Of a stretch of 64,000 bases of DNA, positions 1 to 64,000 are shown one piece after another; within the stretch, counting starts at the first letter, position 1, and the number at the start of each line of letters is the position of its first letter. The translations under genes were made by a program, and so were the position numbers. The notes under the pieces were generated by a model. It saw only the letters and a list, made by a program, of their open reading frames with translations. It was not told the origin of the DNA and ran no database searches. Source of the DNA: Alphaproteobacteria bacterium (GTDB lineage: Bacteria > Pseudomonadota > Alphaproteobacteria > VGEJ01); the NCBI GenBank assembly GCA_965226045.1, contig CBDDBU010000028.1, positions 1,241 through 65,240 on the forward strand, given 5' to 3'.

Positions 1-1621
1 GCTCGTCGAACATCATGATCGGGAGCTCGCGTTTTCCGATGTCCCGGCCGAGGATCCAGCGGTCTATGACATGCTGTGCCGGGCCGATTCAATCGGCGTG
101 TTTCAGGTTGAGAGTCGCGCCCAGATGAGCATGTTGCGGCGCCTGAAGCCGCGCAACTTCTACGACCTGGTGATCGAGGTGGCGATTGTTCGGCCCGGCC
201 CGATCCAGGGCGACATGGTGCACCCTTATTTGCGCCGCCGTCGTGGCGAGGAGATGGTTTCCTATCCCTCCGAGGAACTGCGTGAGGTTCTCGGCAAGAC
301 CTTGGGCGTGCCGTTGTTTCAAGAGCAGGCGATGCGAATCGCCATCGTCGCCGCCGGTTTCACGCCCGCAGAGGCCGATTCCTTGCGCCGGGCGATGGCC
401 ACGTTCCGCCGCAACGGTCAGATCCACATGCTCAAGGAGAAGCTGATCGAGGGGATGGTGGAGCGGAACTATGAGCGCGAGTTCGCCGAGCGCTGCTATC
501 GCCAGATCGAGGGTTTCGGCGATTACGGCTTTCCCGAATCACATGCGGCGAGTTTCTCGCTGTTGGTCTATGTCTCGTCCTGGCTCAAATGCCACTACCC
601 GGGCGCATTCGCGTGCGCGCTTCTTAACAGCCAGCCGATGGGCTTCTACGCGCCGGCGCAGATCGTGCGCGATGCGCGCGAACACGGTGTCGAGGTGCGC
701 CCGGTCGACGTCAACCACAGTTTCTGGAATTGCACATTGGAGCCGGGCGATGGTGAGAAGCCTGGCGGCGTGGCTCTCAGGCTCGGTTTTCGCCAGATCA
801 AAGGGTTCGCCGAGGACACTGCGGAGCAACTGACGGCACGCCGTGGTCGCGGCTATCGCGAGGTCTACGAACTGTGGCGGCGCGGTGACCTTGGCCCCGC
901 CATACTCGAACGCCTCGCCCAGGCCGATGCGTTCACCTCCATAGGCCTCTCCCGTCGCCAGGCGCTATGGGCGGTGCGGGGGCTTGGCCAAATGCCGGGC
1001 CTTGGACTATTGCCGCTGTTCGCGACCTCGGCCAAAGGCGCTGACGAGACGGCGTCACCGCACGAGATCGGGCCAGAGCCTGAGGTCGAGCTGCCCGCCA
1101 TGACCCTGGGCGAGGAAGTGATCAATGACTACAGCTCGCTCAAGCTGACCCTGAAGACGCACCCGCTCGCGCTTCTGCGGCCGATGCTCGCGGCCAAGCG
1201 ATTCGTGCCCAATCGGACGCTTGAACGAACCCCGGCGGGGCGGTGGGTTCGGGTTGCCGGTCTCGTGGTCTGCCGCCAGCGGCCCGGGACGGCGAGCGGC
1301 GTCATCTTCATGACCATCGAGGATGAGAGCGCCATCGCCAACATCATCGTCTGGCCGTGCGTCTTTGAGCGCTTTCGCAAGGTCGTTTTGCGCGGCCGCT
1401 TGATCGGGGTCGTCGGCAAGGTCGAGCGTGAGGGCGCCGTCATCCATGTTATCGCCGACCGGCTGTTCGACTATTCCGACCGACTTGCCCAGCTCGTTCA
1501 TCTTGAAGCCGTTCACGAGCAGCTTCCTCAATCGCTTGCCTGGGCCGACGGGGCCCGTGGCGATCGTGGCGACGATCGGCGCATCAGCCCCGCGGACTTT
1601 CCCTCGCGCGACTTTCACTGA
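1..1621 (+). CDS. dnaE2: Error-prone DNA polymerase DnaE2/ImuC. C-terminal ~540 aa; the 5' end lies upstream of the window.
   Basis: An ORF open from the window edge gives a PolIII-alpha C-terminal region (HhH, OB-fold tail). Stop at 1619-1621. Confidence 0.8.
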
Positions 1622-1714
1622 GGCGACCCGTGAGCCGCCTCGCACGCGCGTTTCGTGCCGCCGCCAGGTCGGCTATCCTCACGCGCGCGCGTTTCGCGAA
1701 AATGGGGGCGATAA

Positions 1715-2869
1715 ATGAAGATCGCGGACATCCAGACGACCGTGGTTACCGTTCCGACCATCTTTCCCTACGGGTTTTCCCAAGGGTGGTCGGACGGCTT
1801 CACGCGGACGATCGTCGAACTCGAAACGGACGACGGGCTGATCGGCCTCGGCGAGGCACCCTACGCCAAGGCGGCGGCCACGATCACAGGCAAGTTCCTG
1901 CCGCGGATTCGCGGCCTCCGGGTCGAGGAGATCGAGACCGCGCGGCAACGCTGCGTCAAGGACCATAACGATTTCGGTGGCCTGAAGGACAACTCCGAGG
2001 AGACGGCGTTCGCGGCCATCGAAATGGCGCTCTGGGACATCGCGGGCAAGCGCGCGGGCCTCCCCGCCTACCGCATGCTCGGTGGCGCGGCGCGCGAGGC
2101 CGCGCCGTTCGTCGCCTATGGCTCGACGATCGTGCTGGAGCGCGGCAATCATACCGAGAAGGACATTCCGGGCCTCATGGCCGACTACGCGAAGGACGCC
2201 GTCGCCCGCAGCGGCGCCTGGCTCTACGAATTCAAGATCGCGCGCTATTCAGTCGATTGCGACATCGAGAGCACCCGCGCCATCCGCGCGGCGTTGGGCC
2301 CCGAGATGGAAATCGCCGTCGACATGAACATGGCCTACTCGATCGACCGGTGTCGCCGCTACCTCGATGCCACACGCGAATGCCGGCTCGCCAATCTCGA
2401 GGAACCTGTCACGCGTCTCGCCGATCTCGAACGGTTGCGGCAGGACTACGGCATCCCTGTTTCGAGCCACTGCACCGATTACGAGATGATCATCCACTAC
2501 CCGCTGATCGACGGTGTGGTCGGCGATCTTCATGTCCATGGCGGCATCGCCAAGACCTGTCGCGAGGCGGCGATCGCGGCGGCGCACAACAAGCGTTTCT
2601 GGCTACGATCGAGCCTTGAGCTCGGTATTTCGTGGGCGGCGATGTGCCATTTCGGCGTGGTGTGCCGCGAGGCGGATCGTCCCGCTCAAGCGCTCTTTGA
2701 TTGGGTCGAGGACGACTGCGTTCTGGGCGAACCGTGGCACGTCAAGGACGGGGGCGTTCGTCCGCCCGAGGCGCCAGGGCTCGGCGTCGAGCTCGATCGC
2801 GACGCGGTCGCGAAGTACCACGAGTACTACCGGGAGCATGGCGAGATGGGGTGGTACTCGCATCCCTAA
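1715..2869 (+). CDS. Mandelate racemase/muconate lactonizing enzyme family protein (enolase superfamily)
   Basis: 384-aa ORF. N-terminal capping domain and barrel domain with the pattern typical of MR/MLE family. Confidence 0.7.
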   Translation: MKIADIQTTVVTVPTIFPYGFSQGWSDGFTRTIVELETDDGLIGLGEAPYAKAAATITGKFLPRIRGLRVEEIETARQRCVKDHNDFGGLKDNSEETAFAAIEMALWDIAGKRAGLPAYRMLGGAAREAAPFVAYGSTIVLERGNHTEKDIPGLMADYAKDAVARSGAWLYEFKIARYSVDCDIESTRAIRAALGPEMEIAVDMNMAYSIDRCRRYLDATRECRLANLEEPVTRLADLERLRQDYGIPVSSHCTDYEMIIHYPLIDGVVGDLHVHGGIAKTCREAAIAAAHNKRFWLRSSLELGISWAAMCHFGVVCREADRPAQALFDWVEDDCVLGEPWHVKDGGVRPPEAPGLGVELDRDAVAKYHEYYREHGEMGWYSHP

Positions 2870-2878
2870 AATCGTCCC

Positions 2879-3460
2879 GTGAGTGCTTCACTTGAGGCGC
2901 TGCTCGCCGAAGTCCGGGCGTGCAGAGTGTGCGAGGCGCATCTGCCGCTCGGCCCGCGCCCGGTGCTGGTGGCCTCGACGTCGGCGCGCATCGTGGTCAT
3001 CGGGCAGGCGCCGGGAACCAAGGTTCATCGCACCGGCATTCCCTGGGATGACGCCAGTGGCGATCGGCTACGAACCTGGATGGGCGTCGACCGTGAGACC
3101 TTCTACGACGGCGAACGCATCGCCATCATTCCCCAGGGTCTGTGCTATCCGGGACGCGGCAAGGACGGCGATCTCCCACCGCGCCCTGAATGCGCGCCGC
3201 TCTGGCATCTACGGTTATTTTCCCTGCTTCCCCAGTTGGAGCTGTTCGTGCTGGTTGGCCGCTATGCGCACAAGGCCCAACTTGGCGAGAGGTGCGGCAA
3301 GACCCTCCACGCCACGGTCCAGGACTGGCGCTCCTATCTCCCCCGCCACGCACCGATGCCCCACCCGTCGTGGCACAACAATCGGTGGCTGGGTGAGAAC
3401 CCGTGGTTCGACGGTGAGGCGGTGCCGGCGTTTCGTCGCGCCATCCACCAACTCTTGTGA
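2879..3460 (+). CDS. Uracil-DNA glycosylase superfamily protein
   Basis: 193 aa. N-terminal CxxC, a 'GQAPG' motif-A-like loop and a conserved C-terminal His region typical of UDG-fold proteins. Confidence 0.6.
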   Translation: MSASLEALLAEVRACRVCEAHLPLGPRPVLVASTSARIVVIGQAPGTKVHRTGIPWDDASGDRLRTWMGVDRETFYDGERIAIIPQGLCYPGRGKDGDLPPRPECAPLWHLRLFSLLPQLELFVLVGRYAHKAQLGERCGKTLHATVQDWRSYLPRHAPMPHPSWHNNRWLGENPWFDGEAVPAFRRAIHQLL

Positions 3461-3485
3461 GTTGAGGGGGCGATGCTCCGCAATC

Positions 3486-4052
3486 TCAGGGATATGGGTC
3501 CTTCTTGACGTTGAAGGTGACCGAGATGCGGGGCCGGCGCTCTGTGTGGGGGTGCATGATGTAGAGCAGGTAGCTTGGCCAGATGACCATCAGTCCGGGT
3601 TCGGGATGGACGATGTAGCGCGTGGGAATGGCGGACCGATAAAAGTTCATCGATGCGGCCGTGTTCGGATTGAAGAGAGCGAGGGTGCCGCTATAGGGGT
3701 TGGTCTTGTCTTCGCTGCCGGGATCGACGTAGTAGGCGCCGGACCAGGTCGCGCCCGGATGAACGTGACTGCGGTGGAAATCGCTGTTGTCGTATATGTT
3801 GGCCCACATCGCGATAGACCAGTTGCTGCGCTCGGTGCGGCGGTATGTGGCGTAAATCTGGGTGCTCGCCCGCGTCACCATCGCGGCGGCGCGGTTCATC
3901 AATTCCTGAGCGTACTTGCCCCCCCCCCAGTTCTGGTAGTCCTAGCCCAATTGCCAGCCGCCGGAGGCTAGAGGCGGCTCGGTGGGCTGTGTCTTGGCCT
4001 GCTCGTAATGCGACGCTTGAGAGAGCGGTTCAACGTCGCGCTGTCGGGCCAT
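3486..4052 (-). pseudogene. 2OG-Fe(II) oxygenase-like protein (PF13759/TIGR02466-like), interrupted by an in-frame TAG
   Basis: Minus-strand reading is ATG(4052-4050)...GGWQLG-TAG(3944-3942)-DYQNWGGGKYAQELMNRAAAMV... The stop is in the same frame as the downstream 138-aa ORF, which carries the HxHPxxxWSG(A/V)YY motif. A G10 tract (C10 on +, 3919-3928) lies in the coding sequence. IS-A1 lies 48 bp upstream of the ATG. Confidence 0.6.
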
Positions 4053-4100
4053 CGGTACGTCAGTACAGGCGTCGAAAACAAGTGGATGAGCTTTTCATCC

Positions 4101-5475
4101 GAGCTATAACCGAATCTTGTGTACGGCGTTGAAATGAAGGCGGCGTATCCTGGTGATTGTTGATGTCACCACTTGAGCTAAGCCAAGGAAGGATAGGCCA
4201 TGAAAGAGAATACCGTTGTTGCTTTTCAAAACCCATCTGATTTTCAGAAAGATCCGTTGACGGAAGTCCTACAAGCTGGAGCTCGCGAGTTGTTGGCCCA
4301 AGCCGTTGAGGCCGAGGTCTCCGTGTTTTTGGGTAGCCATGCGGCGCTTGTTGACGCCGCCGGCCGCCGCCGGGTTGTCCGCAATGGATATCTGCCGGAA
4401 CGCTTCATCCAGACCGGGATCGGCCCGGTGAGCGTGCGCCAACCCCGTGTGCGGGACCGGGGGGACGGCGCCATCCGCTTCACGTCGGCGATCCTGCCGC
4501 GCTATCTGCGCCGCGCCAAGAGCCTGGAAGACCTTTTGCCATGGCTGTATCTGAAGGGCATTTCCACCGGCGACTTCGGGGAAGCCTTGGCGGCGCTCCT
4601 GGGGAGCTCCGCGCCGGGGCTTTCGGCCTCCACGATCACCCGGCTGAAAGAGGTCTGGGGGGTTGAGGCGGAGCGCTGGCAACGGCGCGACCTCACGGCC
4701 AAGCGCTACGTCTATTTCTGGGTGGACGGCATCTATTTCAGCGCCCGCATGGAGGAAGAGAAGCAGTGCATCCTGGTGATCGTCGGGGCCACGGACAAGG
4801 GACAGAAGGAACTGATCGCCATCGCCGACGGCTATCGCGAAAGTGAGCAGTCCTGGCTCGAAGTTCTGCTCGATCTCAAGCGGCGCGGCCTTGAAATGGG
4901 TCCGCAACTGGCGCTCGGCGACGGCGCGCTCGGCTTCTGGAAGGCGCTCCGCCAAGTCTACCCAGGCGCCCGCGAGCAACGCTGCTGGGTTCACAAGACG
5001 GGCAACGTCTTGAACAAGCTGCCCAAGGGTCTGCAAAAGAAAGCCAAGGGGCGCCTGCAAGACATCTGGATGGCCGAAACCAGGAAGGATGCCGAGAGCG
5101 CCTTCGACTTCTTCCTGGAAGCCTACGGGCCGAAGTACGACAAGGCCGCGGCCTGCCTGGCCAGGGACCGCGACGTCCTGCTGACGTTCTACGACTTCCC
5201 CGCCGAGCACTGGAAGCATGTACGCACGACCAACCCCATCGAGAGCACGTTCGCCACGGTTCGTCTGCGCACCTACCGGACCAAGGGCTGCCTGTCGCGC
5301 AAGACGGCGATGGCCATGGTCTTCAAACTATGCCAGTGCGCTCAGAGAAAATGGAGAAAACTCGATGGATCGAACCATCTCGCCGAGATCATTCGCGGCG
5401 TCAAATTCGTAGATGGAGAACGCCAGGATCGCGCCGCCGCATGATCAGCCCATACACAACTTTTGACAATAGCTC
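4101..5475 (+). mobile_element. IS256-family insertion sequence, copy A1 (1375 bp), with a 9-bp TSD TTTTCATCC
   Basis: Ends were defined by comparison with the identical copy A2. Imperfect terminal IRs are GAGCTATAACCGAATCTTGTGTA (left) and TACACAACTTTTGACAATAGCTC (right). Direct repeats sit at 4092-4100 and 5476-5484. Confidence 0.9.
4200..5444 (+). CDS. IS256-family (mutator-type) transposase
   Basis: 414 aa, mutator-type DDE transposase by sequence pattern. Identical at protein level to 27341..28585 (-). Confidence 0.9.
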   Translation: MKENTVVAFQNPSDFQKDPLTEVLQAGARELLAQAVEAEVSVFLGSHAALVDAAGRRRVVRNGYLPERFIQTGIGPVSVRQPRVRDRGDGAIRFTSAILPRYLRRAKSLEDLLPWLYLKGISTGDFGEALAALLGSSAPGLSASTITRLKEVWGVEAERWQRRDLTAKRYVYFWVDGIYFSARMEEEKQCILVIVGATDKGQKELIAIADGYRESEQSWLEVLLDLKRRGLEMGPQLALGDGALGFWKALRQVYPGAREQRCWVHKTGNVLNKLPKGLQKKAKGRLQDIWMAETRKDAESAFDFFLEAYGPKYDKAAACLARDRDVLLTFYDFPAEHWKHVRTTNPIESTFATVRLRTYRTKGCLSRKTAMAMVFKLCQCAQRKWRKLDGSNHLAEIIRGVKFVDGERQDRAAA

Positions 5476-5584
5476 TTTTCATCCTCTATGCTAGCTATCC
5501 AGTTCACCTCTATTGCTCGACTGCGGTCAGGTTGCCGCGGGCGCGACACCATGTTTGAAATGGGCTCGTTGGAGACCGATCCTT

Positions 5585-6622
5585 GTGCGGCGCATTAGAA
5601 CGGAAACCAAGCCCGTGGTCACCGCCATTCGTGCCGTCCTCGTTCTTCTTTTGTGCGTAGCGGCTGGCTGCACCCCCCGACAGCAGCTCACGACCGAGTC
5701 CACGGCACAAGCCGGTCTCCTCGGCGCCGGGGACAATGCGCAGTATGTGAGTAGCGGTGGACGGGCCGCGCCTGTGCGAATCTGGTCGTCGTCCCAAGCG
5801 CCGCGCGCCATCATCGTGGCCGTTCACGGCTTCAACGACTACAGCAATGCCTTTGATCGGGCGGCGGCATGGTGGGCGGCGCGCGGCGTTCAGACCTATG
5901 CATATGACCAGCGGGGGTTTGGTGCGACTAGCGAGGTCGGCATCTGGCCGGGCACGGAGGCGTTGGTGAGCGATCTCTGCGCCTTTCTGGTTCTCGTGGG
6001 CGCCCGCCATCCGAGTATCTCGCTTCATGTCCTGGGACTTAGCATGGGCGGTGCCGTGGTTCTGGCCTCGGAGGGCGGCGCCGTCTGTCGAAATCGGGTC
6101 GCGGTGTCGGGCGTTATTCTCGTCGCTCCGGCCGTCTGGGGGCGCTCGACGCTCGGCCTGATCGCGCGCGCCACGTTGTGGCTGGGCGCCCACGTTCTCC
6201 CCGCCCTTCACGTCAACGGAAGCGGGCTCCAGATCACTCCGTCGGACAATGACGAGGTCCTGAGGGAACTCTCGGCGGATCCGCTGGTCATCAAGAATAC
6301 GCGCATCGATGCCGTGTACGGTATGGTCAATCTCATGGACACGGCACTGCTATCGGCGCCACGCATGAGGACGGAGACGCTTGTTCTCTATGGCGCGCGT
6401 GACGAGATCATCCCAGCCGAACCGACACACCGCATGATCGCCGCCTGGCGCGGCCCGCTGCGATTCGCCTTCTATCCAGGCGGTTATCACATGTTGTTGC
6501 GTGACCGCGATGCCGAGACCGTCTGGGGCGACGTGTTGGCCTGGATCGACGATGCGACGGCGCCGCTGCCGTCGGGCCGTGACCAGGATTCCATCAGACT
6601 GCTTGCGCAAGACTCGCGGTGA
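5585..6622 (+). CDS. Alpha/beta-hydrolase fold lipoprotein (lysophospholipase/monoacylglycerol-lipase-like)
   Basis: GTG start gives a lipoprotein signal (RRIRTE...LLLCVAAGC). HGFNDYS and GLSMGG nucleophile elbow, C-terminal His. The start is uncertain. Confidence 0.65.
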   Translation: MRRIRTETKPVVTAIRAVLVLLLCVAAGCTPRQQLTTESTAQAGLLGAGDNAQYVSSGGRAAPVRIWSSSQAPRAIIVAVHGFNDYSNAFDRAAAWWAARGVQTYAYDQRGFGATSEVGIWPGTEALVSDLCAFLVLVGARHPSISLHVLGLSMGGAVVLASEGGAVCRNRVAVSGVILVAPAVWGRSTLGLIARATLWLGAHVLPALHVNGSGLQITPSDNDEVLRELSADPLVIKNTRIDAVYGMVNLMDTALLSAPRMRTETLVLYGARDEIIPAEPTHRMIAAWRGPLRFAFYPGGYHMLLRDRDAETVWGDVLAWIDDATAPLPSGRDQDSIRLLAQDSR

Positions 6623-6636
6623 TAGAGCGCTGATAG

Positions 6637-7884
6637 GTGAGAGCCCGCTATGCGAATTTAAGGGTCAATCAGGATCGGCTGTGGAAAAGCCTGATGGACA
6701 TGGCGCGGATTGGCGCCACGGAAAAGGGTGGGGTGTGCCGGCTTGCGCTCACCGAGCTCGATCGGGAGAGCAGGGACCTGTTTGGTGCTTGGTGCTGTGA
6801 CGCGGGTTGCGGCGTCACCGTGGACCAGTTCGGTAACATCTTCGCGCGGCGCCCGGGGCGCGACGACACGCTGGCGCCGGTCATGACGGGAAGCCACCTC
6901 GATAGCCAACCCACGGGCGGCAGGTTCGACGGGGCCTACGGTGTGCTCGCGGGGCTTGAGGTGCTGCGCACGCTGAACGATGCCGACTATCAGACGGAGG
7001 CGCCGATCGAGGTCGTCGTCTGGACCAACGAGGAAGGCTCACGCTTTTCACCGCCGATGATTGGCTCGGGTGTTTTCGCCGGCCTCTTTGATCTCGACTA
7101 TGCACGCGGCCGTGCGGACGCCGATGGCCGCAGCCAGGGAGAGGCGCTCGAGGCCATCGGTTACGCGGGCGAGGCGGCTGTCGGCGGGCGAGCGGTCGGC
7201 GCCTATTTCGAGGCGCATATCGAGCAAGGTCCCATCCTCGAAGCAGAGGACAAGGTGATCGGCGCGGTCACCGGAGCCCAGGGCCAGCGCTGGTATTCCG
7301 TGGTGGTTCGTGGTGAGGAGGCCCATGCCGGCACGACGCCCATGCCGAGGCGCAAGGACGCCCTCCTCGGGGCCGCGCGCCTGGTCGCGGAGGTCAACAG
7401 GATCGCGCTCGCCCATGCGCCCCACGCCTGTGGCACGGTCGGCGTGCTCCGTTCGAGTCCGAACTCGCGGAACGTGATCCCGGGTTCGGTGGAGCTTACG
7501 GTCGATCTACGTCATCCCGACGACCGCGAACTCTCCGTCCTCGACGGCGAGTTGCGTCGCGGCGTGCAGGCGATCGCCGATGAGATCGGCCTCGAGATCG
7601 ATATCGAGCAGGACTACGACACCGCGGCGGTTCCGTTCGACGATGTGTGCATCGAGGCCGTGCGCACCGCCGCCAATGACTGCGGCTACACCCATCGCGA
7701 CATCATCAGCGGCGCTGGGCACGATGCGGTCAACATCTCGCGCGTCGCCCCGACGGGCATGATTTTCATCCCCTGCGAGGACGGCGTCAGCCATAACGAG
7801 CGAGAGAACGCGCGCTCCGATCACATCGCGGCCGGGTGCAACGTGTTGCTGGACGCCATGGTGCGCATGGCCGATCGACGTTGA
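6637..7884 (+). CDS. M20-family Zn-dependent amidohydrolase (allantoate amidohydrolase / N-carbamoyl-L-amino-acid hydrolase family)
   Basis: 415 aa with the TGSHLDSQP, GGRFDG and WTNEEGSRF motifs of the AmaB/AllC family. Confidence 0.75.
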   Translation: MRARYANLRVNQDRLWKSLMDMARIGATEKGGVCRLALTELDRESRDLFGAWCCDAGCGVTVDQFGNIFARRPGRDDTLAPVMTGSHLDSQPTGGRFDGAYGVLAGLEVLRTLNDADYQTEAPIEVVVWTNEEGSRFSPPMIGSGVFAGLFDLDYARGRADADGRSQGEALEAIGYAGEAAVGGRAVGAYFEAHIEQGPILEAEDKVIGAVTGAQGQRWYSVVVRGEEAHAGTTPMPRRKDALLGAARLVAEVNRIALAHAPHACGTVGVLRSSPNSRNVIPGSVELTVDLRHPDDRELSVLDGELRRGVQAIADEIGLEIDIEQDYDTAAVPFDDVCIEAVRTAANDCGYTHRDIISGAGHDAVNISRVAPTGMIFIPCEDGVSHNERENARSDHIAAGCNVLLDAMVRMADRR

Positions 7885-9194
7885 CGCCGAAGAGTCCTGC
7901 GAACCGCATCCGGCGAACGGCTGGCGCCTGCCTGATCGCGGTGACGATGGCGGCCATCCCGGCGGTGGCGCAGACCGTTCGTGAACCCGATACGGTGCTT
8001 TTGAACGACGCGATTTGGCTGGGTTCATCGGACCGTATGGCCGATTTGCTGACCTCCCAGCCGCCCGAATATCTACGCAGCGTCGCTCAGGGTGGGCAAC
8101 CCTCGTTTTTCGCCCGCCTTGGAAAATTAGCCTTCCGTTCGCCGTTCGTCGTCGGTGGAAGGGCAGGGCGGCTGGGCCTTTCCTGCAACACCTGCCACCC
8201 CAATGGCGGCGCCAATGCCGACTTCTTTGTCGAGGGACTCTCAGATCGTCCCGGCAGCGTCGACGCGAGCCATGCCTTCTGGAACCGCCGCGCCGACGAT
8301 GGCTTCTTCAATCCGGTCAACGTTCCTTCGCTGCGCGGCGTGCGGTTGACCGCGCCCTACGGCCGCGACGGCCGCTTCGCGAGCCTGGCTGAATTCACAC
8401 GCCACGTCATCGTCACCGAGTTCGGCGGCGATGAACCGGAACCTCTGATTCTTGACGCCCTGGTCGCCTATCAGCTCGATCTAGCGCTTCTGCCCAACCC
8501 TCTAGTGGATGCAGGTGGCCAGCTCGCGGCGGCGGCGCTGCCGCTGGCCCGCGCGGCCGCGGGGCTGTTCGCGCGCGACTGCGGTGGTTGCCACGGCCCC
8601 GACGGCGGCTTCGTCGACGGCCGCCGCCACGATGTGGGAACGGATGGGCACTTCGATACGCCGGTCCTGCTCGGCCTGGCCGAATCGGCGCCCTACTTCC
8701 ATGACGGACGCGCCGCCGATCTCGCCGCCGTCGTGGATCATTTCGATGAGGTGTGGTCGCTTGGATACGATCTTGACGAACGCCGGGCGATGATTGCCTA
8801 CCTTGAGGCCGTCGGCGCCGTGGACAGACGTCGCGAACCCATCACACTTTCCGCGACCGTGGCCGGATTGCAGGACTTCGCCGCGCTCGTGAGGGAACCG
8901 CTGGAGAGTGAGGACGCCGCGCTCGTAGACCTCGTCGTCGATATGGTTCGTCTCGAGATCGGTCGCCTCCACCAACGCTTTCCGGCGCCCGAGCACGGTG
9001 CGGCGCGGCAAACGATCGCCGGCTGGGCGCACGCGCTGCGCCGCGTCGCGCGCCTGGCGGAGCAGGGAGCATTTCCAGCGGCCAGAACCGCCCTCGTGGG
9101 TTGGCATGCCGACGTGGCGGACTCGTGGCCGTCGTTGGAGACAGTGGCGCGCACGTCTTTGTTCAACCCGCGGGCGATCCCGCCTGGGGGCTGA
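7881..9194 (+). CDS. Di-haem cytochrome c peroxidase family protein (CcpA/MauG-like)
   Basis: Two CxxCH motifs (CNTCH, CGGCH), each followed by a PSLR...APY(G/F)(R/H)DGR signature. N-terminal signal ([22 protein letters not shown]). A TTG start at 7881 is assumed. Confidence 0.65.
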
Positions 9195-9247
9195 TCAGGC
9201 GATCGCGACCGTGTAGCCTGGATCCGAACTCGCAGCAGGAGAAAACA

Positions 9248-9628
9248 ATGCCCAGCCAACCCGTGATCCCCAAAGGCGCCGCGCCGCCGCTCGCGCCGTA
9301 TTCGCCTGGAACGCGCGCCGGCGACACCGTGTACGTTGCCGGCACTGTCGCCCTTGACGGTGAGGGCAACGTTGTCGGCGTCGGGGATATCCGGGCCCAG
9401 ACGCGTCATGTCCTCGAGTCGGTCAAGGCGGTGATCGAGGCGGCGGGCGGAAGCCTCGCCGATGTCGCGTTCAATCAGATATTTCTCAAGGACTACGCCG
9501 ACTACGCCGGCATGAACGAGGTGTACCGCGAGTACTTCTCCGCCGACCCACCAGCTCGCTATTGCATCAAGGCGGACCTCGTCAAGCCGGAGTTTCTGGT
9601 CGAGATCGCCTCGACCGCCCACCGCTAG
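9248..9628 (+). CDS. ridA: RidA/YjgF-family reactive-intermediate (enamine/imine) deaminase
   Basis: 126 aa with the typical RidA pattern. RBS caggag lies 8 nt upstream. The stop TAG (9626-28) lies inside the CTAG TSD of IS-C. Confidence 0.8.
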
Positions 9629-9708
9629 CAGCCTGTCGGACTTGAGCCGGGAGTCGAAATAGGATTCGATGGTATCAGTTGATTTGCCCGCGCGTGATGG
9701 AGGCCGTC

Positions 9709-11067
9709 ATGAGCAATTTCCGACCGGTCGACCGGGAGACGGGGTTTCTGCTGCCGCCGTCGGTGGAGGAATGGCTTCCCGAGCGGCATCTGGCGCGCTT
9801 CGTGGTCGAGGTGATCGAGCAGTTGGACCTCTCGGCGTTCGTGAAGGCCTATCGCGGCTCGGGCTCGGCGTCCTATCACCCGAGCATGCTGCTGGGGCTT
9901 CTGGTCTACGGCTACGCCACGGGGGTGTTTTCGAGCCGCAAGTTGGAGCGCGCGACCTATGATTCTGTCGCTTTCCGCTTCATCGCGGCCAACGATCATC
10001 CCGACCACGATACCATCGCCGCGTTCCGGCGGCGTTTTCTCGACCGGATCGAAGGGCTGTTCGTCGAGGTGCTGCTGCTGGCCCGGGAAGCCGGGGTGCT
10101 GAAGCTCGGCACGGTGGCGCTGGACGGCACCAAGGTGCACGCCAACGCGAGCCGGCACAGCGCGCTGTCGTGGAAACACGCCTGCGAGCTCGAAGCCCGG
10201 TTGAAGGCCGAGGTGGCGGAGTTGATGGCGTTGGCGGAGGCGGCCGATGGGGCGGATGTGCCCGACGGGATGTCGGTGCCCGAGGAACTGGCCCGGCGCG
10301 AGGATCGTCTGGCCCGCATCGCCGAGGCTAAGGCGGTGATCGAGGCGCGGGCGCGCGAACGCCTTGAGCGGGAACGGGCCGAGTACGAGGCGAAGCTCGA
10401 GGCGCGCGCGGAGAAGGCCGAGAAGACGGGCCGCAAGCCGGGCGGCCGTCCACCCGAGCCGCCGGTGGCCGGGCCCGGGCCGAAGGACCAGGTCAATCTG
10501 ACCGACGCGGACTCGCGCATCATGCCGGTGGCCGGCGGCGGCTTCGAACAGGCCTACAACGCCCAAGCCCTGGTGGCGGCCGACAGCCTGCTGGTGGTCA
10601 CCAACGACGTGGTCCAGGCCCCCAACGACAAGCGGCAAATCGAGCCGGCGCTGGAAGCGCTCGCCCGCCTTCCCGAGGCGCTGGGCGCGCCCGAGACCCT
10701 GCTGGCGGACAGCGGCTACTTCAGCGAGGCCAACGTGAACGCCTGCGCCGAGGCCGAGATCGCGCCGTTGATCACGCCCGGCCGGGAACGCCATCATCTC
10801 TCCTGGAAGGACCGCTTCGCCGGCGCGCCGCCGCCCCCGGAGAACCCGACGCCGCTGGAAGCGATGACACATCGACTGGCGACGCCCGAGGGCCGGCAAC
10901 TCTACGCCCTGCGCAAGCAAACGCCGGAACCGGTGTTCGGCATCATCAAATCGGCCATGGGCTTCCGCCAGTTCTCGCTACGCGGCCTGGACAAGGTCAC
11001 GGGCGAATGGAACCTGGTGACCCTGGCCTGGAACATAAAGAGAATGTTCACCTTGCAATACGCTTGA
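9709..11067 (+). CDS. IS1182-family (IS5-like) DDE transposase
   Basis: 452 aa. N-terminal InsH-like domain, a coiled-coil middle, DDE region (LLADSGY...) and a C-terminal NIKR motif. Confidence 0.8.
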   Translation: MSNFRPVDRETGFLLPPSVEEWLPERHLARFVVEVIEQLDLSAFVKAYRGSGSASYHPSMLLGLLVYGYATGVFSSRKLERATYDSVAFRFIAANDHPDHDTIAAFRRRFLDRIEGLFVEVLLLAREAGVLKLGTVALDGTKVHANASRHSALSWKHACELEARLKAEVAELMALAEAADGADVPDGMSVPEELARREDRLARIAEAKAVIEARARERLERERAEYEAKLEARAEKAEKTGRKPGGRPPEPPVAGPGPKDQVNLTDADSRIMPVAGGGFEQAYNAQALVAADSLLVVTNDVVQAPNDKRQIEPALEALARLPEALGAPETLLADSGYFSEANVNACAEAEIAPLITPGRERHHLSWKDRFAGAPPPPENPTPLEAMTHRLATPEGRQLYALRKQTPEPVFGIIKSAMGFRQFSLRGLDKVTGEWNLVTLAWNIKRMFTLQYA

Positions 11068-11237
11068 GCAGGCGGCCGGACTCCGTACCTCGCGAAAAGG
11101 AATAAGAGTATGCTCGCCTTGCGGCACGCGCGAGCAAGCGAACGTACTTCGTGCCCTCACGAGAGGGCATAAGAGTATACTCACCCTGCGGTACGCGCGG
11201 CCAAGCGACCGCACTCCGTGTCCTCACGAAAGGCGCT
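11038..11237 (+). repeat. Three tandem ~67-bp units at the 3' end of IS-C. The first overlaps the last transposase codons.
   Basis: Units at 11038-11103, 11104-11170 and 11171-11237 are ~70-80% identical (AAGAG(A/T)ATG(T/C)TC.CC.TGC...). Confidence 0.8.
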
Positions 11238-11323
11238 CGATCCCATGACCTCTCCACATCGCGATCCGTCCACACCCATTCTCGCGGACTTCAGTCCGAC
11301 AGGCTGCTAGGGGGCGCCCCGGT

Positions 11324-12797
11324 TCAAAATTGGTCGCCGTTGATCAAGAAGTGGACGCCGATGCTGGCGGCGTAGCCCAGCGCTATGGCCCAGGACCATT
11401 TGAGATGACCGAAAAAGGTGTAGACGCCGCGTGCTTGGCCCATGACGGCCACGCCGGCAGCCGATCCGATCGACAAGTAGTGAGCCGCCGACCCCGGCGG
11501 TGAGCGTGACCAGAAGCCACTGTCCATGGCTCATTTCCGGCAGTACCGCGAGGATGGCGAACATGACGGGGATGTTGTCGACCACTGCCGACAACAGCCC
11601 GACCAAGATGTTGGCGTAGGTCGGGCCGAGGTCATCGTACAGGAGCTGCGATCCGAGGCTGAGATAGCCGAGCGCGCCAAGCCCGCCGACGCACAGAACG
11701 ACCCCGTAGAAGAACATCAGGGTGTCCCACTCCGCGCGCTCCAGCGCCTTGAAGGTATTGAATGACTGGCTGGTCGATGCCTGCGGATTTGTGTCTGGCA
11801 TCAGCCCTTCGAGTTCGAGGGCGCTCTCGCCGAGATCGTCCTCTGCTGGGCGCGGGAAGAAGTGATCGCGACGTTTGAGGTAGTAGCCAAAGAGCTTCAG
11901 CAGTCCCAGCCCCGTCATCATGCCGATGACCGGCGGCAAATGAAGGAAGTTATGCGACGCAACGGCCATGACCACCGTCACGATGAAGAGGCCGATCACC
12001 ACGAGCGCCCCGTGCTCAAGCTTGGCGACCTCATCCAGACGATCGGGTTGGCCCTTCGGCATGACAAAACTCATGATGACCGCCGGGACCAGCCAATTCA
12101 CGAGCGCGGGCACGAACAGGACGAAGAACTCCTCGAAGGCGAGGAGGCCCTTTTGCCATACCATCAATGTGGTGATGTCGCCGAATGGGCTGAAGGCGCC
12201 GCCGGCGTTGGCTGCCACCACCACGTTGATACATGCGACAGCCGCGAAGCGGGGTTGGGAGCGGCCCACCGCGACGATAACGGTCGCCATCAGGAGTGCC
12301 GTCGTCAGATTGTCGGCGATCGGAGACAAGAAGAACGCTATTCCGCCCGTCAGCCAAAAGATCGTCCGATATGAGAAGCCGCGCGAGACCAGCCAGGCCC
12401 GCAGAACATCGAACACGCCGCGTTCGTCCATCGCGTTGATGTACGTCATGGCGGCCAGCAGAAAGAGGAAGAGTTCGGCGAACTCGAGCAGATTGTGGCG
12501 GACCGCCTGCTCGGCGAAGGTCGTATCGCCGCTTCCCGCGAAGGCAACGGCCACCAGCGCCCAGATCGCGCCGGCCGCCACCATGACCGGCTTGGACTTG
12601 CGCAGGTGGAGCGTTTCCTCGCCGATCACCAACGCGTAGGCGAAGACGAAGATGATGACGCACACGATCCCGATCCAGTGACCGGTGAAGTCGAGCGCGC
12701 TACTCGCTTCCGCCTCCGACGCGGACGCCACCGATGCCCACAGCAACGACGCGGCGCCGACGACGGTCGGCCACGCGACACGCACCGCAACGGATTT
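11324..12797 (-). pseudogene. nhaD: Na+/H+ antiporter NhaD-family transporter, frameshifted near the 3' end
   Basis: The 533-aa reading matches NhaD/ArsB-fold permeases up to ...LTAGVGGSLL. The conserved C-terminus (SIGSAAGVAVMGQARGVYTFFGHLKWSWAIALGYAASIGVHFLINGDQF) continues in the +1 frame (ORF 11324..11527). One extra base sits near 11490 (non-homopolymer). The GTG start overlaps the upstream stop. Confidence 0.65.
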
Positions 12798-13890
12798 ACA
12801 TGTCACGCGCGTCCCCCAAGCTCGGAGCCGCCCGCTCTCGGCCGCCCGGCGATCCGCAGCTGAGAACATCAGCATACAGGTCGGCGTCCACGTTGCCGCC
12901 CGATGCAACGACCACGGTCGTTTTGCCGCCGCACTCGTAACGACCCGCGAGTAACGCTGCCAGTGCGACCGCCCCGCCCGGCTCGAGGACGAGCTTGAGG
13001 TGCTGGAATGCGGCGATCATCGCGTGTTTGGTCTGCGCATCGCTGACGGCGAAGCCGCTGGCGAGCCGCTTAACGTTGATCTGGAAGGTAAGCACGCCGG
13101 GCGTCGGCACCAGCAACGCATCACAAATGCTACCGTCAATCACAGTGTTGCGCAGCCGCCTACCGCTCGCGAGCGACCGTGCGGTATCGTCGAAACCCTC
13201 CGGCTCGGCGGCATGGATTGGCAGTCCCGGCCAGCGGTCTTGCAAAGCGGTCGCTGTGCCTGAGATGAGGCCGCCACCCCCGCACGGGCACAAGACCGCG
13301 TCCGGTTCCACACCGAGCGCCTCGCACTGCTCGACGATCTCCAACCCGACCGTCCCCTGACCCGCGATGACATTGAAGTCGTCGAAGGGGCGCACCAATG
13401 TCGCTCGTCGCTCGGCGGCGAGCTCGGCGGCGACCTTTTCCCGCAGATCGTCGTCGCGTTCGATCGGCACCACTTCGGCCCCGTAAGCGCGGGTCGCTGC
13501 TATCTTCATCCGGGGGGCGTCCTCCGGCATCACGATGACCGCGGCTATGCCGGTGAGACGGGCCGCCAGCGCGACCCCCGCGGCATGATTGCCCGAGGAA
13601 AACGCGATCACGCCGCCTTGGCGCTCGGCCTCGCTCAGCTGGCTGATGCGGTTGAAGGCGCCACGGAACTTGAACGAGCCGGTGCGCTGCAACGATTCCG
13701 CCTTGAGCAGCACTCGCCCGCCGACGAGATCGTTGAGCCCTGGTGATTCGAGCAGCGGCGTGCGCACCGCTTGCCCGGCGATGCGTTGCGCGGCCGCGTG
13801 GATGTCCCCGATCGACGGCGCCCGCGAGACATCGACGCCCGCCACCGGCTCGGCGCTGGTCGGGTGATCAGAGCTGGCTGAGGAAGTCAT
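12796..13890 (-). CDS. PLP-dependent threonine/serine dehydratase (threonine ammonia-lyase family)
   Basis: SFKFRGA lysine motif, a GNHA loop and a G-rich PLP phosphate loop (CPCGGGGL). Translationally coupled to its neighbours. Confidence 0.75.
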   Translation of the reverse strand: MTSSASSDHPTSAEPVAGVDVSRAPSIGDIHAAAQRIAGQAVRTPLLESPGLNDLVGGRVLLKAESLQRTGSFKFRGAFNRISQLSEAERQGGVIAFSSGNHAAGVALAARLTGIAAVIVMPEDAPRMKIAATRAYGAEVVPIERDDDLREKVAAELAAERRATLVRPFDDFNVIAGQGTVGLEIVEQCEALGVEPDAVLCPCGGGGLISGTATALQDRWPGLPIHAAEPEGFDDTARSLASGRRLRNTVIDGSICDALLVPTPGVLTFQINVKRLASGFAVSDAQTKHAMIAAFQHLKLVLEPGGAVALAALLAGRYECGGKTTVVVASGGNVDADLYADVLSCGSPGGRERAAPSLGDARDM

Positions 13891-14797
13891 CGATGGCCTC
13901 CAGGCACTCGGGTTCACCGAGGTCGGGAGCATGCCCTCGGCGTGGGACGGTCAGCCGCATCAAGTCCGGCTTGACCTCGGCCATGCGCTCGAAGGTGGCC
14001 GGACTCAAGACATCGGAATTCTCGCCGCGGATCGCCAGCGTGGGTATGTGGCCGAGAGCACCGAACCAACGCCACGCGTAGGCTGGGGCGCCGCCGGATT
14101 CCTTGAGGGCGCGCCCGACCCGAACGTCGTGGTCCAAACGTAGCACCCCACCGTCATCGGCAACGAAGGTCTGGTGAGCGATGCGGTCCCAGTCGGCGTC
14201 GGTCCCATCGGGACGGGCGGGGCCCCAGGCATCGTGGCAATATGTGGCGGCGGCGGCCCAGTCGCGTGGCGTCTCCGCCTTGCCGACGTAGTTGGCGATG
14301 CGTTCGCGTCCCCCCGCCGCCGCGTCGGGTCCAATGTCGTTTAGGACGACGCCGCGCAAACACGCGGGGCGCGCCACCGCCAGCGCCATGGCCATGAGTC
14401 CGCCCGCCGAGGTCCCGATCACCACTACCGCGCCGAGGGCGGCGACCGTGAGAAGATCGAGGAGATCGGAGAGGTGGGTGCGCGGCGTGTAATTGCGATA
14501 GTCGGGGTCGTAGGCGGAGCGTCCGCGACCGCGATAGTCCGGGCACACCACCCGCCGGTCCGACGCGTAGCGCAGCGCCAGCGCGTCGAAGTCCTTCGAG
14601 TTGCGGGTAAGACCCGGCAGACAAAGCAGCGGTATCCGCCCGCTCGCCGGATGGCCGTACTCGCGATAGAACCCGTACTCGCGATAGAACAAAATCAGCC
14701 CATCCTGGGCGCTAAATCGCCGCTCCCGAACCGCGACCGGCGCGGTCCCGTGACTCGCTCCGGCGCCGGTCGCGGTTAGTTCAGCCAGCGCCGACAA
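13868..14797 (-). CDS. Alpha/beta-hydrolase (Ser-nucleophile esterase/lipase type)
   Basis: GTSAGG nucleophile elbow. A TTG start overlaps the stop of the HAD gene (start uncertain). Contains a perfect 18-bp in-frame tandem duplication (FYREYG twice). Confidence 0.55.
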   Translation of the reverse strand: MSALAELTATGAGASHGTAPVAVRERRFSAQDGLILFYREYGFYREYGHPASGRIPLLCLPGLTRNSKDFDALALRYASDRRVVCPDYRGRGRSAYDPDYRNYTPRTHLSDLLDLLTVAALGAVVVIGTSAGGLMAMALAVARPACLRGVVLNDIGPDAAAGGRERIANYVGKAETPRDWAAAATYCHDAWGPARPDGTDADWDRIAHQTFVADDGGVLRLDHDVRVGRALKESGGAPAYAWRWFGALGHIPTLAIRGENSDVLSPATFERMAEVKPDLMRLTVPRRGHAPDLGEPECLEAIDDFLSQL

Positions 14798-15476
14798 CGT
14801 CCGGCAACGGATCAAGCGTCCGTACCTCGACCGCAGGTTCCCCAGGGATGTTCTCGCGCGGCTGGGCGAAACGATTGACCCAGACCACCTGATAGCCAAA
14901 CGCCGCCGCCGCCGCCGCGTCCCAAGCATTTGACGATTGAAACGACATGCGGGCCGCCGGTAGGCCCAGCCGATCGCATGCGAGCTGATAGACGCTTGGG
15001 TGCGGCTTATACACGCCGACCTCCTCGACCGAGAGGAGAGCATCAAAACTGGCGCTGATGCCCGCGTTGGCGGCTGCGGCCTCTAACATTCGCGGCGATC
15101 CATTGGACAGAATAGCGGTCTTCATTCCCGATTCCCGCAATCGTTCGAGCACGCCCGCGACCTCAGGATAGGCATCGAGGCTCAGGTACAGCTCCATGAG
15201 TCTCTGGCGAAGCGCACTGTTGTCGATGCGCAGGCTCGCCATCGCATAGTCGAGCGCGTCCCCCGTCACCTGCCAAAAGTCCACGTGTCGCCCCATCAGG
15301 GCGCGGAGCCAGGTGTATTGAAGTTGCTTCGACCGCCACACTTCCGCGAGGCGGTCGGCGTCATCGCCCAGGGCATCGCGGCACCGCCGAGCGGCGGCCG
15401 TCACGTCAAACAGCGTGCCGTACGCGTCGAACACACAGGCGCGGACGTCGTCAAGTCGAGTCTCAGTGTCTGCCAT
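14781..15476 (-). CDS. Haloacid dehalogenase type II (L-2-haloacid dehalogenase-like HAD hydrolase)
   Basis: 231 aa. N-terminal DAYGTLFDV motif I plus SNGS and downstream motifs typical of type II HAD dehalogenases. Confidence 0.7.
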   Translation of the reverse strand: MADTETRLDDVRACVFDAYGTLFDVTAAARRCRDALGDDADRLAEVWRSKQLQYTWLRALMGRHVDFWQVTGDALDYAMASLRIDNSALRQRLMELYLSLDAYPEVAGVLERLRESGMKTAILSNGSPRMLEAAAANAGISASFDALLSVEEVGVYKPHPSVYQLACDRLGLPAARMSFQSSNAWDAAAAAAFGYQVVWVNRFAQPRENIPGEPAVEVRTLDPLPDVVGAG

Positions 15477-15598
15477 ATGATGCCGCGCCTGACCTTAGCG
15501 AGCCCGAGACTAGGGAACCATGCGCGCGTCGGGCCAGCGCGGCTGACACATGACTCGATCGTTGGCGCCGAGACGTTACCTGTAGACATGCAGGTTCT

Positions 15599-17048
15599 CG
15601 GAGATGTCCCGGTCGATGTTGAAAAGTTGAGGTAGGTGTCGCTCTCCTGGAGCCGTTAGGCTCCGGGTGCTGCAAACCCAAGAGGGAGAACGACACCATG
15701 GGAAAGAATATCCGTAGTTCCAGTAGCCCGAAAGCCCTTGCCACCTCGTTTCCTATGCCGCCGCTGGCAGACGCGATGGACGCAGTCCGTCTCAGCGTGG
15801 ATCGGTTCTGTCTCCTGGCCGGGGTCGAGGCCTTGGCCGAGATGATGGAGGAGGACGCCACGACCGTGTGCGGGGCCCGACATCGTCGCCATGGGAACCG
15901 TCGGGGTTATCGCTGGGGCCATACGCAGAGCGAGATCGGCTACCACGGCGGCCGCGTGAAAGTGCAGCGGCCACGGGTTCGCGACCATGCTGGCAAGGAG
16001 GTGGGTTTGGAGAGCTGGCAGGTGCTGCGCGACGGCAACCTGTTGCTCGAGTGGGCGCTCAACCTGATGGTGCTGAACGTGTCGACCCGCAAGTACCACC
16101 GCGCGGTCCGTCTGCCCGAGGGCGACCTGGCGAAAGCGCGTGGCGACGGCACCTCGAAGTCGGCCGTTTCCCGGCGCTTTGTGGCGCTGTCGCGCAAGAA
16201 GATGAAGGCCTGGCTTGCCTCGGACCTCTCGGAGCTCGACCTGCTGGTCATCCAGATCGACGGTCTGCATGTCGGCGACCATGTCTTGGTGGCGGCGATC
16301 GGCGTCGATGGCAACGGCGACAAGCATGTCCTGGCCGTGGTCGAGGGGGCGACGGAGAACACTGTCGTCGTCCAGGCCTTGCTCGACAATCTCCTCGCCA
16401 GGGGGCTCGATCCGACGCTGCCCCGGCTGTTCATCGTCGATGGCGCGAAGGCGCTCAGCAAAGCGATCCGCAACACCTTCGGTGTGGCCGCCGCCATCCA
16501 GCGCTGCCAGGTCCACAAGGGCCGTAACATCATCGAGCGCCTGCCCCTGCATTTGCATGCGAGCGTCAAGAAGGCGCTCCGTCAGGCCTGGGACCAGGAC
16601 GACGCAGACAAGGCCGAACGGCTGCTGCGCAACCTGGCCCGGCGTCTGGAGCATGAGGAACCGGGCGTCTCGGGCAGCATCCTGGAGGGGCTGGACGAGA
16701 TACTCACCGTCATCCGCCTCGGCCTGCCGCACGAACTCCGGCGCTCGCTCGCCTGCACCAACATCGTCGAGAACGCGCTCGGCACGGTGCGCCAGGTCAC
16801 CCGCAACGTCAAACGCTGGAGACACGCCGAGATGGCGCTCAGATGGACCGCCGCCGGCCTGCTGGAGGCCCAGAAAACCTTCCGTCGCCTCAAGGCCTAT
16901 CGTCAGCTGCCCATCCTCCGAAATGCTCTCCAGGAACACTTGAGAAAGGCTCAGGCCGACAGTGCCATTGAAACCATCATGAAGGCAGCATAGCATCATC
17001 AACCAGCGACGCCTGCCCCACGAATTTCAACAGAGATAGGGACATCGC
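15599..17048 (+). mobile_element. IS256-family insertion sequence, copy B1 (~1450 bp), flanked by the 9-bp direct repeat CAGGTTCTC
   Basis: Ends were defined by comparison with copy B2. IRs are GGAGATGTCCCGGTCGATGTTGAAAAGTTG and, by reverse complement, GATGTCCCTATCTCTGTTGAAATTCG. Direct repeats at 15590-15598 and 17049-17057. Confidence 0.85.
15698..16993 (+). CDS. IS256-family (mutator-type) transposase, type B
   Basis: 431 aa, mutator-type DDE transposase by sequence pattern. ~99% identical to 25810..27195 (-). Confidence 0.9.
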   Translation: MGKNIRSSSSPKALATSFPMPPLADAMDAVRLSVDRFCLLAGVEALAEMMEEDATTVCGARHRRHGNRRGYRWGHTQSEIGYHGGRVKVQRPRVRDHAGKEVGLESWQVLRDGNLLLEWALNLMVLNVSTRKYHRAVRLPEGDLAKARGDGTSKSAVSRRFVALSRKKMKAWLASDLSELDLLVIQIDGLHVGDHVLVAAIGVDGNGDKHVLAVVEGATENTVVVQALLDNLLARGLDPTLPRLFIVDGAKALSKAIRNTFGVAAAIQRCQVHKGRNIIERLPLHLHASVKKALRQAWDQDDADKAERLLRNLARRLEHEEPGVSGSILEGLDEILTVIRLGLPHELRRSLACTNIVENALGTVRQVTRNVKRWRHAEMALRWTAAGLLEAQKTFRRLKAYRQLPILRNALQEHLRKAQADSAIETIMKAA

Positions 17049-18977
17049 CAGGTTCTCAATGACACGCTGTACGAAGTTGCGGGTTTCCGCGACGGGGATC
17101 AATTCGATCCAGTCGATAACGTCGATTTCACCCCGTCGCGGGTCGCCCCAATTGCGAAGCCAGCGGCGGGTTCGTGTGCCGCCGGCGTTGTACGCCGCGA
17201 GGGCCAGTACGTAGGAGCCGTCGTAGGCGTCCACCAGCGTGCCGAGGTAGCTGCCGCCGAGCCGTCAGGTTGTAGTCTATATCGTCGAGCAAGCGTCGTT
17301 CGCTATAGCCAATCCGCAATCGCCGCGCCTCGGACTTTGCTGTCGCCGGCATCACCTGCGTCAAGCCACGCGCGCCGGCGGAACTTATGGCCCCCTGGTT
17401 GAAGTCACTCTCCTGCCGCGCGACCGCCAACACCAGCGCCGGCTCGACGGCAAAGTCGTCCGGCAGGTCGAGGTGCGGGTAGGCGGGCCCGACGAGGAAG
17501 ACGCCGCAGCGCAGCGCGAGCTTGGCGGCCGAGATGGCCAGCTCGGGCCGACCCACGCGCTGCGCCAACGCGCCCACCAGGGCATGCTCCCCCGGCGTAT
17601 CGACGATGTCCGCGAGGCGGAGCAGGAACGAACGTTGCAGGTAGCGCTGCCCGAGTTGATGGAGGAGAAGAACGACGTCGACAAGCTCGCGCCGCCTGAA
17701 GCGCGCAACATCCTCCTCGGTGGGGTGGGGGTCGGCGGGAATATCCAGCGCCGCCGCGCCGTTCGCGTGCGCGTTGGCCAGCTGGCCGTAGAACGTCGCT
17801 GGGTGCGTGGCGGCCTGAGCGTACCAGCCATGCGCGAGCGCCGTCTCTCCTATCGCCGTGGCGGCGCTGGCCGCCCAATATCCGGCGCGCGCCTTGCTTA
17901 TCGGGAATCTGGCGAGCGCGTGCATGCGTTCGAAGTGAGTCAGCGCGGTACGGCCGTCGCCGAGGAATCGGAGCGCTATCCAACCGGCCAGCCATTCCGC
18001 CTCCGACGCCGGGCCACGCTCGACCTGGCCGTGCTCGGCAGCCAGCCGATACGCCTCCGAGACGCTCCCATCCTCTAACGTCTCGCGAAGCTGCAAGTGC
18101 CGTTCGAGCCACCACTTGTCGGCCCGAATGAGATCGGCGGGCGTATCGGCCAACAACTCCCGTGCGCGATCGTGGAAGCCCTTGCGCCGCTGCCAGCAGA
18201 CCCGCTCATAGATCAATCCGGCATGACGCTTCAGCTCGGCGGGAACCTTCGCGATCGCCTCATCGACGGTGGGACCCGACAGCATCAGGAACAGGCGCGG
18301 CTCGCCGAGCAGCCCCTGGTCGGCGCTGACCCGTGGCAGCATATGCCGGGCCGGCCGTAGGCGCTCGTCCCACAGCAGGCGATCGAGGCGACCCGCGTCG
18401 ATTTCTGGACCCAACACCTTCTTGTAGCGGAGATAGAACCGGCGCTCCTCGGCCGCTCTCAAATCGCCGTTGACCCATGCGTCGCGGAGGGCGGCGTCAC
18501 TGTCGACGATCAAGCCGGCCTCGCGGAGTGCTTCGGCAAAGGCCGCTCGTGCCGGACCGGATAGCGGGGGATGAGAGCGGAACCAATCGATGGTCTCCGC
18601 TGCCGGCAGGGCCAGCGCCGCGCGCGCCACGGTGCGCAGCAATGCGGCTGAGCTTGGCCAGTCCTCGCTTTTGGCGATGAAGTCAGCGATCTCGCGGAAT
18701 GGCACCTGCGCCCCGGGCCGTGCAGTGGTACCAACGAATTATCTTCGCGGCCAGCGGGTATCCTACCCCGGCCGCCAGCCCATGGGCCGAGGTCCACCGA
18801 CCCGAGTTGGCGCTCTTGAACGCGCGCAAGGCCCGCAGCATATCCGCCTTCGAAAGGCCGGAGCGGGCAACGCTGTCATTGGCTTTCAGTGAAGATCGGG
18901 CTTTCGGCGAGGACCGGCGTCGCCGCGACGATCAGAATAGTGCTGACCAGGATGGCTATGGATCTCGGGCTGTTCAC
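17049..18977 (-). pseudogene. slt: Soluble lytic murein transglycosylase (Slt70 family), decayed by at least three frameshifts and 3' IS insertion
   Basis: Reading pieces lie in three frames. Signal peptide VNSPRSIAILV...AE, then ...ADMLRALRAFKSANSGRW...PLAAKIIRWYHCTARGAGA in a second frame, then FREIADFIAKSEDWP... in a third. A +1 at ~17265 (DYNL|RLGGSYLGTLVDAYDGSYVLALAAYNAGG) returns to the first. The native last codons HVYR-stop lie at 15576-15589 beyond IS-B1. The IS TSD duplicates codons ENL. Confidence 0.7.
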
Positions 18978-19169
18978 GATACCTGCACGTCATTTGCGCC
19001 GCGCCGCATTCGACCGGCGTGCGCATGATAGCTGTGCCGGACGGCCGCCAACAACGACGCGACGGTGCTCGGGCTGGTGACCTGGTGGGGACGGCGCGCA
19101 CGCTTGCCGGCGACCCGGCGCTGCGGCTATGGTGCGGCTCCCCAACGACATCCTATGAAGGCCTTGGCC

Positions 19170-20045
19170 ATGTTCAAGGGATCTTTCACGGCCTTGATCA
19201 CGCCCTTCCGCAACGGAGGCGTGGACGAGAAGTCTTTTCAAGAGTTCGTCGAGTGGCAGATCCAAGAGGGCGCGCACGGCGTCGTGCCGTGCGGCACGAC
19301 CGGAGAGTCGCCGACGTTGAGCCATGCTGAGCACATGCGCGTGACCGAGTTGTGTGTCGAGGTAGCGGACAAACGGGTGCCGGTTGTCCCCGGCACGGGC
19401 TCGAATTCGACCGAGGAAGCGATCGAACTATCACGACATGCCAAGGAGGCGGGCGCCGACGCCACCCTCCATGTGACGCCATATTACAACAAACCCACTC
19501 AGGAAGGCCTCTACCAGCACTACAAGGCCATCCATGACGCCGTCGACATTCCGATCATCATTTACAACATCCCCGGCCGCAGCGTGGTGAACATGTCGAT
19601 CGACACGATGGCGCGGCTGGCCGAACTCCCTGGGGTGATTGGCGTGAAGGACGCGACGGCCGATCTCGCGCGGGTGAGTTCGACGCGGCTCAGGCTGGGG
19701 TCGGATTTCTGCCAGATGTCGGGCGAGGACGCGACCGCGCTTGCCTTGATGGCCCATGGCGGCCACGGCTGTATCTCGGTCACCGCGAATGTCGCGCCGC
19801 GCGCCTGCTCCGAGTTCCAGACCGCCTGCCTGAACGGCGACTACGGCGCCGCCCTGGCCTACCAGGATCGTTTGATGCCGTTGCACGAAGCGCTGTTCCT
19901 CGAAACAAGTCCCGCGCCGGTCAAATATGCGGCCAGCTTGCTGGGAAAATGCGAGAACGCGGTGCGCCTACCTCTGGTCGAAGTGGGCGATAGTACCAAG
20001 GCCAGCGTCAAGGCCGCGATGCAGGCGGCGGGCCTGCTCAACTGA
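19170..20045 (+). CDS. dapA: 4-hydroxy-tetrahydrodipicolinate synthase
   Basis: [13 protein letters not shown]... is a typical DapA N-terminus, with GTTGE and the active-site lysine region. An alternative ATG lies at 19155. Confidence 0.85.
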
Positions 20046-20053
20046 CCGCGAAC

Positions 20054-20515
20054 CAGCCGGCGCCGCGGCGTCTGGTAACGGTCAACCGACGAGCTCGCTT
20101 CGAGTACACCATCGATGACCGGATCGAAGCCGGGCTCGTGCTGGTGGGTACCGAAGTCAAGAGTCTGCGCGAGGGTAAGAGCGATATTGGCGATGCCTAC
20201 GCGGCCCCGCGCGGCGGCGAGCTCCATCTTTTGAATGCCTACATTCCCGAGTACGGAGCCGCCACTCGCTTCAATCACGAGCCTCGGCGCCCGCGCAAGC
20301 TCCTACTGCATCGCCGCGAAATGGAGCGATTGTCCGGGGCGGTGGCCCGCAAGGGCGTCACGCTTGTTCCGCTCTCGATTTATTTCAACGAGCGCGGCCG
20401 GGCGAAGGTCGAACTCGGGCTCGCTCGCGGCAAGCAGTTGCACGACAAGCGGGCCGCCGACAAGGACCGTACGTGGCAGCGCGACAAGGCCCGCATCATG
20501 CGCGAGGAGCGCTAG
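20054..20515 (+). CDS. smpB: SsrA-binding protein SmpB. The start codon is unresolved (no canonical start in frame).
   Basis: Frame reads ...[42 protein letters not shown]... back to the dapA stop without an ATG/GTG/TTG. Confidence 0.6.
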
Positions 20516-21147
20516 TCCCCGTCGATCAATTCCCGGACGCGGGCAACGACGGCGTCAAACATCTCGACCGTGAGCCGGCCGGTATTGGTGTTGTAGCGGG
20601 AACAATGGTAGCTATCGGCCAATGTGAACCCGCCGGGCGGGGAGTGCAGGGCACCGTGGGCGAAGGGGTACGCGGCCTGTCGTGCGTCCAGTGCGGCGAC
20701 CACACTACGGTGCGCGATCGTGCCAAGCGCGAGAATCGCTCTCAGGTTGGGGAGAGACGCAATCTCGTGGCGTAGGAAGGAGCGGCAGGTGTTGATTTCC
20801 GTGGCGGTCGGGCGATTTTGCGGCGGCACACATCGAACGGCGTTGGTGATCCGGCACCGAGCGAGTGTGAGGCCATCATCGGCGGACCGATCATAGTGGC
20901 CGCGCGCGAAGCCATAGGCCGTCAATGTGCGATAGAGGAGGTCGCCGGCGAAGTCGCCGGTGAAGGGCCGGCCTGTTCGGTTGGCGCCCGACACCCCCGG
21001 CGCCAAGCCGACGATCAGCAATGCCGCGTCGCAACCTCCGAAGGCGGGAACGGGCGCGTTGTGCCAGTCGGGTTTGGCCTCCCGGTTGACGCGGCGGAAC
21101 TCGGCTAAACGCGGGCATCGGTTGCAGTCGGTCGGCGGTTCGGTCAC
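20512..21147 (-). CDS. Uracil-DNA glycosylase, family 4/5-like (Fe-S type, UdgB-like)
   Basis: CNRCPRL cysteine motif and [25 protein letters not shown] motif. A GTG start is assumed. Confidence 0.65.
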
Positions 21148-21246
21148 TAGGGGCCTAGGATAACCATGTTGCCTCGTCACGCTCCGTTGGGCGGCTGGCG
21201 CCAAACATAAGCCGCAGCGAAGGGGGGGCAAGGGGGATCGCGGCAG

Positions 21247-21753
21247 GTGCCCATGATTTTCGTCGGTCTAGGAGCGAACTTGCCGCATCCGCGATTTGGA
21301 CGGCCGCGCCAAGCGCTGGAAGCTGCGCTGCTGGCGCTTGCGGCGATGGGGCCCTTGATCGTGCGTCGTTCGCGCTGGTATCTCAGCACGCCGGTTCCCG
21401 TTTCGGACCAACCTTGGTTCGTTAACGCGGTGATTGCGATCGCCACCGAACGATCGCCAGCTCGATTGCTAAGCGATCTGCACGACGTTGAGCGGCAGTT
21501 CGGGCGCCAGCGGGTCGAGCGCGATGAGGCGAGAGTCCTGGACCTCGATCTGCTGGCGTATGATGAGGAGGTGTGCGACGATGGCGCTGCTTTGCTGCCC
21601 CATCCTCGGCTCACCGAGCGTGCCTTCGTGTTGCTACCATTGCGCGAGGTCGCTCCTCAGTGGCGGCACCCGCTCTCCGGCCAATGCGTCGGCGATCTGG
21701 TCGCGGCGCTTCCTGGGCATCAAATCGCTAGACCGATGCTCGCTTGCGACTGA
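21247..21753 (+). CDS. folK: 2-amino-4-hydroxy-6-hydroxymethyldihydropteridine pyrophosphokinase (HPPK)
   Basis: 168 aa. GLGANLPHP..., LDLDLL and PHPRL motifs. Confidence 0.85.
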   Translation: MPMIFVGLGANLPHPRFGRPRQALEAALLALAAMGPLIVRRSRWYLSTPVPVSDQPWFVNAVIAIATERSPARLLSDLHDVERQFGRQRVERDEARVLDLDLLAYDEEVCDDGAALLPHPRLTERAFVLLPLREVAPQWRHPLSGQCVGDLVAALPGHQIARPMLACD

Positions 21754-21857
21754 TGGGGCCACGGCTCATGGGGCCACGGCCGGGGGGTGCACTTGCGCCC
21801 CTGGGAACGACCGAATATTCTTGACACTGAAACGATTTAGCGGTTGGAGCGACATCG

Positions 21858-22310
21858 ATGGCGCGTATTACGGTTGAAGACTGCATCCTCGAAATACCGA
21901 ATCGCTTTGATCTTGTCCTGTTGGCGGCGCACCGCGCGCGCGGCATCGCCGCCGGCGAACCGTTGACGGTCGAGCGCGACAACGACAAGAACACGGTGGT
22001 CGCGTTGCGCGAGATCGCCGAGCGAGCCGTCGATAAGGAAGAGCTCGCGGAGGCGCGGTTGCGCGGAATGCAGCGCCACGTCGAGCAGGATGAGCCGGAA
22101 GAAGACGAAATGGCGCTGCTGATGGCCAACGAGCAGTGGAGCGAAACGGCGCGCGCCGATGCCGACGCGGTCCGATCCGCGGTGGAGGACATCGACGACG
22201 CTCATCCGAGCGCGGGCGACAAGCCCGCCGCGCCGCGCATCGATCCCGAAGCCGCGATCGATGCGCCCGCGGACGTGAATGGCGGCGTGGAAAACGATCA
22301 AGACGGCTAA
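21858..22310 (+). CDS. rpoZ: DNA-directed RNA polymerase subunit omega
   Basis: MARITVEDC...[14 protein letters not shown] is the canonical RpoZ N-terminus, with an acidic C-terminal extension. Confidence 0.9.
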
Positions 22311-22371
22311 CATCGACGTTCCGTCAGCCGCCGCTCGGCGGTTGGAAGCCCCCGCCCCAACTCCGCGTGAT

Positions 22372-24531
22372 ATGACGCGGAGACCATTGAGTTCACCTTC
22401 CGCGTTGATCGACGCCATCAGCGCGTATGACGGCAGCGTCGATGCCGAACTCATCACCCGTGCCTATGGGTTTTCGCAGCGGGCGCATGCGTCGCAAACG
22501 CGCGCTTCTGGCGACACATACTTTTCGCATCCGCTCGAGGTCGCCGGCATCGTCATTCAGATGAAGCTGGATAGCGCCACCGTTGTCACGGCGCTGCTTC
22601 ACGATACGGTCGAAGACACGCTCGCGACGATTGACGAAATCGGCGCCCAGTTCGGCAACGAGATTGGACGCCTGGTCGACGGCGTCACCAAACTCTCCAA
22701 GCTGGAGTTGCGATCGGAACGCACGCGCGAGGCGGAGAACTTTCGCAAGCTTTTGCTCGCGATGTCCAATGACATTCGGGTCCTGTTGGTGAAGCTCGCC
22801 GACCGTCTCCACAATATGCAGACACTCATGCACATCGGCGATCCCGAGAAACGTCGGCGGATCGCACGCGAGACGATGGATATTTATGCGCCGCTTGCCG
22901 AGCGCATCGGCATGCAGGAGATGAAGGAGGAGCTAGAAGACCTGGCTTTTCAAGAACTCAATCCGGACGCGCGCGCCTCGGTTGTTACCCGTCTGGCGTT
23001 CCTGCGCGAACGGGGCGACGATCTTGTCGAGCGCATCGCGGACCGCTTGGAGCGGATGCTGGGCGGCGCTGGCATCGTGGCGGAGGTGTCGGGGCGCGAG
23101 AAGCGTTCCTATTCGATCTGGCGCAAGATGGAGCGGAAGAACATCTCGTTCGAGCAACTCTCCGACATCATGGCCTTCCGCATCGTCGTTGAAACGGTGC
23201 CCGACTGCTACCTCGCTTTGGGAGCGGTACACGGCGCCCATCCCATGATCCCCGGAAGCTTCAAGGACTACATCTCTCTCCCCAAGACAAACCGCTATAG
23301 CGCTCTGCACACAACCGTCATTGGCCCCGAGCAACAGCGTATCGAGGTCCAGATATGCGATCGGGAGATGTGGGAGGTGGCGGATCTCGGGGTCGCCGCG
23401 CACTGGACCTACAAGCAAGACGCCGTCACCGATGGCAGCAAGTATCGATGGATCCGAGAACTCCTCGAAATTCTTGATCACGCGTCCAATCCCGAAGAAT
23501 TCCTCGAGCACACCAAGCTCGAAATGTTTCAAGACCAAGTTTTTTGTTTTTCGCCGAAGGGCGACCTGATCGTGCTGCCCCAAGGCGCCAGCCCGATCGA
23601 CTTCGCCTACGCCGTTCACACCCAGGTCGGGGACACGTGCGTAGGCGCCAAGGTCAACGGTCGCCTGGCGCCTTTTCGAACCCAACTTCGGACCGGCGAC
23701 CAAGTAGAGATCATACGCTCCGAGGCCCAAACACCGTCGCCTACCTGGGAAAACCTTGTCGTCACGGGCAAGGCGCGGTCGGCGATCCGCCGCTTCGTTC
23801 GCAACCGGCGGAAGTCTGAATACCTCGAGCTGGGGCGGTCGATAGTGGACAAGGCTTCACGCGAGGCTGGGCACGATTGTTCGGAACCGGCGCTAGAAGC
23901 GGCGCTCGGCAAACTGCAACACAAGACGCTGAATGATCTTTACGAGGCGGTGGGCCAGGGCGTCCTCACCGGTCGTGACGTGATCGCGGCAGCGTTCCCT
24001 GGAGAATCGACCCTGTCGCGGGCGGGCCGCATGTTGAGCTTTGTCCGCTCGCGAACGCGGCGCAGCCGTCCATCCGACGCGCCGATTCCGATACGTGGCC
24101 TCATCCCCGGTATGGCCGTGCACTTCGCCGATTGTTGCCATCCGTTGCCGGGCGATCGGATAGTCGGCATACAGACGTCGGGCAAGGGCGTGACGGTGCA
24201 CACCATAGACTGCGACACACTGGAAACCGTCTCCGATTCCCCCGAACGATGGATAGACATAGCCTGGGATCCCGATCCGGATGCGCTCGCGGGACACGTG
24301 TCCCGTATTCGAGCGGTGGTCGACAACAAACCGGGCACGCTCGGTACATTGACCACGGTGATTGCGCGGAACCTCGGCAACATCAGCAATCTGAAGATTT
24401 CGAACCGCTCGGCCGACTTCTTTGAGTTTCTGGTGGATATCGAGGTTCGCGATCTCAAGCACCTCACCCAGATCATGGCCGGCTTGCGGGCCGAGCCGGC
24501 CATCGCATCCGTCGAGCGCGTGCGCGGTTGA
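22372..24531 (+). CDS. spoT: Bifunctional (p)ppGpp synthetase/hydrolase (Rsh/SpoT)
   Basis: HD domain (HDTVEDT), synthetase domain, TGS and ACT domains. 719 aa, intact. Confidence 0.9.
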
Positions 24532-24625
24532 ACCGGGCTCGGGGAGGCTGGCTTGTCTTCCCGCCGCCCACGGCTATGGGCTAGAGTGCGCGCGGCCACC
24601 GTTGCCGTATCGTCTGGCGAGGATA

Positions 24626-25387
24626 ATGGGCCTCATGCGAAGGCTGCGACTTGGTACCAACATCGATCACGTCGCGACGATTCGGAACGCGCGCGGCGGC
24701 CGGCTGCCTGATCCCGTGCGTGCCGCGCGGCTTGCCGCCGAGGCTGGGGCCGACGGCATCACGGCGCATCTTCGTGAGGATCGCCGGCATATCTCCGACG
24801 ATGATATCAGCCGCCTTAGTGACGAGATCGACCTGCCGCTCAACCTAGAGATGGCGGCCACGCCAGAAATGCTGGAGATCGCACTCCGGCATCGACCTCA
24901 CGCGGTCTGCCTGGTGCCAGAAAAGCGTCAAGAAGTGACGACCGAAGGCGGGCTCGACGTTGTGGGCGGCAGAGAGCATCTGATCGCGTATGTCGAGAAG
25001 CTTGGCGAGGCCGGCTGCAGGGTGTCGTTGTTCATTGATCCCGACCTCGATCAGCTGGCCGCGGCCCGTGCGATCGGCGCGCCGGTTGTTGAAATCCACA
25101 CCGGCAGCTATTGCGGAGCGGAAACGGACGAGCGCGAGGCCGAACTTCAACGCCTGGTCGAGGGCGCGGCGCGGGCCGAGGATCTGGGTCTGGAATGCCA
25201 TGCCGGCCACGGCATTACGTACGAAACCGTCGGGCCGGTGGCCGCGATCCCTACCATTGTCGAACTGAATATTGGCCATTTCCTGATTGGAGAAGCGATA
25301 TTTAGCGGTCTCGACAGTAGTATCACTCGTATGCGTGCGCTGATGGACACGGCGCGCGCCGCAGCGGTCGGGGCGGAAAGCGTCTAA
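24626..25387 (+). CDS. pdxJ: Pyridoxine 5'-phosphate synthase
   Basis: [17 protein letters not shown]...HLREDRRHI is the canonical PdxJ pattern. An alternative ATG lies at 24635. Confidence 0.85.
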
Positions 25388-25396
25388 AGGCCGGCG

Positions 25397-25804
25397 ATGA
25401 TGATTATCGGGCTCGGCAACGACCTCATAGATATTCGGCGCGTTGAGCGGACGCTTGAGCGGTTCGGTGATCGATTCATCAAGCGCATCTACACAGACGT
25501 TGAGCGCGAAAAGGCTGAACGGCGGTCCAACCGCGCGGCGACCTACGCTAAGCGCTTCGCCGCCAAGGAGGCATGCTCCAAGGCGCTGGGCACTGGTTTT
25601 CGGCGCGGTGTGTTCTGGCGCGATATGGGGGTCACGAACCTTGCTTCTGGGAAACCGACGATGGTGCTCTCGGGCGGTGCGCGCAAACGCCTTGAAGAGA
25701 TCACGCCCGCCGGCATGGTGGTGCAAATCGACCTCACGCTGACCGACGATCACCCGCTGGCGCAGGCCATCGTGATCATCTCGGCGCTTCACGCCGAGAC
25801 CTAA
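25397..25804 (+). CDS. acpS: Holo-[acyl-carrier-protein] synthase
   Basis: [16 protein letters not shown]...[11 protein letters not shown] is the canonical AcpS pattern. Confidence 0.9.
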
Positions 25805-25809
25805 GCGCC

Positions 25810-27195
25810 TTATCGTGATTTCGGCCTGCGAGACCTAAGCGATGATGTCCCTATCTCTGTTGAAATTCGAGGGGCAGGCGTCGCTGGTTGATGATGCTGT
25901 GCTGCCTTCATGATGGTTTCAATGGCACTGTCGGCCTGAGCCTTTCTCAAGTGTTCCTGGAGAGCATTTCGGAGGATGGGCAGCTGACGATAGGCCTTGA
26001 GGCGACGGAAGGTTTTCTGGGCCTCCAGCAGGCCGGCGGCGGTCCATCTGAGCGCCATCTCGGCGTGTCTCCAGCGTTTGACGTTGCGGGTGACCTGGCG
26101 CACCGTGCCGAGCGCGTTCTCGACGATGTTGGTGCAGGCGAGCGAGCGCCGGAGTTCGTGCGGCAGGCCGAGGCGGATGACGGTGAGTATCTCGTCCAGC
26201 CCCTCCAGGATGCTGCCCGAGACGCCCGGTTCCTCATGCTCCAGACGCCGGGCCAGGTTGCGCAGCAGCCGTTCGGCCTTGTCTGCGTCGTCCTGGTCCC
26301 AGGCCTGACGGAGCGCCTTCTTGACGCTCGCGTGCAAATGTTGGGGCAGGCGCTCGATGATGTTACGGCCCTTGTGGACCTGGCAGCGCTGGATGGCGGC
26401 GGCCACACCGAAGGTGTTGCGGATCGCTTTGCTGAGCGCCTTCGCGCCATCGACGATGAACAGCCGGGGCAGCGTCGGATCGAGCCCCCTGGCGAGGAGA
26501 TTGTCGAGCAAGGCCTGGACGACGACAGTGTTCTCCGTCGCCCCCTCGACCACGGCCAGGACATGCTTGTCGCCGTTGCCATCGACGCCGATCGCCGCCA
26601 CCAAGACATGGTCGCCGACATGCAGACCGTCGATCTGGATGACCAGCAGGTCGAGCTCCGAGAGGTCCGAGGCAAGCCAGGCCTTCATCTTCTTGCGCGA
26701 CAGCGCCACAAAGCGCCGGGAAACGGCCGACTTCGAGGTGCCGTCGCCACGCGCTTTCGCCAGGTCGTCGCCCTCGGGCAGACGGACCGCGCGGTGGTAC
26801 TTGCGGGTCGGCACGTTCAGCACCATCAGGTTGAGCGCCCACTCGAGCAACAGGTTGCCGTCGCGCAGCACCTGCCAGCTCTCCAAACCCACCTCCTTGC
26901 CAGCATGGTCGCGAACCCGTGGCCGCTGCACTTTCACGCGGCCGCCGTGGTCGCCGATCTCGCTCTGCGTATGGCCCCAGCGATAACCCCGACGGTTCCC
27001 ATGGCGACGATGTCGGGCCCCGCACACGGTCGTGGCGTCCTCCTCCATCATCTCGGCCAAGGCCTCGACCCCGGCCAGGAGACAGAACCGATCCACGCTG
27101 AGACGGACTGCGTCCATCGCGTCTGCCAGCGGCGGCATAGGAAACGAGGTGGCAAGGGCTTTCGGGCTACTGGAACTACGGATATTCTTTCCCAT
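25810..27195 (-). CDS. IS256-family transposase, type B, copy 2. The stop codon is mutated (TAG to CAG), so it reads through 30 codons past the IS end.
   Basis: 461 aa against 431 aa for B1. Differences include EGDL to EGDDL, PLHLH to PQHLH and loss of the stop codon. Confidence 0.8.
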   Translation of the reverse strand: MGKNIRSSSSPKALATSFPMPPLADAMDAVRLSVDRFCLLAGVEALAEMMEEDATTVCGARHRRHGNRRGYRWGHTQSEIGDHGGRVKVQRPRVRDHAGKEVGLESWQVLRDGNLLLEWALNLMVLNVPTRKYHRAVRLPEGDDLAKARGDGTSKSAVSRRFVALSRKKMKAWLASDLSELDLLVIQIDGLHVGDHVLVAAIGVDGNGDKHVLAVVEGATENTVVVQALLDNLLARGLDPTLPRLFIVDGAKALSKAIRNTFGVAAAIQRCQVHKGRNIIERLPQHLHASVKKALRQAWDQDDADKAERLLRNLARRLEHEEPGVSGSILEGLDEILTVIRLGLPHELRRSLACTNIVENALGTVRQVTRNVKRWRHAEMALRWTAAGLLEAQKTFRRLKAYRQLPILRNALQEHLRKAQADSAIETIMKAAQHHQPATPAPRISTEIGTSSLRSRRPKSR

Positions 27196-27293
27196 GGTGT
27201 CGTTCTCCCTCTTGGGTTTGCAGCACCCGGAGCCTAACGGCTCCAGGAGAGCGACACCTACCTCAACTTTTCAACATCGACCGGGACATCTCC
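25842..27293 (-). mobile_element. IS256-family insertion sequence, copy B2 (inverted relative to B1). No flanking direct repeat detected.
   Basis: Same IRs as B1. Flanks are atcgcttaggtctc (acpS side) and ttgcctg (8 bp from the IS-A2 TSD). It differs from B1 by a few SNPs and a 3-nt indel. Confidence 0.8.
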
Positions 27294-27309
27294 TTGCCTG
27301 CCCGGTATT

Positions 27310-28684
27310 GAGCTATTGTCAAAAGTTGTGTATGGGCTGATCATGCGGCGGCGCGATCCTGGCGTTCTCCATCTACGAATTTGACGCCGCGAATGATCTC
27401 GGCGAGATGGTTCGATCCATCGAGTTTTCTCCATTTTCTCTGAGCGCACTGGCATAGTTTGAAGACCATGGCCATCGCCGTCTTGCGCGACAGGCAGCCC
27501 TTGGTCCGGTAGGTGCGCAGACGAACCGTGGCGAACGTGCTCTCGATGGGGTTGGTCGTGCGTACATGCTTCCAGTGCTCGGCGGGGAAGTCGTAGAACG
27601 TCAGCAGGACGTCGCGGTCCCTGGCCAGGCAGGCCGCGGCCTTGTCGTACTTCGGCCCGTAGGCTTCCAGGAAGAAGTCGAAGGCGCTCTCGGCATCCTT
27701 CCTGGTTTCGGCCATCCAGATGTCTTGCAGGCGCCCCTTGGCTTTCTTTTGCAGACCCTTGGGCAGCTTGTTCAAGACGTTGCCCGTCTTGTGAACCCAG
27801 CAGCGTTGCTCGCGGGCGCCTGGGTAGACTTGGCGGAGCGCCTTCCAGAAGCCGAGCGCGCCGTCGCCGAGCGCCAGTTGCGGACCCATTTCAAGGCCGC
27901 GCCGCTTGAGATCGAGCAGAACTTCGAGCCAGGACTGCTCACTTTCGCGATAGCCGTCGGCGATGGCGATCAGTTCCTTCTGTCCCTTGTCCGTGGCCCC
28001 GACGATCACCAGGATGCACTGCTTCTCTTCCTCCATGCGGGCGCTGAAATAGATGCCGTCCACCCAGAAATAGACGTAGCGCTTGGCCGTGAGGTCGCGC
28101 CGTTGCCAGCGCTCCGCCTCAACCCCCCAGACCTCTTTCAGCCGGGTGATCGTGGAGGCCGAAAGCCCCGGCGCGGAGCTCCCCAGGAGCGCCGCCAAGG
28201 CTTCCCCGAAGTCGCCGGTGGAAATGCCCTTCAGATACAGCCATGGCAAAAGGTCTTCCAGGCTCTTGGCGCGGCGCAGATAGCGCGGCAGGATCGCCGA
28301 CGTGAAGCGGATGGCGCCGTCCCCCCGGTCCCGCACACGGGGTTGGCGCACGCTCACCGGGCCGATCCCGGTCTGGATGAAGCGTTCCGGCAGATATCCA
28401 TTGCGGACAACCCGGCGGCGGCCGGCGGCGTCAACAAGCGCCGCATGGCTACCCAAAAACACGGAGACCTCGGCCTCAACGGCTTGGGCCAACAACTCGC
28501 GAGCTCCAGCTTGTAGGACTTCCGTCAACGGATCTTTCTGAAAATCAGATGGGTTTTGAAAAGCAACAACGGTATTCTCTTTCATGGCCTATCCTTCCTT
28601 GGCTTAGCTCAAGTGGTGACATCAACAATCACCAGGATACGCCGCCTTCATTTCAACGCCGTACACAAGATTCGGTTATAGCTC
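27310..28684 (-). mobile_element. IS256-family insertion sequence, copy A2 (1375 bp, inverted relative to A1), with an 8-bp TSD CCGGTATT
   Basis: Direct repeats at 27302-27309 and 28685-28692. It ends 30 bp upstream of the lepB ATG. Confidence 0.9.
27341..28585 (-). CDS. IS256-family (mutator-type) transposase, copy of 4200..5444
   Basis: The identical 414-aa product. Confidence 0.9.
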   Translation of the reverse strand: MKENTVVAFQNPSDFQKDPLTEVLQAGARELLAQAVEAEVSVFLGSHAALVDAAGRRRVVRNGYLPERFIQTGIGPVSVRQPRVRDRGDGAIRFTSAILPRYLRRAKSLEDLLPWLYLKGISTGDFGEALAALLGSSAPGLSASTITRLKEVWGVEAERWQRRDLTAKRYVYFWVDGIYFSARMEEEKQCILVIVGATDKGQKELIAIADGYRESEQSWLEVLLDLKRRGLEMGPQLALGDGALGFWKALRQVYPGAREQRCWVHKTGNVLNKLPKGLQKKAKGRLQDIWMAETRKDAESAFDFFLEAYGPKYDKAAACLARDRDVLLTFYDFPAEHWKHVRTTNPIESTFATVRLRTYRTKGCLSRKTAMAMVFKLCQCAQRKWRKLDGSNHLAEIIRGVKFVDGERQDRAAA

Positions 28685-28714
28685 CCGGTATTCGGGGTTC
28701 ACATATAGCTAGTC

Positions 28715-29467
28715 ATGGCCAACAGAACGCGCCTCGGGACAAAGAGAAAACAAAAAGGCGGTATTGGCGAGACTATTCGCACCGTCGTCTATGCGGTGTT
28801 GATCGCGCTCGTCATTCGCACGGTCGCCTACGAGCCCTTCAATATCCCGTCAACGTCGATGTTACCGACGCTGCTGGTGGGCGATTACTTGTTCGTGTCG
28901 AAGCACGCCTATGGCTACAGCCGCCACTCACTGCCGTTGAGCGTGCCGCTGTTCTCGGGCCGAATCATGTCCGGTGAGCCAAAGCGTGGCGACGTCGTCG
29001 TCTTCAAGACACCGCGCGACAACAGCACGGACTACATCAAGCGGGTCGTCGGATTAGCCGGCGATCGGGTGCAGATGAAGCGTGGCGACCTGTACGTGAA
29101 CGGCGAGCTCATCAAACGCGAGCGGCTCGAGGACTCGACCCACCAAGGCCGCGACGGCAAGCCAATCGCCCAATATCGCGAGACGCTGCCGGACGGGCGA
29201 AGTTATGTGACCCTTGATTTTGGGCCTGATTATCCTCACGACGACACGCCGGAATACACCGTCAAGCCCGGCCATTACTTCATGATGGGCGATAACCGCG
29301 ACAATTCGACGGACAGCCGGGTCATCGGGCAGGTCCCCGCCGAGAACTTGATCGGGCGCGCCGAGGTCATTTTTTTCTCGACCAATGGCAGCGCGGAATT
29401 CTGGGAGGTCTGGCGGTGGCCGGCCGCGATCCGATTCGCTCGGCTGTTCACCGTCTTGTCATTATGA
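28715..29467 (+). CDS. lepB: Signal peptidase I
   Basis: N-terminal TM segment, SMLPTL Ser box, KR(V/I)VGLAGD and GDNRDNSTDSR boxes. Confidence 0.9.
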   Translation: MANRTRLGTKRKQKGGIGETIRTVVYAVLIALVIRTVAYEPFNIPSTSMLPTLLVGDYLFVSKHAYGYSRHSLPLSVPLFSGRIMSGEPKRGDVVVFKTPRDNSTDYIKRVVGLAGDRVQMKRGDLYVNGELIKRERLEDSTHQGRDGKPIAQYRETLPDGRSYVTLDFGPDYPHDDTPEYTVKPGHYFMMGDNRDNSTDSRVIGQVPAENLIGRAEVIFFSTNGSAEFWEVWRWPAAIRFARLFTVLSL

Positions 29468-29468
29468 G

Positions 29469-30152
29469 ATGACGGCGACGTGCGACGACCTGGAGCAACT
29501 GCTGCATCATCGCTTCCTTCGTCGCGACCTCCTGGAGGAGGCGCTCACGCACACCAGCACCAGCGACCGGACCGAGGCACCGTCGGGCGACTATGAGCGC
29601 TTGGAGTTCCTCGGGGACCGTGTCCTCGGTCTGGTCATCGCCGAGCGTCTGCTGGCCAGTTTTCCAAGCGCCGATGCTGGCGAGCTCGCGCTGCGCTACA
29701 ACGCACTGGTGCGGCGGGAAGCGCTGGTCGATGTCGCGCGCCGTCTCGAACTCGGATCTCACATCCGTATGGCGAAGTCGGAGGATGCCGCCGGCGGTCG
29801 TAGCAAGCCGGCGATCCTCGCGGACTGTTGCGAGGCCGTCTTGGGCGCGCTGTTCCTCGACGGCGGTCTGAACGTTGCCCGCCAGTTCGTGGTGGAGCAC
29901 TGGCGCCCGCTGTTCGAGGAGGTGGAGAGCACGAGCAAGGATGACAAGACCGCGCTCCAGGAGTGGGCCCAGGGGCGGGGCCTGACGCCCCCTGAGTATG
30001 CGATCGTCGACCGCGTGGGACCGGCGCACGCCACTACATTCACCGTCCGCGCTCGGCTCGACAACGGGGTATCCATGACCGGCACGGGGTTGTCGCGTCG
30101 TAGCGCCGAACAAATGGCCGCCGCTGCGTTGCTCGAGGCCGTCAAGCGGTGA
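29469..30152 (+). CDS. rnc: Ribonuclease III
   Basis: ERLEFLGD(R/A)VL signature and a C-terminal dsRBD. Confidence 0.9.
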   Translation: MTATCDDLEQLLHHRFLRRDLLEEALTHTSTSDRTEAPSGDYERLEFLGDRVLGLVIAERLLASFPSADAGELALRYNALVRREALVDVARRLELGSHIRMAKSEDAAGGRSKPAILADCCEAVLGALFLDGGLNVARQFVVEHWRPLFEEVESTSKDDKTALQEWAQGRGLTPPEYAIVDRVGPAHATTFTVRARLDNGVSMTGTGLSRRSAEQMAAAALLEAVKR

Positions 30153-31078
30153 AGGGGCACGCCCATCCGGCCGCTCCCGACAAGGCAAAGCAATCATGCG
30201 GGATGATCGGTTTGCTGGCGTGCCCCAATGCCGGCAAATCGACGTTGCTCAATACCCTGGTTGGCAGCAAGGTGTCGATCGTCACCCATAAGGTGCAGAC
30301 CACACGAAGCCGGATCGTCGGCATCTGCATGCAGGGTAATGCGCAGCTGGTCTTTGTCGACACCCCCGGCATCGTCGCGCCCCGGCGCCGGCTCGAGCAG
30401 GCGATGGTGGAGGCGGCCTGGCGCGGCGCTCGCGGCGCCGATCTTGTTGTCGTCCTGATCGACGCGCAGAGGGGCCTCGACGACTCCACCTCTCTCATAC
30501 TGAAGCGCCTGGCGGGGATGGAGGAAACCGTCGTCGTCGCCATCAATAAAGTCGACCTCGTGAAAAAGGAACGTTTGCTCGATCTGGCCGGCGAGCTCAA
30601 TGCCACCTTCTCGTTGGCGGGTATTTTCATGATATCGGCGCTCACCGGGGACGGCGTCAGCGACCTCAGAGAGTTCTTGGCCGCAGCGGTGCCGGCTGGA
30701 CCATGGCTGTACCCCGCTGATCAGATCTCCGATATCTCGCAACGATTTCTGGCGGCGGAGATCACGCGCGAGAAGCTGTTCCTCAAACTGCATCAAGAGC
30801 TTCCCTACGCCACGACCGTGGAGCCCGAGTCGTGGAAGGAACTGCCAGACGGCAGCGTGCGGATCGAGCAGCTCATCTACGTTCTCCGGGCCAACCAGAA
30901 AGGTATTGTGCTCGGCAAGGGCGGCGCCACCATCAAGGCCATCGGCGAAAGCGCTCGCCGCGATCTCCAGAAGGTGCTTGACCGGCGCGTCCACCTGGTC
31001 CTTTTTGTTAAGGCCCGCCCGGGCTGGCTTGACGAGCCCGAACGCTACCGCGAGATCGGCCTTGAGTTTCCGCGATGA
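30149..31078 (+). CDS. era: GTPase Era
   Basis: P-loop ACPNAGKST, DTPG, NKVD and a KH domain. The GTG start overlaps the rnc stop (GTGA). Confidence 0.85.
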   Translation: MKGHAHPAAPDKAKQSCGMIGLLACPNAGKSTLLNTLVGSKVSIVTHKVQTTRSRIVGICMQGNAQLVFVDTPGIVAPRRRLEQAMVEAAWRGARGADLVVVLIDAQRGLDDSTSLILKRLAGMEETVVVAINKVDLVKKERLLDLAGELNATFSLAGIFMISALTGDGVSDLREFLAAAVPAGPWLYPADQISDISQRFLAAEITREKLFLKLHQELPYATTVEPESWKELPDGSVRIEQLIYVLRANQKGIVLGKGGATIKAIGESARRDLQKVLDRRVHLVLFVKARPGWLDEPERYREIGLEFPR

Positions 31079-31084
31079 GGTACG

Positions 31085-31879
31085 ATGGTGTCGGGGCCGG
31101 GGGAGGGTGCCGAGGCAGCGGCCGTGGAATGGCGCGATGAAGGGGTAATTCTCGCCGTGCACCGGCACGGCGAGGCGGCGGCCGTGGTCGACCTTCTCAC
31201 CAGGGAGCATGGGCGCCACGCGGGCTTGGTACATGGGGGCAACAGCCGGCGGTGGCGCGGCAGTCTCCAGCCCGGCAACCAGGTCACCGCGCGGTGGCGG
31301 TCGCGGCTCGTCGAACAACTCGGAACCTATGCCTGCGAACTGGAGCGCGCTCGCGCCGCCGCGCTATTTCATGACCGCACGGGGTTGGCCGCAATCAGTG
31401 CCGTGTGCGCCCTCTGCGAGATGGCCGTCGCCGAGCGCGCGCCATGTCGCGAGATTTTCGATGGTGTGGTCCACTTCCTCGATGTGCTGGGGGAGGGCGA
31501 TGCGTGGCCGGCGGCCTATGTGCGCTGGGAGGTGGCATTGTTGTCGCACCTGGGGTTCGGGCTCGACTTGACGTGTTGCGCCATCACCGGCCGCACCGAT
31601 GGCCTGGCCTATGTTTCGCCGCGGACCGGGCGGGCGGTGGTCGCGGCGGTCGCGGAGTCCCATCGCCATCGTTTGTTGCCGCTGCCATCGTTCCTAGCCG
31701 GAGATGATGCAACGGCGGTCGCTCCCCATGATATATCTCAAGGGCTGGCCATCACGGGCCACTTCCTTGATCGTCATGTGTTGAGGCCACATGGACGCGC
31801 ACTTCCGCTTGCAAGATCGCGACTTCTTGAGAGACTCGCATCTATTGACACAACATCTGGTGAGGTGGGAGCCCCGTGA
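31085..31879 (+). CDS. recO: DNA repair protein RecO
   Basis: N-terminal OB fold ([10 protein letters not shown]...) and the Cys-containing C-terminal region. Conserved position after era. Confidence 0.8.
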
Positions 31880-34101
31880 CAAAGGTCGCAGAGAACCACG
31901 TGCAAGAGATCGAGTTCACGACAGCGCTTGAGGATCGCTACCTCGCCTACGCGCTCTCGACGATCACGGGGCGTTCGTTGCCCGACGTCCGCGACGGACT
32001 GAAGCCCGTTCAGCGACGCTTGTTGTTCGCCATGCGTCAGTTGCGCCTCGATCCCAAGTCCGGGTTCAAAAAATGCGCGCGGGTCGTTGGCGATGTCATC
32101 GGCAAGTTTCATCCGCACGGTGACCAAGCGGTGTACGACGCGCTCGTTCGCATGGCGCAGGAGTTCGCGGCGCGGTATCCGCTGGTCGAGGGCCAAGGTA
32201 ATTTCGGCAACGTCGATGGCGATAACGCCGCCGCCATGCGCTACACCGAGGCGCGCTTGAGCGCCGTCGCCGAGGCCCTGCTCGAAGGGATCGACGAGGA
32301 CAGTGTCGATTTCCGCGAGACTTATGACGGCAGCGAACGCGAGCCGGCGGTGCTGCCGGCGGGATTCCCCAATCTCCTGGCCAACGGCGCCACCGGGATC
32401 GCCGTGGGCATGGCGACCAGCATCCCGCCGCACAACATCGGCGAGCTTTGCGACGCGCTGCTGCACCTCATCAAGTACCCCAACGCGACCATCGACAAAC
32501 TCACCGAACTTATTCCAGGCCCCGATATGCCGACCGGCGGGGTCGTGGTCGAGCCGCGCGACAAGATCGTCGAGGCCTATGCGACCGGTCGCGGCAGTTT
32601 TCGTTTGCGGGCCAAGTGGTCGGTCGAGCAACTGGCGCGCGGCCAATATCAGATTGTCGTCACCGAGATCCCCTACCAGGTCCCCAAATCGCGGCTGGTG
32701 GAAAGGATCGCTGAACTGATCCTCGACAAGTCCGTGGGCCTGGTCACCGACGTGCGCGACGAGTCAACCGAGGATGTGCGACTGGTGATCGAGCCGCGCA
32801 GTCGCACCGTCGATGCGAGCGTGGTGATGGAGACGCTGTTTCGCCGCACCGATCTGGAGACCCGCGTCAACCTGAATATGAACGTGCTGGAGGGGGGGCG
32901 CACGCCGCGCGTCATGAACCTCCGCGAGGTGTTGCGCGCCTACCTCGACCACCGCCACGAGGTGCTGGCGCGGCGCACGCGTCATCGACTCGAACACATC
33001 GAACACCGCCTCGATGTGCTCGGTGGCTACTTGGTCGCATTCGCCAATCTGGACGAGGTCATCCGCATCGTACGCGAGGAAGACGATCCGAAGGCGGTGC
33101 TCGTGGCTCGCCTCGGCGTCAATGAGGTACAGGCCGATGCGATCCTGAATTTGCGTTTGCGCGCGCTCCGCCGCTTAGAGCGAATGGGGATCGAGACGGA
33201 GCACGAGGCGTTGTGCTTGAAGCGCCTCGAACTCGAGGCGCTGATCGCGGAGGACGCCAAGCGGTGGCGCGCGATCGCCGACGAGATCAAGGACATACGC
33301 AAGCGTTTTTCGATCGATGACGGCAACGGACGGCGGCGCACGGAAATGGGCCAGGCGCCCCAGCTCGCACCCATCGCCGCCGAGTTCCTGGTGGAGGCCG
33401 AGCCCATCACCGTGGTGTGCTCCGCCAAGGGTTGGATCCGCGCGCTAAGGGGTGCCGACGCCGTGGCCGCCGAAGCCAGATACAAGGACGGCGATCGCCA
33501 CCGCTTTTGGCTGCCCGCGCAAACCACCGACCGGCTGTTGATCTTCGGCACCAACGGTCGCTTCTACACATTGAGCGCCGAGGGGCTGCCGCGTGGGCGA
33601 GGCGACGGCAATCCGGTTCGTCTCATGATCGATCTTGGCGAAGAAGAGGATATCGTCGCCATGCTGGTTCATCGGCCGGGGCGAACGCTTGTGGTCGCGG
33701 CGAGCGATGGCCGAGGCTTCCTGGTTGCGGAGGATGACGTTGTGGCCCATACCCGCGCCGGCAAGCAGGTCCTCAACGTGAGGCCGCCGGTTGAAGCGCA
33801 GGTTTGCCGCCCCGGCGAGGGCGATTCGCTTGCCGTGGTGGGCGAGAACCGCAAGCTGCTGATGTTCGCGGTGGATGCGGTGCCGACGATGAGCCGGGGG
33901 CGGGGAGTGGTACTACAGCGGTACGTCGATGGGGGGCTGAGCGACGCCATCGTTTTCAATCTCGCCGAGGGCGTGTCATGGAGCGCCGGCGAGCGCCAGC
34001 GCACCGAGAGGGATGTCAGCCACTGGCAGGGGAAACGGGGCCAGGCCGGCCGCGTCGCGCCCCGCGGCTTTCCACGCTCGAACCGGTTTAGCCAAGGATA
34101 G
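31876..34101 (+). CDS. parC: DNA topoisomerase IV subunit A
   Basis: 741 aa with the GyrA/ParC N-terminal domain (active-site Tyr region ...[11 protein letters not shown]). No GyrA box or beta-pinwheel repeat conservation, consistent with ParC. Confidence 0.85.
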
Positions 34102-34192
34102 GGCGCTGGAGAATCGCAGCGGCGTGCGCCAGCCGAACCCAGCTTCGACATACTTGCACGAGCTGGTCCCGAACGTCTGACCGGGGGTAGAT

Positions 34193-34738
34193 GTGCGCGC
34201 GCTAGCGAGATTCGTTGGGTTTGTCGGCAAGCTCATGGAGACGGTCGGGCGCGGGGTGGCGTGGCTCACCCTGGCGATGGTGCTGACCACTTTCCTTGTC
34301 GTTGTGCTGCGATACGGATTTGCCCTTGGCTGGGTCTGGATGCAGGAGACATATGTCTGGCTGCACGGCATCGTTTTCATGATCGGCGCGGGCTACACGC
34401 TCCTCCACGACGACCACGTACGGGTCGATATTTTCTATCGCCCTGCCAGTCCGCGCCATAAGGCGCTGGTGGATCTGCTCGGCGTCTTCGTCCTGCTGCT
34501 GCCGGTGCTTGCTATCGTCGCCTACGTCGCGTGGCCCTATGTCATCGAGTCGTGGAGTAAGTTGGAGGGTTCGCGCGAGGCCGGCGGTCTGCCCGGGCTC
34601 TTTCTCCTGAAGACAATGATTCTCGGCTTTTGCGCGCTGGTGGCTCTGCAGGGCCTGGCGCTGGCGGCTCGCGGCATCCTCATCCTGGCGGGACGCGCTG
34701 AGTTCGCGGCCGTGGAAGTGGATCGCGAGGTCGTGTAG
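34193..34738 (+). CDS. dctQ: TRAP transporter small permease (DctQ family)
   Basis: 181 aa with four TM helices, directly upstream of dctM. Confidence 0.8.
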   Translation: MRALARFVGFVGKLMETVGRGVAWLTLAMVLTTFLVVVLRYGFALGWVWMQETYVWLHGIVFMIGAGYTLLHDDHVRVDIFYRPASPRHKALVDLLGVFVLLLPVLAIVAYVAWPYVIESWSKLEGSREAGGLPGLFLLKTMILGFCALVALQGLALAARGILILAGRAEFAAVEVDREVV

Positions 34739-34740
34739 CC

Positions 34741-36114
34741 ATGGCGGCCGAAGTCCTCGCCCTCGTCATGTTCGCCGCCACATGCGGCATCCTGTTGCTT
34801 GGCTTCCCGGTGGCCTTCTCGCTGGCGGGCTCGGCGCTGATCTTCGCCGTTATCGGTGCTCTCACCGGCACTTTCGATCTTCGCCTTATGGGCATACTGG
34901 GGTCGCGCTATTTCGGCGTCATGGTCAACGAGGTGCTGGTCGCGGTACCGCTATTCGTCTTCATGGGGGTGATGCTGGAACGCTCCAAGCTGGCAGAGGA
35001 ACTCCTCGCCACCATGGCGATGTTGTTCGGCCGTCGCCGAGGAGGGCTCGGCATCTCGGTGATTCTGGTCGGTGCGCTGCTGGCCGCGTCGACCGGAATC
35101 GTCGGCGCCACTGTCGTCACCATGGGGCTTTTGAGCCTGCCGACGATGCTGCGCACTGGTTACAACCCCAAGCTCGCCGCCGGTCTGATCTGCTCGTCGG
35201 GGACCTTGGGGCAGATCATACCGCCCTCGATCGTTCTGGTGCTGCTGGGCGACATCCTCCAGGGCGCCAATAGCCAAGCTCAGCTGGCGCTGGGGAATTT
35301 TGCGCCCGAGCCGGTGGCTGTCGTGGATCTCTTCGCCGGGGCCTTCATTCCCGGCATCCTGCTCGTGCTCTTGTACATCGGTTGGCAGATTGTCGTCGCG
35401 ATCGTGCGGCCGGAGTGGTGTCCGCCGATCGACCAAGAGTCCGATGGCGTGTCGGCGCTTCAGATCGCGAAGGTCTTGGCGCCGCCGGCTCTGCTCATGG
35501 CCGCAGTGCTGGGCTCGATCTTGGTGGGAATCGCGACCCCCACGGAATCGGCGGCCGTCGGCGCGGTGGGCGCGATGCTGCTCGCGGCCTTGCGGCGCCG
35601 GCTTGCGCTAGCGGTGCTGAAGGACGTCATGCGCACGACCACCCGCATCACGTCGATGGTCTTCGTCATCTTGTTAGGGGCGTCGCTGTTCTCGCTCACG
35701 TTTCGGGGCTTCGGCGGCGATGACATGATCGCACGGCTCCTGACCGACCTGCCCGGTGGGGTATTCACCGCAATGCTCATTGTCATGGCGGTAATGTTCG
35801 TCTTGGGATTCTTCCTCGATTTCATCGAGATCGTCTTCGTCGTCGTCCCGATCGTGGGGCCGATCCTGCTTCAGATGGAACTGAATCCGATTTGGCTCGG
35901 CGTCATGATCGCGCTTAACCTTCAAACCTCGTTCCTGACGCCGCCCTTCGGGTTCGCGCTGTTCTATCTACGCGGCGTGGCGCCGCCCAGTGTCGCGACA
36001 ATGGACATCTATCGGGGCGTCGCGCCTTTCGTGGTCATTCAGCTGGTTGGGCTCGGCGTGGTCGCCGCGTTCCCCAGCCTTGCCACGTGGTTGCCCAAGG
36101 TCCTGTTCGGTTGA
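34741..36114 (+). CDS. dctM: TRAP transporter large permease (DctM family)
   Basis: 457 aa, a 12-TM DctM pattern. Confidence 0.85.
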   Translation: MAAEVLALVMFAATCGILLLGFPVAFSLAGSALIFAVIGALTGTFDLRLMGILGSRYFGVMVNEVLVAVPLFVFMGVMLERSKLAEELLATMAMLFGRRRGGLGISVILVGALLAASTGIVGATVVTMGLLSLPTMLRTGYNPKLAAGLICSSGTLGQIIPPSIVLVLLGDILQGANSQAQLALGNFAPEPVAVVDLFAGAFIPGILLVLLYIGWQIVVAIVRPEWCPPIDQESDGVSALQIAKVLAPPALLMAAVLGSILVGIATPTESAAVGAVGAMLLAALRRRLALAVLKDVMRTTTRITSMVFVILLGASLFSLTFRGFGGDDMIARLLTDLPGGVFTAMLIVMAVMFVLGFFLDFIEIVFVVVPIVGPILLQMELNPIWLGVMIALNLQTSFLTPPFGFALFYLRGVAPPSVATMDIYRGVAPFVVIQLVGLGVVAAFPSLATWLPKVLFG

Positions 36115-36130
36115 CACGGGGACAGCGGAA

Positions 36131-36153
36131 AACGGCGGGCTGAGCCCGCCGTT
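36131..36153. terminator. GC-rich hairpin between convergent dctM and dctP (probable bidirectional terminator)
   Basis: AACGGCGGGCT-gag-CCCGCCGTT gives a perfect 9-10 bp stem. No U-tract, as is common in high-GC genomes. Confidence 0.5.
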
Positions 36154-36180
36154 CGCCACCGCGATTGTGGTATCGCCGGT

Positions 36181-37299
36181 TCAGCCGCCGACCGGCTCGG
36201 CGAATTTGAAGCCGAGCGCGCGCGACGTGAGATAGGCTTGCTCTGAGATCTTCGACCACGCGATCGTGTCCTTGCGGAACGTCAGGATGTGATCCATCAC
36301 CTTGCGACTCAGTGGATCGTCCGAGGCGAGGTCGTTCATGACCTGACCCGCTAGCGCCCCCAAGTGGTTGAGCAAGCTGTCGGGGAATTTCTTGAGGATG
36401 ACCCCGTGCGTATTGATGAGTGCAGAGAGCGCGGCGTTGTTGCGGGCGACGAACTCGCTCAGCACAAGTTGATTGACGGCCGTATTCGCGGCTTCGACCA
36501 GCACCTTCAGATCGTCGGGCAGCTTCTCCCATGCCGCGAGGTTGACGAAGTTGTCGAGACACGTCGCCGGTTCGTGCCAGCCGGGGTAGTAGTAGAACTT
36601 GGCGCTCTTATAGAGACCGAAGGCGAGATCGTTGTAGGGGCCGACCCATTCGGTCGCATCGATCGCGCCCGAGGACAGCGCCGGCGGGATCTCACCGCCC
36701 GGCAGGTTAACGACGTTGCCACCGGCGGCCTTCACCACCTCGCCCCCGAGGCCCGGAATGCGCATTTTCAGGCCCTTGTAGTCATCGGGCCCGTTGATCT
36801 CTTTGTTGAACCAGCCGCCCATCTGTACGCCGGTATTACCGGACGGAAAGAACTTGCAGCCCAGCTCCCGATAGACTTCGTCCGCCAACGCTTGCCCACC
36901 GCCGTGCTGGAACCACCCGTTCATTTCCTGTGCGGTCAAACCAAAAGGCATTGAGGCAATGAACTGCGATGCTGGCACCTTGCCCTTCCAGTAGTAGGGC
37001 GCGCCGTGGCCCATCTCCACGGTCCCGCCAGAGACGGCGTCCATGGCCTCGAACGCCGGTACGATTTCGCCCGCGCCGAAGACCTTAACCGTCAGCCGCC
37101 CGCCCGACCCGCGGGTGATAAGATCACCCAACAAGTTGGCGCCGGTGCCGAGGCCAGGGAAGTTCTTCGGCCAAGTTGTCACCAGTCGCCATTCTATGCG
37201 CCCTTGGGAAAGGGCGGGCGTCGGAAAATTAGAGGCGACCGCCGTCGCGCCCGCGACACCGGAAACGGCGGCTCCCTTTAGGAATGAACGGCGTTTCAT
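36181..37299 (-). CDS. dctP: TRAP transporter substrate-binding protein (DctP family, Tat signal)
   Basis: RRSFLKGAAVSGVAGATAVA is a twin-arginine signal. DctP-type periplasmic receptor fold pattern. Confidence 0.8.
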   Translation of the reverse strand: MKRRSFLKGAAVSGVAGATAVASNFPTPALSQGRIEWRLVTTWPKNFPGLGTGANLLGDLITRGSGGRLTVKVFGAGEIVPAFEAMDAVSGGTVEMGHGAPYYWKGKVPASQFIASMPFGLTAQEMNGWFQHGGGQALADEVYRELGCKFFPSGNTGVQMGGWFNKEINGPDDYKGLKMRIPGLGGEVVKAAGGNVVNLPGGEIPPALSSGAIDATEWVGPYNDLAFGLYKSAKFYYYPGWHEPATCLDNFVNLAAWEKLPDDLKVLVEAANTAVNQLVLSEFVARNNAALSALINTHGVILKKFPDSLLNHLGALAGQVMNDLASDDPLSRKVMDHILTFRKDTIAWSKISEQAYLTSRALGFKFAEPVGG

Positions 37300-37346
37300 C
37301 TGCTCCCCCTGTTTTGCGTTGACCTCACACGACCCGTGTCGCTACA

Positions 37347-38084
37347 TCATACCGCCGAACCGCTTGGCCGCATCGGCGCCCATCGCTCGGCGACGTAGGC
37401 TTCAAGCGGCTGAAAGCGGCTCTTGTAGCTCATCTTGGGACTGTTGGCGATCCAATATCCCAGGTAGACGTAGTCAAGCCCGAGGCGCGTCGCCTCTTCG
37501 ATGTGCCATATGATAAGATAAGTTCCAGGGCTCACCGCGGCCGCATCTGGATCAAAGAAACTGTAGACCAGGGACAGCCCATCGCGGAGGCGATCGCTCA
37601 AACAGACGGCGTAAAGTTCATCCCGCTGGTCGCGATATTCGACCAGGAATGTGTCGACGGCGGTCTCCTCGATCATCGCTTGGTACTCGGCGATATCCAT
37701 CCGCGCCATGCCGCCATCGCCGTGTCGCTCTATTTGATAGCGCTGAAACAGACGAAAATGATCGGTCTTGGTCGCGGCCGGTCCGACTTGGGCGGAGATC
37801 CCAGCGTTGCGGGCCAGCACCCGCCGCATCGACCGAGTCGGTTGAAAATCGGCCACCCGGACCCGCACGGCGACGCACGCATTACAGCTGTCGCAGCGCG
37901 GCCGATAGGCGATGCCGTGACTGCGGCGAAACCCGACCTCGGACAGGTTCTCGTGCAGCAAGTTCGCGTCCGGTCCCGCGAGCATCGTGAATAGCTTGCG
38001 CTCCAATCTCCCCGGCAGATAGGGGCACGGCATCGGCGGAGTTCTGTAGAACTGTCTGAGCTGTGCGAACTCGATGGGTTTCAT
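37347..38084 (-). CDS. bpt: Arginyl-tRNA--protein transferase, bacterial type (Bpt; aspartate/glutamate leucyltransferase)
   Basis: 245 aa with the ATE_N/ATE_C pattern (CPYLPGR...FYRT...YLGYWI). Confidence 0.75.
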   Translation of the reverse strand: MKPIEFAQLRQFYRTPPMPCPYLPGRLERKLFTMLAGPDANLLHENLSEVGFRRSHGIAYRPRCDSCNACVAVRVRVADFQPTRSMRRVLARNAGISAQVGPAATKTDHFRLFQRYQIERHGDGGMARMDIAEYQAMIEETAVDTFLVEYRDQRDELYAVCLSDRLRDGLSLVYSFFDPDAAAVSPGTYLIIWHIEEATRLGLDYVYLGYWIANSPKMSYKSRFQPLEAYVAERWAPMRPSGSAV

Positions 38085-38112
38085 CGTCGGTCAGTCGCCT
38101 CTCCACCGTTGG

Positions 38113-39924
38113 CTACCGCAGGCCATAGTACCACGGCGCGAACAGCGAAAACGCAACCCACATTAAGACGACAAGTGGCAGGCCGGCGCGCACGAAGTCG
38201 CTGAAGCGATAGTGACCTGGGGCCATGACCAGAAGGTTGGTCTGGTAGCTCATCGGTGTCGCGAATGAGCAGTTCGCCGCGAAAATCAGAGCGTACAGAA
38301 AAATGCTCGGATCGATCCCGAGTTCTGCGGCGACGTTTATCGCGATCGGCGCGAACAGCACGGCCGTGGCGTTGTTGCTGAGAACGTTGGTGAATGCCGC
38401 CACCAACAGGAAGAAGGCCGACAGGACCACCTCGGGTCCGGCCGCACCCAGTGTCGACACCAGTACCTGCGCGAGGAATTGGGCGCCGCCTGTTGCTTCG
38501 AGCGCTCCGCCGAGGGCGAGCGCCGCGCCCACGAGGAAGATCACCCGCCGGTCGATGGCGCGCGCCGCCTGGTGAATGTTGAGACATCTCACGGCGACCA
38601 TGGCAGCCGCGCCCGTGACGGCCGCGACCACGATAGGGACTAAGCCACTGGCCGCGAACCCGACGACCAGCAGAAAGATGAGCGTGGCCCGGCCCGAGCG
38701 CGTCCGATCGACCAGCTCCCGTGTCGAGCGCTCAAGCAGCAGAACGTCGCGGTTGACCCGCAGGGCCATGACGCGGGCCGTCGTCCCGAGCACCAAGAGG
38801 ACGTCGCCCGCATCCAACCTAATCTCGTCCATGCGCGCGCGAATCATGCGGGAACGTCGCTGAATCCCGAGCACGATGCAGTGGGTCTGGTAGTGGAATC
38901 CCAACTGAGCGAGGTCCCGTCCGATCATCCGGGAAGCGGGCGCCACCACGACCTCGCCCAGTATCTGGTCACCGGGTTCGCCGCTCGCGCCCTTCAGAAG
39001 TTTGGGAGTGGTCTCCAACACATGGGTCAACGCCTTACGGGTCGCGGCGACAACCACCTCGTCGCCGGACCGCAAGGCGACGCCGTCGAACGGCGGCAGA
39101 AACGCGTGTTCACCCCGCTGAATCAGACGAACCGTCATTTCGGGAAGGGAGGAAAACATCCCGGCGGTGGTTGTCTGACCGACCAGGGGACTGCCAGATA
39201 CGACGGCGATCTGCGTCAGATACTGCTTGCCATCGCCTTCCATCAGTTCACGCACCGGCGAGGCGCGGTCGGGCAGGATGCGCGGCACGACCAGAACCAC
39301 GTACGTGATGCCAACCAACGCCAGCACCGCGCCCGGAATGGTGAAGTCGAAGAAACCGATCGGCGGATGGCCGAGACTCATCGCGGTGCTGGAGACGAGA
39401 AGATTGGTGCTCGACCCAATCATCGTCGTCATCCCACCAAGTATGGCGGCGAAGCTCAACGGCATCATCAAACCGCTCACCGAGCCGCCGAGCCGGTCGG
39501 AAAGCGCCGTAATGATGGGAACGAAGATGACGACGACGGGGGTGTTGTTAAGAACCGCGCTGAGCACCAAGACGGCGACCAGCGTCAACGCGACCGTGCC
39601 GTTCGGATGACGGCGGCGCAAGACGACCAGTCGTCGGACGAAGTGGTCGAGCGCTCCGGTTCGGACCATGCCCTGCCCGATGACCAGCAAGGCCACGACC
39701 GCCATCAGTGCCGGGTTGGCGAAGCCGGCCAAAACGCGCTCGGCGTCGAGCTGATTGGCTGCCCCGGTCGCGGGAAGGGGAAAGAGATGGAAGAAGACCA
39801 GCAGGATCGCCACAATTCCCGCCGAGGTGAGCTCGATGGACACCCGCTCGGAGGCGTAGGCCACGACCGCGGCGACGATCAGGGCCAGTGTCACCCAAAT
39901 CTCGAAGGTGGCGGAGACGGACGT
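38113..39924 (-). CDS. SLC13/DASS-family anion transporter with tandem TrkA-C domains
   Basis: N-terminal and C-terminal transporter halves flank two TrkA_C-like soluble domains. ~603 aa, intact. Confidence 0.75.
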   Translation of the reverse strand, partial: TSVSATFEIWVTLALIVAAVVAYASERVSIELTSAGIVAILLVFFHLFPLPATGAANQLDAERVLAGFANPALMAVVALLVIGQGMVRTGALDHFVRRLVVLRRRHPNGTVALTLVAVLVLSAVLNNTPVVVIFVPIITALSDRLGGSVSGLMMPLSFAAILGGMTTMIGSSTNLLVSSTAMSLGHPPIGFFDFTIPGAVLALVGITYVVLVVPRILPDRASPVRELMEGDGKQYLTQIAVVSGSPLVGQTTTAGMFSSLPEMTVRLIQRGEHAFLPPFDGVALRSGDEVVVAATRKALTHVLETTPKLLKGASGEPGDQILGEVVVAPASRMIGRDLAQLGFHYQTHCIVLGIQRRSRMIRARMDEIRLDAGDVLLVLGTTARVMALRVNRDVLLLERSTRELVDRTRSGRATLIFLLVVGFAASGLVPIVVAAVTGAAAMVAVRCLNIHQAARAIDRRVIFLVGAALALGGALEATGGAQFLAQVLVSTLGAAGPEVVLSAFFLLVAAFTNVLSNNATAVLFAPIAINVAAELGIDPSIFLYALIFAANCSFATPMSYQTNLLVMAPGHYRFSDFVRAGLPLVVLMWVAFSLFAPWYYGLR

Positions 39925-39935
39925 CATGGCATCGA

Positions 39936-40457
39936 TTATAGCGATCGATGTTCGGTGCGGGTCGATCGGCTCCGATAGCGGAGTCGGGTCGCGCGCGCCG
40001 CCGTATTCACCACCAGCATTCCGCAAAGATAGTCGTGGACAGTTCGTCCCCGATCATTGAATAGGGCAATGCCCAGGACTAGCAGCACCGTCAGGCCGGT
40101 ACAGAGGTAGAACAGCCCGGTCCACAGCGCTGCGCGCAAGTACGATGGAGGGCGGCCGTCAATCCGCACCGCGCGAAGGCCGCACAACCGCATGCCGAGC
40201 GTGGCCGACCGATCGCCGCCGAGCGTGACGATATGATATGCGAGCGGAATGAGGGCGTAGAACGGCGCCAGAGTCGGCGAGAGGATACCAAAGGTCAAGA
40301 TTTCGGCGATGGTGGCGGCCGCGCCGAAGCCAAGTAGCACCGTGACGATCAGCACGCCGTCGATACAAAACGCGAGAACGCGCCGGGCAAGTGCCCCTTC
40401 GTATAGTTCGGGTGATTCCTCGAGCGGGGGTGGCGCGGCGGTCCACGCCGCGTTCAC
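39936..40457 (-). CDS. RDD-family membrane protein
   Basis: RDD motif region (RRVLAFCIDG...) with 3 TM helices. A GTG start is assumed (start uncertain). Confidence 0.5.
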   Translation of the reverse strand: MNAAWTAAPPPLEESPELYEGALARRVLAFCIDGVLIVTVLLGFGAAATIAEILTFGILSPTLAPFYALIPLAYHIVTLGGDRSATLGMRLCGLRAVRIDGRPPSYLRAALWTGLFYLCTGLTVLLVLGIALFNDRGRTVHDYLCGMLVVNTAARATRLRYRSRSTRTEHRSL

Positions 40458-40521
40458 CTGCGCAGACCCGTCGGCGCCACGAAGCGGATCGTCGCGTCCA
40501 TGCCAGCGGCTAGTTGGGTGG

Positions 40522-41385
40522 TTATACCGGCGCCTGGCGCTGGAGGACAATGCTGATCCGCCGGTCTTCCGGCAGGAATGGATTCTCAGCGATGAGGGGC
40601 TCCTGGTCAGCACGTCCCGCCACCTCGCCGACGCGCTCCGGATCGACGCCGGCCACGACTAAGGCGCGGCGGGCCGCGTTGGCGCGGTCAGCCGAGAGTT
40701 CCCAGTTCGTGTAGCCGTCTCCAGTCCCGAACGAGGTCGCGTCCGTATGGTCGGTGATGAGGATGCGATTGGGCATGCTGTTGACGACTTTGGCGATTTG
40801 GGACAGCAGTATCGTAGTCCGCTCAGGTATTTCCGAGCTGCCGCTTGGGAACATAGCGCCGCCTTCGCGATCGACGACTTGAATGCGCAGCCCTTCCGGC
40901 GTCATATCGATTATCAGACGATCGCTGAGTTCGTCGAGCGCGGGATCCGCGTCGATCGCCTGGCGGATCGCGGCCTGTGCTTCCTCGAAGGCCTCCTCCT
41001 CCAGGCGCCGTTGCAACCCCTCCACATCTTCGGCGTCGGCCTCTCCAGCACCGCTCGACGGGGAGGGCGCTATCCGCATGACGACCGTCGGCGCGCGCGA
41101 ATCGGACTGGTTGGGGCCCTGTATCAACAGCCCGGTGTCGCCCATGATGCCGCCGGTACCGCTGGACGAGACACTGAACGAGGCCGGCGTGAAGTATTCG
41201 GCGACGCCACGCTTCTGCTCCTCACTGGTGGCAGCGACCAGCCACATCAAAAGGAAAAAGGCCATCATCGCGGTGACGAAGTCCGCATAGGCGATTTTCC
41301 AGGCGCCGCCGTGATGGCCGCCGTGGCCGCCCTTCTTGACCTTCTTGATGATGACCGGCTGGCCGGCCCCGTGGGCATCGCTCAT
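40522..41385 (-). CDS. motB: Flagellar motor stator protein MotB (OmpA-like C-terminal domain)
   Basis: N-terminal WKIAYADFVTAMMAFFLLMWL plug/TM region and a C-terminal OmpA-like peptidoglycan-binding domain. RBS GAGGG lies upstream. Confidence 0.85.
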   Translation of the reverse strand: MSDAHGAGQPVIIKKVKKGGHGGHHGGAWKIAYADFVTAMMAFFLLMWLVAATSEEQKRGVAEYFTPASFSVSSSGTGGIMGDTGLLIQGPNQSDSRAPTVVMRIAPSPSSGAGEADAEDVEGLQRRLEEEAFEEAQAAIRQAIDADPALDELSDRLIIDMTPEGLRIQVVDREGGAMFPSGSSEIPERTTILLSQIAKVVNSMPNRILITDHTDATSFGTGDGYTNWELSADRANAARRALVVAGVDPERVGEVAGRADQEPLIAENPFLPEDRRISIVLQRQAPV

Positions 41386-41413
41386 GGTTTGGCCCTCACG
41401 GTTTTACCCTTAG

Positions 41414-42882
41414 CAGCCCGTTGAAAAAGGCGTCATTGACCGGGTTTCACGCCACGGCGAAGCATATCGCGGCGAAGGCGGTTTCGCCATCCTCCGAGAC
41501 GATGAGGACGATCTGAACGACCAGGACGGCTCCAGCGGGCGTAACAAGCACGAACAAGGCGCCAATTCCGCCCGCCACGGCCTCCTTCGGGGTGCCGGCG
41601 CCGATGAGTTGGCGCATCAGCAACGATAGGTTGTGGCCGGCGACGTGAAGCAGGTATCGCTTGTGCACGTTCTCGCGGCCCCGAAGCCAGGTCCGGCGCA
41701 TACCGCCGCGATCGAGGTTGTGGGCAAAGGAGCGCTCGACGATCTCGGCGCGCAGCTTGAAGGCTTCCCTGGCCACCCCCGATAACAGCCGGGTCCGGTT
41801 GTTGGTGACCGCCCGGCGAGCCGCATCATCTCCGTGCCAGCGCGCAAAACCCTTCTGCTTGGGCTCGGAGATCCGGCTCTTCCAGGGGCCGTCGTCGAGC
41901 GCCTTCAAGACCAACCGTGAGTGGTAGCCCTTATCGGTCACACATTCGGCCGGATCTTCGGCCGTCGGCGCCACATCCACCGCCTCGAGGTTTGCCTCGG
42001 CCGCCGCCAGGGTCTTGGGAAGCGTTGTCGTATCGCCCTCGTCGGCCGGGTGCAGCTCCGCCGCCACCACCGCGCCGGTGTCCAGATCCACCGCGTGCTC
42101 GGGCTTGTAGGCCAGGTGCGTGGTGCCGTCCTTCATCTTGGCGATCTTGGCCTCGGGGTCGCTCCTGGAAACCCAGTCCTGGTTCGAGAGCTTCTTGCCC
42201 TTGCGCTTGCGGTCCAGACGCGCCAGGTCCTCAGCCGTGGGTGTCTCGATACCGCTCTCCTGGGCCAAGCGCTCCAGCATCCCCCGGTAACCCTCGCCCG
42301 TGTCCCTCCGCACGATGTTGCGCAGCGCCGCGTTGGCCTCCATGGTCGAGGCATCCACCCCGATGCGCTCGCCCTTCACCAGACCCGCCTCGGCGATCAG
42401 CGCCAGGACCCAGTCAAACACCGCCGTGTGGACTTCATGGGGCAGGCGCGCGCGGGTCCGTGACAGCCAGGAATGGTCCGGCACCCGTTCCCGCATCTCC
42501 AACAGCAGGAACTCCCGTAGCGACAGGGAATCCGAGCAGCGCCACTCCAGCCCACGCTCAGAGTCGATACCCTCGAAGTAGCCCACCAGGTGCATACGGA
42601 AGTAGCGCCCGGGTGGCACCGAAGGCGCCCCCATCCTGGCCGCGTAATAGGGCTGGCAGACCGCCTCGGCGAAGCCGTCGAAGCCGCCCTCGATCAGTAC
42701 CAACTGCAGGCGGTCGTAAAATACATGACCTGGCGAGCGCGGCATCTCCGACCAGCTCACCATCAAGTCCCCCTGACGATCCTTCTGCTGTCCCATCGCC
42801 ATCAGCGAACCCCCCTTCAGGCCAGGACACCAGAGAATCAGACCATGCCGACTTCGTCCAGGGAAGACTTCGTCAACGGGCT
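41414..42882 (-). mobile_element. IS5/IS1182-like insertion sequence 'IS-D' (~1469 bp) with a 4-bp TSD TTAG, inserted between motA and motB
   Basis: IRs are CAGCCCGTTGAAAAAGGCGTC and, by reverse complement, CAGCCCGTTGACGAAGTCTTC. TTAG sits at 41410-41413 and 42883-42886. The motA stop TAA is formed within the right TSD. Confidence 0.8.
41447..42802 (-). CDS. IS5/IS1182-family DDE transposase
   Basis: 451 aa with an InsH-like N-terminal domain and a DDE domain. Confidence 0.75.
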   Translation of the reverse strand: MAMGQQKDRQGDLMVSWSEMPRSPGHVFYDRLQLVLIEGGFDGFAEAVCQPYYAARMGAPSVPPGRYFRMHLVGYFEGIDSERGLEWRCSDSLSLREFLLLEMRERVPDHSWLSRTRARLPHEVHTAVFDWVLALIAEAGLVKGERIGVDASTMEANAALRNIVRRDTGEGYRGMLERLAQESGIETPTAEDLARLDRKRKGKKLSNQDWVSRSDPEAKIAKMKDGTTHLAYKPEHAVDLDTGAVVAAELHPADEGDTTTLPKTLAAAEANLEAVDVAPTAEDPAECVTDKGYHSRLVLKALDDGPWKSRISEPKQKGFARWHGDDAARRAVTNNRTRLLSGVAREAFKLRAEIVERSFAHNLDRGGMRRTWLRGRENVHKRYLLHVAGHNLSLLMRQLIGAGTPKEAVAGGIGALFVLVTPAGAVLVVQIVLIVSEDGETAFAAICFAVA

Positions 42883-42883
42883 G

Positions 42884-43740
42884 TTAGGCACCGTCCGAGC
42901 TGGCTATCGCCTCCTCGAGTTCGGCGAAACTCGGACGTTGATGGGAGAACAGTGTTTTCCGCGCGAACTCGATCGAGACGGCCGGGGCATAGCCCTGAAG
43001 ATGGGCGAGCAGGCCGGCTTCGATGCATTGATAGTACTTGGAGTCCGCGTCGGCCCACATCTCGAGGTTGCGGCTGCTGGGGCTCACGAATCCGTACGCC
43101 AACAAGATGCCGAGGAAGGTACCGACCAACGCGCCACCAATCAGCTTGCCGAGGATCTCGGGTGGGTCGGTGATGTGCCGCATCGTTACGACCACCCCAA
43201 GGACCGCCGCCACGATGCCGAATGCCGGCAGGCCATCACCAACATTCGTGACGGCTCCCGCCACCGCCGTCGCCTCGCCGTGGTGGGTCTCGATGTCCTC
43301 GTCGATCAACGCCTCTAATTCGTGGGGATTCTCGGTCCCCATGGTAATCAGTCGCAGGTAGTCGCACAGAAAATGAACGGCGTGCTTGTTCTTCATGAAC
43401 TTGGGGTATTCTTGGAATAGGGGACTCTCTTCTGGCGTCTCGATGTGCGTTTCCAGCGCCAACATCCCCTTCGACTTGGCGAGCCGAAAGATCGCGAACA
43501 AGAGCGTCAGAAGTTCGACATAGGCCGCCTTGTTGTGGGGGGGGCTTTGAGAACTCGCCCGGGACTCTTGAACACCGCGACAATTAGAGTCTTCGGATTG
43601 GAGAGAAGAAAAGCGCCGAATGCGCCGCCGCAAATTATCAGCACCTCGAAGGGCTGCATCAGCACGGTGAGGTCGCCGTGGGGCATATAGCCGCCCAACA
43701 CGGACCCGATCATCACCACTACGCCAATTATCGCCCACAT
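42884..43740 (-). pseudogene. motA: Flagellar motor stator protein MotA, frameshifted at a G8 homopolymer
   Basis: The N-terminal 95 aa (MWAIIGVVVMIGSVLGGYM...) lie in one frame and the rest (...KAAYVELLTLLFAIFRLAKSKG...) in another. The junction is at G8 (43527-43534). A ninth G would restore ...VLKAPPHNKAAYVELL... Confidence 0.7.
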
Positions 43741-43858
43741 GCTTCGCCAACCCGTCTCACAGTGAAGAAACAGCCGCCGATGCTTCTGCATGGGCGGTAA
43801 ATTCGTAACCGGCCGTTAGGCCATGATCACCCCGTCACGCCACGGCCCGCGCGCAAGA

Positions 43859-46252
43859 TCAGTCGGCGTCGCCCACGGGCGTCAGGGTCAACGTACCGAT
43901 GGCTCGGCGCGCGATCGAGGCTTCTGACGTTACCATGGGCACATATCCGACCTCGCGCCAGCGTTCGGCGAAGCTGTCGTACAGACTCGAAAGCACATTC
44001 CCCGATTGTCCCGTCGAATGAATGAACAACGACCGCTCGAGATCGTCCAGGTCATATATGGCTCGCAGGCTCGGCCCCTGGACAGCGGCGAATGGCGCGT
44101 CCTCGTCGCCGATACTATGGCCACCACGGTTAACCGTGTACTGACCACCCGGCGCCGGTCCCGTGATATCAAAGATATCTTGCAGGACCGGGACGCGACC
44201 GAAGGGATTGTGAGCGCTTCGCGCGGCATGCGCCTCGCCCCAACGCCATCGCGTCATCGATGAGCCATACCGGGCCGTCAAGTCGGCGATCGCGAGTTCC
44301 AGCGCGCGCGCCTTGATCTGATCGCAGCTCTCGACGATCTCGGTCCGCACGTCGTCACACCAATGACCATGCAGCGTCAATACGTTATGCAGGAACGGCC
44401 CTTTGAGACCCCAATAGTCAGAGAACAGGCCTCGCAAGTCGTCGGCATAGACAAGTCGAGTCAGTTCCCTCATCCACGCCACGAATATCAGCGGTTCCGC
44501 CAAACCCACCGCCATGTCGCCGTCCCATCCGATCAGGAGTTCCAGCGCCTGCGCCGTCTCCTCGCCGGTGGGCGCGGTGTCGGCGAGGAGCGGCAGCAGG
44601 TCCCTCGCCATCAGCGAAAAGCTGTCGGCCTGGAGGCGTCGAAAACTGTCGACGGAGTGTTTGTCGCGCCCGTCCAGCAACTCAGCGATGCGCCGCGCCC
44701 GATAGGGGGGCTCCCAGTCGTAGGTGAAAAAGTGTGGGTAGTCGGGCGCGACGATCTTCTCGTTGGCGGTGTAGATCTTGCCGGCCTCGGGGTTGTAGCG
44801 CCGTGGCAACTCGTCGAACGGGATGAAGCCGCCCCAATCGTAGATGGCCTCCCAGCCAGGTACCGGCATCAGCCCCGAGACGGCATTGTCAGGATGCCGG
44901 ATCGGCACGCGGCCCGGAGCGATCATACCGATGTTGCCGGCGACATCGGCGTAAACAATGTTCTGCTGCGGCGCGTGGTAGTCGCGAAGCCCCTCCAGGA
45001 ACTCCGTCCAGTTACCAGCGGACGCGATGCTGACGCCGGCCTGGAAGGTAAGGTCATCGTCACGTAGCGCCGTCCACGAGAGCGCTAGCACGTGGCCCTT
45101 CGGCGCCGCTTCCTTCGCCTTAGCGAACACGTCCGACATCACCGGGCCATGCCGTGTGCCGCGAACCGTGATGCTGACGTCCTCGCCACCGCTGACGCCA
45201 ATCACCTCCTCGCGCACGGTGAAGCGCTCGCGGCCGAGCGGGGTTTCGTACTCATCGGGTGATCCGGGCACTAGCCGTTCGATGAACAAATCCTGGACGT
45301 CGGGATTGGTGTTCGTGAAACCCCATGCGATGCGGCCGTTGTGACCGAGAACCACGGTCGGAACCCCCGGCAGGGTCGCCCCGATGATATTCAGTCCAGG
45401 CGCTTTCAGATGCGCGAAATACCAAATCGACGGCGCCGTCAAACCGAGGTGTGGATCGTTGGCGAGCAGGGGTTTGCCCGTGGCCGTATGCCTGCCCGCC
45501 ACCACCCAATTGTTCGAGCCATTGCCTTGGGCGCTGAAGTTGCTCGCTAGCGCACCCAGGGGCGCCAGCGGCAGGTCCCCGTACAGGGCGGCGAAGTTCG
45601 GTATCACCACCGGCCCATCGCCCGGAAAGGCTGGCAAGAACTCAACAATCCGCTCTGGCGGCAGGATCTGAGCCATGCGCGCGCGCTGGAGCTCGCGCGA
45701 CATGTTTCCGCCGAGGTTAAAGGCCATCATCTTGAGCCAGACCAACGAATCGGCCGGCCGCCACGGCTCGGGCGTGTGGCTCAAGACAATGAACTCAGGC
45801 GGCCACGGACCCTCGTGCGCGGCCAAGAATGCGTTTACGCCGGCGCTGTACGCATCCAATGTCGCGCGCGCCTCGACGCCAAGGTTGGGGTAGGTTCGTT
45901 CGGCGTGGCCGTAGACGCCCAGAGTGCGCAGGAACTTGTCAAAATCGATCGCGTCGGCGCCGAGGACCTCCGAGAGACGCCCGGCACCGATGCGACGGCT
46001 CGCCTCCATCTGCCACAGCCGATCCTGCGCGTGGGCATAGCCAAGCCCGAAGTACGCGTCGGCCGCCGAGTCGGCCATGATGTGGGGGATGCCCTCGCGG
46101 TCCCGTGTGATCTTCACGGGACGTTCCAAGCCCGCGACGGCTACCGTCCCATCCAGCTCGGGCAGCGATTGCCGGACGTAGACGTACCCGCCGGCGGCCA
46201 CGATGACAGCGACGACAACGACGATTAGCACGATTCGGGCTATCATTCGCAT
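43859..46252 (-). CDS. Penicillin acylase family protein (Ntn-hydrolase, S45; possible acyl-homoserine-lactone/penicillin acylase)
   Basis: ~798 aa. N-terminal membrane anchor and a SNNWVVAG nucleophile Ser motif. Confidence 0.8.
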   Translation of the reverse strand: MRMIARIVLIVVVVAVIVAAGGYVYVRQSLPELDGTVAVAGLERPVKITRDREGIPHIMADSAADAYFGLGYAHAQDRLWQMEASRRIGAGRLSEVLGADAIDFDKFLRTLGVYGHAERTYPNLGVEARATLDAYSAGVNAFLAAHEGPWPPEFIVLSHTPEPWRPADSLVWLKMMAFNLGGNMSRELQRARMAQILPPERIVEFLPAFPGDGPVVIPNFAALYGDLPLAPLGALASNFSAQGNGSNNWVVAGRHTATGKPLLANDPHLGLTAPSIWYFAHLKAPGLNIIGATLPGVPTVVLGHNGRIAWGFTNTNPDVQDLFIERLVPGSPDEYETPLGRERFTVREEVIGVSGGEDVSITVRGTRHGPVMSDVFAKAKEAAPKGHVLALSWTALRDDDLTFQAGVSIASAGNWTEFLEGLRDYHAPQQNIVYADVAGNIGMIAPGRVPIRHPDNAVSGLMPVPGWEAIYDWGGFIPFDELPRRYNPEAGKIYTANEKIVAPDYPHFFTYDWEPPYRARRIAELLDGRDKHSVDSFRRLQADSFSLMARDLLPLLADTAPTGEETAQALELLIGWDGDMAVGLAEPLIFVAWMRELTRLVYADDLRGLFSDYWGLKGPFLHNVLTLHGHWCDDVRTEIVESCDQIKARALELAIADLTARYGSSMTRWRWGEAHAARSAHNPFGRVPVLQDIFDITGPAPGGQYTVNRGGHSIGDEDAPFAAVQGPSLRAIYDLDDLERSLFIHSTGQSGNVLSSLYDSFAERWREVGYVPMVTSEASIARRAIGTLTLTPVGDAD

Positions 46253-46291
46253 GGGGATGTAAGCCCTCCAGAACCCTCGCACGTTAGCAAA

Positions 46292-47485
46292 TCAACTGGC
46301 GCCTTGAAACGTCGGCCCCAAGTGACGGAGCTCCTCGACAATCGATTCGCGGTCGGCGTCGAGGTCCGGCGCCGCGCCCCGTGACGTGGGATCGATGAGG
46401 CCGGGCACCTTGAGCGGATTTCCGGCGACCTTCAGTGCCGCCGCACGAGGATCATCGATATCGACTAGCATGTTCCGGGCGGCCACATGGGGATCGTCCA
46501 CAAGATCGGCCATGTTGTTGATCGGCCCGCAGGGGATGCCCGCGGCCAACAGCAGCGCGAGCCATTCGTCGGATGTCCTCTTTCGCGTCTCGGCCTCGAT
46601 CGCTTCAGTGAGTGCCTCGACGTGGTGGGTCCGTGAATCGTTGTCCGCGAAACGTGGGTCCTTGGCGAGATCGGTGCGCTCAAGACAGGTCGCGAATTTG
46701 CCGAACATGAGGTCGTTTCCACAGGCGACGACGACGTGACCGTCACGGGTGGGAAAAGAAGCGAACGGGGTGATCGACGGATGTCGCGCGCCGATCGGGC
46801 CAGGCGCCTCGCCAGTGGCGCAAAAGCGGGCGATGGCATTTTCGAGTATCGCGACCTGGCAATCCAACATCCCGAGGTCGATCATGCGCCCGGCGCCTGT
46901 CCTGTGGCGATCGTGAAGGGCTGCGGTGATGCCGACCACGCCATAAAGCCCCGCTGTAATGTCGCCGATCGACGATCCGACCCGGGTCGGAGCGCCGCCC
47001 GGATGTCCGGTCAGGCTCATGATGCCGCCCATGGCCTGAACCACCATGTCGTAGGCGGGCCGCTGGGCGTACGGGCCGGTGCGTCCAAAGCCCGAGAGGG
47101 CGAGATAGATCAGGCGCGGGAAGCTATCGCGAAGGCGATCCCAACCATATCCGAGGCGCTCGAGGACGCCGGGCCGGAAGTTCTCCACCAGCACGTCGGC
47201 GTGCTCAAGCAATCGCTCGAAGACTTGCTGATCGGCCTCGTTCTTGAGATCGAGAGCGATGCTCTCCTTGCCGCGGTTCAGCGACATGAAATAGGCGGAG
47301 CGCTCCTCTATGAACGGCCCGAACGAGCGCGAGTCGTCACCGCCGGCCGGCGATTCGACCTTGATGACGCGGGCGCCCAGGTCCGCGAGCACCATGGTGC
47401 AATACGGACCGGCGAGCACGCGGGTAAGATCGATGACCGTGGTGCCGGTGAGGGGGCCGGCGACGGGGGATGGCCGCAATGTCAT
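46292..47485 (-). CDS. CoA-transferase family III (CaiB/BaiF) protein
   Basis: 397 aa. N-terminal GPLTGTTVIDLTRVLAGPYCTMVLADLGA Rossmann-like motif and the catalytic Asp region. Confidence 0.8.
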   Translation of the reverse strand: MTLRPSPVAGPLTGTTVIDLTRVLAGPYCTMVLADLGARVIKVESPAGGDDSRSFGPFIEERSAYFMSLNRGKESIALDLKNEADQQVFERLLEHADVLVENFRPGVLERLGYGWDRLRDSFPRLIYLALSGFGRTGPYAQRPAYDMVVQAMGGIMSLTGHPGGAPTRVGSSIGDITAGLYGVVGITAALHDRHRTGAGRMIDLGMLDCQVAILENAIARFCATGEAPGPIGARHPSITPFASFPTRDGHVVVACGNDLMFGKFATCLERTDLAKDPRFADNDSRTHHVEALTEAIEAETRKRTSDEWLALLLAAGIPCGPINNMADLVDDPHVAARNMLVDIDDPRAAALKVAGNPLKVPGLIDPTSRGAAPDLDADRESIVEELRHLGPTFQGAS

Positions 47486-47574
47486 GGCGAGGTCGGGGTC
47501 ATGGCGAGGTCGGCTGTGGCAAGGTCATGGGACGATCGGCTTGGCCCGGGCTCGGGTTACATAGCGGAGGCGCC

Positions 47575-48385
47575 ATGACGCTGCAACGGACGCACACGCT
47601 CCGGCGGCCGGGCACGGAACTGCCCCGCTACAGTTCCGTGCGCCAAATGCTTGGCGAGCTGCGCCCAAGCTACCCGGTGTATTGTCTATGGCCGTCTCCC
47701 CTTGGTCAGCGCCGCACGATGGTTCATCACGCATTTTCCCGGCGAGGTTCGGTACGCCGTCAAATGCAGCCCGCATCCGTTCGTCCTCGATACGCTTCAT
47801 GCGGTCGGCATTCGCCAATTTGACACGGCATCGCTGCCCGAGATCGCTCTTATCAGCGAGCGGTACTCCGATGTCGTCAGCTATTTCCATCATCCGGTCA
47901 AGCCGCGCGCGGCGATCCACAGCGCCCGCCACGTATACGGTATTCGCCACTTCACCGTCGATTCCGAGGCCTAACTCGACACGATCACGGCCGAGACCGG
48001 CGGCGGCGATCTCGCGGTGCAGGTGAGAATAGCGACCCTGGTCACTCGCGCGGCCATCGATCTCTCCCGCAAGTTCGGAGCGCCGCCGGAAAGGGCGCCA
48101 GAGCTTCTGCGTGCGGTCGCGGCGGCCGGATACGAGCCCGGCATTTCCTTTCACGTGGGTTCCCAGTGCCTCGAACGGGATGCGTTCCGCACGGCGCTCG
48201 CGTTGACGGCGGACGTCTTGGGCGCGGCCGGCGTCGAGATAGGAGCGCTGAATGTTGGCGGCGGGTTTTCGGCGGCTTACCCGGATCTGGAAGCCGCTGA
48301 CCTCGACGCCTATACCCGCGCTATCGCGGCCGGGCTGGACGACCTTTGGCGGCCGGCGGGCTGCGCTGTTCTCTGTGAGCCGGCG
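47575..48385 (+). pseudogene. Ornithine/lysine decarboxylase (fold-III PLP decarboxylase), N-terminal part, with a +1 frameshift, an in-frame TAA and IS21 truncation
   Basis: ...RPSYPVYC, then a shift at ~47690, then LPLVSAARWFITHFPGEVRYAVKCSPHPFVL...FTVDSEA-TAA(47972-74)-LDTITAETGGGDLAVQVRIATL...GISFHVGSQ...NVGGGF...VLCEP, then the IS21 left end at 48386. Confidence 0.75.
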
Positions 48386-48588
48386 TGTCAATCGGCGTTG
48401 AACATTGACCCCCTATCGGCGTGCAATGTTGACCCCTTTGGGGATGCACGGCGGAGGTCGTACAGGTAGTCCATAGGAGGGGCCCGCGCGCGGGCCGACG
48501 CGCCCACCACGCGGCTGGCGGCGGACCGCGTGTGGGAGGTTCCTGTGGGCCCACCTGGGCGACCGGGCCGCAGGTGGATCGGTTGCCT

Positions 48589-49317
48589 TTAGGACCGATT
48601 CTTGAAGCGCCAGGAGTCGTTTCCGGTCTCGATGATCTCGCAGTGGTGCGTCAGACGATCGAGGAGCGCGGTGGTCATCTTGGCGTCGCCGAAGACGGAC
48701 GGCCATTCGCCGAAGGTCAGGTTGGTGGTGACGATGATCGAGGTGCGCTCGTAGAGCCGGCTGACGAGGTGGAACAGCAGCTGGCCTCCGGTTTGGGCGA
48801 AGGGCAGGTAGCCGAGCTCGTCGAGGATGACGAGGTCGCGCCGGGCCAGCTGATCGGCGAGCCGGCCCTGGCGGCCGGCGCGGGCTTCGGCCTCGAGCCG
48901 GTTGACCAGGTCGGCGACGTTGAAGAAGCGGCCCCGGGCGCCATCGCGGATGCAGGCCCGCGCGATGGCGACGGCGAGATGGCTCTTGCCGGTGCCGGTG
49001 CCGCCGATCAGCACGGCGTTGCGCTGGTTGGCCAGGAAGCCGCCGACCGCCAACTCGCGGACCAGCGGCTCGTTGACCGGGGTGTCGGTGAAGTCGAAGT
49101 CGGCCAGCTCCTTGGCCAGCGGCAGCTTGGCGCCACTCATCTGGTACTTGATGGATCGCGCCTGCTTGTCGGCGATCTCGGCCTTCAACAGCTCGCCGAT
49201 GATTCGCTGCATCGGATGCTGGCGCTTGAGGCCGTCGGCGAGCACCTCGTCGAACGCGTCGCGCATGCCGGCGAGCTTGAGTGCGGCCATCATCTCCAGG
49301 ACCTCATGGCGCTCCAT
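48589..49317 (-). CDS. istB: IS21 helper ATPase IstB
   Basis: 242 aa. Walker [10 protein letters not shown], Walker B DELGY. Confidence 0.85.
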
Positions 49318-50815
49318 GGCCGACCCCCCTCAAGCGGTCGTAGCGGGTGCAATCGGCCACCGGCTCAAAGCGAAGACGCAGGTTCGCGGGCGTCGGGATC
49401 GGCGCCGTCTCGGACGGCTGGCGCCGACGATTGAGGATGTTGAGCACGACGTCGGCGCTGCACACGCCGCCAGCGAGCGCCTCGGCACAGGCGGCCTCCA
49501 CCGCCGCCAGCCCATCCGCCAGCACGGCGGTGAGGATCTCGACCATCTGCCTGTCGCCGTCGTCGTGGCCGGCGAGCCGGACGCGCACGCGACCCAGGGC
49601 GCCGGGCAGCGCCCAGTCCTTGAACGGCGCGCCGTTACGAAGCGCACCGGGCTTCCTCGCCAGCACGGGCACCTAGTGCCACGGGTCATAGACGGTCTGG
49701 TCGCGGCCGAAGCGCCGGGCATGCTCGGCGACGATCTCGCCGTCCTGGCGGATGACGATGCGATCGGCGTAGGCATGGACCTCGACCGGACGGCCGACGG
49801 CGCGCGCCGCCACGCTGTACTTGTTGCTGTCGAAGCGCACCAGGCAGGTCTTCGACACCGACGCCGGGACCGCGTGGAAGCCGTCGAACGGCCCGCGATA
49901 GCCGACCAGGGACGGACGCTCGTCCTCGAACACCTGCCAGACAGTCCTGTCCTTGAACACCGGGTGGGGATGACCCCGGGCGTAGGCGACGCACTGGTCC
50001 AAGAGCCAGGCGTTGAGCTCGTCGTAGGTCTTGAAGCGCAGCCGCGGGGTGAAGAACCGACCGCGGATGATCCCGACCTGGTTCTCGACCTGCCCCTTCT
50101 CCCATCCCGCTCCCGGCGTGCATGCTGTCGGTTCGACCAGGTAGTGGCCACACATCTGCACGAAGCGCCGGTTGAACGCGCGCTCCTTGCCGATGAGGAC
50201 GGTCTGCACCGCCGTCTTCATGTTGTCGTAGATGCCTCGCCGGCAGGCACCCTGGAACAGCCGGAATGCCCGGTCGTGGGCGTCGAACACCATCTCCTGG
50301 CTCTCGCGCGGATAAGCGCGGACGAAGAACATTCGGCTGTGGCACAGCCGGACGTGCGCGACCTTGACCTTGGTCGTCACCCCCGCCAGCACCACGTACT
50401 CGTGGCTCCAGTCGAACTGATAGGCCTCGCCCGGCGAGAACACCAACGGCACATAGGTCTGCGCCGTCGATGCCGAACGGCGCCACCGCCACGCCTTGGC
50501 GTAGCGCCGCACCGCGTCGTAGCCGCCGCCATAGCCCAGACCCTCGAGGGCTTCGGAGATCCGTAGCAGCGTCAGCCGCTCCCGCTTCGACTTGGTCTCG
50601 TTGGCCTCCAGCATCCGCTCCAGCTCGGCCGTCCACGGCCCCAGCTTCGGCATCGGCTGGACCCGCCGGTCGTAGGTGAACGCCGTCGCCTGCGAACGGA
50701 TCACCTTGCGCACCGTGTTGCGCGAGACCTTCACGTCCCGCACGATCTCCTTGATCGGCTTCCCCTTGACGAAATACTCCCGCCGGATCCGCGCTATCGT
50801 CTCCACGACCAACAT
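49304..50815 (-). pseudogene. istA: IS21 transposase IstA with an in-frame amber codon (TAG at 49673-49675)
   Basis: ...QTVYDPWH-TAG-VPVLARKPGALRNGAPF... The stop and the downstream ORF are in the same frame. Family members have Tyr at this position. Confidence 0.75.
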
Positions 50816-50930
50816 CCCCCACCACCTCGTCCGCCCAAAAACGAGGTGACTTGGACTAGCCAGGCTCAGGGGGGCAAATTTGGACGCCGATCACCCCTCA
50901 ACAGGGGTCAACTTTGCACGCCGTTCCACA

Positions 50931-51228
50931 ACCAGGGCGTGCAATGGTGGCTGAGGCGGGCTCGCTGGTGGCCCAGGTCCCTTGGCGCAAGGACCGCGCC
51001 CTCTATCTCAACGACGGCATATTCGGCTGCCTCTCAGATCTCCGCGCGGACATCAAGGTAGGAGTGATGTGCCATCGCCTGGACGGCGATATGAGCGACA
51101 CGTCGGCGTCCTTTACGCTGTTTGGCCCGACTTGCGATTCGGCCGACGTGCTGGCGCACACCTGGGAGCTGCCCGTCGATACCTCGGAAGGCGATTGGGT
51201 CGAGTTCAAGCAAATGGGCGGGTACTAG
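50931..51228 (+). pseudogene. Ornithine/lysine decarboxylase, C-terminal part (continues the 47575 fragment after the IS21)
   Basis: GRAMVAEAGSLV...NDGIFG...TLFGPTCDSADVL...GDWVEFKQMGGY is the canonical ODC C-terminus (EPGR motif restored across the IS). Confidence 0.75.
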
Positions 51229-51277
51229 AACTCGCTGGCCACTCATTTCAATGGGTTCTCGCAGGACACCTTCGTGA

Positions 51278-53151
<1,874 letters not shown>

Positions 53152-53173
53152 GTCGTCTCTCCGAACGGGGTGC

Positions 53174-54484
53174 CTAGAGCGTCGGGTAGATGGGAAAACG
53201 AGCACAAAGGTCGGCGACCTGCGCGAGCACCGAATGTTCGGCCTCGGCGTTGTCGCTGGGACCCACCGCGAGGCCGTCGAGCACGGTCACAATCAGTTCG
53301 CCAATTCGCTGAAACTCCTCGACGCCGAAGCCGCGGGTGGTGCCAACCGAGGATGAAAGCCTCAGGCCAGAGGTCACGGTCGGCTTTTCGGTGTCGAACG
53401 GGACCGTGTTCTTGTTGCACGTGAGCCCCGCCCGCTCGAGGCTCTGGGACGCGACGTCGCCGGTCAGGCCCTTGGCCCGCAGGTCGACCAGCATCAGCGC
53501 CGTATCCGTACCCCCCGAGACGACCTCGAAGCCGTGGTTTAAGAGCGTCCGGGCCAGTACCCGGGCATTCTCCACGACCCGTTCGCAATATTGTCTGAAC
53601 TCAGGCCTGAGGGCCTCGCCCAGGCACACGGCTTTGGCCGCGACCGTGTGCAACAGCGGCGTTCCCTGCAGGCCCGGAAAGATCGCAGCGTTCACCTTGC
53701 GCGCGATGTCTTCGTCGTTGGTCAGGATCAGCCCGCCGCGCACACCGCGCAGGCTCTTGTACGTCGTGGTGGTCACGACATCGGCGTGGGGAAGGGGATC
53801 GGGATGACAGCTGGCGGCCACCAGTCCGGCGAAGTGGGCCATGTCGACCATCAGCATCGCACCGACGGAATCCGCGATGGCGCGGAAACGCGCGAAGTCG
53901 ATCGTCCGGGGGTAGGCGGAGCCGCCCGCGATGATCAGGCGCGGTGTGTGCTGAGCTGCCTGCTCCGCGACATCGTCGTAGTCGATCAACCCGTCCTGCC
54001 GGCGCACGCCGTAGCGCGCAACGTCGAACCATCGCCCCGATAGGTTGGGCGCGGCGCCGTGGCTCAAATGCCCGCCGGCCGCCAGGGCCATCCCGAGGAT
54101 CTTGTCGCCGGGCTTCAGGAGCGCCAGATACACCGCCTGATTGGCCTGACTTCCAGAATGTGGCTGGACGTTCGCGTAAGCGCATCCGAATAGGCGCCGC
54201 GCCCGTTCGATCGCCAAGCGCTCAATGCGGTCGACGTACTCGGCGCCACCATAGTAGCGACGGCCCGGATAACCCTCGACCGTCTTGTTGGTGAGGATCG
54301 AGCCCTGCGCTTCCAGCACCGCCTTGCTGACTAGGTTTTCCGACGCGATCAGTTCGACCTGGTCGCGTTGCCGCGTCAGCTCGTCGTGAATGGCTTGGCT
54401 GATCTCGGGATCGGCTTCGCTCAGCCCGGTCGAGAAATAGCCGGCATATGGTTCGCCGGTGCTCGTGCCTGCCGACTCGGCCAT
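53174..54484 (-). CDS. glyA: Serine hydroxymethyltransferase (copy 1)
   Basis: 436 aa with the canonical SHMT pattern (...[12 protein letters not shown]-lysine region). Confidence 0.9.
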
Positions 54485-54486
54485 GC

Positions 54487-55707
54487 TCAGCCGACAAACG
54501 CCTGAATGCCGGTCTGGGCGCGGCCCAGGATCAGGGCATGGATGTCGTGGGTCCCCTCATAGGTGTTGACCGCCTCGAGGTTCATGACGTGGCGGATCAC
54601 GTGGTATTCGTCCGATATGCCGTTGCCGCCGTGCATGTCGCGCGCCATTCGCGCGATGTCGAGGGCCTTGCCGCAGGAGTTGCGCTTGATCAGCGAGACC
54701 ATTTCGGGCGTGGCCTCGTTGCTGTCGAACAGGCGCCCCACCCGCAAGCAGGCCTGGAGCCCGAGGGCAATCTCGGTCTGGCAATCCGCGAGCTTCTTCT
54801 GGACCAGCTGATTGGCGGCTAGGGGCCGCCCGAACTGGGTGCGGTCAAGTGTGTATTGGCGCGCCGCATGCCAGCAGAACTCGGCGGCGCCCAGCGCGCC
54901 CCAGGCGATGCCGTAGCGGGCCTTGTTGAGGCAGCCGAATGGACCGCGCAGCCCTGAGACGCCGGGCAGCTCATGCTCAGCCGTCAGCCGCACCTCGTCC
55001 ATGACGATCTCACCGGTTGGCGAGGCACGGAGGGCAAACTTCCCCTCGATGCCCGGCGTGGTGAGACCGCCCATGCCGCGCTCAAGCAGAAAGCCGCGAA
55101 TGACCCCCTCATCGTTCTTGGCCCAGACGACGAAGACATCGGCGACCGGCGCGTTGGTGATCCAGGTTTTGACGCCGCTGATCGCGAAGCCGCCATTCAC
55201 CGTTCGCGCGCGCGTGACCATGGAGCCGGGGTCCGAGCCATGGTCGGGCTCGGTCAGGCCGAACGCCCCGAGCGTCTCACCCGCCGCGAGAGAGGGCAGA
55301 TAGCGCTGGCGCTGCTCTTCGCTGCCGTAGGCATGGATGGCGTGCATGACCAGACTCGACTGCACACTCATGGATGAACGGTAGCTGGAATCGACGCGCT
55401 CGATCTCGCGCGCGATCAACCCGTAGACGACGTGACTTGCGCCCGCGCACCCATAGCCATGGATGGTTGACCCCAAGAACCCGAGCGCGCCCATCTCGCG
55501 ATAGATCTCGCGGTCGAACTGCTCATGGCGATTGGCCTCGACGATCCGCGGCATCAGCTTCTCTTGGCAATAGGCTCTCGCGCTGTCACGCGCCATCCGC
55601 TCCTCGTCGCTCAGGAGCGGGTCGAGCAAAAGCGGGTCATCCCAGCGGAACTCAGGGCGCGCCGACGGCGTCGCGCCGCGTTGGCGTACGGCATTCGGTG
55701 ATGTCAT
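54487..55707 (-). CDS. gcdH: Glutaryl-CoA dehydrogenase-like acyl-CoA dehydrogenase
   Basis: 406 aa ACAD fold. GcdH-like motifs (YGC.GAS..VYGL..RE). Confidence 0.75.
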
Positions 55708-55792
55708 GGTCGCCCTCCGCTCCCGTCGCCGCCTTGCCCTTGGTTAAGGACACGTAAACCAATGTGTGGCACAATTTACCATCTTTGCGGTT

Positions 55793-55808
55793 CGATTTCG
55801 CGAAATCG
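55793..55808. promoter_or_regulatory. Perfect 16-bp palindrome CGATTTCGCGAAATCG, immediately upstream of the hemA start. Candidate operator.
   Basis: Seen directly. It ends 2 bp before the ATG at 55811 and overlaps the expected RBS position. Confidence 0.4.
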
Positions 55809-55810
55809 CC

Positions 55811-57022
55811 ATGGAATACGATAGCTTCTTCGCCGAAAAACTCGCTGCGCTGCGGGCGGAGGGGCGTTACCGCGTGTTCGCCGATGTTGCGCGTCACGCC
55901 GGCAATTTCCCCAAGGCGACCCACAACGTCGGCGGTGTCGAGAAAGAAATCACCGTGTGGTGCAGCAACGACTATCTGGGGATGGGTCAGCACCCACAAG
56001 TGATAGAAGCGATGCGTGAGGCGCTGCAAGGTTCGGGCGCCGGTTCCGGCGGCACGCGCAATATCTCGGGCACCACTCACAACCACGTGCTGCTGGAACG
56101 CGAACTCGCTGATCTCCATGGCAAGGAGGCGGCGCTTCTGTTCACCTCCGGCTACATCTCCAACGAGTCCACGATCGGCACTTTGGGTCAGCTCCTGCCG
56201 GACTGCATCATCTTCTCGGACGCCTTCAACCATGCGTCGATCATCCAGGGCATTCGGCTCAGCCGCTGCGACAAGCGAATCTTCCGCCACAACGATCCGG
56301 CCCATCTCGACCAGCTCTTGAGCGAGGCCTCGCCCGGCGCACCGAAGTTGGTCGTGTTCGAATCGGTCTACTCCATGGACGGCGATATCTCGCCCATCGG
56401 CGAGATCTGTGACGTGGCGGATCGACATGGCGCCATGACCTTCCTCGATGAGGTCCATGCGGTCGGTCTCTACGGTCCACGTGGCGGCGGCATCGCCGAG
56501 CGCGAGGGTTTGATGGATCGGCTGACGATCATCGAAGGCACTCTCGCCAAGGCCTTCGGCGTGATGGGTGGCTACATCGCCGCCTCGGCCAACTTGGTCG
56601 ACGTGGTACGTAGCTATGCCTCGGGCTTCATCTTCACGACCTCACTCGCGCCGGTCCTCGCCGCCGGCGCGCTGGCCAGCGTGCGCCATCTCAAGCGCAC
56701 ATCCGATCTGCGGCGTGAACATCAGAAACGGGCGACTAGCCTCAAAAAGAAACTCGCGTCGGTTGGACTTCCGGTCATGGACTCACCGAGCCACATTGTT
56801 CCCGTGATGGTGGGTGAGGCGGCGCTGTGCAAACAGGTGTCCGATGCACTGCTTGAGCGCCACGCCATCTATGTCCAACCCATCAACTACCCGACGGTGC
56901 CGCGCGGCTCGGAACGGCTCCGTTTCACGCCGTCACCGCTCCACAGCGAAGACATGATTGATGAGTTGGTGGCGGCGCTGAACGAGGAGTGGCAGAATCT
57001 GGACCTAGAGCGGGCGGCCTGA
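55811..57022 (+). CDS. hemA: 5-aminolevulinate synthase
   Basis: Near-canonical alphaproteobacterial ALAS pattern ([13 protein letters not shown]...[10 protein letters not shown]...TLAKAFG PLP-lysine). Confidence 0.9.
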
Positions 57023-57046
57023 CCCTAAAGCGGGCGGCTCATTTGT

Positions 57047-57445
57047 GTGGATCGCCCTCGGGAGGCGAAGATCACCGAGCTCGACGAAGGGTCGGTTTTG
57101 CTCGAGTATCGCGCGGTTGGCGCCTATGTGAAGGTGTCGGCCATCGACCCGGTCACCCGCACCGAGGGTTCCATCGTCGGTGATCGCTCGCGGAGCGAGG
57201 CGGCGCTCCCGTATCGCCGTCAGAAAGCTCAAATACGTGCTGGCCAAGCGGGACAGACGCGATTCCGGAGAAGACGGCGTGCCCGGTTGAAGCGTTGGTC
57301 TGGGTATCGGCCGATCGCATCCCCAATGTGTCGACAATTTGTAGGACGTTGGCAAACGAACCCGACATATGGTAATACCCGTCATTCCACGGCGAGGTCC
57401 CTAGCAGCTCAAAATGATACCGAAAGTAGTAGCCATAGGCGCTGA
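57047..57445 (+). CDS. Hypothetical small protein (the N-terminal ~60 aa look protein-like; Arg-rich tail)
   Basis: The ORF has a plausible N-terminal domain (ITELDEGSVLLEYRAVGAYVKVSAIDPVTRTEGSIVG). It overlaps the rpiB start by 30 nt. No family recognised. Confidence 0.3.
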   Translation: MDRPREAKITELDEGSVLLEYRAVGAYVKVSAIDPVTRTEGSIVGDRSRSEAALPYRRQKAQIRAGQAGQTRFRRRRRARLKRWSGYRPIASPMCRQFVGRWQTNPTYGNTRHSTARSLAAQNDTESSSHRR

Positions 57446-57848
57446 TCACGCCGGCTACGAGCTCAAGGGCGTGCTGACCCGTGATCTTGATGAGATGGGC
57501 GTCGAGGTTCTCGATTTTGGAGCCAAATCCTCCGACCCGATCGACTACCCCGATGTCGGGCACGCCGTGGCGAGTGCCGTCGCGAACGGAGGGGTAGGCC
57601 TTGGCGTTCTTATATGCGGGACCGGGCTGGGAATGACCATCGCCGCGAACCGCCACCCACGGGTACGCGCCGCATTGTGCCGCTCGGCCGAGGATGCCGA
57701 GATAGCGCGGCGCCACAACGATGCGAACGTTCTCGCTCTCGGCGCGCGCACGACGACGAGCGCGACCGCGCGCGAGTGCCTCAAGGTTTTCATGACGGCC
57801 GACTTCGAAGGCGGTCGCCATGCCCGGCGCGTCGCGAAGTTGGGCTGA
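57414..57848 (+). CDS. rpiB: Ribose-5-phosphate isomerase B
   Basis: 144 aa. [14 protein letters not shown]...[11 protein letters not shown] is the RpiB/LacAB pattern. Confidence 0.85.
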
Positions 57849-57862
57849 CGAATCGCCTCCAG

Positions 57863-59203
57863 ATGTCATCGAGCGCTTCCGTATCGCCCCCACATCCGTG
57901 CGCACCGGCGCGGCCGGCGCGCTTCTTCGAGGCTGCGGTCGAAGACGTCGATCCCGAGGTCGCCGCCGCGCTCAAGGGTGAGTTGGGGCGCCAGCGCGAC
58001 CAAATCGAGCTCATCGCCTCCGAGAACATCGTCAGTCGCGCCGTGCTTGTGGCCGCTGGCTCGGTACTAACCAACAAATACGCCGAGGGGTATCCCAACC
58101 GTCGCTACTACGGCGGCTGCGAGTTCGCCGATGACGTCGAGACACTGGCGATCGACCGTGCGCGGCGCCTGTTCGGATGCGGGTTCGCCAACGTGCAACC
58201 ACACTCCGGGACCCAAGCCAACCAGGCCGCGTTCATGGCGATGATGCGGCCCGGCGACACTTTTCTGGGGCTGGCACTCGACGCGGGCGGTCACTTGACC
58301 CATGGCGCGAAACCCAATCAATCGGGGAAATGGTTCCACGCCGTCCAATACGGCGTGCGGCATGAGGACGCCCAAGTCGATCTGGACGAGGTTCTGCGCC
58401 TTGGCAAGGCGCATGGACCCTCGGTGGTCGTCGCCGGCGGCTCGGCCTACCCGCGAGTCTTCGATTTCGCGGGACTACGCCAGGTTTGCGATGAACTTGG
58501 TGCGCGACTGATGGTGGACATGGCGCATTTCGCCGGGCTGGTCGCGGGCGGCGCGCACCCGAGTCCTTTTCCCCACGCCGATGTGGTGACGGCGACAACG
58601 CACAAGACCCTCCGCGGACCACGTGGGGGCATGGTGTTGACCAACGACGAGGCCCTCGCCAAGAAAATCAACTCCGCCATTTTTCCCGGTATGCAAGGCG
58701 GCCCGCTCATGCACATCATCGCGGCCAAGGCGGTGGCGTTGGGCGAGGCGCTGCGCCCCGACTTCAGGAGCTATGCCGCCGCGGTCGTCACGAACGCGCG
58801 TGTGCTGGCCGAGACGCTTCTTGGGCGCGGCGTGGATCTCGTTTCGGGGGGTACCGACACACATCTCATCCTGGTTGACCTCAGAAACAACAAACTGACC
58901 GGCCGTGCGGTGGAGGAGGCTCTCGAACGCGCGCATCTGACGGTCAACAAGAATGCCGTTCCGTTCGATCCGGAGAAGCCGACCATCACCTCGGGTATTC
59001 GCCTCGGCTCGGCTGCCGTCACCACGCGCGGTTTCGGCGCGGCGGAGTTTCGGACCGTGGCGACAGTGATCGCGGACGTTATAGACGCGCTGGTCGTCAG
59101 CCCGGACGGCGACCCCATGGCCGAGGCGGCCGCGCGCCGAACGGCGCTCGATCTATGCCGTCGGTTCCCGATCTACAGCGCTCTTGGCGGGCAGGGGGCG
59201 TAG
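57863..59203 (+). CDS. glyA: Serine hydroxymethyltransferase (copy 2)
   Basis: 446 aa. Canonical SHMT, ~60% identical to copy 1. Confidence 0.9.
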
Positions 59204-59210
59204 TCAAGCG

Positions 59211-59672
59211 ATGCGCTGCCCGTTCTGTGGTCACGATGATACTCAGGTCAAGGATTCGCGGCCGACCCAGGACAACTCGGCCATTCGTCGGCGCCGCTTT
59301 TGCCCCAGCTGCGCCTCACGGTTCACGACCTTCGAGAGGGTGCAGCTCCGTGAACTGACGGTGTTGAAAAAAGGTGGTCAGCGCACTCCCTTCGACCGAG
59401 AGAAACTGTTGCGCTCAGTCCAGATCTCTACCCGCAAGCGGCCGGTTGAGCCGGCGCGCGTGGAACGGATGGTCAACGGCATCGTTCGCCGCCTCGAGAG
59501 CATGGGAGAATCCGAGATTCCATCACACATCGTTGGTGAGTTGGTGATGGAGGGGCTCGCCAATCTCGACCAGGTGGCGTACGTGCGCTTCGCGTCGGTC
59601 TACCGCAATTTTCGTGAAGCCAAGGATTTCGAAGACTTTGTTGGCGGCTTGAGCGGTGATCGGGACGACTGA
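59211..59672 (+). CDS. nrdR: Transcriptional repressor NrdR
   Basis: [18 protein letters not shown] Zn-ribbon followed by an ATP-cone. Confidence 0.9.
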
Positions 59673-60771
59673 GGGGGACGACCGCGCCCACATGTGGGCG
59701 GCGCTTCGCCTGGCCCGCCGCGGCCTTGGTCAGGTCTGGCCCAATCCGGCGGTGGGCTGCGTCCTCGTGAACGACGGTGCCGTGGTCGGGCGCGGGTGGA
59801 CCCAGCCGGGCGGGCGGCCCCATGCGGAGACCGAAGCCCTGCGACGTGCTGGCGGCGCCGCGCGCGGGTCGGTGGCCTACGTCACGCTCGAGCCCTGCGC
59901 CCATCGCGGTGAGACCGGGTCGTGTGCCCAGGCCCTGATCGATGCGGGCGTCGCGCGGGCGGTGGTCGCCCTCCGCGATCGGGATCCGCGAGTCGATGGC
60001 CGCGGTTGCGAGCTATTGAAGGGCCACGGCATCGATGTCGTGGTCGGCGTCGGTGAAGAGACGGGTAGAGAGATCAACGCGGGCTTTGTTAGTCGCGTGA
60101 CGCAAGGTCGGCCGTTGATAACACTGAAACTTGCGACGACCCTGGATGGCCGCATCGCCACCAGCGGTGGCGACAGCCGATGGATCACGGGCGCACCGGC
60201 GCGGTCGCGCGCCCACATGCTGCGCGCGCAGGCCGACGCCGTCATGATCGGCGCCAGAACCGTCCTCGCCGACGACCCGGAGCTTACCTGTAGGCTGCCA
60301 GGCCTCGAATCGCGCTCGCCGATTCGCGTCGTCGTCGATGGCCAGCTCACGACCCCGACGACGGCGAAGGTCGTTCGCGACGCCTTGACGGTACCGACCT
60401 GGATAATCACTATCGCGGGCTGCGACGAAGGGCGGCGGGCCGCCCTGGCCCGCAACGGCGTGGACGTCATCGAGGCCGTGGCGGCCTCAGCGGGCAAGGT
60501 TGAAATCGAGGCTGCGCTAGCGCTGCTTGGCGACCGTGGTCTGACCCGCGTTCTGGTCGAGGGCGGCGGTCGGCTAGCGGGGTCGCTAATGGCCAACGAC
60601 TTGGTCGACCGGATGGTATGGTTTCAGGCGCCCAAGATCATCGGTCGCGATGGTGTTGCCGCCGTCGCGATATCGGAGGTCGTTTCGATGGATGACGCCC
60701 GCACTTTTCGACGGCTGTCGACCGCCGCGCTCGGCGAAGACATGGTTAACCACATGACACGGCTGGACTAG
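59656..60771 (+). CDS. ribD: Bifunctional riboflavin biosynthesis deaminase/reductase RibD
   Basis: Deaminase HAE...PCxxC motif and the reductase domain. Conserved position after nrdR. Confidence 0.85.
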
Positions 60772-60780
60772 TTCGTTCTT

Positions 60781-61383
60781 ATGTTTACCGGAATAGTCAC
60801 CGATATTGGCCGCGTCCGATCACTGAATCGATCTGGCGATACCCACATCGTCATCGCAACGTCATACGATATCTCGACGATCGATACGGGCGCCTCCGTC
60901 GCGTGCTCCGGACCATGCCTCACCGTCGTCGACAAGGGTGACGATTGGTTCGCCGTGGACGTCTCGGCGGAGACTGTGTCGCGGACAACCATCGGCGCCT
61001 GGCGCGCCGACAGCCGAGTCAACCTCGAGCGGAGCCTGCGGGTGGGGGATGAACTGGGCGGACACATCGTCGCCGGTCATGTCGATGGGACCGCCGAGAT
61101 CATCAGCCGTTATCCGGAAGGTGAATCGCTGCGCTTCGTGTTCGAGGTGGCCCCAGAATTGAAAGGCTACGTGGCCGCCAAGGGCTCGGTCGCGTTGGAT
61201 GGTGTCTCGCTCACCGTGAACGATGTCGACGATGCCCGGTTTGGCGTCAACATTATCCCACACACACAGCGTGAGACGACTTTTTCCCTTCTGGAGCCGG
61301 GCGACCGGGTCAACGTGGAAGTGGACGTGATCGCGCGCTATGTGGCGAGGCTCAGGGGAAGTTTGGTCGATGAGCCTCACTGA
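60781..61383 (+). CDS. ribE: Riboflavin synthase (alpha subunit)
   Basis: MFTGIV...SLTV internal duplication pattern. Confidence 0.85.
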
Positions 61384-62497
61384 CAGTCTGGCGAGCATGG
61401 AAGAGATCATCGAGGACGCGCGACGCGGCCGAATGATCATTTTTGTCGACGCCGAGGATCGAGAGAACGAAGGCGATCTCATCATTCCGGCCGAGAAAAT
61501 CACGCCCGAGACCATCAACTTCATGGCCAAATACGGGCGCGGCCTGATCTGTTTGGCACTGACCGAAGATCGCGTTGACGAGCTTGCCCTACCGCTCATG
61601 TCACGCGAAAACCAGTCGCGACATAGCACCGCCTTCACCGCCTCCATCGAGGCGCGGGAGGGTGTGAGCACCGGTATCTCGGCCGCGGATCGCGCCCACA
61701 CGATCGCGGTCGCCATCGATCCCGCCAAAGGCAAGGACGATATAGCGACACCCGGTCATGTGTTCCCCTTGCGCGCGCGCGAAGGCGGAGTGCTGGTGCG
61801 CGCGGGCCACACCGAGGCCGCCGTGGATATCGCGCGCCTGGCAGGACTAGTCCCCGCTGGGGTGATCTGCGAGATCATGAACGACGACGGCACCATGGCT
61901 CGGATGCCGGACCTCCTCGCCTTCGCACAACGGCACGGCATCAGGATTGGCAGAATCGCCGACCTGATCGCGCATCGGCGGCGCTACGAGACGCTCGTGG
62001 AACGGGTGGTGGAAACCGATCTCCAGAGCCTCTATGGCGGTCTCTTCCGGATGATCGTCTATCGCAACACCATCGAGCAGACCGAGCACATCGCGCTCGT
62101 CAAGGGAGACGGCTTCGACGCGAAACCCGTCCCGGTGCGCGTCCATCAGTCTAATATTCTGGAAGACTTGATGTGCGAACGTGGCGGCAGGGGAGGGTAT
62201 CTCCACGCAGCGATGCACATGATCGGCAAAGAAGGGCGTGGCGTTGTCGTGATCATCCGCGAGAGGAAGACCACCGGGGTGTCTGATCGGGTTCGCGCGA
62301 ACCGGGAGTATGGCGAGACCGATGCGTCGGAGCTCAGGGATATCGGCATCGGAGCACAGATACTGAGGGATCTTGGCGTACGCGATATGATTGTTCTTTC
62401 GCACTCGCAGCGACCGTTGGTGGGTATCGAGGGCTATGGCCTCAAGGTCGTGAGTCAGCGCGACATACCGCTGCTGGCGGTCGCGGACGAGGTGTGA
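61370..62497 (+). CDS. ribBA: 3,4-dihydroxy-2-butanone-4-phosphate synthase / GTP cyclohydrolase II-like fusion (RibBA)
   Basis: The DHBP synthase domain is canonical. The C-terminal GCHII-like domain is present, but zinc-ligand conservation was not verified. Confidence 0.8.
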
Positions 62498-62967
62498 ACG
62501 TGGCCGGTGACGAGCCCCATGTCTTCATCGTTGAGGCCCGGTTCTATGAAGACATAGCCGACGACCTCGCGCGCGGCGCGGTCGCCGCGATTGAAAGTGT
62601 GGGTGGCACCTATGAACGGGCCGCCGTGCCAGGCGTATTCGAGATACCCGCAGCGATCCGTTTCATGATCAAGTCGATGGAGCTAATCGGGATGCGCCGG
62701 CGGATCGATGCATATGTCGCACTGGGATGTGTCATCCGTGGAGAAACGTCGCATTTTGACATTGTCTGCGGCGAGAGCGCGCGGGGCATTGGAGAGCTTG
62801 CCCTCACCTATACGTTGGCGCTCGGCTACGGTGTTCTCACCTGCGACGACAAGGAGCAGGCGCGCGCTCGTGCCGCTCCGGACGGCCGCGACAAGGGCGG
62901 CGAAGCGGCGCGTGCCGCGCTCCATATGCTCGGCCTCAAACGCCAACTCGGCTATTTTCCGCGATGA
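62494..62967 (+). CDS. ribH: 6,7-dimethyl-8-ribityllumazine synthase
   Basis: 157 aa lumazine synthase pattern. Confidence 0.85.
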   Translation: MNVAGDEPHVFIVEARFYEDIADDLARGAVAAIESVGGTYERAAVPGVFEIPAAIRFMIKSMELIGMRRRIDAYVALGCVIRGETSHFDIVCGESARGIGELALTYTLALGYGVLTCDDKEQARARAAPDGRDKGGEAARAALHMLGLKRQLGYFPR

Positions 62968-63470
62968 CGAGCGCGGGCGATCCCGTGCCGCGCGCGGTGG
63001 CGCGAAGCGCCGCACGCCTGCAAGCCGTGCAAGCGCTCTATCAGATCGAAGTTTCCAATGCCGACGCGGGCGCCGCGATCGACCAGTTGACGAGCTACGG
63101 GCTCGGCCGCGAAGTCGAGGGGGCTGTCCTGGCCGAAGCCGACGTGGAGTTGTTCGGCGATATCGTTCGGGGGCTGTGCGCGCGGCAGGGTGAGATCGAC
63201 GGGCACATCAACGAGGCGATGCGCGGCCGCGGGCTGTCGCGCCTCGACAGTGTGGTTCGCGCGATCGTGCGAGCGGGCGCGTATGAACTGATCGCTCGCG
63301 CTGACATACCAGTGCGGGTCATCATCAACGAATACGTCGATCTCGCGCATGCGTTTTTCGATGGTGGGCAGGCAAGCTTCGTTAACGGGGTGCTGGATCG
63401 CCTGGCGCGAACGCTGCGGAGCGCCGAGTTAGAAACGGCGGATCGTGACGGAACGACGCCAGCGGGGTGA
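62964..63470 (+). CDS. nusB: Transcription antitermination factor NusB
   Basis: ARSAARLQAVQALYQ... is the NusB pattern. Conserved rib-nusB-thiL order. Confidence 0.85.
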   Translation: MTSAGDPVPRAVARSAARLQAVQALYQIEVSNADAGAAIDQLTSYGLGREVEGAVLAEADVELFGDIVRGLCARQGEIDGHINEAMRGRGLSRLDSVVRAIVRAGAYELIARADIPVRVIINEYVDLAHAFFDGGQASFVNGVLDRLARTLRSAELETADRDGTTPAG

Positions 63471-64000
63471 GTTCCAGCTCATACGGGAGCTCTTCGCCCC
63501 GCTCGCCAAGGGTGCTGAAGGTGCTCTTGATCTGCGCGACGATGCCTGTCTTATCCGCCCGGATCCCGGCCACGAACTGGTCGTGACCTCTGACGCGATC
63601 GTCGCGGACGTCCATTTCCTGGCCGACGACCCACCCGAGACGGTTGGACGCAAGCTGTTGCGCGTCAATCTTTCCGACCTTGCGGCGATGGGCGCGGCAC
63701 CTCTTGGCTACTTGCTGACGGCGATCTTGGCACCCGAGCACCGTGGTGATTGGATCGACTCCTTCGCGGCGGGGCTGGGCGCCGATCAAGCGGAGTTCGA
63801 CATCACGTTGCTCGGCGGCGACACGGTCGCCACCACGGGGCCTTCCACGTTCGCCGTCACGGCATTTGGTCAGGCGCGTCGGGACGCCGTGCTGCGGCGC
63901 GGGGGGGCGCGCGTCGGTGACTTGGTCTATGTGTCGGGGACTATCGGCGATGCATGCCTGGGCCTGATGGCCCTGCGCGGGGAGCTACCGGCCCTGGCCG
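63435..64000 (+). CDS. thiL: Thiamine-monophosphate kinase (N-terminal part; continues beyond the window)
   Basis: EFQLIRELF...DDAC...VTSDAIVADVHF is the canonical ThiL N-terminus. A GTG start is assumed. Confidence 0.75.

Follow-up and report, generated by a model that had tools for sequence, protein, structure and literature searches.

The window, by which we mean the whole 64-kb stretch of DNA that was analysed, has the gene content of a core chromosome (parC, rsh, dapA, smpB, the rib operon, glyA and hemB). Between positions 3486 and 51228 it carries the seven IS copies that had been predicted from the sequence: two IS256-type "A", two IS256-type "B", and one each of IS1182, IS5/IS1182-like and IS21. 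Together they amount to 11.35 kb, or 17.7% of the window, and in six of the seven the transposase gene is intact. The same span contains five chromosomal pseudogenes among its 34 non-IS genes, a density that comes from the 64-kb window alone, the other loci having been picked around IS copies and hence being biased. Each pseudogene has from one to four inactivating mutations, with about 13–15 separate inactivating events in total. The principal features are as follows.

3486..4100, minus strand: pseudogene of the TIGR02466 / 2OG-FeII_Oxy_5 family (2OG oxygenase), with an in-frame TAG at 3942-3944, a frameshift at 4002-4012 and IS-A on its start codon
4101..5475, plus strand: IS256-family element IS-A, copy 1, 1375 bp, with an intact 414-aa transposase
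9625..11310, plus strand: IS1182-family element, with a 452-aa transposase (9709-11067) and 18-bp terminal inverted repeats
11324..12806, minus strand: nhaD pseudogene, with one extra base at ~11474 (cttGtcg)
15576..18977, minus strand: slt (lytic transglycosylase) pseudogene; frame broken by an extra base at 17265, again at 18706-18721 and probably at ~18872-18890; also carries IS-B
15600..17049, plus strand: IS256-family element IS-B, copy 1; the 431-aa transposase is intact and the TSD, (C)AGGTTCTC, is 8-9 bp long
25844..28684, minus strand: IS-B copy 2 (25844-27293) and IS-A copy 2 (27310-28684), 16 bp apart
41414..42883, minus strand: IS5/IS1182-like element, with a 451-aa transposase that has Pfam and NCBIfam matches, and TSD TTAG
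42884..43740, minus strand: motA pseudogene, with a frame shift at a G8 tract, 43537-43544 (C8 on the coding strand)
47575..51294, plus strand: ODC-like pseudogene (Orn/DAP/Arg decarboxylase fold), with a frameshift at 47692-47710, TAA at 47972-47974, IS21 and TAG at 51226-51228
48386..50930, minus strand: IS21-family element, with ends TGTGG...TGACA and an intact istB (48589-49317)

Elsewhere the reading frames are in good order. Fifty of the 51 listed intact genes, IS genes counted in, have a clean ORF and a normal stop codon, the remaining one being a coordinate mismatch only. The long genes parC, rsh, acylase, DASS and the dnaE2 part, which had been singled out as unbroken, do indeed read clean to normal stops.

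The TAG predicted in the 2OG-oxygenase gene lies in frame (GGWQLG*DYQNWGGG), and the frameshift near 4005 adds to what had been noticed there. The C-terminal piece matches its Pfam domain over 2-101/101, and the repaired protein matches TIGR02466 over 3-199/201 with 59 bits, slightly below the cut-off of 62.5. IS-A copy 1 is flanked by a 9-bp TSD, TTTTCATCC, at 4092-4100 and 5476-5484, which spans the 2OG ATG. Its transposase (NF033543, 319 bits against a cut-off of 150) occurs in exact form on 21 contigs that were read and in 54 index blocks, and on other contigs IS-A disrupts genes such as a response regulator and a malonyl-CoA decarboxylase. For nhaD, the expected +1 frameshift proved to be a single extra base, somewhat to one side of the ~11490 first given, that moves the final 56 codons to another frame. 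With NhaD of the relative L008 as query, tblastn follows one frame at 76% identity to ~11475 and then the other at 86% over 11494-11327; the repaired protein matches NF038006 over 1-405/405 (578 bits). The adjacent IS1182 element (transposase NF033551, 364 bits against a cut-off of 270) has an internal tandem repeat of 67 bp x2.4 at 11072-11233; it lies downstream of nhaD, with 14 bp between its end and the nhaD stop, and leaves that gene uninterrupted.

At least three frameshifts had been proposed for slt. One is the extra base at exactly 17265 (ctgAcgg), and the one near 18880 is probable, the signal peptide being in another frame. Position ~18270 is free of lesions, and the second shift lies instead at ~18712: Slt of L008 aligns with the window in three frames, with a gap-free and continuous stretch from 18720 to 17266. 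The Pfam SLT domain is divided between two frames (10-62 and 71-110), and IS-B copy 1 is inserted four codons before the slt stop. The motA gene shifts at a G8 tract as predicted, at the coordinates listed above and not at 43527-43534, so that one frame encodes MotA_N 1-70 and a second encodes MotA_N 64-91 together with MotA_ExbB. A run of nine or six would restore the frame, and the repaired MotA matches TIGR03818 over 1-281/282 (366 bits against a cut-off of 304).

The ODC-like gene is recognizable from three Pfam pieces (15-92, 106-241/247 and the C-terminal 6-95/95). Both lesions reported in it were recovered, the frameshift close to the predicted ~47690 and the TAA in frame between Orn_Arg_deC_N positions 92 and 106. 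The TAG at 51226-51228, previously taken as the end of the gene, is an extra in-frame stop within it (GGY*NSLATHFNGF), and this endpoint was rejected. Four genes had been described as struck by IS elements, but only the ODC-like gene is split mid-gene; the other three are met at their edges, the 2OG gene at its start codon, slt close to its end and motA at its stop codon, where the IS separates it from motB. The remaining IS-B/IS-A pair lies 30 bp upstream of lepB, within the ~90-bp spacer that separates lepB from acpS, and no gene is interrupted. Its IS-A, with TSD CCGGTATT, is 100% identical to copy 1, and the two IS-B copies are 99% identical, with a 3-bp indel between them.

For comparison we used four ENA analyses and two Logan run assemblies, at ~1 SNP/kb from the window (contigs ERZ21829562 ctg257332l, ERZ28669063 ctg5068 and ERZ28763718 ctg123485; Logan ERR14231557 and ERR14231558). 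They come from different samples and differ in SNPs and IS content. Each lesion is identical in every other assembly that covers it, one to four per lesion: the 2OG TAG in L111 and L112; the nhaD base in L004, L005 and L006; the slt lesions in L004-L006, with an additional indel at 18821 in L004; all of the ODC-like lesions in L002, the 3' TAG also in L003; and the motA split into 77 + 193 aa in three other assemblies. Because the breaks recur in independent assemblies, the comparison supports the view that they are real mutations and older than the divergence of the strains. Function would thus have been lost some time ago, after which the pseudogenes may have drifted, remaining in place while they gathered further stops, frameshifts and IS insertions. 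That long-read metagenome assembly or its consensus introduced the stops and frameshifts, the genes being intact in the cells, is hardly credible: the contig names do resemble metaMDBG long-read output, coverage is only 3-12x for some related contigs, ctg257332l has odd 18-, 21- and 32-bp insertions and the 2OG C-run at 3919-3928 is C10 in the window, C9 in L111 and C8 in L112, but four lesions are base substitutions that create stop codons (TAG being a normal stop here, used 10 times in intact genes), the indels at 11474, 17265 and ~18712 lie outside homopolymers, the first two being 1-nt insertions in non-repetitive context, the same lesions turn up in the other samples, and ~46 other genes are free of frameshifts, with all 16 of their 6-7-nt runs in frame.

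The motA tract calls for separate comment. As it is one of only two G/C runs of at least 8 nt, and the 2OG run varies in length, a systematic homopolymer miscall is possible there. It is very unlikely that the tract is a phase-variation switch caught with motility in the OFF state. One added G would restore the frame, and homopolymers of this length are rare (two in 64 kb), but the tract does not vary in length among the four assemblies, and in the window strain motA is further separated from motB by an IS.

In the genome collection, the closest species representatives, among them a Tara Oceans MAG, reach only 81% DapA identity. L008 and L009 are syntenic with the window over 7-30 kb; slt and nhaD are intact in L008, while L009 has an intact nhaD and no slt at the syntenic locus. 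Their 20-kb syntenic regions hold 0-1 IS, a single IS630-like gene at a different spot in L008. The IS1182 element is absent at the syntenic locus of both, and in L008 acpS adjoins lepB with no IS in between. Several of the window IS families have near-identical copies, TSDs, and sites that are empty in relatives and sometimes in sister strains, and positions vary even between ~99.9%-identical strains. The acpS-lepB pair recurs in L001. Among the assemblies compared, the motA/motB IS was seen only in the window strain; it is missing from L001/L109, L110 and L108, where the empty site has a 4-bp overlap. Two contigs, ctg257332l and ctg5068, are alone in having an IS1595. At the smpB-UDG junction the window keeps the ancestral arrangement, which IS clusters have replaced in all three ENA contigs spanning it; repeats may have led to mis-joins that account for some of the apparent rearrangements. 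The exact IS-B transposase occurs in 358 index blocks, Mb-scale contigs among them, and the IS21 variant at 10 or more further loci. These strain-variable sites and abundant copies on other contigs support an ongoing IS expansion, as had been suggested, and IS activity probably continues today.

The window very probably comes from the chromosome of an uncultured, marine-type alphaproteobacterium amid IS expansion and pseudogene build-up under relaxed selection. The lesions, together with the multi-copy, strain-variable IS, support the syndrome expected of such a process, in genes (motA, slt, nhaD, ODC-like, 2OG oxygenase) that look dispensable. The original prediction of early reductive evolution is supported in part, for the IS expansion; there is no AT drift, GC being 64%. 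Decay that is real but confined to this region, as in a plasticity zone or an IS hotspot of an otherwise ordinary free-living genome, is unlikely. The unbiased view is indeed of 64 kb only, and the IS cluster (the acpS-lepB pairs, IS1595 beside IS1182), but the region is core chromosome syntenic with relatives, the same IS recur and split genes on other contigs of 0.2-3.6 Mb, and loci around IS-B copies elsewhere have ~1 IS-related gene per 4-5 kb.

A possible, though less favoured, alternative is a community-wide outbreak of IS exchanged horizontally in a dense habitat, with the pseudogenes as collateral and neither host restriction nor bottleneck. Two contigs of the same sample, 3.63 and 2.41 Mb long, carry IS-B and the IS5-like element at 99.7-99.8% identity, and the sole comparable genes on them (an SHMT-like/PhyH pair) are ~72% identical to those of the window, and IstA is found at 97-99% identity on contigs up to 9 Mb. 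If the Mb-scale IS-B contigs belong to another organism, the copy numbers are community-wide and not genome-wide. However, the two contigs might be the same large genome with paralogues, and point-mutation pseudogenes with 2-4 hits each require relaxed selection besides IS activity. For the IS expansion under relaxed selection that we favour, host restriction, a bottleneck and such an outbreak are all candidate ecological causes.

The case is a genuine but familiar kind, a genome eroded by insertion sequences. In Shigella, expansion of IS1, IS2, IS4, IS600 and IS911 accompanies genome degradation (Hawkey et al. 2020, PMC7373316). The parallel expansion of several families at strain-variable sites is similar, as is the loss of dispensable functions by IS and point pseudogenes while core genes stay intact; the Shigella genome is also not yet small, to which we liken the window lineage as read from 64 kb. 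The differences are the families (IS256, IS1182, IS5-like and IS21) and the organism, an uncultured metagenomic alphaproteobacterium. The luminous symbionts of deep-sea anglerfish, with transposases at 28-31% of coding sequences, many pseudogenes and "ongoing" reduction (Hendry et al. 2018, PMC6020299), are likewise a marine lineage of high IS density with IS still moving. Their genomes, however, are ~50% reduced relative to free-living relatives, and they keep their motility genes (PMC6020299), whereas the window motA is broken. Mobile-element proliferation with massive gene inactivation in Sodalis glossinidius (PMC3091646) and IS-linked pseudogene formation in 'Nostoc azollae' (PMC4369082) also leave recognizable multi-hit pseudogenes beside proliferating IS, but those are documented host-restricted symbionts, a status only hypothesized for the window lineage.

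The istA stop of the IS21 element differs from the other lesions. The TAG at 49673-49675 is in frame as predicted (YDPWH*VPV), replacing a conserved Tyr, but it is not local decay. All 14 copies inspected carry it (10 places in ERZ25074053, plus L002, L003, L005 and L006), so it is not an independent event at this locus but one inherited by a whole IS21 sub-family, unlike the lesions of the five chromosomal pseudogenes. The TAG-bearing copies are 99.9-100% identical at 14 or more loci, with a TSD in one of eight checked, and an intact 503-aa IstA with WHYVPV, at 99% identity, forms P0002, with 306 members. MITEs and other non-autonomous elements spread by using transposase that is provided in trans. 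The TAG sub-family, present at many loci alongside intact 503-aa IstA genes, resembles such defective elements, and we infer that its members may be derivatives mobilised or copied with intact IstA from sister copies. Unlike MITEs, they are full length and their istB is intact.

The data fit the well-known syndrome in which expansion of insertion sequences (IS) goes together with pseudogene accumulation, as described in Shigella (PMC7373316), anglerfish symbionts (PMC6020299), Sodalis glossinidius (PMC3091646) and 'Nostoc azollae' (PMC4369082); to that extent the original prediction of gene decay with IS expansion was right in kind. Five of the 34 non-IS genes in the span 3486-51228 are dead (5 of 51 in the whole window), through some 13-15 separate inactivating events, and 50 listed genes, IS genes included, parse as clean open reading frames. 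Together the seven IS copies in the span account for 17.7% of the window (11.35 kb), and the transposase gene is intact in six of them. Each pseudogene was assessed by direct reading, by Pfam/NCBIfam model coordinates and, where an orthologue existed, by its alignment.

The window has a G+C content of 64% and carries part of dnaE2 followed by dapA, smpB, folK, rpoZ, rsh, pdxJ, acpS, lepB, rnc, era, recO and parC as core genes, along with a dctQMP transporter, motAB, the acylase, hemB, glyA, nrdR, the rib operon and nusB. Over its whole length there was no Rfam match at the gathering threshold and no tRNA by tRNA scan. A plasmid origin has no support: plasmid records give only distant IS256 matches, and both the core genes and the synteny indicate a chromosome. 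Relatives were sought by a DapA scan of one genome per species, in which the closest DapA had 81% identity and the top two hits were unclassified alphaproteobacterial MAGs: L008, a 2.94-Mb contig (CBDFKF01), and L009, a Tara Oceans MAG, both syntenic with the window over ~7-30 kb. L008 also has a DUF2817 gene (2022-3122), missing from the window and from L009, in the gap between the CCP-like gene and ridA (equivalent to window 9194/9248).

Exact-protein look-ups recovered near-identical DNA in three ENA analyses, ERZ21829562 (ctg257332l, 718 kb, the longest contig with window genes), ERZ28669063 (ctg5068, 680 kb) and ERZ28763718 (ctg123485, 625 kb), and in Logan assemblies for the runs ERR14231557 and ERR14231558. 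What matched in ERZ25074053, the fourth ENA analysis, was IS copies only. None of the retrieved contigs is identical to the window: they differ from it by about one substitution per kb and in their IS content, and hence represent sister strains rather than re-assemblies of the same reads. A literature search found no mention of the assembly and run accessions.

IS elements of the span, and two of the pseudogenes, in window coordinates (TSD, target-site duplication)
3486-4100, minus strand: pseudogene of the 2OG-Fe(II) oxygenase family (TIGR02466)
4101-5475: IS-A copy 1, IS256 family; 1375 bp, 100% identical to copy 2; TSD TTTTCATCC (9 bp)
9625-11310: IS1182-family element; 18-bp inverted repeats CTAGCAGCCTGTCGGACT / AGTCCGACAGGCTGCTAG
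15600-17049: IS-B copy 1, IS256 family; 99% identical to copy 2, with a 3-bp indel; TSD (C)AGGTTCTC
25844-27293: IS-B copy 2, IS256 family; no clear TSD at its flanks
27310-28684: IS-A copy 2, IS256 family; TSD CCGGTATT (8 bp)
41414-42883: IS5/IS1182-like element; TSD TTAG
47575-51294: ODC-like decarboxylase pseudogene
48386-50930: IS21 element; istA with an in-frame TAG

IS-A and IS-B belong to the IS256 family, having a Mutator-type DDE transposase (NF033543 at 319.5 and 224.1 bits, respectively, with a cut-off of 150; Pfam Transposase_mut was matched too), terminal inverted repeats (ends GAGCTAT... in IS-A and GG(A/C)GATGTCCC in IS-B) and TSDs of 8-9 bp. The element at 9625-11310 is a member of the IS1182 family by its transposase score (NF033551, 363.9 bits, with the cut-off at 270) and its terminal inverted repeats; the one at 41414-42883 reaches only 164 bits and is named IS5/IS1182-like. 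Consecutive istA (with rve and Mu-transpos_C_2) and istB (IstB_IS21, 3-236 of 238) genes, whose homologues are named IS21 family transposase, make the last element an IS21 family member. Past its transposase gene, the IS1182 element has in its 3' part a 67-bp unit repeated 2.4 times (11072-11233, 78% match, no Rfam match). IS-B and IS-A (25844-28684) lie in the acpS-lepB spacer with 16 bp between them, a pair also present in ctg257332l, and only 30 bp separate the end of this IS-A copy from the essential lepB gene downstream of it.

The dead genes carry from one to four inactivating mutations apiece. The 2OG-Fe(II) oxygenase gene has a TAG in frame at 3942-3944 (GGWQLG*DYQNWGGG), its first 30 codons are out of frame with the rest (the shift lies within 4002-4012), and its start codon is the IS-A insertion site, with the ATG inside the 9-bp duplication. 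In the corresponding IS-A of ctg257332l (L111, 8897-9064; window ~4604) there are ~170 bp more than in the window copy, which split the transposase into ORFs of 141 and 282 aa. In nhaD one surplus base at ~11474 (cttGtcg) shifts the frame of the final 56 codons, so that the gene does not match the NhaD Na+/H+ antiporter model (NF038006) at full length in a single frame: once the lesion is mended the protein matches 1-405 of 405 (578 bits), and the native frame lacks the final 56 residues. A hit of this gene by the neighboring IS1182 element was rejected: the element ends 14 bp past the nhaD stop and leaves the gene untouched. The alignment of slt with its L008 orthologue falls in three frames, with a surplus A at exactly 17265 (ctgAcgg) and the frame changing again within 18706-18721; a third shift at ~18872-18890 is probable, as a typical signal peptide and the mature part are in different frames. 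Another predicted lesion, at ~18270, is absent, the L008 alignment being gapless from 18720 to 17266. IS-B has inserted four codons short of the slt stop, with a 9-bp duplication.

In motA, MotA_N 1-70 is read in one frame and the remainder in another, the switch falling, as anticipated, at a G8 tract, which lies at 43537-43544, ten bases from where it had been placed. The DNA encodes pieces of 77 and 193 aa in two frames and only the repaired protein matches the equivalog TIGR03818 over 1-281 of 282 (366 bits), so motA is a pseudogene of that family. An IS5-like element separates motA from motB. It sits on the motA stop codon, and a hit within the coding sequence was rejected; it is found in the window only, while three other assemblies have the site unoccupied, with the 4-bp target TTAG. 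The ODC-like gene has the TAA (47972-47974, between profile positions 92 and 106) and the frameshift (47692-47710) that were foreseen, it is split by IS21 (at 48386/50930), and the TAG at 51226-51228 turned out to be another in-frame stop, ahead of a conserved THFNGF motif, rather than the end of the gene. With Pfam matches to Orn_Arg_deC_N and Orn_DAP_Arg_deC, and lysA as top NCBIfam model at 110 bits (cut-off 298), the enzyme is assignable, as far as the data go, to the level of 'ODC-like': an ODC or another group IV PLP decarboxylase.

Judged by comparison among assemblies, these lesions are mutations and not consensus errors, as originally argued, with one reservation that concerns homopolymers. 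Every lesion covered by another assembly is identical there, despite scattered SNPs relative to the window: those of nhaD and slt in L004, L005 and L006 (three ENA contigs), those of the ODC-like gene in L002 on ctg257332l and its 3' TAG in L003, the 2OG TAG in ctg257332l (L111) and a Logan contig (L112), and the motA split in L108, L109 and L110. Four of the lesions are substitutions that create stop codons, and around the 1-nt insertions at 11474 and 17265 the sequence is not repetitive. Runs of 6-7 nt within intact genes are in frame in 16 of 16 cases. The 64 kb contain just two homopolymers of at least 8 nt (3919-3928 and 43537-43544), each inside a pseudogene. The C-run in the 2OG gene (3919-3928) is 10 nt long in the window, 9 in ctg257332l and 8 in the Logan contig; the G8 of motA is constant in four assemblies and thus is judged real, though less securely than the other lesions.

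The syntenic relatives give the direction of change. In L008, slt and nhaD are in single frames, acpS adjoins lepB and none of the window's IS sites is occupied; no pseudogene was seen among the genes compared (slt and nhaD explicitly checked), and across 20.8 kb there is a single IS-like gene, an IS630-type ORF that lies between folK and rpoZ. The syntenic region of L009 has no IS. The relatives thus show the ancestral state, and the IS insertions and frameshifts of the window are derived. Over the ~20-kb syntenic region compared, the window thus differs from L008 in slt, nhaD and IS number.

Between the sister strains, too, the IS differ. The IS1595 element beside IS1182 is present in ctg257332l and ctg5068 only. 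The window keeps the ancestral smpB-UDG-folK-rpoZ order (20515-21860) of L008 and L009; L004, L005 and L006 (1-4955) have IS clusters (IS3, IS21, IS630-like, IS1595) right after smpB, and ctg257332l and ctg5068 have ~43 kb extra before rpoZ. The synteny of ctg5068 ends at the IS21 in the ODC-like gene. Some of these IS-linked strain junctions could be mis-joins at repeats. In its many nearly identical IS copies, whose sites vary from one close strain to another, the lineage shows one feature of early-stage reductive genome evolution of the Shigella, Sodalis and anglerfish-symbiont type.

The TAG within istA (49673-49675), correctly predicted as an in-frame stop, replaces a conserved Tyr (YDPWH*VPV versus WHYVPV in 503-aa homologues). 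Since it breaks the frame, the window copy is a member of the IS21 family that is probably non-autonomous. The stop is by no means private to this copy: the same split istA (380 or 353 aa, then 120 aa) occurs in ten further loci of ERZ25074053 and in L002, L003, L005 and L006, and TAG-bearing copies at 99.9-100% identity were found at no fewer than 14 loci, with the TAG in every copy inspected. A reassignment or readthrough of TAG as a property of the genome was rejected, given the stops of the 50 clean genes (TGA 31, TAG 10, TAA 9) and the frameshifts that accompany the in-frame stops. We also considered whether in IS21 itself the readthrough might be programmed or the split IstA functional, an idea prompted by the presence of the TAG in all the IS21 copies; we do not favor it, because an intact 503-aa IstA with Tyr at the TAG codon exists at 99% identity (P0002, 306 member sequences), the same sample included. 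The simplest reading of the shared TAG is a defective sub-family that would be copied or mobilized by IstA from the intact copies. One further protein, P0017, which is encoded on a separate contig in the sample of ctg257332l, keeps the Tyr and has a different C-terminal frameshift. A TSD was found in one of the eight IS21 copies checked (L107, CTTCT), the window copy having at best CCGG(C/G)G; this scarcity may point to inter-copy recombination or mis-joins.

The IS extend well beyond the window. Among the contigs read, 21 carry the exact transposase of IS-A (54 index blocks), frequently in several copies on one contig, and IS-A cuts other genes there, such as a response regulator and malonyl-CoA decarboxylase. 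The exact IS-B transposase gave 358 blocks, including 3.63- and 2.41-Mb contigs of the same sample, and ten 21-kb loci around IS-B have about one IS-related gene per 4-5 kb. The two large contigs (ERZ21829562 ctg258064l and ctg257983l) carry IS-B and the IS5-like element at 99.7-99.8% identity to the window copies, and their sole comparable genes, a SHMT-like/PhyH pair, have ~72% identity to the window's. Either these Mb-scale contigs are other parts of one large genome that carries paralogues, or they belong to another organism that shares the same IS elements. The loci on these two contigs (L116-L123) are extremely IS-dense, with arrays of TPR-guanylate cyclase genes.

Host restriction, a bottleneck or a habitat-wide IS outbreak may each have been the cause. 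We offer tentatively, and as a rather doubtful proposition, that at least five assemblies have sampled an undescribed alphaproteobacterial lineage of marine type while its IS256, IS1182, IS5-like and IS21 elements continue to move, and that its IS (at least 99.7% identical) are common to other genomes of the community, so that the expansion would be a community-wide epidemic and not a single-lineage event. If the pattern is genome-wide, it would be a natural snapshot of the earliest genome degradation, with the IS blooming and dispensable genes (here for motility, wall turnover, ion transport and polyamine) just dead. The main value lies in co-occurring strains set apart by single IS events or rearrangements: if the lineage was indeed sampled amid IS movement, the sequence in which insertions, IS-mediated rearrangements and multi-hit decay took place could be worked out in a natural population, and in such populations the order and rate of events become measurable beyond the few pathogens and insect symbionts already studied. 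The TAG-bearing IS21 is a small, clean example of a defective element apparently spread by the transposase of intact relatives.

There are also several short duplications and insertions. An exact 18-bp tandem duplication (two copies, 14655-14690) is in frame in an alpha/beta-hydrolase gene, and an exact 17-bp one (1.9 copies, 47481-47513) lies across the start codon of a CoA-transferase gene. Both are of the same kind as the 18-bp tandem duplication in hemB of ctg257332l (L002 14219-14236; window ~51490), a gene that has in addition a 32-bp insertion (~14410-14441; window ~51316) and an altered C-terminus. Finally, the IS21 leader of ctg257332l (L002 14948-14968; window ~50810) has a 21-bp insertion, GGCACGCGCGAGCAAGCGAAC, which could be either templated or an assembly artefact; its sole other match is within the IS1182 element, at window 11123-11143.

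Follow-up and report, generated by a model that had tools for sequence, protein, structure and literature searches.

The two nested pairs of inverted IS256-family copies described here very probably arose by four independent canonical insertions, one of which, copy B2, decayed afterwards in the lineage of the window (the window being the whole stretch of 64,000 nucleotides of DNA that was analysed). The host is an uncultured alphaproteobacterium with a genome heavily loaded with insertion sequences, and the locus is ordinary in that it holds canonical insertions, one of them decaying.

Canonical insertions of IS-A and IS-B

The outer pair of elements is termed IS-A (copies A1 and A2) and the inner pair IS-B (copies B1 and B2). 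The features of A1, A2 and B1 are as follows.

4092-4100 and 5476-5484: target duplication of A1, 9 bp, TTTTCATCC, read from the sequence
4101-5475, + strand: IS-A copy A1, IS256-family element of 1375 bp, from the repeat search
4200-5444, + strand: transposase gene of A1, 414 aa
15592-15599 and 17050-17057: target duplication of B1, 8 bp, AGGTTCTC, read from the sequence
15600-17049, + strand: IS-B copy B1, IS256-family element of 1450 bp
15698-16993, + strand: transposase gene of B1, 431 aa
27302-27309 and 28685-28692: target duplication of A2, 8 bp, CCGGTATT, read from the sequence
27310-28684, - strand: IS-A copy A2, inverted and identical to A1

An earlier note, made from the sequence, had described A1 and A2 as identical inverted IS256-family copies about 22 kb apart, and the repeat search bears this out: the arms of 1375 nt are 100% complementary, their longest unbroken identity is 1375 bp and they are separated by 21,834 nt. 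The imperfect terminal repeats of IS-A begin with GAGCTAT, and the ends of the element were set by 10 further copies, 7 of which are flanked by a perfect 9-bp duplication. As A1 and A2 each have their own matched duplication, they stand as the simple insertions they had been taken for. A2 is found at the identical site in the contigs L001-L004, L115 and L116; the start of lepB lies 30 bp downstream of its end, and a scan for an outward promoter directed from A2 towards lepB gave no consensus match.

B1 and B2 are inverted, ~99.4% identical and ~8.8 kb apart, in agreement with the ~99% given before. In the repeat search the arms 15600-16126/16123-17046 and 25844-26767/26767-27293 are 99-100% complementary and are split by a 3-nt indel, the longest unbroken identity of the pair being 341-432 bp. 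B1 has the ends GGAGATGTCCC...GGGACATCGCC, and the terminal repeats of IS-B are GGAGATGTCCC and GGCGATGTCCC. The same 1450-bp ends are common to 11 further copies, with a perfect 8-bp duplication in 8 of the 11. Since these copies fix the ends of IS-B, the duplication at B1 is 8 bp long and not 9 bp as had been stated, while the description of B1 as a simple insertion with a flanking repeat holds. B1 lies between a HAD hydrolase gene on one side and an SLT-domain gene on the other. Disruption of the SLT-domain gene by B1 was ruled out: its ORF is essentially unaltered after in silico removal of B1, and the insertion is thus intergenic. L005-L007 have an identical B1 copy in this position.

Copy B2 and the acpS-lepB junction

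Copy B2 is located between acpS (PF01648) and lepB (PF10502), 8 bp from the duplication of A2, as the earlier note had it, and these 8 bp are the right-hand target duplication of B2 itself. Its features are listed below.

25810-27195, - strand: transposase ORF of B2, which has lost its stop codon (25899) and reads out beyond the element
25814-25819: 6-nt insertion CGTGAT in the spacer between acpS and B2, followed by TT>CG at 25822-25823
25822-25829: left-hand target duplication of B2, degenerate, CGGCCTGC here and TTGCCTGC in the sister contigs
25830-27293, - strand: IS-B copy B2, decayed, 1464 bp
25831-25838: 8-nt insertion AGACCTAA, one base inside the tip of the B2 terminal repeat, absent from L001-L004
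25844-25846: 3-nt tandem duplication (GAT/ATG) inside the B2 terminal inverted repeat
26332-26342: short ectopic gene-conversion patch with three changes within 11 bp (B1 coordinates 16548, 16549 and 16558)
27294-27301: right-hand target duplication of B2, TTGCCTGC, intact, abutting the A2 duplication and the same in the sister contigs

The history of B2 was decided by comparison with sister contigs. Four metagenome contigs (L001-L004) with ~99.9% identity to the window in the flanks match positions 20506-35824, with 10 substitutions outside B2 in ~13.8 kb; the fourth of them, L004, has 19 kb and spans the acpS-B2-A2-lepB side only. In all four, acpS, B2, A2 and lepB are found at the same positions, and B2 is 100% identical to the B1 of the window across 1450 bp, has a canonical tip and is flanked on both sides by the 8-bp duplication TTGCCTGC. 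The right junction of B2 is the same in the window and in the sister contigs base for base, and the left junction differs from theirs by small indels only, all within ~35 bp: the window has GCCTGCGAGACCTAAGCGATGATGTCCC where the canonical counterpart is TTGCCTGCGGCGATGTCCC, with TTGCCTGC directly abutting GGCGATGTCCC.

The earlier note had regarded B2 as lacking a target duplication and had proposed either a non-canonical event at its arrival or a prior rearrangement of the region. It is correct that no flank match is found at the canonical ends in the window, but the sister contigs carry a perfect TTGCCTGC pair, and their canonical B2 at the acpS-lepB junction contradicts the proposed origin. 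A repeat of 8-9 bp under another definition of the ends is nearly present in the window itself, as a remnant that agrees in 6 of 8 positions and lies 9 bp further out. That the B2 site or the loss of its duplication goes back to IS recombination, adjacent deletion or inversion, with flanks of different origin, is therefore very improbable, even though recombinant copies exist in the community (L015, L017, L021, L111, L112): both flanks of B2 are native acpS-lepB spacer, the left flank is collinear past ~35 bp with sister contigs that bear the perfect duplication, and B1, A1 and A2 retain matched flanks, so that no exchange took place between them and B2. The reverse polarity, with the state of the window ancestral and that of the sister contigs derived, was rejected because gene conversion is unable to rebuild a perfect flanking duplication.

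An uninterrupted acpS-lepB site was searched for among GTDB species representatives by AcpS, where the best match has only 77% amino-acid identity; exact look-ups of AcpS and LepB returned IS-bearing contigs only and no empty site, and the 3' end of acpS had no match in a scan of JGI metagenomes. As none of these collections holds an empty site, the pre-insertion sequence is reconstructed and not observed.

The outer boundary of B2 is at 25830 and not at 25844, because the insertions are carried in the B2 tip. With the 8-nt insertion, positions 25829-25841 directly repeat the 13 nt CGAGACCTAAGCG found in the acpS stop region at 25795-25807, which is the sole other copy and lies 30 bp away; due to microhomologies at its borders the insertion is read as templated. 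For the CGTGAT insertion no template was found in the window or the sister loci. The 3-nt tip duplication is absent from the 11 other IS-B copies and from the JGI metagenome scan, and the B2-type tip GGGACATCATCGC was found on no other IS-B copy in the JGI metagenomes or among the 11 fetched copies.

Within the transposase gene, the loss of the stop codon and the 3-nt in-frame insertion relative to B1, both previously reported, were confirmed. The B2 protein shows Y82D, S129P and L284Q, three missense changes that are unique to B2 and affect conserved residues, and a duplicated Asp codon (~26764-26770, in frame); Y82D, S129P and the extra Asp occur in none of 120 homologues. The stop-loss change is also present in L113, and a look-up of the read-through protein returned no record. 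Substitutions are denser in B2, with 7 in 1.45 kb, than in the flank, where 13.85 kb hold 10 (binomial P = 5.7e-4). Three of the 7 are the changes of the gene-conversion patch, all of them exactly as in L114, a sister IS of 95% identity; the edges of the patch are B1-type sites, which limits its length to at most ~135 bp.

These peculiarities of B2 could in part be errors that consensus calling or polishing introduced into a multi-copy repeat. It is unlikely, though, that the left junction and the additional differences are artefacts of assembly or polishing by mis-recruited paralogous reads, with a canonical true junction underneath. The exact IS-B transposase sequence occurs in 358 blocks of the sequence collection and is thus highly multi-copy, the three patch changes equal a paralogous IS variant as mis-polishing would give, and neither the read-through protein nor the variant tip was recovered in the searches above. 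However, the 8-nt and 6-nt insertions and TT>CG lie in or beside unique flank, beyond the reach of paralogous reads, A1, A2 and B1 of the same window are error-free when compared with their counterparts, and the indels inside the ORF are all in frame.

According to the preferred history of four canonical insertions with later decay of B2, all four insertions are older than the split of this strain from the sister strains. B2 inserted at TTGCCTGC between acpS and lepB, and A2 at CCGGTATT, the octamer immediately next to it. In the window lineage only, the right-hand terminal repeat of B2 then acquired the templated 8-nt insertion and the 3-nt tandem duplication, and the flank the 6-nt insertion and the 2-nt substitution, by which the left-hand duplication was effaced. 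Three missense changes, the codon duplication and the stop-codon loss arose in the transposase gene, and a related IS at another place in the genome donated a short patch to B2. Insertion history, junction differences and mosaic content of B2 were shown by these comparisons; for the micro-indels, replication template switching or slippage, or error-prone break repair at the IS tip, are likely candidate sources. Judged by the changes in its tip, duplication and transposase, B2 is most likely an immobile remnant that is still able to recombine. An improbable further proposal is that the cluster of micro-insertions at the B2 tip is the scar of a failed transposase-initiated event (a strand would have been cut or transferred at the IS tip, and template-switching synthesis would then have made the repair) and, separately, that the nested pairs flip at low frequency. 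If true, the scar would document an abortive IS256-type transposition in nature and show one way in which a copy can lose its mobility.

Inversion potential of the enclosed gene block

The segment that an exchange between B1 and B2 would invert was annotated by Pfam scans.

17050-25829: block between B1 and B2 with an SLT-domain gene, dapA, smpB, a UDG-family gene, folK (HPPK), rpoZ, rsh, pdxJ and acpS

The Pfam matches thus recover dapA, smpB, rpoZ, rsh, pdxJ and acpS, as previously listed, and add folK and the UDG-family gene; the same genes are found in the sister loci. The inverted pairs are long enough for recombination and can plausibly serve as substrates of the RecA-type homologous pathway. 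Where IS copies have recombined, the classical trace is a swapped or unmatched target duplication. Clear evidence that recombination and gene conversion of IS-A and IS-B occur in this community comes from other copies: the flanks of L015 and L017 are exactly exchanged between the two, and duplications are missing from L021, L111 and L112, the last of which joins the L110 and L106 sites as a chimera. Two flank-swapped IS-B copies lie 1.2 Mb apart on the 3.63-Mb contig ctg258064l.

At the locus itself, A1, A2 and B1 all have matching target duplications, as does B2 in the sister contigs. It is rather unlikely, if somewhat less so than the artefact discussed above, that the nested pairs flip at low frequency and that the window and the sister contigs show the majority orientation. 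The long identical repeats and the recombinant junctions documented for both IS types at other sites of these metagenomes are consistent with flipping, and minor orientations would be concealed in consensus assemblies. Against it, the long sister contigs, three in number, drawn from three samples and themselves consensus assemblies, contain no fixed inversion and keep A1, B1, B2 and A2 in unchanged order and orientation, and every target duplication able to report a past exchange is matched. The inner block and its flanks agree in the sign of their GC skew, which is a weak test as the signal is weak and tracks gene orientation.

The interest of this lineage for genome plasticity lies in the recombinant loci at other copies and not at this locus. 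For the locus, the comparison illustrates that a 'missing' target duplication can stem from local decay and not from rearrangement, and that sister genomes decide between the two.

Comparison with known systems

Members of the IS256 family transpose by a copy-out-paste-in mechanism via a circular intermediate, and the prototype was described from Staphylococcus/Enterococcus. IS-A and IS-B share with the family a single DDE transposase ORF, lengths of 1.37-1.45 kb (within the ~1.2-1.5 kb of the family), imperfect terminal inverted repeats and target duplications of 8 or 9 bp. All three transposase ORFs match PF00872 (Transposase_mut, Mutator/IS256-type DDE) over nearly the whole profile (IS-A, E = 1.3e-58; IS-B, E = 1.7e-31), and annotated relatives of both elements are named 'IS256 family transposase'. 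The nearest annotated relatives are alphaproteobacterial plasmid copies, including 'IS256-like element ISNha10 family' of Nitrobacter hamburgensis; they share only 64-65% amino-acid identity with IS-A and IS-B, for which reason both would count as new IS names in the family, and no mechanistic difference from them was seen. Two previously unnamed IS256-family elements are thereby identified in an uncultured, IS-laden alphaproteobacterium, a result of limited importance beyond bookkeeping.

Homologous recombination between IS copies causes inversions and rearrangements in Bordetella pertussis (IS481), Yersinia pestis and Burkholderia mallei. The locus resembles these cases in its long identical inverted copies around housekeeping genes, but it differs in that the informative duplications are all matched and the three long contigs are collinear, so that what is present here is inversion potential.

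A gene block bracketed by two identical inverted IS copies also resembles a composite transposon, which would have a shared outer duplication and none at the inner ends. The earlier note had considered this unlikely, and it is excluded by the unequal outer flanks, TTTTCATCC and CCGGTATT. In contrast to a composite transposon, a separate duplication flanks every copy, and the enclosed genes are core housekeeping DNA in synteny with the sister genomes.

IS pairs of the window and the target sites of B2

The A and B copies of the window are textbook IS256-family insertions, one of which is decaying. A repeat search across the whole window recovered the two inverted pairs of the earlier note, A1/A2 and B1/B2, with the following copies (ends read from the sequence; duplication: target-site duplication):

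4101-5475 (+): A1, 1375-bp element IS-A, duplication TTTTCATCC
15600-17049 (+): B1, 1450-bp element IS-B, duplication AGGTTCTC
25830-27293 (-): B2, IS-B, 1464 bp including insertions
27310-28684 (-): A2, IS-A, duplication CCGGTATT

Direct comparison confirmed that A1 and A2 are identical and inverted (1375 nt, 100% complementary, 21,834 nt apart), and aligning B1 globally with reverse-complemented B2 bore out the near-identity of the second pair, the differences being 7 substitutions, 3 nt inserted in B2 and a few terminal bases that disagree at one end. In the repeat search, the B1 and B2 arms are each broken in two by this 3-nt indel. The transposase ORFs of both pairs all match Pfam PF00872 (Mutator/IS256-type transposase). 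The gene content of the invertible block was likewise upheld by Pfam, i.e., an SLT-domain protein, DapA, SmpB, RpoZ, a RelA/SpoT homologue, PdxJ and AcpS, with LepB outside, and the block also contains a UDG-family protein and HPPK (folK). The observation of the earlier note is accurate, and its readings as simple insertions and not as a composite transposon were judged right.

At the canonical ends of B2 in the window, matching flanks were looked for and none were found. Exact-sequence look-up of AcpS retrieved four near-identical metagenome contigs (sister contigs L001-L004; three of 625-718 kb, one of 19 kb), which differ from window 20506-35824 by only 10 substitutions outside B2 (~13.8 kb) and all have acpS, B2, A2 and lepB in this order at matching positions. 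Over its full 1450 bp, B2 of L001 and L002 is 100% identical to window B1, and in L003 and L004 an IS21 element interrupts it at B1 coordinate ~15720. Junction alignment places TTGCCTGC on both flanks of the sister-contig B2, in the order ...CCTTATTT TTGCCTGC / GGCGATGTCCC...GGGACATCTCC / TTGCCTGC CCGGTATT / A2, and the right B2 junction of the window is the same base for base, so that B2 is a canonical insertion. The suggestion of the earlier note that B2 arrived non-canonically or marks a past rearrangement is thereby refuted by the sister genomes. The 8-bp spacing noted earlier between B2 and the A2 duplication consists of B2's own right-hand duplication, and the target sites of B2 (TTGCCTGC) and A2 (CCGGTATT) abut.

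Altered left junction and decay of B2

The left junction of the window departs from that of the sister contigs and reads CCTTAT[CGTGAT]TT[CG]GCCTGC G[AGACCTAA]GCGAT[GAT]GTCCC (brackets: window changes), with four alterations:

25814-25819: 6-nt insertion CGTGAT, absent in the sister contigs
25822-25829: TT>CG change, left duplication degraded to CGGCCTGC
25831-25838: 8-nt insertion AGACCTAA, one base inside the IS tip
~25844-25846: 3-nt tandem duplication (GAT) inside the B2 terminal repeat

Through the 8-nt insertion, CGAGACCTAAGCG (25829-25841) has become a 13-nt exact repeat whose only other copy in the window is the acpS stop region (25795-25807). Short microhomologies border the insertion. 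We infer a templated insertion, which could have arisen by template switching or slippage or, alternatively, when a break at the IS tip underwent error-prone repair. A template for the 6-nt insertion was looked for and none was found. An assembly artefact at the odd junction, the main caveat to this reading, appears quite unlikely.

Within its 1.45 kb, B2 has accumulated 7 substitutions, compared with 10 in the 13.85 kb that flank it (binomial P = 5.7e-4), and A2 carries 0 substitutions relative to the sister contigs. The B2 protein changes are Y82D, S129P, a duplicated Asp codon, L284Q and stop432Gln, plus one synonymous change. As residue 82 is Tyr/Phe in 118/120 homologues, residue 129 is Ser in 119/120 and the extra Asp in the form seen in B2 occurs in none of the 120, the first three changes are suggestive of damage. 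The CTG>CAA change (L284Q) and the nearby synonymous change match exactly a 95% identical sister IS, L114, from the same metagenomes (alignment columns 965-975). B1-type sites lie on both sides, and the L114-like stretch, ~135 bp at most, is a short patch of ectopic gene conversion. The stop-loss change is also found in L113, a copy that otherwise matches B1 and has a perfect duplication. With its terminal repeat disrupted and its transposase damaged, B2 is probably immobile. B1 and B2 still share uninterrupted identical stretches of 341-432 bp.

Rearrangement and accumulation of mobile elements

Look-ups of flanking genes (HAD hydrolase beside B1, abhydrolase and MR_MLE genes beside A1, and LepB) showed that the same three long contigs contain A1, B1, B2 and A2, with order and relative orientation as in the window (record coordinates, collinearity) and the same B1 and A1 sites and duplications. 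Since all informative duplications are matched, no exchange between A1/A2 or B1/B2 has been fixed; inversion between the IS pairs is plausible, and none was observed in the assembled contigs.

Recombination at elements of both types is real elsewhere in this community. The IS-B loci L015 and L017 have exactly swapped 8-bp flanks (ctgtggta/cgatttgg versus cgatttgg/ctgtggta) and share one orientation on the 3.63-Mb contig ena:ERZ21829562:ctg258064l, at about 3.57 Mb and 2.35 Mb (a distance of 1.2 Mb), the footprint expected of IS-mediated replicon fusion or successive rearrangements. At L112, an IS-A copy has the left flank of the L110 site on one side and the right flank of the L106 site on the other (99.9-100% identity); L112 and L106 come from ERZ21829562, L110 from ERZ28669063. 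The parental L106 junction occurs in the same sample as L112, which shows structural heterogeneity from recombination across IS-A. At the IS copies of loci L021 and L111, duplications were looked for and none were found.

Other IS types crowd this neighbourhood, and in the window they include:

~9675-11100: IS5/IS1182-like element within the A1-A2 block, 462-aa ORF 9679-11067 (DUF772 and DDE_Tnp_1/DDE_Tnp_1_6)
48385-50932: IS21-family element (IstA/IstB)

Sister contigs contain IS1595, IS66 and IS21 insertions beside or within the elements described here. An extra IS1595-family element directly adjoins the IS5/IS1182-like element (window ~9641-9675) in contigs from two sister samples, and copies of the window's IS21 element are also found within B2 (L003, L004) and near an island in sister contigs. 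An IS66-family element sits exactly at the A1 right tip (L010 7452-9890, duplication CTTTTCAT), a 168-bp insertion inside A1 (L009 8855-9022) cuts the transposase to 282 aa, and in L105 IS-A is located within an IS-B copy. With A2 abutting B2 as a further case, these insertions show that IS elements of this lineage accumulate on top of one another.

In the three long sister contigs, ~42.9 kb absent from the window separate the smpB stop from the UDG-family gene stop; in the 19-kb contig L004 only the right-hand end is visible. A 13-bp direct repeat, GGAGCGCTAGTCC, borders the segment and is present as a single copy in the window (20506-20521, "empty site"); the corresponding sister-contig coordinates are L001 1-5125 and L005 1-4954. 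The inner right end of the segment is AT-rich with a 334-aa reverse transcriptase (PF00078; PADLOC matches generic RT/group-II-intron-like), and IS21, IS630-like and other transposase genes are also present. It looks like an integrated island, either never present in the window's strain or precisely lost.

The window starts (1-1621) inside a dnaE2-type error-prone polymerase gene, and in sister loci (L009/L119) the cassette is complete and lies immediately upstream of A1, comprising an IMS-family polymerase, a small RHH protein and a 1083-aa DnaE2. The SLT-domain ORF (17128-18705, -, 525 aa), whose stop codon lies 78 bp from B1, covers only part of the SLT profile (positions 10-62 of 117), and its C-terminal ~55 residues appear low-complexity. 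As gene calls in sister contigs give the same 525-aa product, a truncation or frameshift, if there is one, is common to them and not due to B1.

Element definition, host and family

Exact matches to the 431-aa IS-B transposase occur in 358 indexed blocks of the sequence collection, which makes IS-B highly multi-copy; for the 414-aa IS-A transposase, exact matches occur in 53 blocks. All ten fetched IS-B copies have the ends GGAGATGTCCC...GGGACATCGCC and 1450 bp, 7/10 with a perfect 8-bp duplication, as has the eleventh copy, L113. With the ends fixed by these copies, the B1 duplication is 8 bp and not 9 bp as noted earlier. Nine fetched IS-A copies have the exact 1375-bp ends and the tenth, L110, a single base change at the left end; 7 of the 10 have a perfect 9-bp duplication.

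A scan with one genome per species gave no AcpS relative above 77% amino-acid identity, and all matches were uncultured or little-known Alphaproteobacteria; the host is thus an alphaproteobacterium without a close species representative in the scanned genome set.

IS-A and IS-B show all the testable hallmarks that define the IS256 family. Their closest annotated relatives are "IS256 family transposase" genes of alphaproteobacterial plasmids, and an ISNha10-family copy in Nitrobacter hamburgensis is among them. Given the 64-65% amino-acid identity to these relatives, both elements are new members of the well-known IS256 family.

Follow-up and report, generated by a model that had tools for sequence, protein, structure and literature searches.

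The closest known counterparts of the gene considered here are Slt70 of Escherichia coli (1QSA) and Slt of Pseudomonas aeruginosa (5OHU), soluble family 1A lytic transglycosylases of ~660-680 aa in which a signal peptide and a long helical N-terminal region precede a catalytic SLT domain (PF01464) with an E-S catalytic motif. Vibrio cholerae cannot do without lytic transglycosylase activity. In this species, one such enzyme is enough for growth (PMC8820737), and in Caulobacter, the single deletion of sdpA, the gene for a soluble lytic transglycosylase, causes no growth defect, yet results in beta-lactam sensitivity (PMC11980594). The 64-kb window analyzed here (the whole stretch of DNA, 64,000 nucleotides) carries a gene of this type, slt, on its minus strand. 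Given the findings below, we consider slt to be a true pseudogene, fixed in the population, that once encoded a periplasmic lytic transglycosylase of the Slt type (family 1, SLT domain) and that became dispensable and drifted, and we assign this reading a probability of about 0.92.

The ancestral enzyme and its intact orthologue

The footprint of slt, now an IS-interrupted pseudogene, was defined by tblastn and by DNA alignment to the orthologous locus of a relative, L003, and occupies positions 15510..18977 (minus strand), from a GTG start at 18977-18975 to an ancestral TAG stop at 15512-15510. The ancestral product, a Slt-type lytic transglycosylase, had ~664-680 codons. L003 contains an intact syntenic orthologue, P0002, with 76% amino acid identity, and the gene order smpB-dapA-slt-HAD-abhydrolase-PALP-CitMHS is common to the window, L003, and a further locus, L004. 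When the 185,579 GTDB species representatives were searched with P0002, the best matches were only 44-47% identical, so that neither the species nor the genus of the window is represented there.

In the frame-corrected translation, the SLT domain PF01464 is found at residues 505-607 (88.4 bits, cut-off 21.3), as it is in all 120 homologues among the matches listed. The catalytic Glu of the E-S motif has been kept, with ARQESDFN of the window aligned with TRQESAF of P. aeruginosa Slt, and the downstream GLMQ motif has changed to GLTQ. The layout may likewise follow that of Slt70 and Slt, with a signal peptide and an N-terminal region of ~480 residues present. In contrast to those enzymes, the window gene is dead, and only its catalytic domain aligns with them by sequence, the PDB matches having E values of ~1e-21 over the last ~140 residues. 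An alignment with Neisseria LtgA spans residues 377-662. PF27553 is found in most homologues, with no such match in P0002 or in the window copy. Because the NCBIfam Slt equivalog model (NF008631/PRK11619) gives 106.4 bits versus a cut-off of 536, with only profile positions 491-640 of 644 aligned, the gene does not qualify as equivalent to Slt70 of E. coli at the equivalog level, and its proper name is Slt-type or Slt70-like rather than Slt70.

Lesions and surviving fragments

The sequence-only reading had counted at least three frame changes and had proposed that an alignment would locate each of them. Such an alignment has been performed by tblastn with P0002 as the query and reveals exactly three, which were then placed by DNA alignment to L003. 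Residues 17-680 of the query are spread over five collinear pieces of the minus strand whose frames change: query residues 17-43 at 18980-18900, 42-104 at 18886-18695, 98-583 at 18720-17263, 584-654 at 17261-17049, and 645-680 at 15620-15513. Relative to P0002 and L003, the lesions total five, as the three frame changes are joined by an IS256-family insertion and a nonsense codon (TAC>TAA).

The first frameshift (18868..18900, minus strand) is a net +1 shift, with 19 nt more than in L003, at the junction of signal peptide and mature protein. In the three-frame translation, the 5' fragment (18876..18977, minus strand) consists of the GTG start and the signal peptide, MNSPRSIAILVSTILIVAATPVLA|ES, which aligns with residues 17-43 of P0002 and meets a premature TGA at 18878-18876, so that translation begun at the native start ends after 33 codons, directly past the signal peptide. 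The frame of the mature protein has a stop upstream, and consequently the signal peptide cannot lie in that frame. The second frameshift (18718..18724, minus strand) is a 2-nt deletion within CGCG at ~18721, corresponding to orthologue codon 97 (CACTGCA--CGGCC in the window versus CACTACACGCGGCC in L003). The third (17262..17263, minus strand) is one extra G in a GG doublet at orthologue codon 583 (CTGACGGCTCGG versus CTCACGCTCGG in L003), which places it within the SLT catalytic domain, with the E-S and GLMQ motifs on one side and the AYNAG motif on the other. Inspection of the site sequences revealed no long homopolymer at any of the three. Programmed frameshifting has been ruled out as well, as a slippery or homopolymeric motif was found at 0 of the 3 shift sites.

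The longest surviving ORF (17128..18705, minus strand) encodes 525 aa without a signal peptide, and its final 45 codons are out of frame past the third frameshift. Its exact sequence is present in public collections (P0151), together with near-identical entries (P0001, P0153, and P0154). At 64% GC, a GC3 filter is too crude for gene finding, and a codon-usage log-odds map, used in its place, recovered the fragments of slt and of the CitMHS transporter gene. Because of the stop after 33 codons, and because no remaining ORF joins the export signal with a complete catalytic domain, we infer that an active enzyme could not be made from this locus.

It might be argued that slt still functions, through a split or truncated product, a programmed frameshift, or transcriptional slippage, given that the 525-aa ORF has survived with a coding-like codon signature and that its catalytic Glu-Ser motif (QESDF) has been kept. 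However, the signal peptide is isolated in the 33-codon ORF, the 525-aa ORF is without an export signal and loses its frame within the catalytic domain, and expression of the enzyme would need three independent corrections plus excision of the IS. In addition, amino acid change is accelerated, conserved positions included. For practical purposes a functional slt is refuted, and we give it almost no credence, less than any of the other alternatives discussed here.

The element that interrupts slt, IS-B1 (15600..17049, plus strand; 1450 bp), begins with GGAGATGTCCC... and ends with ...GGGACATCGCC. It carries an intact transposase gene of 431 aa (15698..16993, plus strand), whose product matches the IS256-family model NF033543 with 224 bits (cut-off 150) and Pfam Transposase_mut (PF00872) with 110 bits (cut-off 21). 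The terminal inverted repeats are 25 nt long and 80% complementary; with its inverted repeats, target duplication, length within ~1.3-1.5 kb, and single ORF, the element has the structure of the IS256 family. An IS256-family insertion that duplicates the ENL codons of slt, as had been proposed, is therefore upheld by the model score, the inverted repeats, and the abutting repeat. That repeat, the 9-mer CAGGTTCTC, abuts IS-B1 exactly at 15591-15599 and 17049-17057, a match expected by chance at two fixed positions with a probability of ~4e-6, and its coding-strand codons are GAG AAC CTG, for the ENL within ...FVQRVIENLHVYR. The 9-bp repeat described earlier is thus present on both sides, but the duplication itself is probably 8 bp, AGGTTCTC, with C at 17049 being the last base of IS-B1, since ten further copies of IS-B all end in ...GGGACATCGCC and most of them carry duplications of 8 bp (8-9 bp in 7 of the 10). 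The left copy of the duplication then lies at 15592..15599, where the C at 15591 completes the ENL codons on the minus strand, and the right copy at 17050..17057, where the match extends to 9 bp if the IS-terminal C is counted.

A second copy of IS-B in the window (25844-27295) is 99.3% identical to IS-B1, and the exact transposase protein is found on 324 public contigs; the insertion in slt counts as evidence of activity and high copy number for this IS256-family element. It resembles ISNha10 of Nitrobacter hamburgensis and the copies on Bradyrhizobium plasmids in having one DDE 'Mutator-type' transposase ORF, a length of ~1.45 kb, imperfect inverted repeats, and duplications of 8-9 bp. It differs from them in that its transposase is only 64-69% identical to these nearest annotated copies in PLSDB (64-69% for the IS256-family elements of Bradyrhizobium plasmids and 64% for ISNha10), and judging by sequence, IS-B is probably an unnamed element.

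The insertion had also been thought to split off the final HVYR and the stop codon of the gene. The split near the 3' end stands, but the TAA after HVYR (15576..15578, minus strand) is not the natural end; it is derived from TAC (Tyr658 in the orthologue; His in the outgroup P0003). The ancestral 3' tail past this codon, RLGANDRVMCQPRWPDARMVP followed by TAG (15510..15575, minus strand), is still alignable with that of the orthologue. Because the TAA is derived and the ancestral ORF extended 21 codons further, as far as TAG at 15510-15512, the lesions number five rather than four.

Recurrence, constraint, and age of the loss

All three frameshifts are also present in five other assemblies (L001, L002, L085, L086, and L087), which come from at least four samples (ERZ21829562, ERZ28669063, ERZ28763718, and ERR14231557). 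One of these, L085, is a separately built Logan contig that matches the window with 100% identity along 2178 bp. The slt-side junction of the IS is visible in all five, and in three (L001, L086, and L087), the whole of IS-B1 is followed by the HAD gene. In L002, the alternative flank of the IS had no match among the sequences retrieved and may reflect either a rearrangement or an assembly switch; a search of metagenome contigs with P0001 gave no match. The sampled strains differ by ~0.1-0.14%, and the lesions are fixed in all of them. Thus, when set against its intact, syntenic counterpart, slt carries disabling lesions, and these are reproduced in independent assemblies, as befits a pseudogene. 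The earlier description of slt as a pseudogene hit several times is confirmed by this recurrence and by the two alignments.

These results bear on the possibility that the frameshifts are errors of long-read sequencing or assembly and that the gene is broken only by the IS or is even intact. The style of the contig names suggests long-read metagenome assemblies, which can carry indel errors, and one private change, an extra T in L001 at window position 18821 within a TT/TTT run, could be such an error. However, the shared frameshifts are not read errors, because they recur in the five assemblies named above, which represent at least four samples; furthermore, their sizes (+19 nt, -2 nt, and +1) and contexts do not involve a long homopolymer, and twelve neighbouring genes (3609 codons) are essentially clean, with one frameshift in total relative to the orthologous locus versus three in slt. 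Sequencing error is consequently largely refuted and highly improbable. Read as a true change, the extra T of L001 constitutes a fourth frameshift and shows further decay within the population.

The protein sequence gives mixed signs of relaxed constraint. Derived amino acid changes number 63 on the lineage of the window slt versus 28 on that of the orthologue (p=3e-4), or 101 versus 60 with a wider polarisation (p=0.0015), which amounts to 1.7-2.2 times the changes of the intact orthologue, whereas those of six neighbouring genes are balanced (46 versus 50). Four residue states of the window slt, at columns that are at least 90% conserved, are absent from 115 homologues; the change of GLMQ to GLTQ is among them. 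The pairwise dN/dS of slt versus its orthologue is 0.28, at the top of the range of its neighbours (0.075-0.26; 0.14 for the neighbours) and far from 1. The branch dN/dS, obtained by nucleotide parsimony with L004 alone (61% identical) as the outgroup, is equal on the two lineages (0.44 versus 0.42), a weak test in which synonymous sites are probably saturated relative to the outgroup. This result does not support relaxation and, weak as it is, has been counted as evidence against it. By the pairwise value of 0.28 and the branch values of 0.44 and 0.42, slt was still constrained during most of its divergence from the nearest relative. The loss predates all of the sampled strains, and so the claim of a long-standing loss holds insofar as the lesions are fixed and amino acid changes are in excess, but the dN/dS values do not bear it out.

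Presumed dispensability, possible genome erosion, and known systems

In the mechanism that we favor, slt would have become dispensable and then drifted, its role presumably being covered by other lytic transglycosylases, which is an assumption. Small indels, a nonsense mutation, and the transposition of a very abundant IS would then have accumulated within it, in keeping with the more general erosion across these 64 kb. Within the window, a six-frame hmmsearch with an SLT profile built from 115+ homologues matched only the two slt fragments and thus no paralogue. The window contains five IS copies of three elements and four other damaged genes: a frameshifted motA, the CitMHS transporter gene, a decarboxylase gene, and smpB at its start. 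IS copies with swapped flanks indicate IS-IS recombination. Because lytic transglycosylases are redundant elsewhere, and because of these IS copies and damaged genes, the earlier view that the loss is notable was overstated. Although the damage to slt is real, it amounts to the usual decay of genes in a genome that abounds in insertion sequences and other broken genes.

Another hypothesis holds that the loss was adaptive rather than neutral, either by lessening the release of anhydromuropeptides in a host-associated life or as a co-loss with the flagellar apparatus. In this model, it would be relevant that the window also has motA, the flagellar stator gene, broken across two frames, that an NCBIfam model for lytic transglycosylases of flagellar assembly is the best match to the catalytic domain of slt, although well below its cut-off (133 versus 234 bits), and that the slt lesions are fixed in all sampled strains. 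However, the flagellar match covers the generic catalytic domain only, related genomes have the housekeeping gene in the same dapA-slt synteny, and unrelated neighbours (the CitMHS transporter, the decarboxylase, and the smpB start) are also damaged, a pattern that fits general drift. Adaptive loss is thus very unlikely, if somewhat less so than sequencing error.

Taken by itself, the loss of slt as an ordinary pseudogene matters little: it is one decayed lytic transglycosylase of an assumed redundant set in which an IS256-family element has landed. Its value lies rather in annotation, as a multiply verified, fixed pseudogene for which gene callers return an "SLT" product of 525 aa that cannot be functional, and as a single indication that this uncultured alphaproteobacterium is rich in IS and accumulates pseudogenes.

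IS expansion together with pseudogene accumulation is characteristic of recently niche-restricted bacteria, such as Shigella, Bordetella pertussis, Burkholderia mallei, and Orientia. The window resembles these in its high density of IS, its several frameshifted or truncated genes, and its signs of IS-IS recombination. The neighbouring genes, unlike in erosion of the Shigella type, are without a general acceleration of protein evolution, and the comparison covers the 64 kb of the window only. It is conceivable, but unlikely, that slt is one marker of an undescribed alphaproteobacterial lineage early in genome erosion, as would be expected of bacteria newly confined to a restricted or host-associated life, in which case its loss could belong to a remodelling of the envelope that is adaptive or tied to lifestyle, rather than to random drift. 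Such erosion may comprise a massive expansion of IS256 and IS21 elements with rearrangements between IS copies that are not the same in all co-occurring strains, and it may include the joint decay of slt (cell envelope), motA (motility), CitMHS (transport), and possibly the smpB start (trans-translation).

A search of the literature for slt pseudogenes together with IS elements found nothing specific. For the cost of the loss, the best functional analogy is SdpA of Caulobacter crescentus, which likewise is a soluble lytic transglycosylase with an SLT domain and comes from an alphaproteobacterium. If the only soluble Slt has truly been lost, then more beta-lactam sensitivity would be predicted, by analogy with the sdpA mutants. 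The two cases differ in origin, in that the Caulobacter gene was deleted experimentally, whereas the slt of the window has decayed naturally.

The slt remnant and its lesions

On the minus strand, which carries the slt-type gene, an ORF listing and direct reading reveal three fragments: a short 5' ORF (GTG start at 18977, TGA stop at 18878-18876) with a typical signal peptide, MNSPRSIAILVSTILIVAATPVLA/ES; an ORF of 525 aa (18705-17128); and an ORF of 85 aa (17234-16977), which ends ...ETRNFVQRVIENL and then runs into foreign sequence. Downstream of the element at 15600-17049, the same strand reads ENLHVYR-TAA. The 525-aa ORF, used as a query, retrieved near-identical copies (P0001) and an intact homologue of 680 aa, P0002, with 76% identity. 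The contig carrying P0002 (L003) shares with the window the gene order smpB, dapA, slt, HAD hydrolase, alpha/beta hydrolase, PALP enzyme, and CitMHS transporter; consequently, P0002 is a true syntenic orthologue. Another intact orthologue, P0003, is more distant (61% identity; contig L004) and served as the outgroup.

In a tblastn search, P0002 matches the minus strand in five collinear pieces, and the frame changes three times along them. The lesions were positioned by aligning the window gene, with the insertion excised, to the L003 gene and inspecting each context. The first (18900-18868) consists of 19 extra nt, a net +1, separating the signal-peptide cleavage site from the mature N-terminus, and thus translation from the native start terminates after 33 codons. 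The second is a 2-nt deletion at ~18721, codon 97 (CACTGCA--CGGCC versus CACTACACGCGGCC in L003), and the third is one extra G at 17262/17263, codon 583 (CTGACGGCTCGG versus CTCACGCTCGG in L003). This G falls inside the catalytic domain, with the E-S/GLMQ motifs on one side and the AYNAG motif on the other. The fourth is the insertion itself, IS-B1 (15600-17049), which sits in the ENL codons (orthologue codons ~651-653). Finally, a TAA at 15576-15578 replaces a TAC of the orthologue, and homology persists past it (RLGANDRVMCQPRWPDARMVP versus RLGGGDRVMYRPRALDARTVP) up to the TAG stop at 15510-15512, which lies 34 bp upstream of where the next gene starts. Thus, the HVYR-stop is a fifth lesion rather than the natural end of the gene. 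The sequence-only reading had proposed a multi-hit pseudogene needing at least three frame changes; both points are borne out, with five lesions relative to an intact syntenic orthologue and exactly three frame changes by tblastn and by DNA alignment to L003. Its claim that IS-B1 splits off a final HVYR-stop is correct in placing the element, but not in taking that TAA for the natural terminus. In addition, the putative Shine-Dalgarno sequence (18979-18986) carries a 1-nt deletion (AGGAGAT in L003, AGG-TAT in the window, AGGGAT in L001 and L086, two other assemblies of the species), which may be a further regulatory lesion, a minor sixth change of conjectural effect.

An SLT domain (PF01464) is present in the frame-corrected protein and scores 88 bits. 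Among solved structures, the best matches are Pseudomonas aeruginosa Slt (5OHU) and Escherichia coli Slt70 (1QSA), which can be aligned over the catalytic domain only; Neisseria LtgA aligns across residues 377-662. The protein falls far short of the NCBIfam Slt equivalog cut-off (106 versus 536 bits). The earlier designation "Slt70 homologue" holds as far as the catalytic domain and the apparent Slt-type architecture are concerned, but the protein should not be named Slt70.

Recurrence of the lesions in other assemblies

Five further assemblies from this species cover slt with 99.86-100% identity to the window: L001 (ERZ21829562, 718-kb contig), L002 and L086 (both ERZ28669063; 8.9 kb and 680 kb), L087 (ERZ28763718, 625 kb), and L085 (Logan assembly of run ERR14231557, 2.3 kb). 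No fetched contig is identical to the window throughout; L085 is 100% identical over 2178 bp. The three frameshifts are present in all five, each of which also reaches the slt-side IS junction. L001, L086, and L087 contain the whole of IS-B1 followed by the HAD gene, while L085 stops 26 bp into the IS. Furthermore, none of the three indels lies at a long homopolymer, and twelve neighbouring genes (3609 codons) together show one frameshift relative to L003, versus three in the 680 codons of slt; the chance of at least three of four falling in slt is ~0.014 (binomial, hand calculation). Given this recurrence, the absence of long homopolymers, and the clean neighbours, sequencing error is excluded for practical purposes as the source of the frameshifts.

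Two differences among the assemblies should be noted. An extra T at window position 18821 (GCGTTTC versus GCGTTC) is confined to L001 and is either a strain-private fourth frameshift or possibly a homopolymer read error. In L002 (7529-8914), the far end of the IS (window 15599 downward) joins unrelated, lower-GC sequence rather than the slt tail and HAD gene, whereas L086, from the same sample, keeps the window's arrangement; the alternative flank reflects either a rearrangement in a co-existing strain or an assembly that switched through the repeat.

Age of the loss

Several comparisons favor a period of relaxed constraint, and one speaks against it. In pairwise Nei-Gojobori comparisons with L003, the frame-corrected slt has a dN/dS of 0.279 (dN 0.151, dS 0.542), versus 0.143 pooled over twelve neighbours (range 0.075-0.262). 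With P0003 as the outgroup, an amino-acid relative-rate test finds 63 replacements specific to the window and 28 to the orthologue (p=3e-4), while six neighbouring genes give 46 versus 50 (p=0.76); the difference in imbalance is significant by Fisher's test (p=0.005). When 113 wider homologues are used to polarise the remaining sites, the counts become 101 versus 60 (p=0.0015). Of 139 columns conserved at 90% or more, the window copy departs at 13 and P0002 at 8, and four states of the window copy (D>I, A>P, R>C, and M>T in GLMQ) are absent from 115 homologues. Against relaxation, branch dN/dS estimated by nucleotide parsimony shows no difference (0.44 versus 0.42), although this test is considered weak, since saturation of third positions relative to the outgroup is probable.

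Taken together, these results suggest that slt was under constraint through most of the time after the split from the L003 lineage and unconstrained for roughly a fifth of the branch. Such a period would be long relative to strain diversity (~0.1%) but short relative to the divergence from the nearest known relative. The earlier proposal of a "long-standing" loss is therefore supported only in part.

Insertion elements, other damaged genes, and the host lineage

IS-B carries a transposase ORF of 431 aa (15698-16993, plus strand), which scores 224 bits on the NCBIfam "IS256 family transposase" model (cut-off 150) and 110 bits on Pfam Transposase_mut, and has imperfect 25-nt terminal inverted repeats. 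The sequence CAGGTTCTC flanks IS-B1 on either side. The ends were compared across ten additional fetched copies with an identical transposase; because every copy terminates in ...GGGACATCGCC, the element is bounded at 15600-17049 (1450 bp). Clean duplications of 8 bp (possibly 9 bp) surround 7 of these 10 copies, and the target duplication at slt would most simply be AGGTTCTC, with the ninth matching C (17049) being the last base of the IS. Thus, of the earlier proposal that a 9-bp repeat encodes ENL, the upstream junction does still read GAG AAC CTG on the coding strand, but the duplication itself is most simply 8 bp. Exactly this transposase is encoded on 324 public contigs; the closest annotated proteins are IS256-family transposases of Bradyrhizobium plasmids (64-69%) and that of ISNha10 (64%), and IS-B is probably an unnamed element.

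Mobile elements and damaged genes are plentiful in the window. Self-comparison finds two copies each of IS-B and of IS-A, a second IS256-family element (414-aa transposase, 319 bits on NF033543) whose inverted 1375-bp copies (4101-5475 and 27310-28684) are 100% identical and have the target duplications TTTTCATCC and AATACCGG. Relative to IS-B1, IS-B2 (25844-27295) has 7 substitutions and a 3-nt indel, an altered stop codon yields an ORF of 461 aa, and no target-site duplication surrounds this copy. It lies 14 bp from IS-A2, and ORFs of 135 aa (25397-25804) and 250 aa (28715-29467) flank the pair. In the region 47579-50890, an IS21-family element (minus strand; IstB 48592-49329, IstA 49676-50890) is directly downstream of a broken Orn/Arg/DAP decarboxylase gene, which is interrupted by an in-frame stop (47972-47974) and is missing its C-terminal domain. 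After IstA come an in-frame stop (49673-49675) and a 122-aa ORF without a Pfam match.

The CitMHS-family transporter gene (11307-12797, minus strand) has a +1 insertion at ~11460 (GGCTCACTACTTG versus GGCTCGCT-CTTG in L003), ~50 codons from its end, which replaces the last ~50 residues and is also present in L001. In motA (42887-43815, minus strand), the MotA_N (43510-43815) and MotA_ExbB (42887-43756) domains occupy different overlapping frames and the coding signal changes frame near 43550; on this basis, the gene appears to be frameshifted. The smpB start, GTG in L003, is GCG in the window (20048-20050), and no canonical start (ATG, GTG, TTG) precedes 20138, which would remove 31 codons and with them 31 conserved N-terminal residues; gene callers report 125 aa here, compared with 156-157 aa for relatives. 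The gene either uses a rare start (CTG at 20042; region 20042-20140) or is impaired.

IS content is polymorphic within the species. Past window 20519-20521, just beyond smpB, L001 and L002 are wholly unlike the window, and the UDG gene is cut off there; in L086 and L087, IS-type genes (rve, DDE_Tnp_1, IstB, HTH) adjoin smpB at that place. The window retains the ancestral order UDG-HPPK-rpoZ-relA, as in L003. Furthermore, a single 3.6-Mb contig carries two IS-B copies (L090, L092) whose flanks are exchanged reciprocally (CTGTGGTA / CGATTTGG), which indicates inversion by IS-IS recombination.

The host species is absent from 185,579 GTDB species representatives, among which the best slt match is 47% identical (MAGs of uncultured Alphaproteobacteria, Stellaceae, Ferrovibrio, and Rhodospirillaceae). 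The lineage is uncultured, appears to lack a close genome representative in that collection, and may be early in IS-driven genome erosion. No further lytic transglycosylase gene was found within the 64-kb window. The loss of slt had been considered notable, a view that the comparison with other systems does not favor. In Vibrio cholerae, lytic transglycosylases are essential collectively but redundant individually (PMC8820737), and deletion of sdpA, a soluble lytic transglycosylase of Caulobacter, leaves growth normal and causes only beta-lactam sensitivity (PMC11980594). Given this redundancy, the normal growth of the sdpA mutant, and the several other broken genes in an IS-rich genome, the loss is unsurprising; slt represents a commonplace pseudogene together with an IS256-family insertion, both new examples of kinds already known.

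Follow-up and report, generated by a model that had tools for sequence, protein, structure and literature searches.

A frameshifted motA and a later insertion sequence in the motAB stator operon of an uncultured alphaproteobacterium

The flagellar stator operon motAB in the stretch of DNA that we analyzed (64,000 nucleotides [nt], here called the window) carries a −1 frameshift in motA and an insertion sequence (IS) that entered later, precisely at the motA stop codon. Very probably motAB is decaying neutrally, in an IS-rich alphaproteobacterium for which flagellar motility is either no longer necessary or already gone, which would make this a case of ordinary pseudogenization. The lesions described below suggest that the cells have become nonmotile and that relaxed selection brought this about. 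The gene decay is real but ordinary, and it involves no new mechanism.

Anatomy of the locus and target of the insertion sequence

motA, the IS, and motB all lie on the minus strand, and every feature was found where the original prediction had placed it (Table 1). No uninterrupted motA frame is present: as predicted, the frame is broken at the G8 run, which is the sole 8-base homopolymer run in the region, and MotA stops after 77 amino acids (aa). The pieces of motA match PF20560 (MotA_N) and PF01618 (MotA_ExbB). When one C is added, the repaired MotA of 285 aa aligns without gaps to 10 homologues and scores 366.2 bits against TIGR03818, the MotA1 equivalog model, which is above the cutoff of 303.8. 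The nearest named relatives of the protein among the matches listed are Minwuia and Sneathiella, with identities of 63 to 71%. MotB passes the equivalog model NF006548 (278.5 bits, with a cutoff of 277), matches PF13677 and PF00691, and contains the YADFVTAMM segment; the motB start codon (41385) sits 24 nt past the second CTAA. The motB open reading frame (ORF) is complete in all strains, an observation that counts against decay.

Table 1. Features of the motAB locus, with positions in the window
Feature	Position	Strand	Description
motA pseudogene	42884..43740	−	857 nt; 285 aa if one base is added in or next to the run; MotA_N and MotA_ExbB / TIGR03818 on two pieces
motA ends	ATG at 43740; TAA stop at 42886-42884	−	
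Frameshift site	43537..43544	−	G8 on the plus strand, C8 on the coding strand (AAA GCC CCC CCC ACA)
Target-site duplication, copy 1	42884..42887	−	TTAG on the plus strand, reading CTAA in the coding direction; the TAA within it is the stop codon of motA
Insertion sequence, IS5/IS1182-like	41414..42883	−	1470 bp; same orientation as motAB
Terminal inverted repeats of the IS, imperfect	41414-41434 and 42863-42883		
Transposase gene	41447..42802	−	451 aa; DUF772, DDE_Tnp_1, and DDE_Tnp_1_6
Target-site duplication, copy 2	41410..41413	−	TTAG on the plus strand, CTAA on the coding strand
Original motA-motB spacer with the motB ribosome-binding site (GGGTAAAACCGTGAGGGCCAAACC)	41386..41409	−	Same sequence in the empty-site junctions of L001 and L002
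motB	40522..41385	−	Intact ORF, 287 aa; MotB_plug and OmpA

The element between the two genes has the marks of an IS, namely, a DDE transposase, terminal inverted repeats, a 4-bp NTAN duplication, and multiple copies. Its transposase has its highest scores with the curated NCBIfam models for IS1182 (164 bits, cutoff of 270) and IS5_4 (80 bits, cutoff of 140); because both scores are below the family cutoffs, we assign the IS only at the level of the IS5/IS1182 superfamily. The transposase is 63 to 70% identical to plasmid genes, one of which is annotated as an IS5 family transposase. Elsewhere there are nine other full-length copies, eight with 100% identity and one with a single mismatch, as well as one truncated copy. 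All nine full-length copies are flanked by 4-bp NTAN sequences (TTAG, TTAA, or CTAT), which are matching duplications in six cases and mismatched in three. The duplicated target is NTAN throughout and mostly YTAR. YTAR sites are few, with 112 in the window against 509 expected, and motAB contains only four, one of which is the motA stop. This preference, together with the few YTAR sites in motAB of a TA-poor genome, explains why the IS sits on the stop codon; the position emphasized in the original prediction is therefore exact but unremarkable.

A promoter and terminator scan of positions 40300 to 44000 predicted no terminator and no outward promoter inside the IS, and the matches elsewhere were at chance level. 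Considering that both ORFs are uncut by the IS, that the transposase gene is co-oriented with motB, and that no internal terminator is predicted, the IS by itself may leave the genes of the operon untouched. One could further imagine that the insertion was adaptive, uncoupling motB from motA so that motB is transcribed from the IS for a nonflagellar role. The co-oriented transposase gene, whose end lies 61 nt before the motB start codon with no terminator-like site predicted within the IS, and the untouched motB ORF and ribosome-binding site would agree with this idea. However, no outward promoter is predicted, MotB is altered at two invariant positions of its peptidoglycan-binding motifs, the target preference fully accounts for the insertion site, and the IS-free strains are otherwise nearly identical to the window. 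We regard an adaptive insertion as hardly conceivable.

Strain comparison and order of events

Two public metagenome contigs, L001 and L002, which match the window at 99.95 to 99.99% identity, are free of the IS and show the C8 frameshift. At this empty site, motB adjoins motA directly, and both contigs contain, letter for letter, the ancestral junction that the original prediction had rebuilt, motA GCC TAA GGGTAAAACCGTGAGGGCCAAACC ATG motB. The alignments of L001 to the window overlap by exactly 4 bp, which is the target duplication, and the proposed placement of the IS between the motA stop and the motB ribosome-binding site, with CTAA duplicated, is borne out as well. Because the IS-free contigs already carry C8, the frameshift is the older event, and the IS thus inserted into an operon that was already dead. 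The claim that the operon was disabled twice holds in that the frameshift kills motA, but the IS came later and may have no disabling effect of its own.

A further assembly, L097, shares this IS at this site, together with six private SNPs in the flanks, a run of C11, and a TAC-to-TAG change in the transposase gene. Where it overlaps L003, the closest relative with an intact motA, L003 has the base of the window at four of the L097 SNPs. These four SNPs are therefore derived in L097, and the branching fits the order of frameshift, IS, and then later drift. Since the SNPs form a simple star in which all differences of L097 are private, a single insertion suffices. Neither separate insertions nor an exact excision is needed to account for strains with and without the IS.

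The locus passed through three steps. motA first lost one base at or next to the C-run, at codons ~66 to 68, cutting MotA after 67 native N-terminal residues that match MotA_N and presumably just after the second transmembrane helix. This frameshift alone abolishes function, because a stator needs both MotA and MotB. The highly active 1470-bp IS then entered the CTAA at the motA stop, duplicating 4 bp and moving motB 1.47 kb downstream. In one descendant strain, the C-run subsequently drifted to C11 and the transposase gene gained a nonsense codon.

The C-run in motA

In L003, whose MotA is 95% identical to that of the window and which has the nearest intact allele, the sequence at the run is AAA GGC CCC CCA CAC. 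Given this allele, motA may have lost a G adjoining the run and gained a synonymous A-to-C change, instead of slipping from C9 to C8, and the G9 ancestor of the original prediction is not established. Intact relatives have no long run at this site, which is C6 or interrupted. The frameshift is fixed across the four assemblies of the window lineage, with C8 in three (the window, L001, and L002) and C11 in L097; C11 is also out of frame, and only run lengths of 3n+2 were seen. No in-frame or full-length allele of the lineage occurs in the 90% protein cluster. A scan of representative GTDB genomes with the MotA alignment likewise gave no in-frame allele of the lineage among the matches listed, the best of which were 67 to 68% identical; these matches included the decayed motAB of L026 but not the genome of the window itself. 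In JGI metagenome contigs scanned with the repaired MotA, no allele was closer than 77% and none was in frame for the window lineage; with a best match of 77%, JGI therefore gave no further tract lengths.

The original prediction offered phase-variable motility as an alternative, in which C8-to-C9 slippage and its reversal in a contingency tract would switch MotA between OFF and ON. The run length is indeed polymorphic (C8 versus C11), as in contingency loci, the tract lies within the coding region, and with one extra C the product scores above the cutoff of the MotA equivalog model. There is also a precedent in Campylobacter jejuni 81-176, where spontaneous motA mutations include one class in a homopolymeric phase-variable region (PMC3928116). 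However, only OFF alleles were found (C8 three times, C11 once), with no ON allele in the protein cluster, the GTDB matches listed, or the JGI contigs, and C8 stayed unchanged while the IS inserted and SNPs built up. The C6 or interrupted run of the intact relatives and the irreversible motA lesions of sister lineages also speak against a switch, and a C9 revertant would keep G66A, V10M, G188R, G223S, and K241E in MotA beside a MotB with altered GHTD and NRR. Reversible switching is thus an improbable explanation.

Full-length MotA might instead be made from C8 or C11 by recoding, either on the ribosome through a −1 frameshift at C_CCC_CCC or during transcription through slippage on the C-run. 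The zero frame GC[C CCC CCC] ACA presents an X_XXY_YYZ heptamer in the correct phase, a −1 shift would lead to the homologue-like KAPPHNK, and C8 and C11 require the identical shift; a dN/dS as low as 0.12 past the site (see below) is compatible with ongoing translation. However, when the 119 nt that start at the site were folded, they were no more structured than shuffled sequences (z = −0.41), giving no stimulatory structure, and the shift is not conserved, as L003 and all other homologues are in frame at the site. Other degenerative changes are present in the lineage, and neither C-run heptamers nor C-runs are known as efficient slippage sites in bacteria. We consider recoding very unlikely. 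Taken more broadly, there is a slim chance that the C-run is a working switch or recoding site, acting in DNA (C8/C9), in RNA, or on the ribosome (−1 on C_CCC_CCC), through which full-length MotA would come from a small share of the cells or transcripts. If true, this would mean stochastic stator expression in an environmental high-GC alphaproteobacterium. The sole hints of a working run are that C11 keeps the frame of C8 and that dN/dS is low in the downstream codons.

An error in homopolymer length during sequencing or assembly, with motA truly intact, has to be weighed too: indels of this kind are typical of long reads, the related contigs bear long-read-style names, and one assembly gives another length, C11. 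Nevertheless, C8 is common to the window and to two records that differ from it by the IS or by an SNP, and L097, with only two indels in 8.2 kb relative to the window, is not error-ridden. In addition, the flanking Gly codon GGC is now GCC, a change that would not arise if only the length of the run were wrong. An artifact is accordingly highly improbable.

Selection, related lineages, and known systems

Neutral decay, the reading that we prefer, agrees with substitutions elsewhere in both proteins. MotA carries V10M, G188R, and K241E, none of which is seen among 119 homologues, as well as G223S (in 1% of them) and G66A (in 3%). In MotB, G212D changes GHTD to DHTD (codon 212 at 40750-40752) and N274D changes NRR to DRR (codon 274 at 40564-40566), and the G and N at these positions are invariant (72 of 72 homologues, and also L098). 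An intact-looking motB that carries changes in two invariant motifs calls for caution in annotation. Compared with L003, motA has an overall dN/dS of 0.23 and a value of 0.12 past the frameshift. Most of the differences therefore arose under constraint, and motA either was inactivated recently or is still translated in some way. Too few changes have accrued since the frameshift for these ratios to be decisive.

In three related lineages, motA/motB carries lesions that differ from those of the window and from one another; in a fourth, the contig is broken. L098, L099, and L100 show a 1-nt deletion at codon 172 and a CAA-to-TAA change at codon 238, motA of L101 is broken after codon 238, and in L026 motA contains a single frameshift and motB contains two, with intact neighboring genes. 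These different breaks point to flagellar motility being given up across the clade, an uncultured group laden with ISs. The relaxed selection that had been proposed from two lesions is thus backed by the four out-of-frame assemblies, the changes at invariant residues, and the independent lesions in relatives. The proposed search for other flagellar genes was run on the window and the fetched loci: tblastn with E. coli FliF, FliG, FliI, FliM, FliN, FliP, FliR, FlhA, FlhB, and CheY found none of them in the window or in the alphaproteobacterial and IS-copy loci. Gene tables covering ~20 kb on either side in the window and in a related contig contain only housekeeping genes and ISs, with no flagellar gene beside motAB.

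Once motility was no longer needed, motility genes have been lost through frameshifts and ISs in Shigella, Yersinia pestis, Burkholderia mallei, Bordetella pertussis, and insect symbionts. The motAB locus resembles these cases in combining a frameshift with an IS in an IS-rich genome and in having sister lineages with different lesions in the same genes; it differs in belonging to an uncultured alphaproteobacterium known from metagenome assemblies alone. Losses of this kind are a textbook form of reductive evolution, and the mechanism is of little import. The locus has modest value as a dated example, in which strain-level contigs order the frameshift, the IS, and further drift. In C. jejuni 81-176, motile and nonmotile variants coexist and the phenotype has been shown (PMC3928116), whereas here there are only OFF alleles and further degenerative changes. 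IS5 of E. coli uses CTAA/CTAG target sites (PMC11677980), and the IS at motAB is similar to it in its DDE_Tnp_1-type transposase, in 4-bp duplications of the CTAA/CTAG kind, and in insertion at TA-containing tetranucleotides. Unlike E. coli IS5, it has a longer transposase (451 aa, with a DUF772 N terminus) and also accepts TTAA and CTAT.

Frameshift in motA

The relevant genes all lie on the minus strand, and the features discussed here are collected in the table. The motA product is split into two parts: a 77-aa part matches MotA_N, and the downstream part matches MotA_ExbB and positions 63-281 of TIGR03818, the flagellar MotA equivalog. Addition of one C restored a 285-aa protein, which aligned without gaps with ten homologues and cleared the curated TIGR03818 cut-off (366 bits vs 303.8). 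The window reads AAA GCC CCC CCC ACA at the frameshift site, and the closest intact allele (L003, encoding P0001; 95% identical at both the protein and the nucleotide level) reads AAA GGC CCC CCA CAC; K-G-P-P-H is likewise encoded by other relatives. The original prediction of a frameshift in the G8 run was right about the site, but a slip from C9 to C8 is not the shortest path when compared with L003. On these alignments, the shortest route would be a synonymous A>C change plus the loss of one G from the Gly codon, the slip would cost one extra substitution, and either would produce a −1 effect in or adjoining the C-run. Slippage by +1 within the run would restore a MotA that carries G66A, a state present in 3% of the 119 homologues.

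An assembly artefact is unlikely, because the same allele occurs in records that differ by SNP or IS and the neighboring Gly codon is altered too. A −1 ribosomal frameshift is formally possible, with C_CCC_CCC in the right phase, but no downstream structure was predicted (z = −0.41) and the orthologues are plainly in frame.

Features of the motAB region, the rest of the window and related contigs
Feature	Position	Strand	Description
motA	start 43740, stop TAA 42886-42884	minus	domain and profile matches
motA frameshift site	43537-43544		G8 on + strand, C8 on coding strand; only 8-base homopolymer of the region
IS	41414-42883		1470 bp, between motA and motB; imperfect terminal inverted repeats
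IS flanks	41410-41413 and 42884-42887		TTAG; coding strand CTAA, its TAA being the motA stop
motB	41385..40522	minus	intact 287-aa ORF; MotB_plug and OmpA domains
IS256-family (Transposase_mut) pair 1	4101-5475 / 27310-28684		inverted orientation
IS256-family (Transposase_mut) pair 2	15600-17046 / 25844-27293		inverted orientation
Longest homopolymer of the window	3919-3928	+	C10, 5' side of 2OG-FeII_Oxy_5 gene (3486-4100)
Sister-lineage motA	L098:6001-6900		ERZ28763718 ctg125603, 4.54 Mb; also L099 (ERZ25071132) and L100 (ERZ25068966)
Close motA allele	L101:69-1150		ERZ23495043 scaffold_55648; all homology gone directly after codon 238 (KYYQ)
Decayed motAB of a more distant relative	L026:5900-7700		GTDB MAG CBDCMV010000003.1, 3.76-Mb contig

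Order of the two lesions

The junction previously rebuilt from the target duplication, GCC TAA GGGTAAAACCGTGAGGGCCAAACC ATG, was read in both L001 and L002, public metagenome contigs that lack the IS and match the window at 99.95-99.99% identity across 8.8-12.9 kb. Both already carry the identical C8 frameshift. The strain L097 shares both the site and the orientation of the IS with the window; it also has six private SNPs in the flanks and a C11 run that is out of frame as well. Its IS copy (L097:4942-6297) is in decay as well: TAC>TAG (window position 41924) is a nonsense mutation of the transposase, and the inverted repeat has gained 1 bp. All differences of L097 were private in a four-way comparison, and L003, which covers four of the six SNPs, has the window's base at all four, indicating that those four are derived in L097. 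Since the IS-free contigs carry C8 and the SNPs of L097 are private or derived, the motA frameshift came first, followed by the IS insertion found in the window and L097 and then by further drift in L097. The flagellar stator complex requires both MotA and MotB, so the operon would have been non-functional before the IS arrived.

Phase variation of motA through the C-run had been raised as an alternative, and the tract is indeed polymorphic (C8 and C11). However, no in-frame allele was found in the 90% protein cluster, in the JGI contigs or among the matches listed from GTDB representatives, and the C8 allele outlasted an IS insertion.

Probable relaxed selection, and decay in relatives

The proposal of relaxed selection on motility was supported and sharpened by rare MotA states, changes in MotB motifs, lesions in relatives and the richness of the window in IS elements. 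Set against P0001 and a further 119 homologues, the MotA of the window lineage has V10M, G188R, and K241E, each in 0 of the 119, as well as G223S (1%) and G66A (3%); P0001 has fewer derived states of its own, at more variable positions. The motB product is barely above the MotB equivalog cut-off (278.5 vs 277), with D replacing G of the GHTD motif at codon 212 (DHTD, 40750-40752) and N of the NRR motif at codon 274 (DRR, 40564-40566). At these two positions, all of the 72 homologues and L098 keep G and N, respectively. The dN/dS relative to L003 is 0.23, which only shows that motA was inactivated recently when measured against the 5% divergence.

Three sister-lineage assemblies (L098, L099, and L100) encode one same truncated MotA fragment in the same 90% MotA cluster as the window. 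L098 and L099 are identical in DNA at both motA lesions: one nucleotide is deleted at the GLPAFG codons (about 172), and codon 238 has become a stop (CAA>TAA). L100 was compared by its MotA fragment. The penicillin amidase gene upstream of motA is also fragmented in the three contigs. In L101, no motB follows motA; either a deletion or rearrangement broke the gene or the contig is chimeric. L026 retains the gene order of the window (penicillin amidase, motA, motB, CitMHS transporter). Its motA is frameshifted once (GGGGCC>GGGCC, codon 203) and its motB twice, between intact neighbors of 805 and 617 aa; its motAB decayed independently.

Besides the motAB IS, the window carries an IS21-like element and four IS256-family copies. 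The latter form two pairs with 99-100% identity, and an indel near 16123-16126 distinguishes the copies of pair 2 (ORFs of 431 and 461 aa). Such nested inverted pairs could allow inversion of the 5.5-27.3 kb segment. The 2OG-FeII_Oxy_5 gene, which directly adjoins the IS at 4101, has its N-terminal part in a different frame with a stop between and is probably another pseudogene. In a further strain (L095:16000-21311, ERZ28669063 ctg5068), synteny with the window is lost just past the IS21-like element, and a phage-integrase/IS3/DDE_3 island replaces the CoA-transferase, amidase, and motAB genes.

The nearest named relatives by MotA, among the matches listed, are Minwuia and Sneathiella (63-71% identity). 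No other flagellar genes were found in the window or annotated in about 20 kb on either side. Loss of motility as a phenotype is inferred. The motAB case is a new instance of well-known gene decay.

Target preference and probable spread of the IS

The IS encodes a 451-aa DDE transposase with DUF772, DDE_Tnp_1, and DDE_Tnp_1_6, which falls under the curated cut-offs of both NCBIfam models, IS1182 and IS5, and shares 63-70% identity with genes from plasmids, including one annotated as an IS5 family transposase. At 64% G+C, the whole window contains 112 YTAR sites against 509 expected from base composition, and TA dinucleotides are at about half of expectation, so that the IS is funneled to few sites. 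The 1745-bp motAB operon has four YTAR sites including the motA stop; given an insertion in the operon, the stop codon would be hit roughly one time in four. Target preference, rather than selection, accounts for the precision at the stop.

Full-length copies occur at nine other sites, eight of them 100% identical and one with one mismatch; the only copy at a tenth locus is truncated. ERZ28763718 ctg125407 (4.07 Mb; L090-L092) carries at least two full copies and one truncated copy, with 0-1 mismatch in 1470 bp to the window IS; a contig of equal length encodes the intact MotA P0004, which is only 75% identical, indicating a different species. The transposase protein has entries in 722 index blocks. 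These observations point to horizontal spread and expansion of the IS in very recent times. All nine other full copies have 4-bp NTAN flanks, with matching duplications in six (TTAG in three, TTAA in two, and CTAT in one) and mismatched ones in three. In these flanking tetranucleotides, the IS resembles IS5 of E. coli, the copies of which are flanked by CTAA or CTAG (PMC11677980).

Follow-up and report, generated by a model that had tools for sequence, protein, structure and literature searches.

A fossil decarboxylase gene, a late-arriving IS21-family element and an amber istA allele at dozens of sites in an alphaproteobacterium

The stretch of alphaproteobacterial DNA analysed here (64,000 nucleotides; hereafter, the window) contains a fold-III decarboxylase gene that was dead before an insertion sequence (IS) of the IS21 family entered it, because a strain of 99.8% identity (L058) has the site without the IS and nevertheless carries all three point lesions of the gene. 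The transposase gene of the element, istA, is itself interrupted by an amber codon, which, in the copies compared, marks an entire amplified sub-lineage of the IS present at dozens of sites. These observations are best explained, with a probability of about 70%, by a fossil gene joined by a late-arriving defective IS, the latter probably mobilised in trans and shuffled by gene conversion.

The decarboxylase pseudogene and the order of its lesions

The pseudogene spans positions 47575–51294, with the start codon at 47575 and the original TGA at 51292–51294 according to direct reading and orthologue alignment. An earlier, sequence-only reading of this DNA had placed its end at 51228, but the TAG found there is a lesion, and reading continues to the TGA. 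The parts of the gene and its point lesions are as follows:

47575..48385, plus strand: 5′ part of the decarboxylase pseudogene, codons 1 to ~269 (Pfam Orn_Arg_deC_N, 4e-33)
47698..47701, plus strand: +1 frameshift, a run of four C against three C in orthologues, shifting frame 1 to frame 2
47972..47974, plus strand: ochre TAA, with loss of Glu133 (orthologue codon GAA); IS-free L058 also has TAA
50938..51294, plus strand: 3′ part of the decarboxylase pseudogene, from GRAMVAEAG to FVIIVPS and the stop codon (Pfam Orn_DAP_Arg_deC, alignment, tblastn)
51226..51228, plus strand: amber TAG, with loss of Ser367 in the C-terminal GAYSN...FNGF motif; also in L056 and L058

Once repaired, the decarboxylase scores 115 bits against PF02784 (cut-off 23.4) and 52.8 bits against PF00278 (cut-off 23), and it has the N-terminal PLP-binding barrel and C-terminal sheet domain of the fold-III PLP decarboxylases (Orn/DAP/Arg decarboxylase family 2). 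The 5′ part is 90% identical to an intact 388-aa orthologue (P0001), and intact 388-aa orthologues occupy the same gene neighbourhood at three loci (L001–L003), with the order CoA-transferase, decarboxylase, hemB and PhyH preserved. The best solved-structure matches of P0001 are Lys/Orn decarboxylases and ornithine decarboxylases (ODCs; E 7.5e-43 to 1e-33). The Pfam matches and the alignment to intact orthologues thus bear out the initial assignment of a fold-III Orn/Lys-type decarboxylase pseudogene. NCBIfam equivalog cut-offs are not reached (lysA 114, cut-off 298; DokD 24, cut-off 700), and homologues are labelled ornithine decarboxylase in some sources. The substrate may have been ornithine or lysine, and, judging from family membership, polyamine (putrescine/cadaverine) synthesis may have been lost with the gene. 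A tblastn search revealed no second fold-III decarboxylase in the 64-kb window or in the ~1 Mb of loci searched, and Pfam scans of the window's main open reading frames (ORFs) did not find speA/speB/aguA or pot genes. The window also holds seven IS copies, and its motA gene is broken as well.

No uninterrupted frame of orthologue length (388 aa) exists in the window, with frameshift, TAA, IS and TAG all present. The gene had previously been described as hit three times, by the frameshift, the ochre codon and the IS21 element; all three are there, but the count was incomplete, as the TAG at 51226–51228 had been missed. The C run reads GTCTCCCCTTGG in the window and GTCGCCCTTGG in L001 (DNA alignment to L001–L003), and the same frameshift is found in L056, L057, and L058. 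The alignment still shows all four signature motifs, namely the PLP-lysine motif AVK(C)N, GGGFP, EPGR, and GAY...FNGF at the C-terminus; in the window copy, EPGR is split by the IS, and the other three are degraded through drift of conserved residues, with AVKCN becoming AVKCS, GGGFP becoming GGGFS, and GAY becoming GGY, followed by the stop codon and Asn. The window branch has accumulated 20 amino-acid changes versus 8 in its sister, with a dN/dS of 0.38 versus 0.16. On these substitution patterns, the decarboxylase appears to have evolved under relaxed constraint, as a gene that is dead and drifting.

The order of events can be read from the empty site. The un-inserted allele of L058 reads ...CTGTGAGCCGGGGCGTGCAATGG..., which translates to LCEPGRAMV with EPGR intact and exactly matches the LCEP|GRAMVAEAG junction that had been proposed by reading across the IS. 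The insertion is polymorphic among strains of 99.8%–99.9% identity, and all three strains bearing it carry the istA TAG; one of the related strains (L057) retains only the left half of the decarboxylase gene, together with the frameshift and the TAA. The suggestion that the IS was an independent cause of gene loss is refuted by L058, in which the point lesions occur without it, and since the gene was already dead, the insertion was presumably without phenotypic consequence. A natural empty-site strain thereby provides a clean order of point lesions followed by IS, as well as a caution that an IS insertion in a gene need not be the cause of its loss.

Structure of the IS21-family element and its amber codon

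The element and its target-site flanks comprise the following features:

48379..48385, plus strand: putative target duplication, left copy, GCCGGCG; L058 has GCCGGGG at the empty site
48386..50930, minus strand: IS21-family insertion sequence, 2545 bp, with TGT...ACA termini and more than 22 full-length siblings
48386..48436, no strand assigned: two terminal repeats at the istB-side end (48386–48412 and 48415–48436), core CGGCGTnnAAnnTTGACCCC
48589..49317, minus strand: istB, intact 242-aa AAA+ helper, Ala135 variant (Pfam IstB_IS21, 3e-74)
49304..49672, minus strand: istA codons 382–503 and stop, a separate ORF from the GTG directly after the TAG
49673..49675, minus strand: istA amber TAG at Tyr381 (TAC to TAG; CTA on the plus strand, with C at 49673 where TAC copies have G)
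49676..50815, minus strand: istA codons 1–380, with HTH, DDE core, and beta-barrel (Pfam rve 128–235, Mu-transpos_C_2 309–377)
50868..50930, no strand assigned: two terminal repeats at the istA-side end (50868–50891 and 50904–50930)
50931..50937, plus strand: putative target duplication, right copy, ACCAGGG; GCCGGGG at the empty site

The ends are fixed by the full-length siblings, which share at least 99.4% identity and align over positions 1–2545. IstA scores 290 bits against NF033546 (cut-off 160), matches the IS5376 IstA structure in the PDB (E 1e-21), and contains a DDE core with Pfam rve and Mu-transpos_C_2 domains, and the IS21-family helper IstB scores 272 bits against NF038214 (cut-off 200); the two genes overlap, istB beginning at 49317 and istA ending with the stop codon 49304–49306. 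The termini, TGTCAATCGG... and ...CCGTTCCACA, form TG/CA inverted repeats with two repeats per end; at the istB-side end, the repeat search gave three matches versus 0.01 expected by chance. The inner istA-side repeat has GGGGGCAAAT in place of GGGGTCAAAT (position 50874), and the amber copies are polymorphic for this variant. The closest named elements are those of the ISMdi27 family, with 76.7% nucleotide identity over 90% of the length, and because identity to ISMdi27-type elements is only ~77%, the element counts as a new IS under the usual cut-offs. The plasmid database yielded no near-full-length close copy, the best relatives being 73%–78% identical.

Gene-length accounting at the insertion leaves a 7-bp surplus (811 + 364 − 1 − 1167). 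The duplication at the window copy is degenerate or scrambled and differs from the L056 junction, although the assemblies are 99.9% identical; a perfect duplication was absent in the several registers tried. A 7-bp duplication with three substitutions would be the most economical reading. Sibling copies show perfect target duplications of 5–8 bp, and amber copies in L059, L066, and L067 are flanked by perfect duplications of 6–7 bp, which appear to record real transposition of amber copies.

The amber codon lies within ...YDPWH-Y-VPVLARKPGAL..., at a Tyr that is invariant in 42/42 homologues of 74%–92% identity, and much of IstA residues 381–503 is likewise invariant in the family; because the invariant Tyr381 is an amber codon, full-length IstA is not encoded. 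Recognition of this stop at the family Tyr had been a correct observation of the sequence-only reading, and TAG, not a Tyr codon, stands there in two further, independently assembled versions of this insertion. Identical point lesions of the decarboxylase occur in L056 and L058, and the identical istA TAG in L056 and L057; since the assemblies in question derive from other samples, assembly noise is not the source of the lesions. The ORF beyond the amber codon has 122 aa in the ORF list and 120 aa according to gene callers. The C-terminal region that it encodes is strongly conserved in the family, and residues ~380–470 are predicted to be helical (pLDDT 71–92), this being the sole use made of a model of intact IstA that is poor overall (pLDDT 57, pTM 0.27). 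In IS5376 IstA, integration is reduced when Gln369, which lies in the tail that follows the beta-barrel, is mutated (PMC10122671). Mapping of the amber site onto that solved tail was dropped, as the alignment covered residues 12–271 only.

Spread of the amber sub-lineage and its possible causes

Copies were looked up by IstB, a query that does not favour amber copies over TAC copies. IstA was split into 380 + 120 aa in 10/10 places among the IstB matches listed, with the exact IstB on 14 contigs and the exact 380-aa product in 39 index blocks. In the wider census, 380-aa products were found on 34 and 22 contigs and a 353-aa product on 30 contigs; the C-terminal ORF of 120 aa past the amber codon was on 118 + 22 (~140). 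TAG was present in 31/31 copies scanned (loci L056–L088), and every copy recovered from this lineage's contigs carried it, at more than 35 distinct sites. By comparison, codon 381 is TAC in 51/51 near-identical copies from the metagenome-assembled genomes CBDDBZ01, CBDDDJ01, and CAXXRP01, and the intact TAC form occurs in other genomes of the same metagenomes. The sample that contains the empty-site strain has amber copies, too. The earlier suggestion that the window copy is probably non-autonomous therefore remains plausible, but the defect is not private to it.

The amber lineage comprises four nested sub-haplotypes across four samples. One variant is doubly defective, a +T at IS positions 178/179 turning Lys22 into TAA in addition to the amber codon, and is also multi-copy; its abundance fits trans-mobilisation or gene conversion and does not separate the two. 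A sub-lineage that has lost the first 24–27 IstA residues (HTH-1) in addition is equally multi-copy. Assignment of IS loci to the window organism or to CBDDBZ01 by tetranucleotide composition was set aside, being confounded by training on core DNA versus IS flanks, and comparison of the flanks of amber and TAC loci found that the only shared sequence was other IS elements. Taken together, the copies suggest that a defective sub-lineage has been amplified and has been inserting recently.

Decarboxylase function was lost through point mutations (the additional C, GAA to TAA, and the change to TAG), after which the dead gene drifted and lost conserved motif residues. The 2545-bp element entered GCCGGGG inside the EPGR codons only afterwards, and in a subset of strains. 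In the favoured reading, amber copies would be non-autonomous and moved by IstA supplied in trans, for which there are two candidate helpers. The first is a rare intact copy of the same IS. No fully intact copy was found on contigs proven to belong to this organism, and the lone TAC-type copy on its contigs (P0137/L111) is old (97% identity) and frameshifted, so the helper role remains that of a candidate. The second is a sister IS21 element (P0150), which is intact, shares 88% DNA identity and near-identical terminal repeats, and lies on contigs ctg257332l and ctg5068, ~190–200 kb from the decarboxylase locus. Bacterial IS are generally strongly cis-preferring (PMC3205602), and large-scale amplification in trans is less expected for that reason. 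Frequent gene conversion between copies may, in addition, have spread and shuffled the variants.

Gene conversion might also have acted by itself: the copies would have inserted while intact, an amber codon that arose once would have spread by conversion and drift, and the family would now be immobile. We consider this possible but rather unlikely. Copy haplotypes are mosaic and fail the four-gamete test, and at all loci compared (5/5) the strains differ in their orthologous copies, both of which indicate that copies have converted or recombined with one another; roughly half of them have no target duplications, L057 shows IS–IS recombination, and a precedent is available in Wolbachia wBm (Cordaux 2009, as cited in PMC3205602). 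Conversion alone is harder to reconcile with an insertion that is still polymorphic among near-identical strains and whose carriers (3/3) all have TAG, or with an amber lineage that is the older and more diversified. Furthermore, the intact form with Gly281 is absent from a collection of ~15 billion protein sequences, and conversion must therefore have wiped all trace of it.

More doubtful still is the proposal that the amber element remains autonomous, either through low-level UAG read-through or through cooperation between the 380-aa part and a GTG-restarted C-terminal piece, with the amber codon acting as an attenuator. The attraction of this proposal is that the amber codon is in every copy on the lineage's contigs and yet insertion is recent. 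The 380-aa product retains HTH, DDE, and beta-barrel and is near the canonical IstA length (IS5376 IstA has 400 aa; PMC10122671), GTG abuts the stop (TAG GTG), the C-terminal part is predicted to be a separate helical region, and codons 382–503 contain no further lesion in ~33 copies, although with ~1.5 expected this is not significant. Against these points, Tyr381 and the adjoining RKPGALRNGAPF segment are invariant in the family, and the GTG is not preceded by a Shine–Dalgarno-like sequence. Suppression or recoding was rejected, as TAG is an ordinary stop codon that ends 10/47 ORFs in the window, and no tRNA with a CUA anticodon was seen in the window or in 34 loci. Copy number is no proof of self-sufficiency either, because the sub-lineage without HTH-1 is just as multi-copy. 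If true, the proposal would describe a point-mutation throttle in the IS21 family, with the element still multiplying to dozens of copies in one host.

Sequencing or assembly errors in a decarboxylase and an istA that are really intact can be dismissed as highly improbable: the frameshift does lie in a homopolymer of four C, and junctions and the +T state vary by assembly, such that some repeat-internal consensus noise may exist, but the frameshift, TAA, TAG, and istA TAG recur in independent assemblies of other samples, substitutions account for two of the lesions, the surplus of amino-acid replacements in the motifs does not depend on stop codons, and the IS insertion alone disrupts the gene.

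A transposase nonsense allele that seems private to one copy can thus mark a whole amplified IS sub-lineage, and the present one offers a natural system for how full-length defective IS spread, be it by trans-mobilisation, gene conversion, or a leaky stop.

Comparison with known systems

The intact orthologue P0001 has the same two Pfam domains as the fold-III decarboxylases of Selenomonas ruminantium (5gjm) and Vibrio vulnificus (2plj) and the eukaryotic-type ODCs, and the AVKCN, GGGFP, EPGR, and GAY...FNGF motifs of fold-III Lys/Orn decarboxylases are present in the intact orthologues. Unlike those solved enzymes, the window copy is a pseudogene, disabled by four lesions.

The element shares with the IS21 family (the ISMdi27 family of Methylorubrum extorquens DM4, and IS5376; PMC10122671, PMC11208146) two consecutive genes with overlapping ends, encoding IstA and the AAA+ helper IstB. 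Also shared are the TG...CA termini, two repeated IstA-binding sites per end (here predicted), and target duplications of 5–8 bp (here seen in sibling copies). The window IstA differs in belonging to the long type (503 aa), with a conserved 122-aa helical C-terminal region where the IS5376 IstA tail has 45 residues, and istA of this lineage has an amber codon at Tyr381.

In Wolbachia, many near-identical full-length IS with pseudogenised transposase genes occur in one genome (Cerveau et al. 2011, PMC3205602), and gene conversion and horizontal re-supply have been proposed as the causes (PMC3205602). The host genome here is likewise rich in IS copies and pseudogenes, and the organism is an IS-laden, pseudogene-accumulating alphaproteobacterium. 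It differs from Wolbachia in that a single nonsense allele marks a whole expanding sub-lineage, one insertion of which is still strain-polymorphic, and in that neighbouring genomes of the same community harbour the intact form. MITEs and other non-autonomous IS derivatives similarly need an outside transposase, a dependence that is probable for the amber copies, and retain their terminal repeats; MITEs, however, are deletion derivatives, whereas the window element is full length, with an intact istB and only point changes relative to the autonomous form.

The fold-III decarboxylase pseudogene

The plus-strand gene that begins at 47575 translates in pieces. Its repaired translation matches Pfam Orn_Arg_deC_N (4e-33) and Orn_DAP_Arg_deC (5e-14), both domains of fold-III PLP decarboxylases, and attains none of the NCBIfam equivalog cut-offs. 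A search of a large protein collection recovered P0001 (90% identity) and P0002 (82%), close relatives that are both intact at 388 aa and share the synteny of the window (penicillin amidase, family-III CoA-transferase, decarboxylase, hemB, PhyH); beyond these lie several thousand remoter homologues—at ~50–56% identity among the matches listed—to which some sources give the label ornithine decarboxylase. Among solved structures, those nearest to P0001 are of lysine/ornithine decarboxylases (5gjm and 2plj); eukaryotic-type ODCs come next. Because domains, homologues, and nearest structures agree, assignment to the fold-III decarboxylase family is sound, with the substrate reading staying at family level. 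Neither the window nor the ~1 Mb of loci examined yielded polyamine genes or a second fold-III decarboxylase.

Lesions were placed by protein and DNA alignments to orthologues:

47698–47701, plus strand: +1 frameshift in a run of four C
47972–47974, plus strand: TAA for Glu133 (GAA in orthologues)
48386–50930, minus strand: insertion element
51226–51228, plus strand: TAG for Ser367, in the GAYSN...FNGF motif

The sequence-only reading had recognised the frameshift, the TAA, and the insertion, but it missed the TAG and ended the feature at 51228. Past this codon the frame is open to the original TGA at 51292–51294, and the feature therefore ends at 51294; the 3′ end shares 17 nt with the end of hemB, an overlap identical to that at the orthologous locus L002. 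With locus L001 as outgroup, 20 amino-acid changes fall on the window branch (including AVKCN to S, GGGFP to S, and GAY to GGY) versus 8 on the L002 branch, and pairwise dN/dS is 0.38 for window versus L002 and 0.16 for intact gene versus intact gene.

The insertion and the order of events

The element is 2545 bp long. Its IstA scores 290 bits against the IS21-family transposase model (cut-off 160) and its IstB 272 bits against the helper-ATPase model (cut-off 200); the termini are TGT...ACA, with two copies of a ~20 bp repeat at each end. The nearest named relative in the plasmid collection belongs to the ISMdi27 family (~77% nucleotide identity), and on these comparisons the element is a new IS21-family member. 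Its boundaries are set by more than 22 full-length copies of at least 99.4% identity in other genomes, whose target duplications are 5–8 bp, about half having none. Counted across the IS, the decarboxylase gene has 7 bp in excess, consistent with a 7-bp duplication of GCCGGGG; the duplicated target reads GCCGGCG at 48379–48385 and ACCAGGG at 50931–50937 versus GCCGGGG at the empty site, and the same junction in L056, a 99.9% identical assembly, differs again (...GCCAGGC, IS, CCGGGGCG...). Conversion tracts that extend beyond the element may account for these scrambled copies, as may noise in the consensus at the G-run.

Three contigs of other metagenome samples (L056, L057, and L058), 99.6%–100% identical to the window, were identified through the exact protein sequence of the adjacent CoA-transferase. 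L056 shares the insertion. In L058 the site lacks the IS, reading ...CTGTGAGCCGGGGCGTGCAATGG... (LCEPGRAMV), and despite this empty site the frameshift, TAA, and TAG are the same as in the window. Death of the decarboxylase gene thus preceded the insertion, which is the youngest event. Recurrence of the lesions in independent assemblies from other samples also excludes sequencing error as their source.

L057 retains the IS and only the left half of the gene; on the other side follows a different region, corresponding to the flank of a further IS copy (L076), and the junction is an IS–IS recombination. Comparison of L057 1–6553 with L076 places the partner IS copy beside an integrase/AlpA/Toprim island; the exchange has relocated the gene's right half. 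The left half carries an extra small indel at L057 ~9357–9377, where the tblastn match is interrupted between residues 178 and 185, indicating that decay of this pseudogene is probably still continuing.

The window is core chromosome (dnaE, relA/spoT, pdxJ, lepB, rnc, era, recO, parC, motAB, hemB, glyA, nrdR, and rib genes) with seven IS copies in 64 kb and a second pseudogene, motA:

4210–5475 and 27310–28575: IS256-like pair 1 (Mutator-family transposase), identical and inverted
15698–16993 and 25810–27195: IS256-like pair 2 (Mutator-family transposase)
41414–42883: 1470-bp IS5-family element (DUF772/DDE_Tnp_1) between motA and motB, flanked by TTAG on both sides
43031–43758, minus strand: motA pseudogene, frameshift near 43530–43550

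Pair 1 brackets ~22 kb including relA/spoT and pdxJ. The first 77 residues of motA lie in one frame and the remainder in another, and gene callers divide it into 77 + 193 aa in L056–L058; motA is broken too in the relative L001, at a different place. The window and L058 share the 1470-bp element, which is missing in L056 and L057 and is thus a second strain-polymorphic insertion.

The amber codon in istA

Codon 381 of istA is TAG (plus strand CTA at 49673–49675). Tyr381 is invariant in 42/42 homologues of 74%–92% identity, as is much of the following 122-residue region, and TAC is the codon in all 51 near-identical copies that a pattern search over one genome per species detected elsewhere (46 in the metagenome-assembled genome [MAG] CBDDBZ01, three in CBDDDJ01, and two in CAXXRP01). 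The amber at the family tyrosine, as first read from the sequence, is thus upheld.

It is not private to this copy: TAG is present in 31/31 copies scanned (loci L056–L088), in differing genomic contexts, and three amber copies have perfect 6–7 bp target duplications. Exact-product look-up of the window's 380-aa IstA returned 39 index blocks, and 29 for a 353-aa version with the same amber plus an extra T turning Lys22 into TAA. When the window's IstB Ala135 variant was looked up irrespective of the amber, IstA was split into 380 + 120 aa in 10/10 places listed. A census gave 109 distinct sequences in the truncated IstA cluster, 118 + 22 contigs for the 120-aa C-terminal ORF, and 654 contigs for common-type IstB.

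The extra T, at IS positions 178/179 (window ~50752–50753), occurs in many amber copies (L056, L057, L059–L068, and L126–L128) and puts AAGGAG ahead of in-frame GTG codons. It is absent from the window copy, present in that copy's orthologues in L056 and L057, and variable between samples at all five orthologous loci compared. Amber is found with Arg281 (the older state) as well as with Gly281, an intact form with Gly281 being absent from the protein collection searched, and the sample holding the empty-site strain also contains amber copies. Occurring across copies, samples, and codon-281 states, the amber marks a diversified IS sub-lineage older than the decarboxylase insertion; the copy that inserted there very probably had the amber already.

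A 1678-bp IS5-family element lies at window 9629–11306, flanked by CTAG on both sides. The amber itself creates CTAG, and this element is inserted exactly there in two other IS21 copies, in opposite orientations (L068 5063–6740 and L072 5144–6821).

Transposase supply and exchange between copies

The same metagenomes contain abundant intact 503-aa IstA forms. One variant is that of the MAG CBDDBZ01 organism (flanks 99.7%–100% identical to that MAG's loci), and two others lie on several multi-megabase contigs, that is, in different genomes. An intact form with identical IstA protein on different contigs of 3.4, 5.2, 5.5, and 6.2 Mb (L112–L121 and L099–L108) suggests recent horizontal spread through the community. 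On contigs tied to the window organism no fully intact copy of this IS turned up: besides amber copies they carry a single TAC-type copy, old and frameshifted (P0137/L111), and an intact sister IS21 element of 88% DNA identity (IstA 86% protein identity, terminal repeats nearly the same):

L109 2887–5429, contig ctg257332l: intact sister IS21 element, ~190–200 kb from the decarboxylase locus; one copy each on ctg257332l and ctg5068

Most combinations of five polymorphic sites are present among amber copies, and orthologous amber copies differ between samples at 5/5 comparable loci, evidence for gene conversion or recombination among copies that is strong for conversion unless assemblers' polishing blurs repeats.

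The best-supported reading is that the window copy is non-autonomous and belongs to a defective lineage, which would have been amplified by transposase supplied in trans and its copies homogenised by gene conversion. The initial observation was confirmed and extended, and its interpretation stands in part: "probably non-autonomous" agrees with this reading, but the amber is no peculiarity of the one copy. Conversion acting alone on a now-immobile family, as proposed for Wolbachia (PMC3205602), is an unlikely account. A leaky or split IstA that leaves the element functional is more doubtful still. In its favour, HTH, DDE, and beta-barrel domains are all retained in the 380-aa product, whose length is near that of canonical IstA (400 aa in IS5376; PMC10122671), a GTG directly follows the stop, and the C-terminal part is a separate helical region in a predicted structure that is poor overall; against it, that region is strongly conserved in the family, and the variant also lacking the first 24–27 residues is equally multi-copy. 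Recoding or suppression of TAG is disfavoured, since TAG is an ordinary stop in the window organism (ending 10/47 ORFs of the window) and no suppressor tRNA was seen in the window or in 34 loci.

A pseudogene with a new IS21-family member is an ordinary kind of feature; the moderately interesting twist is a transposase nonsense allele carried lineage-wide by a lineage that was recently mobile.
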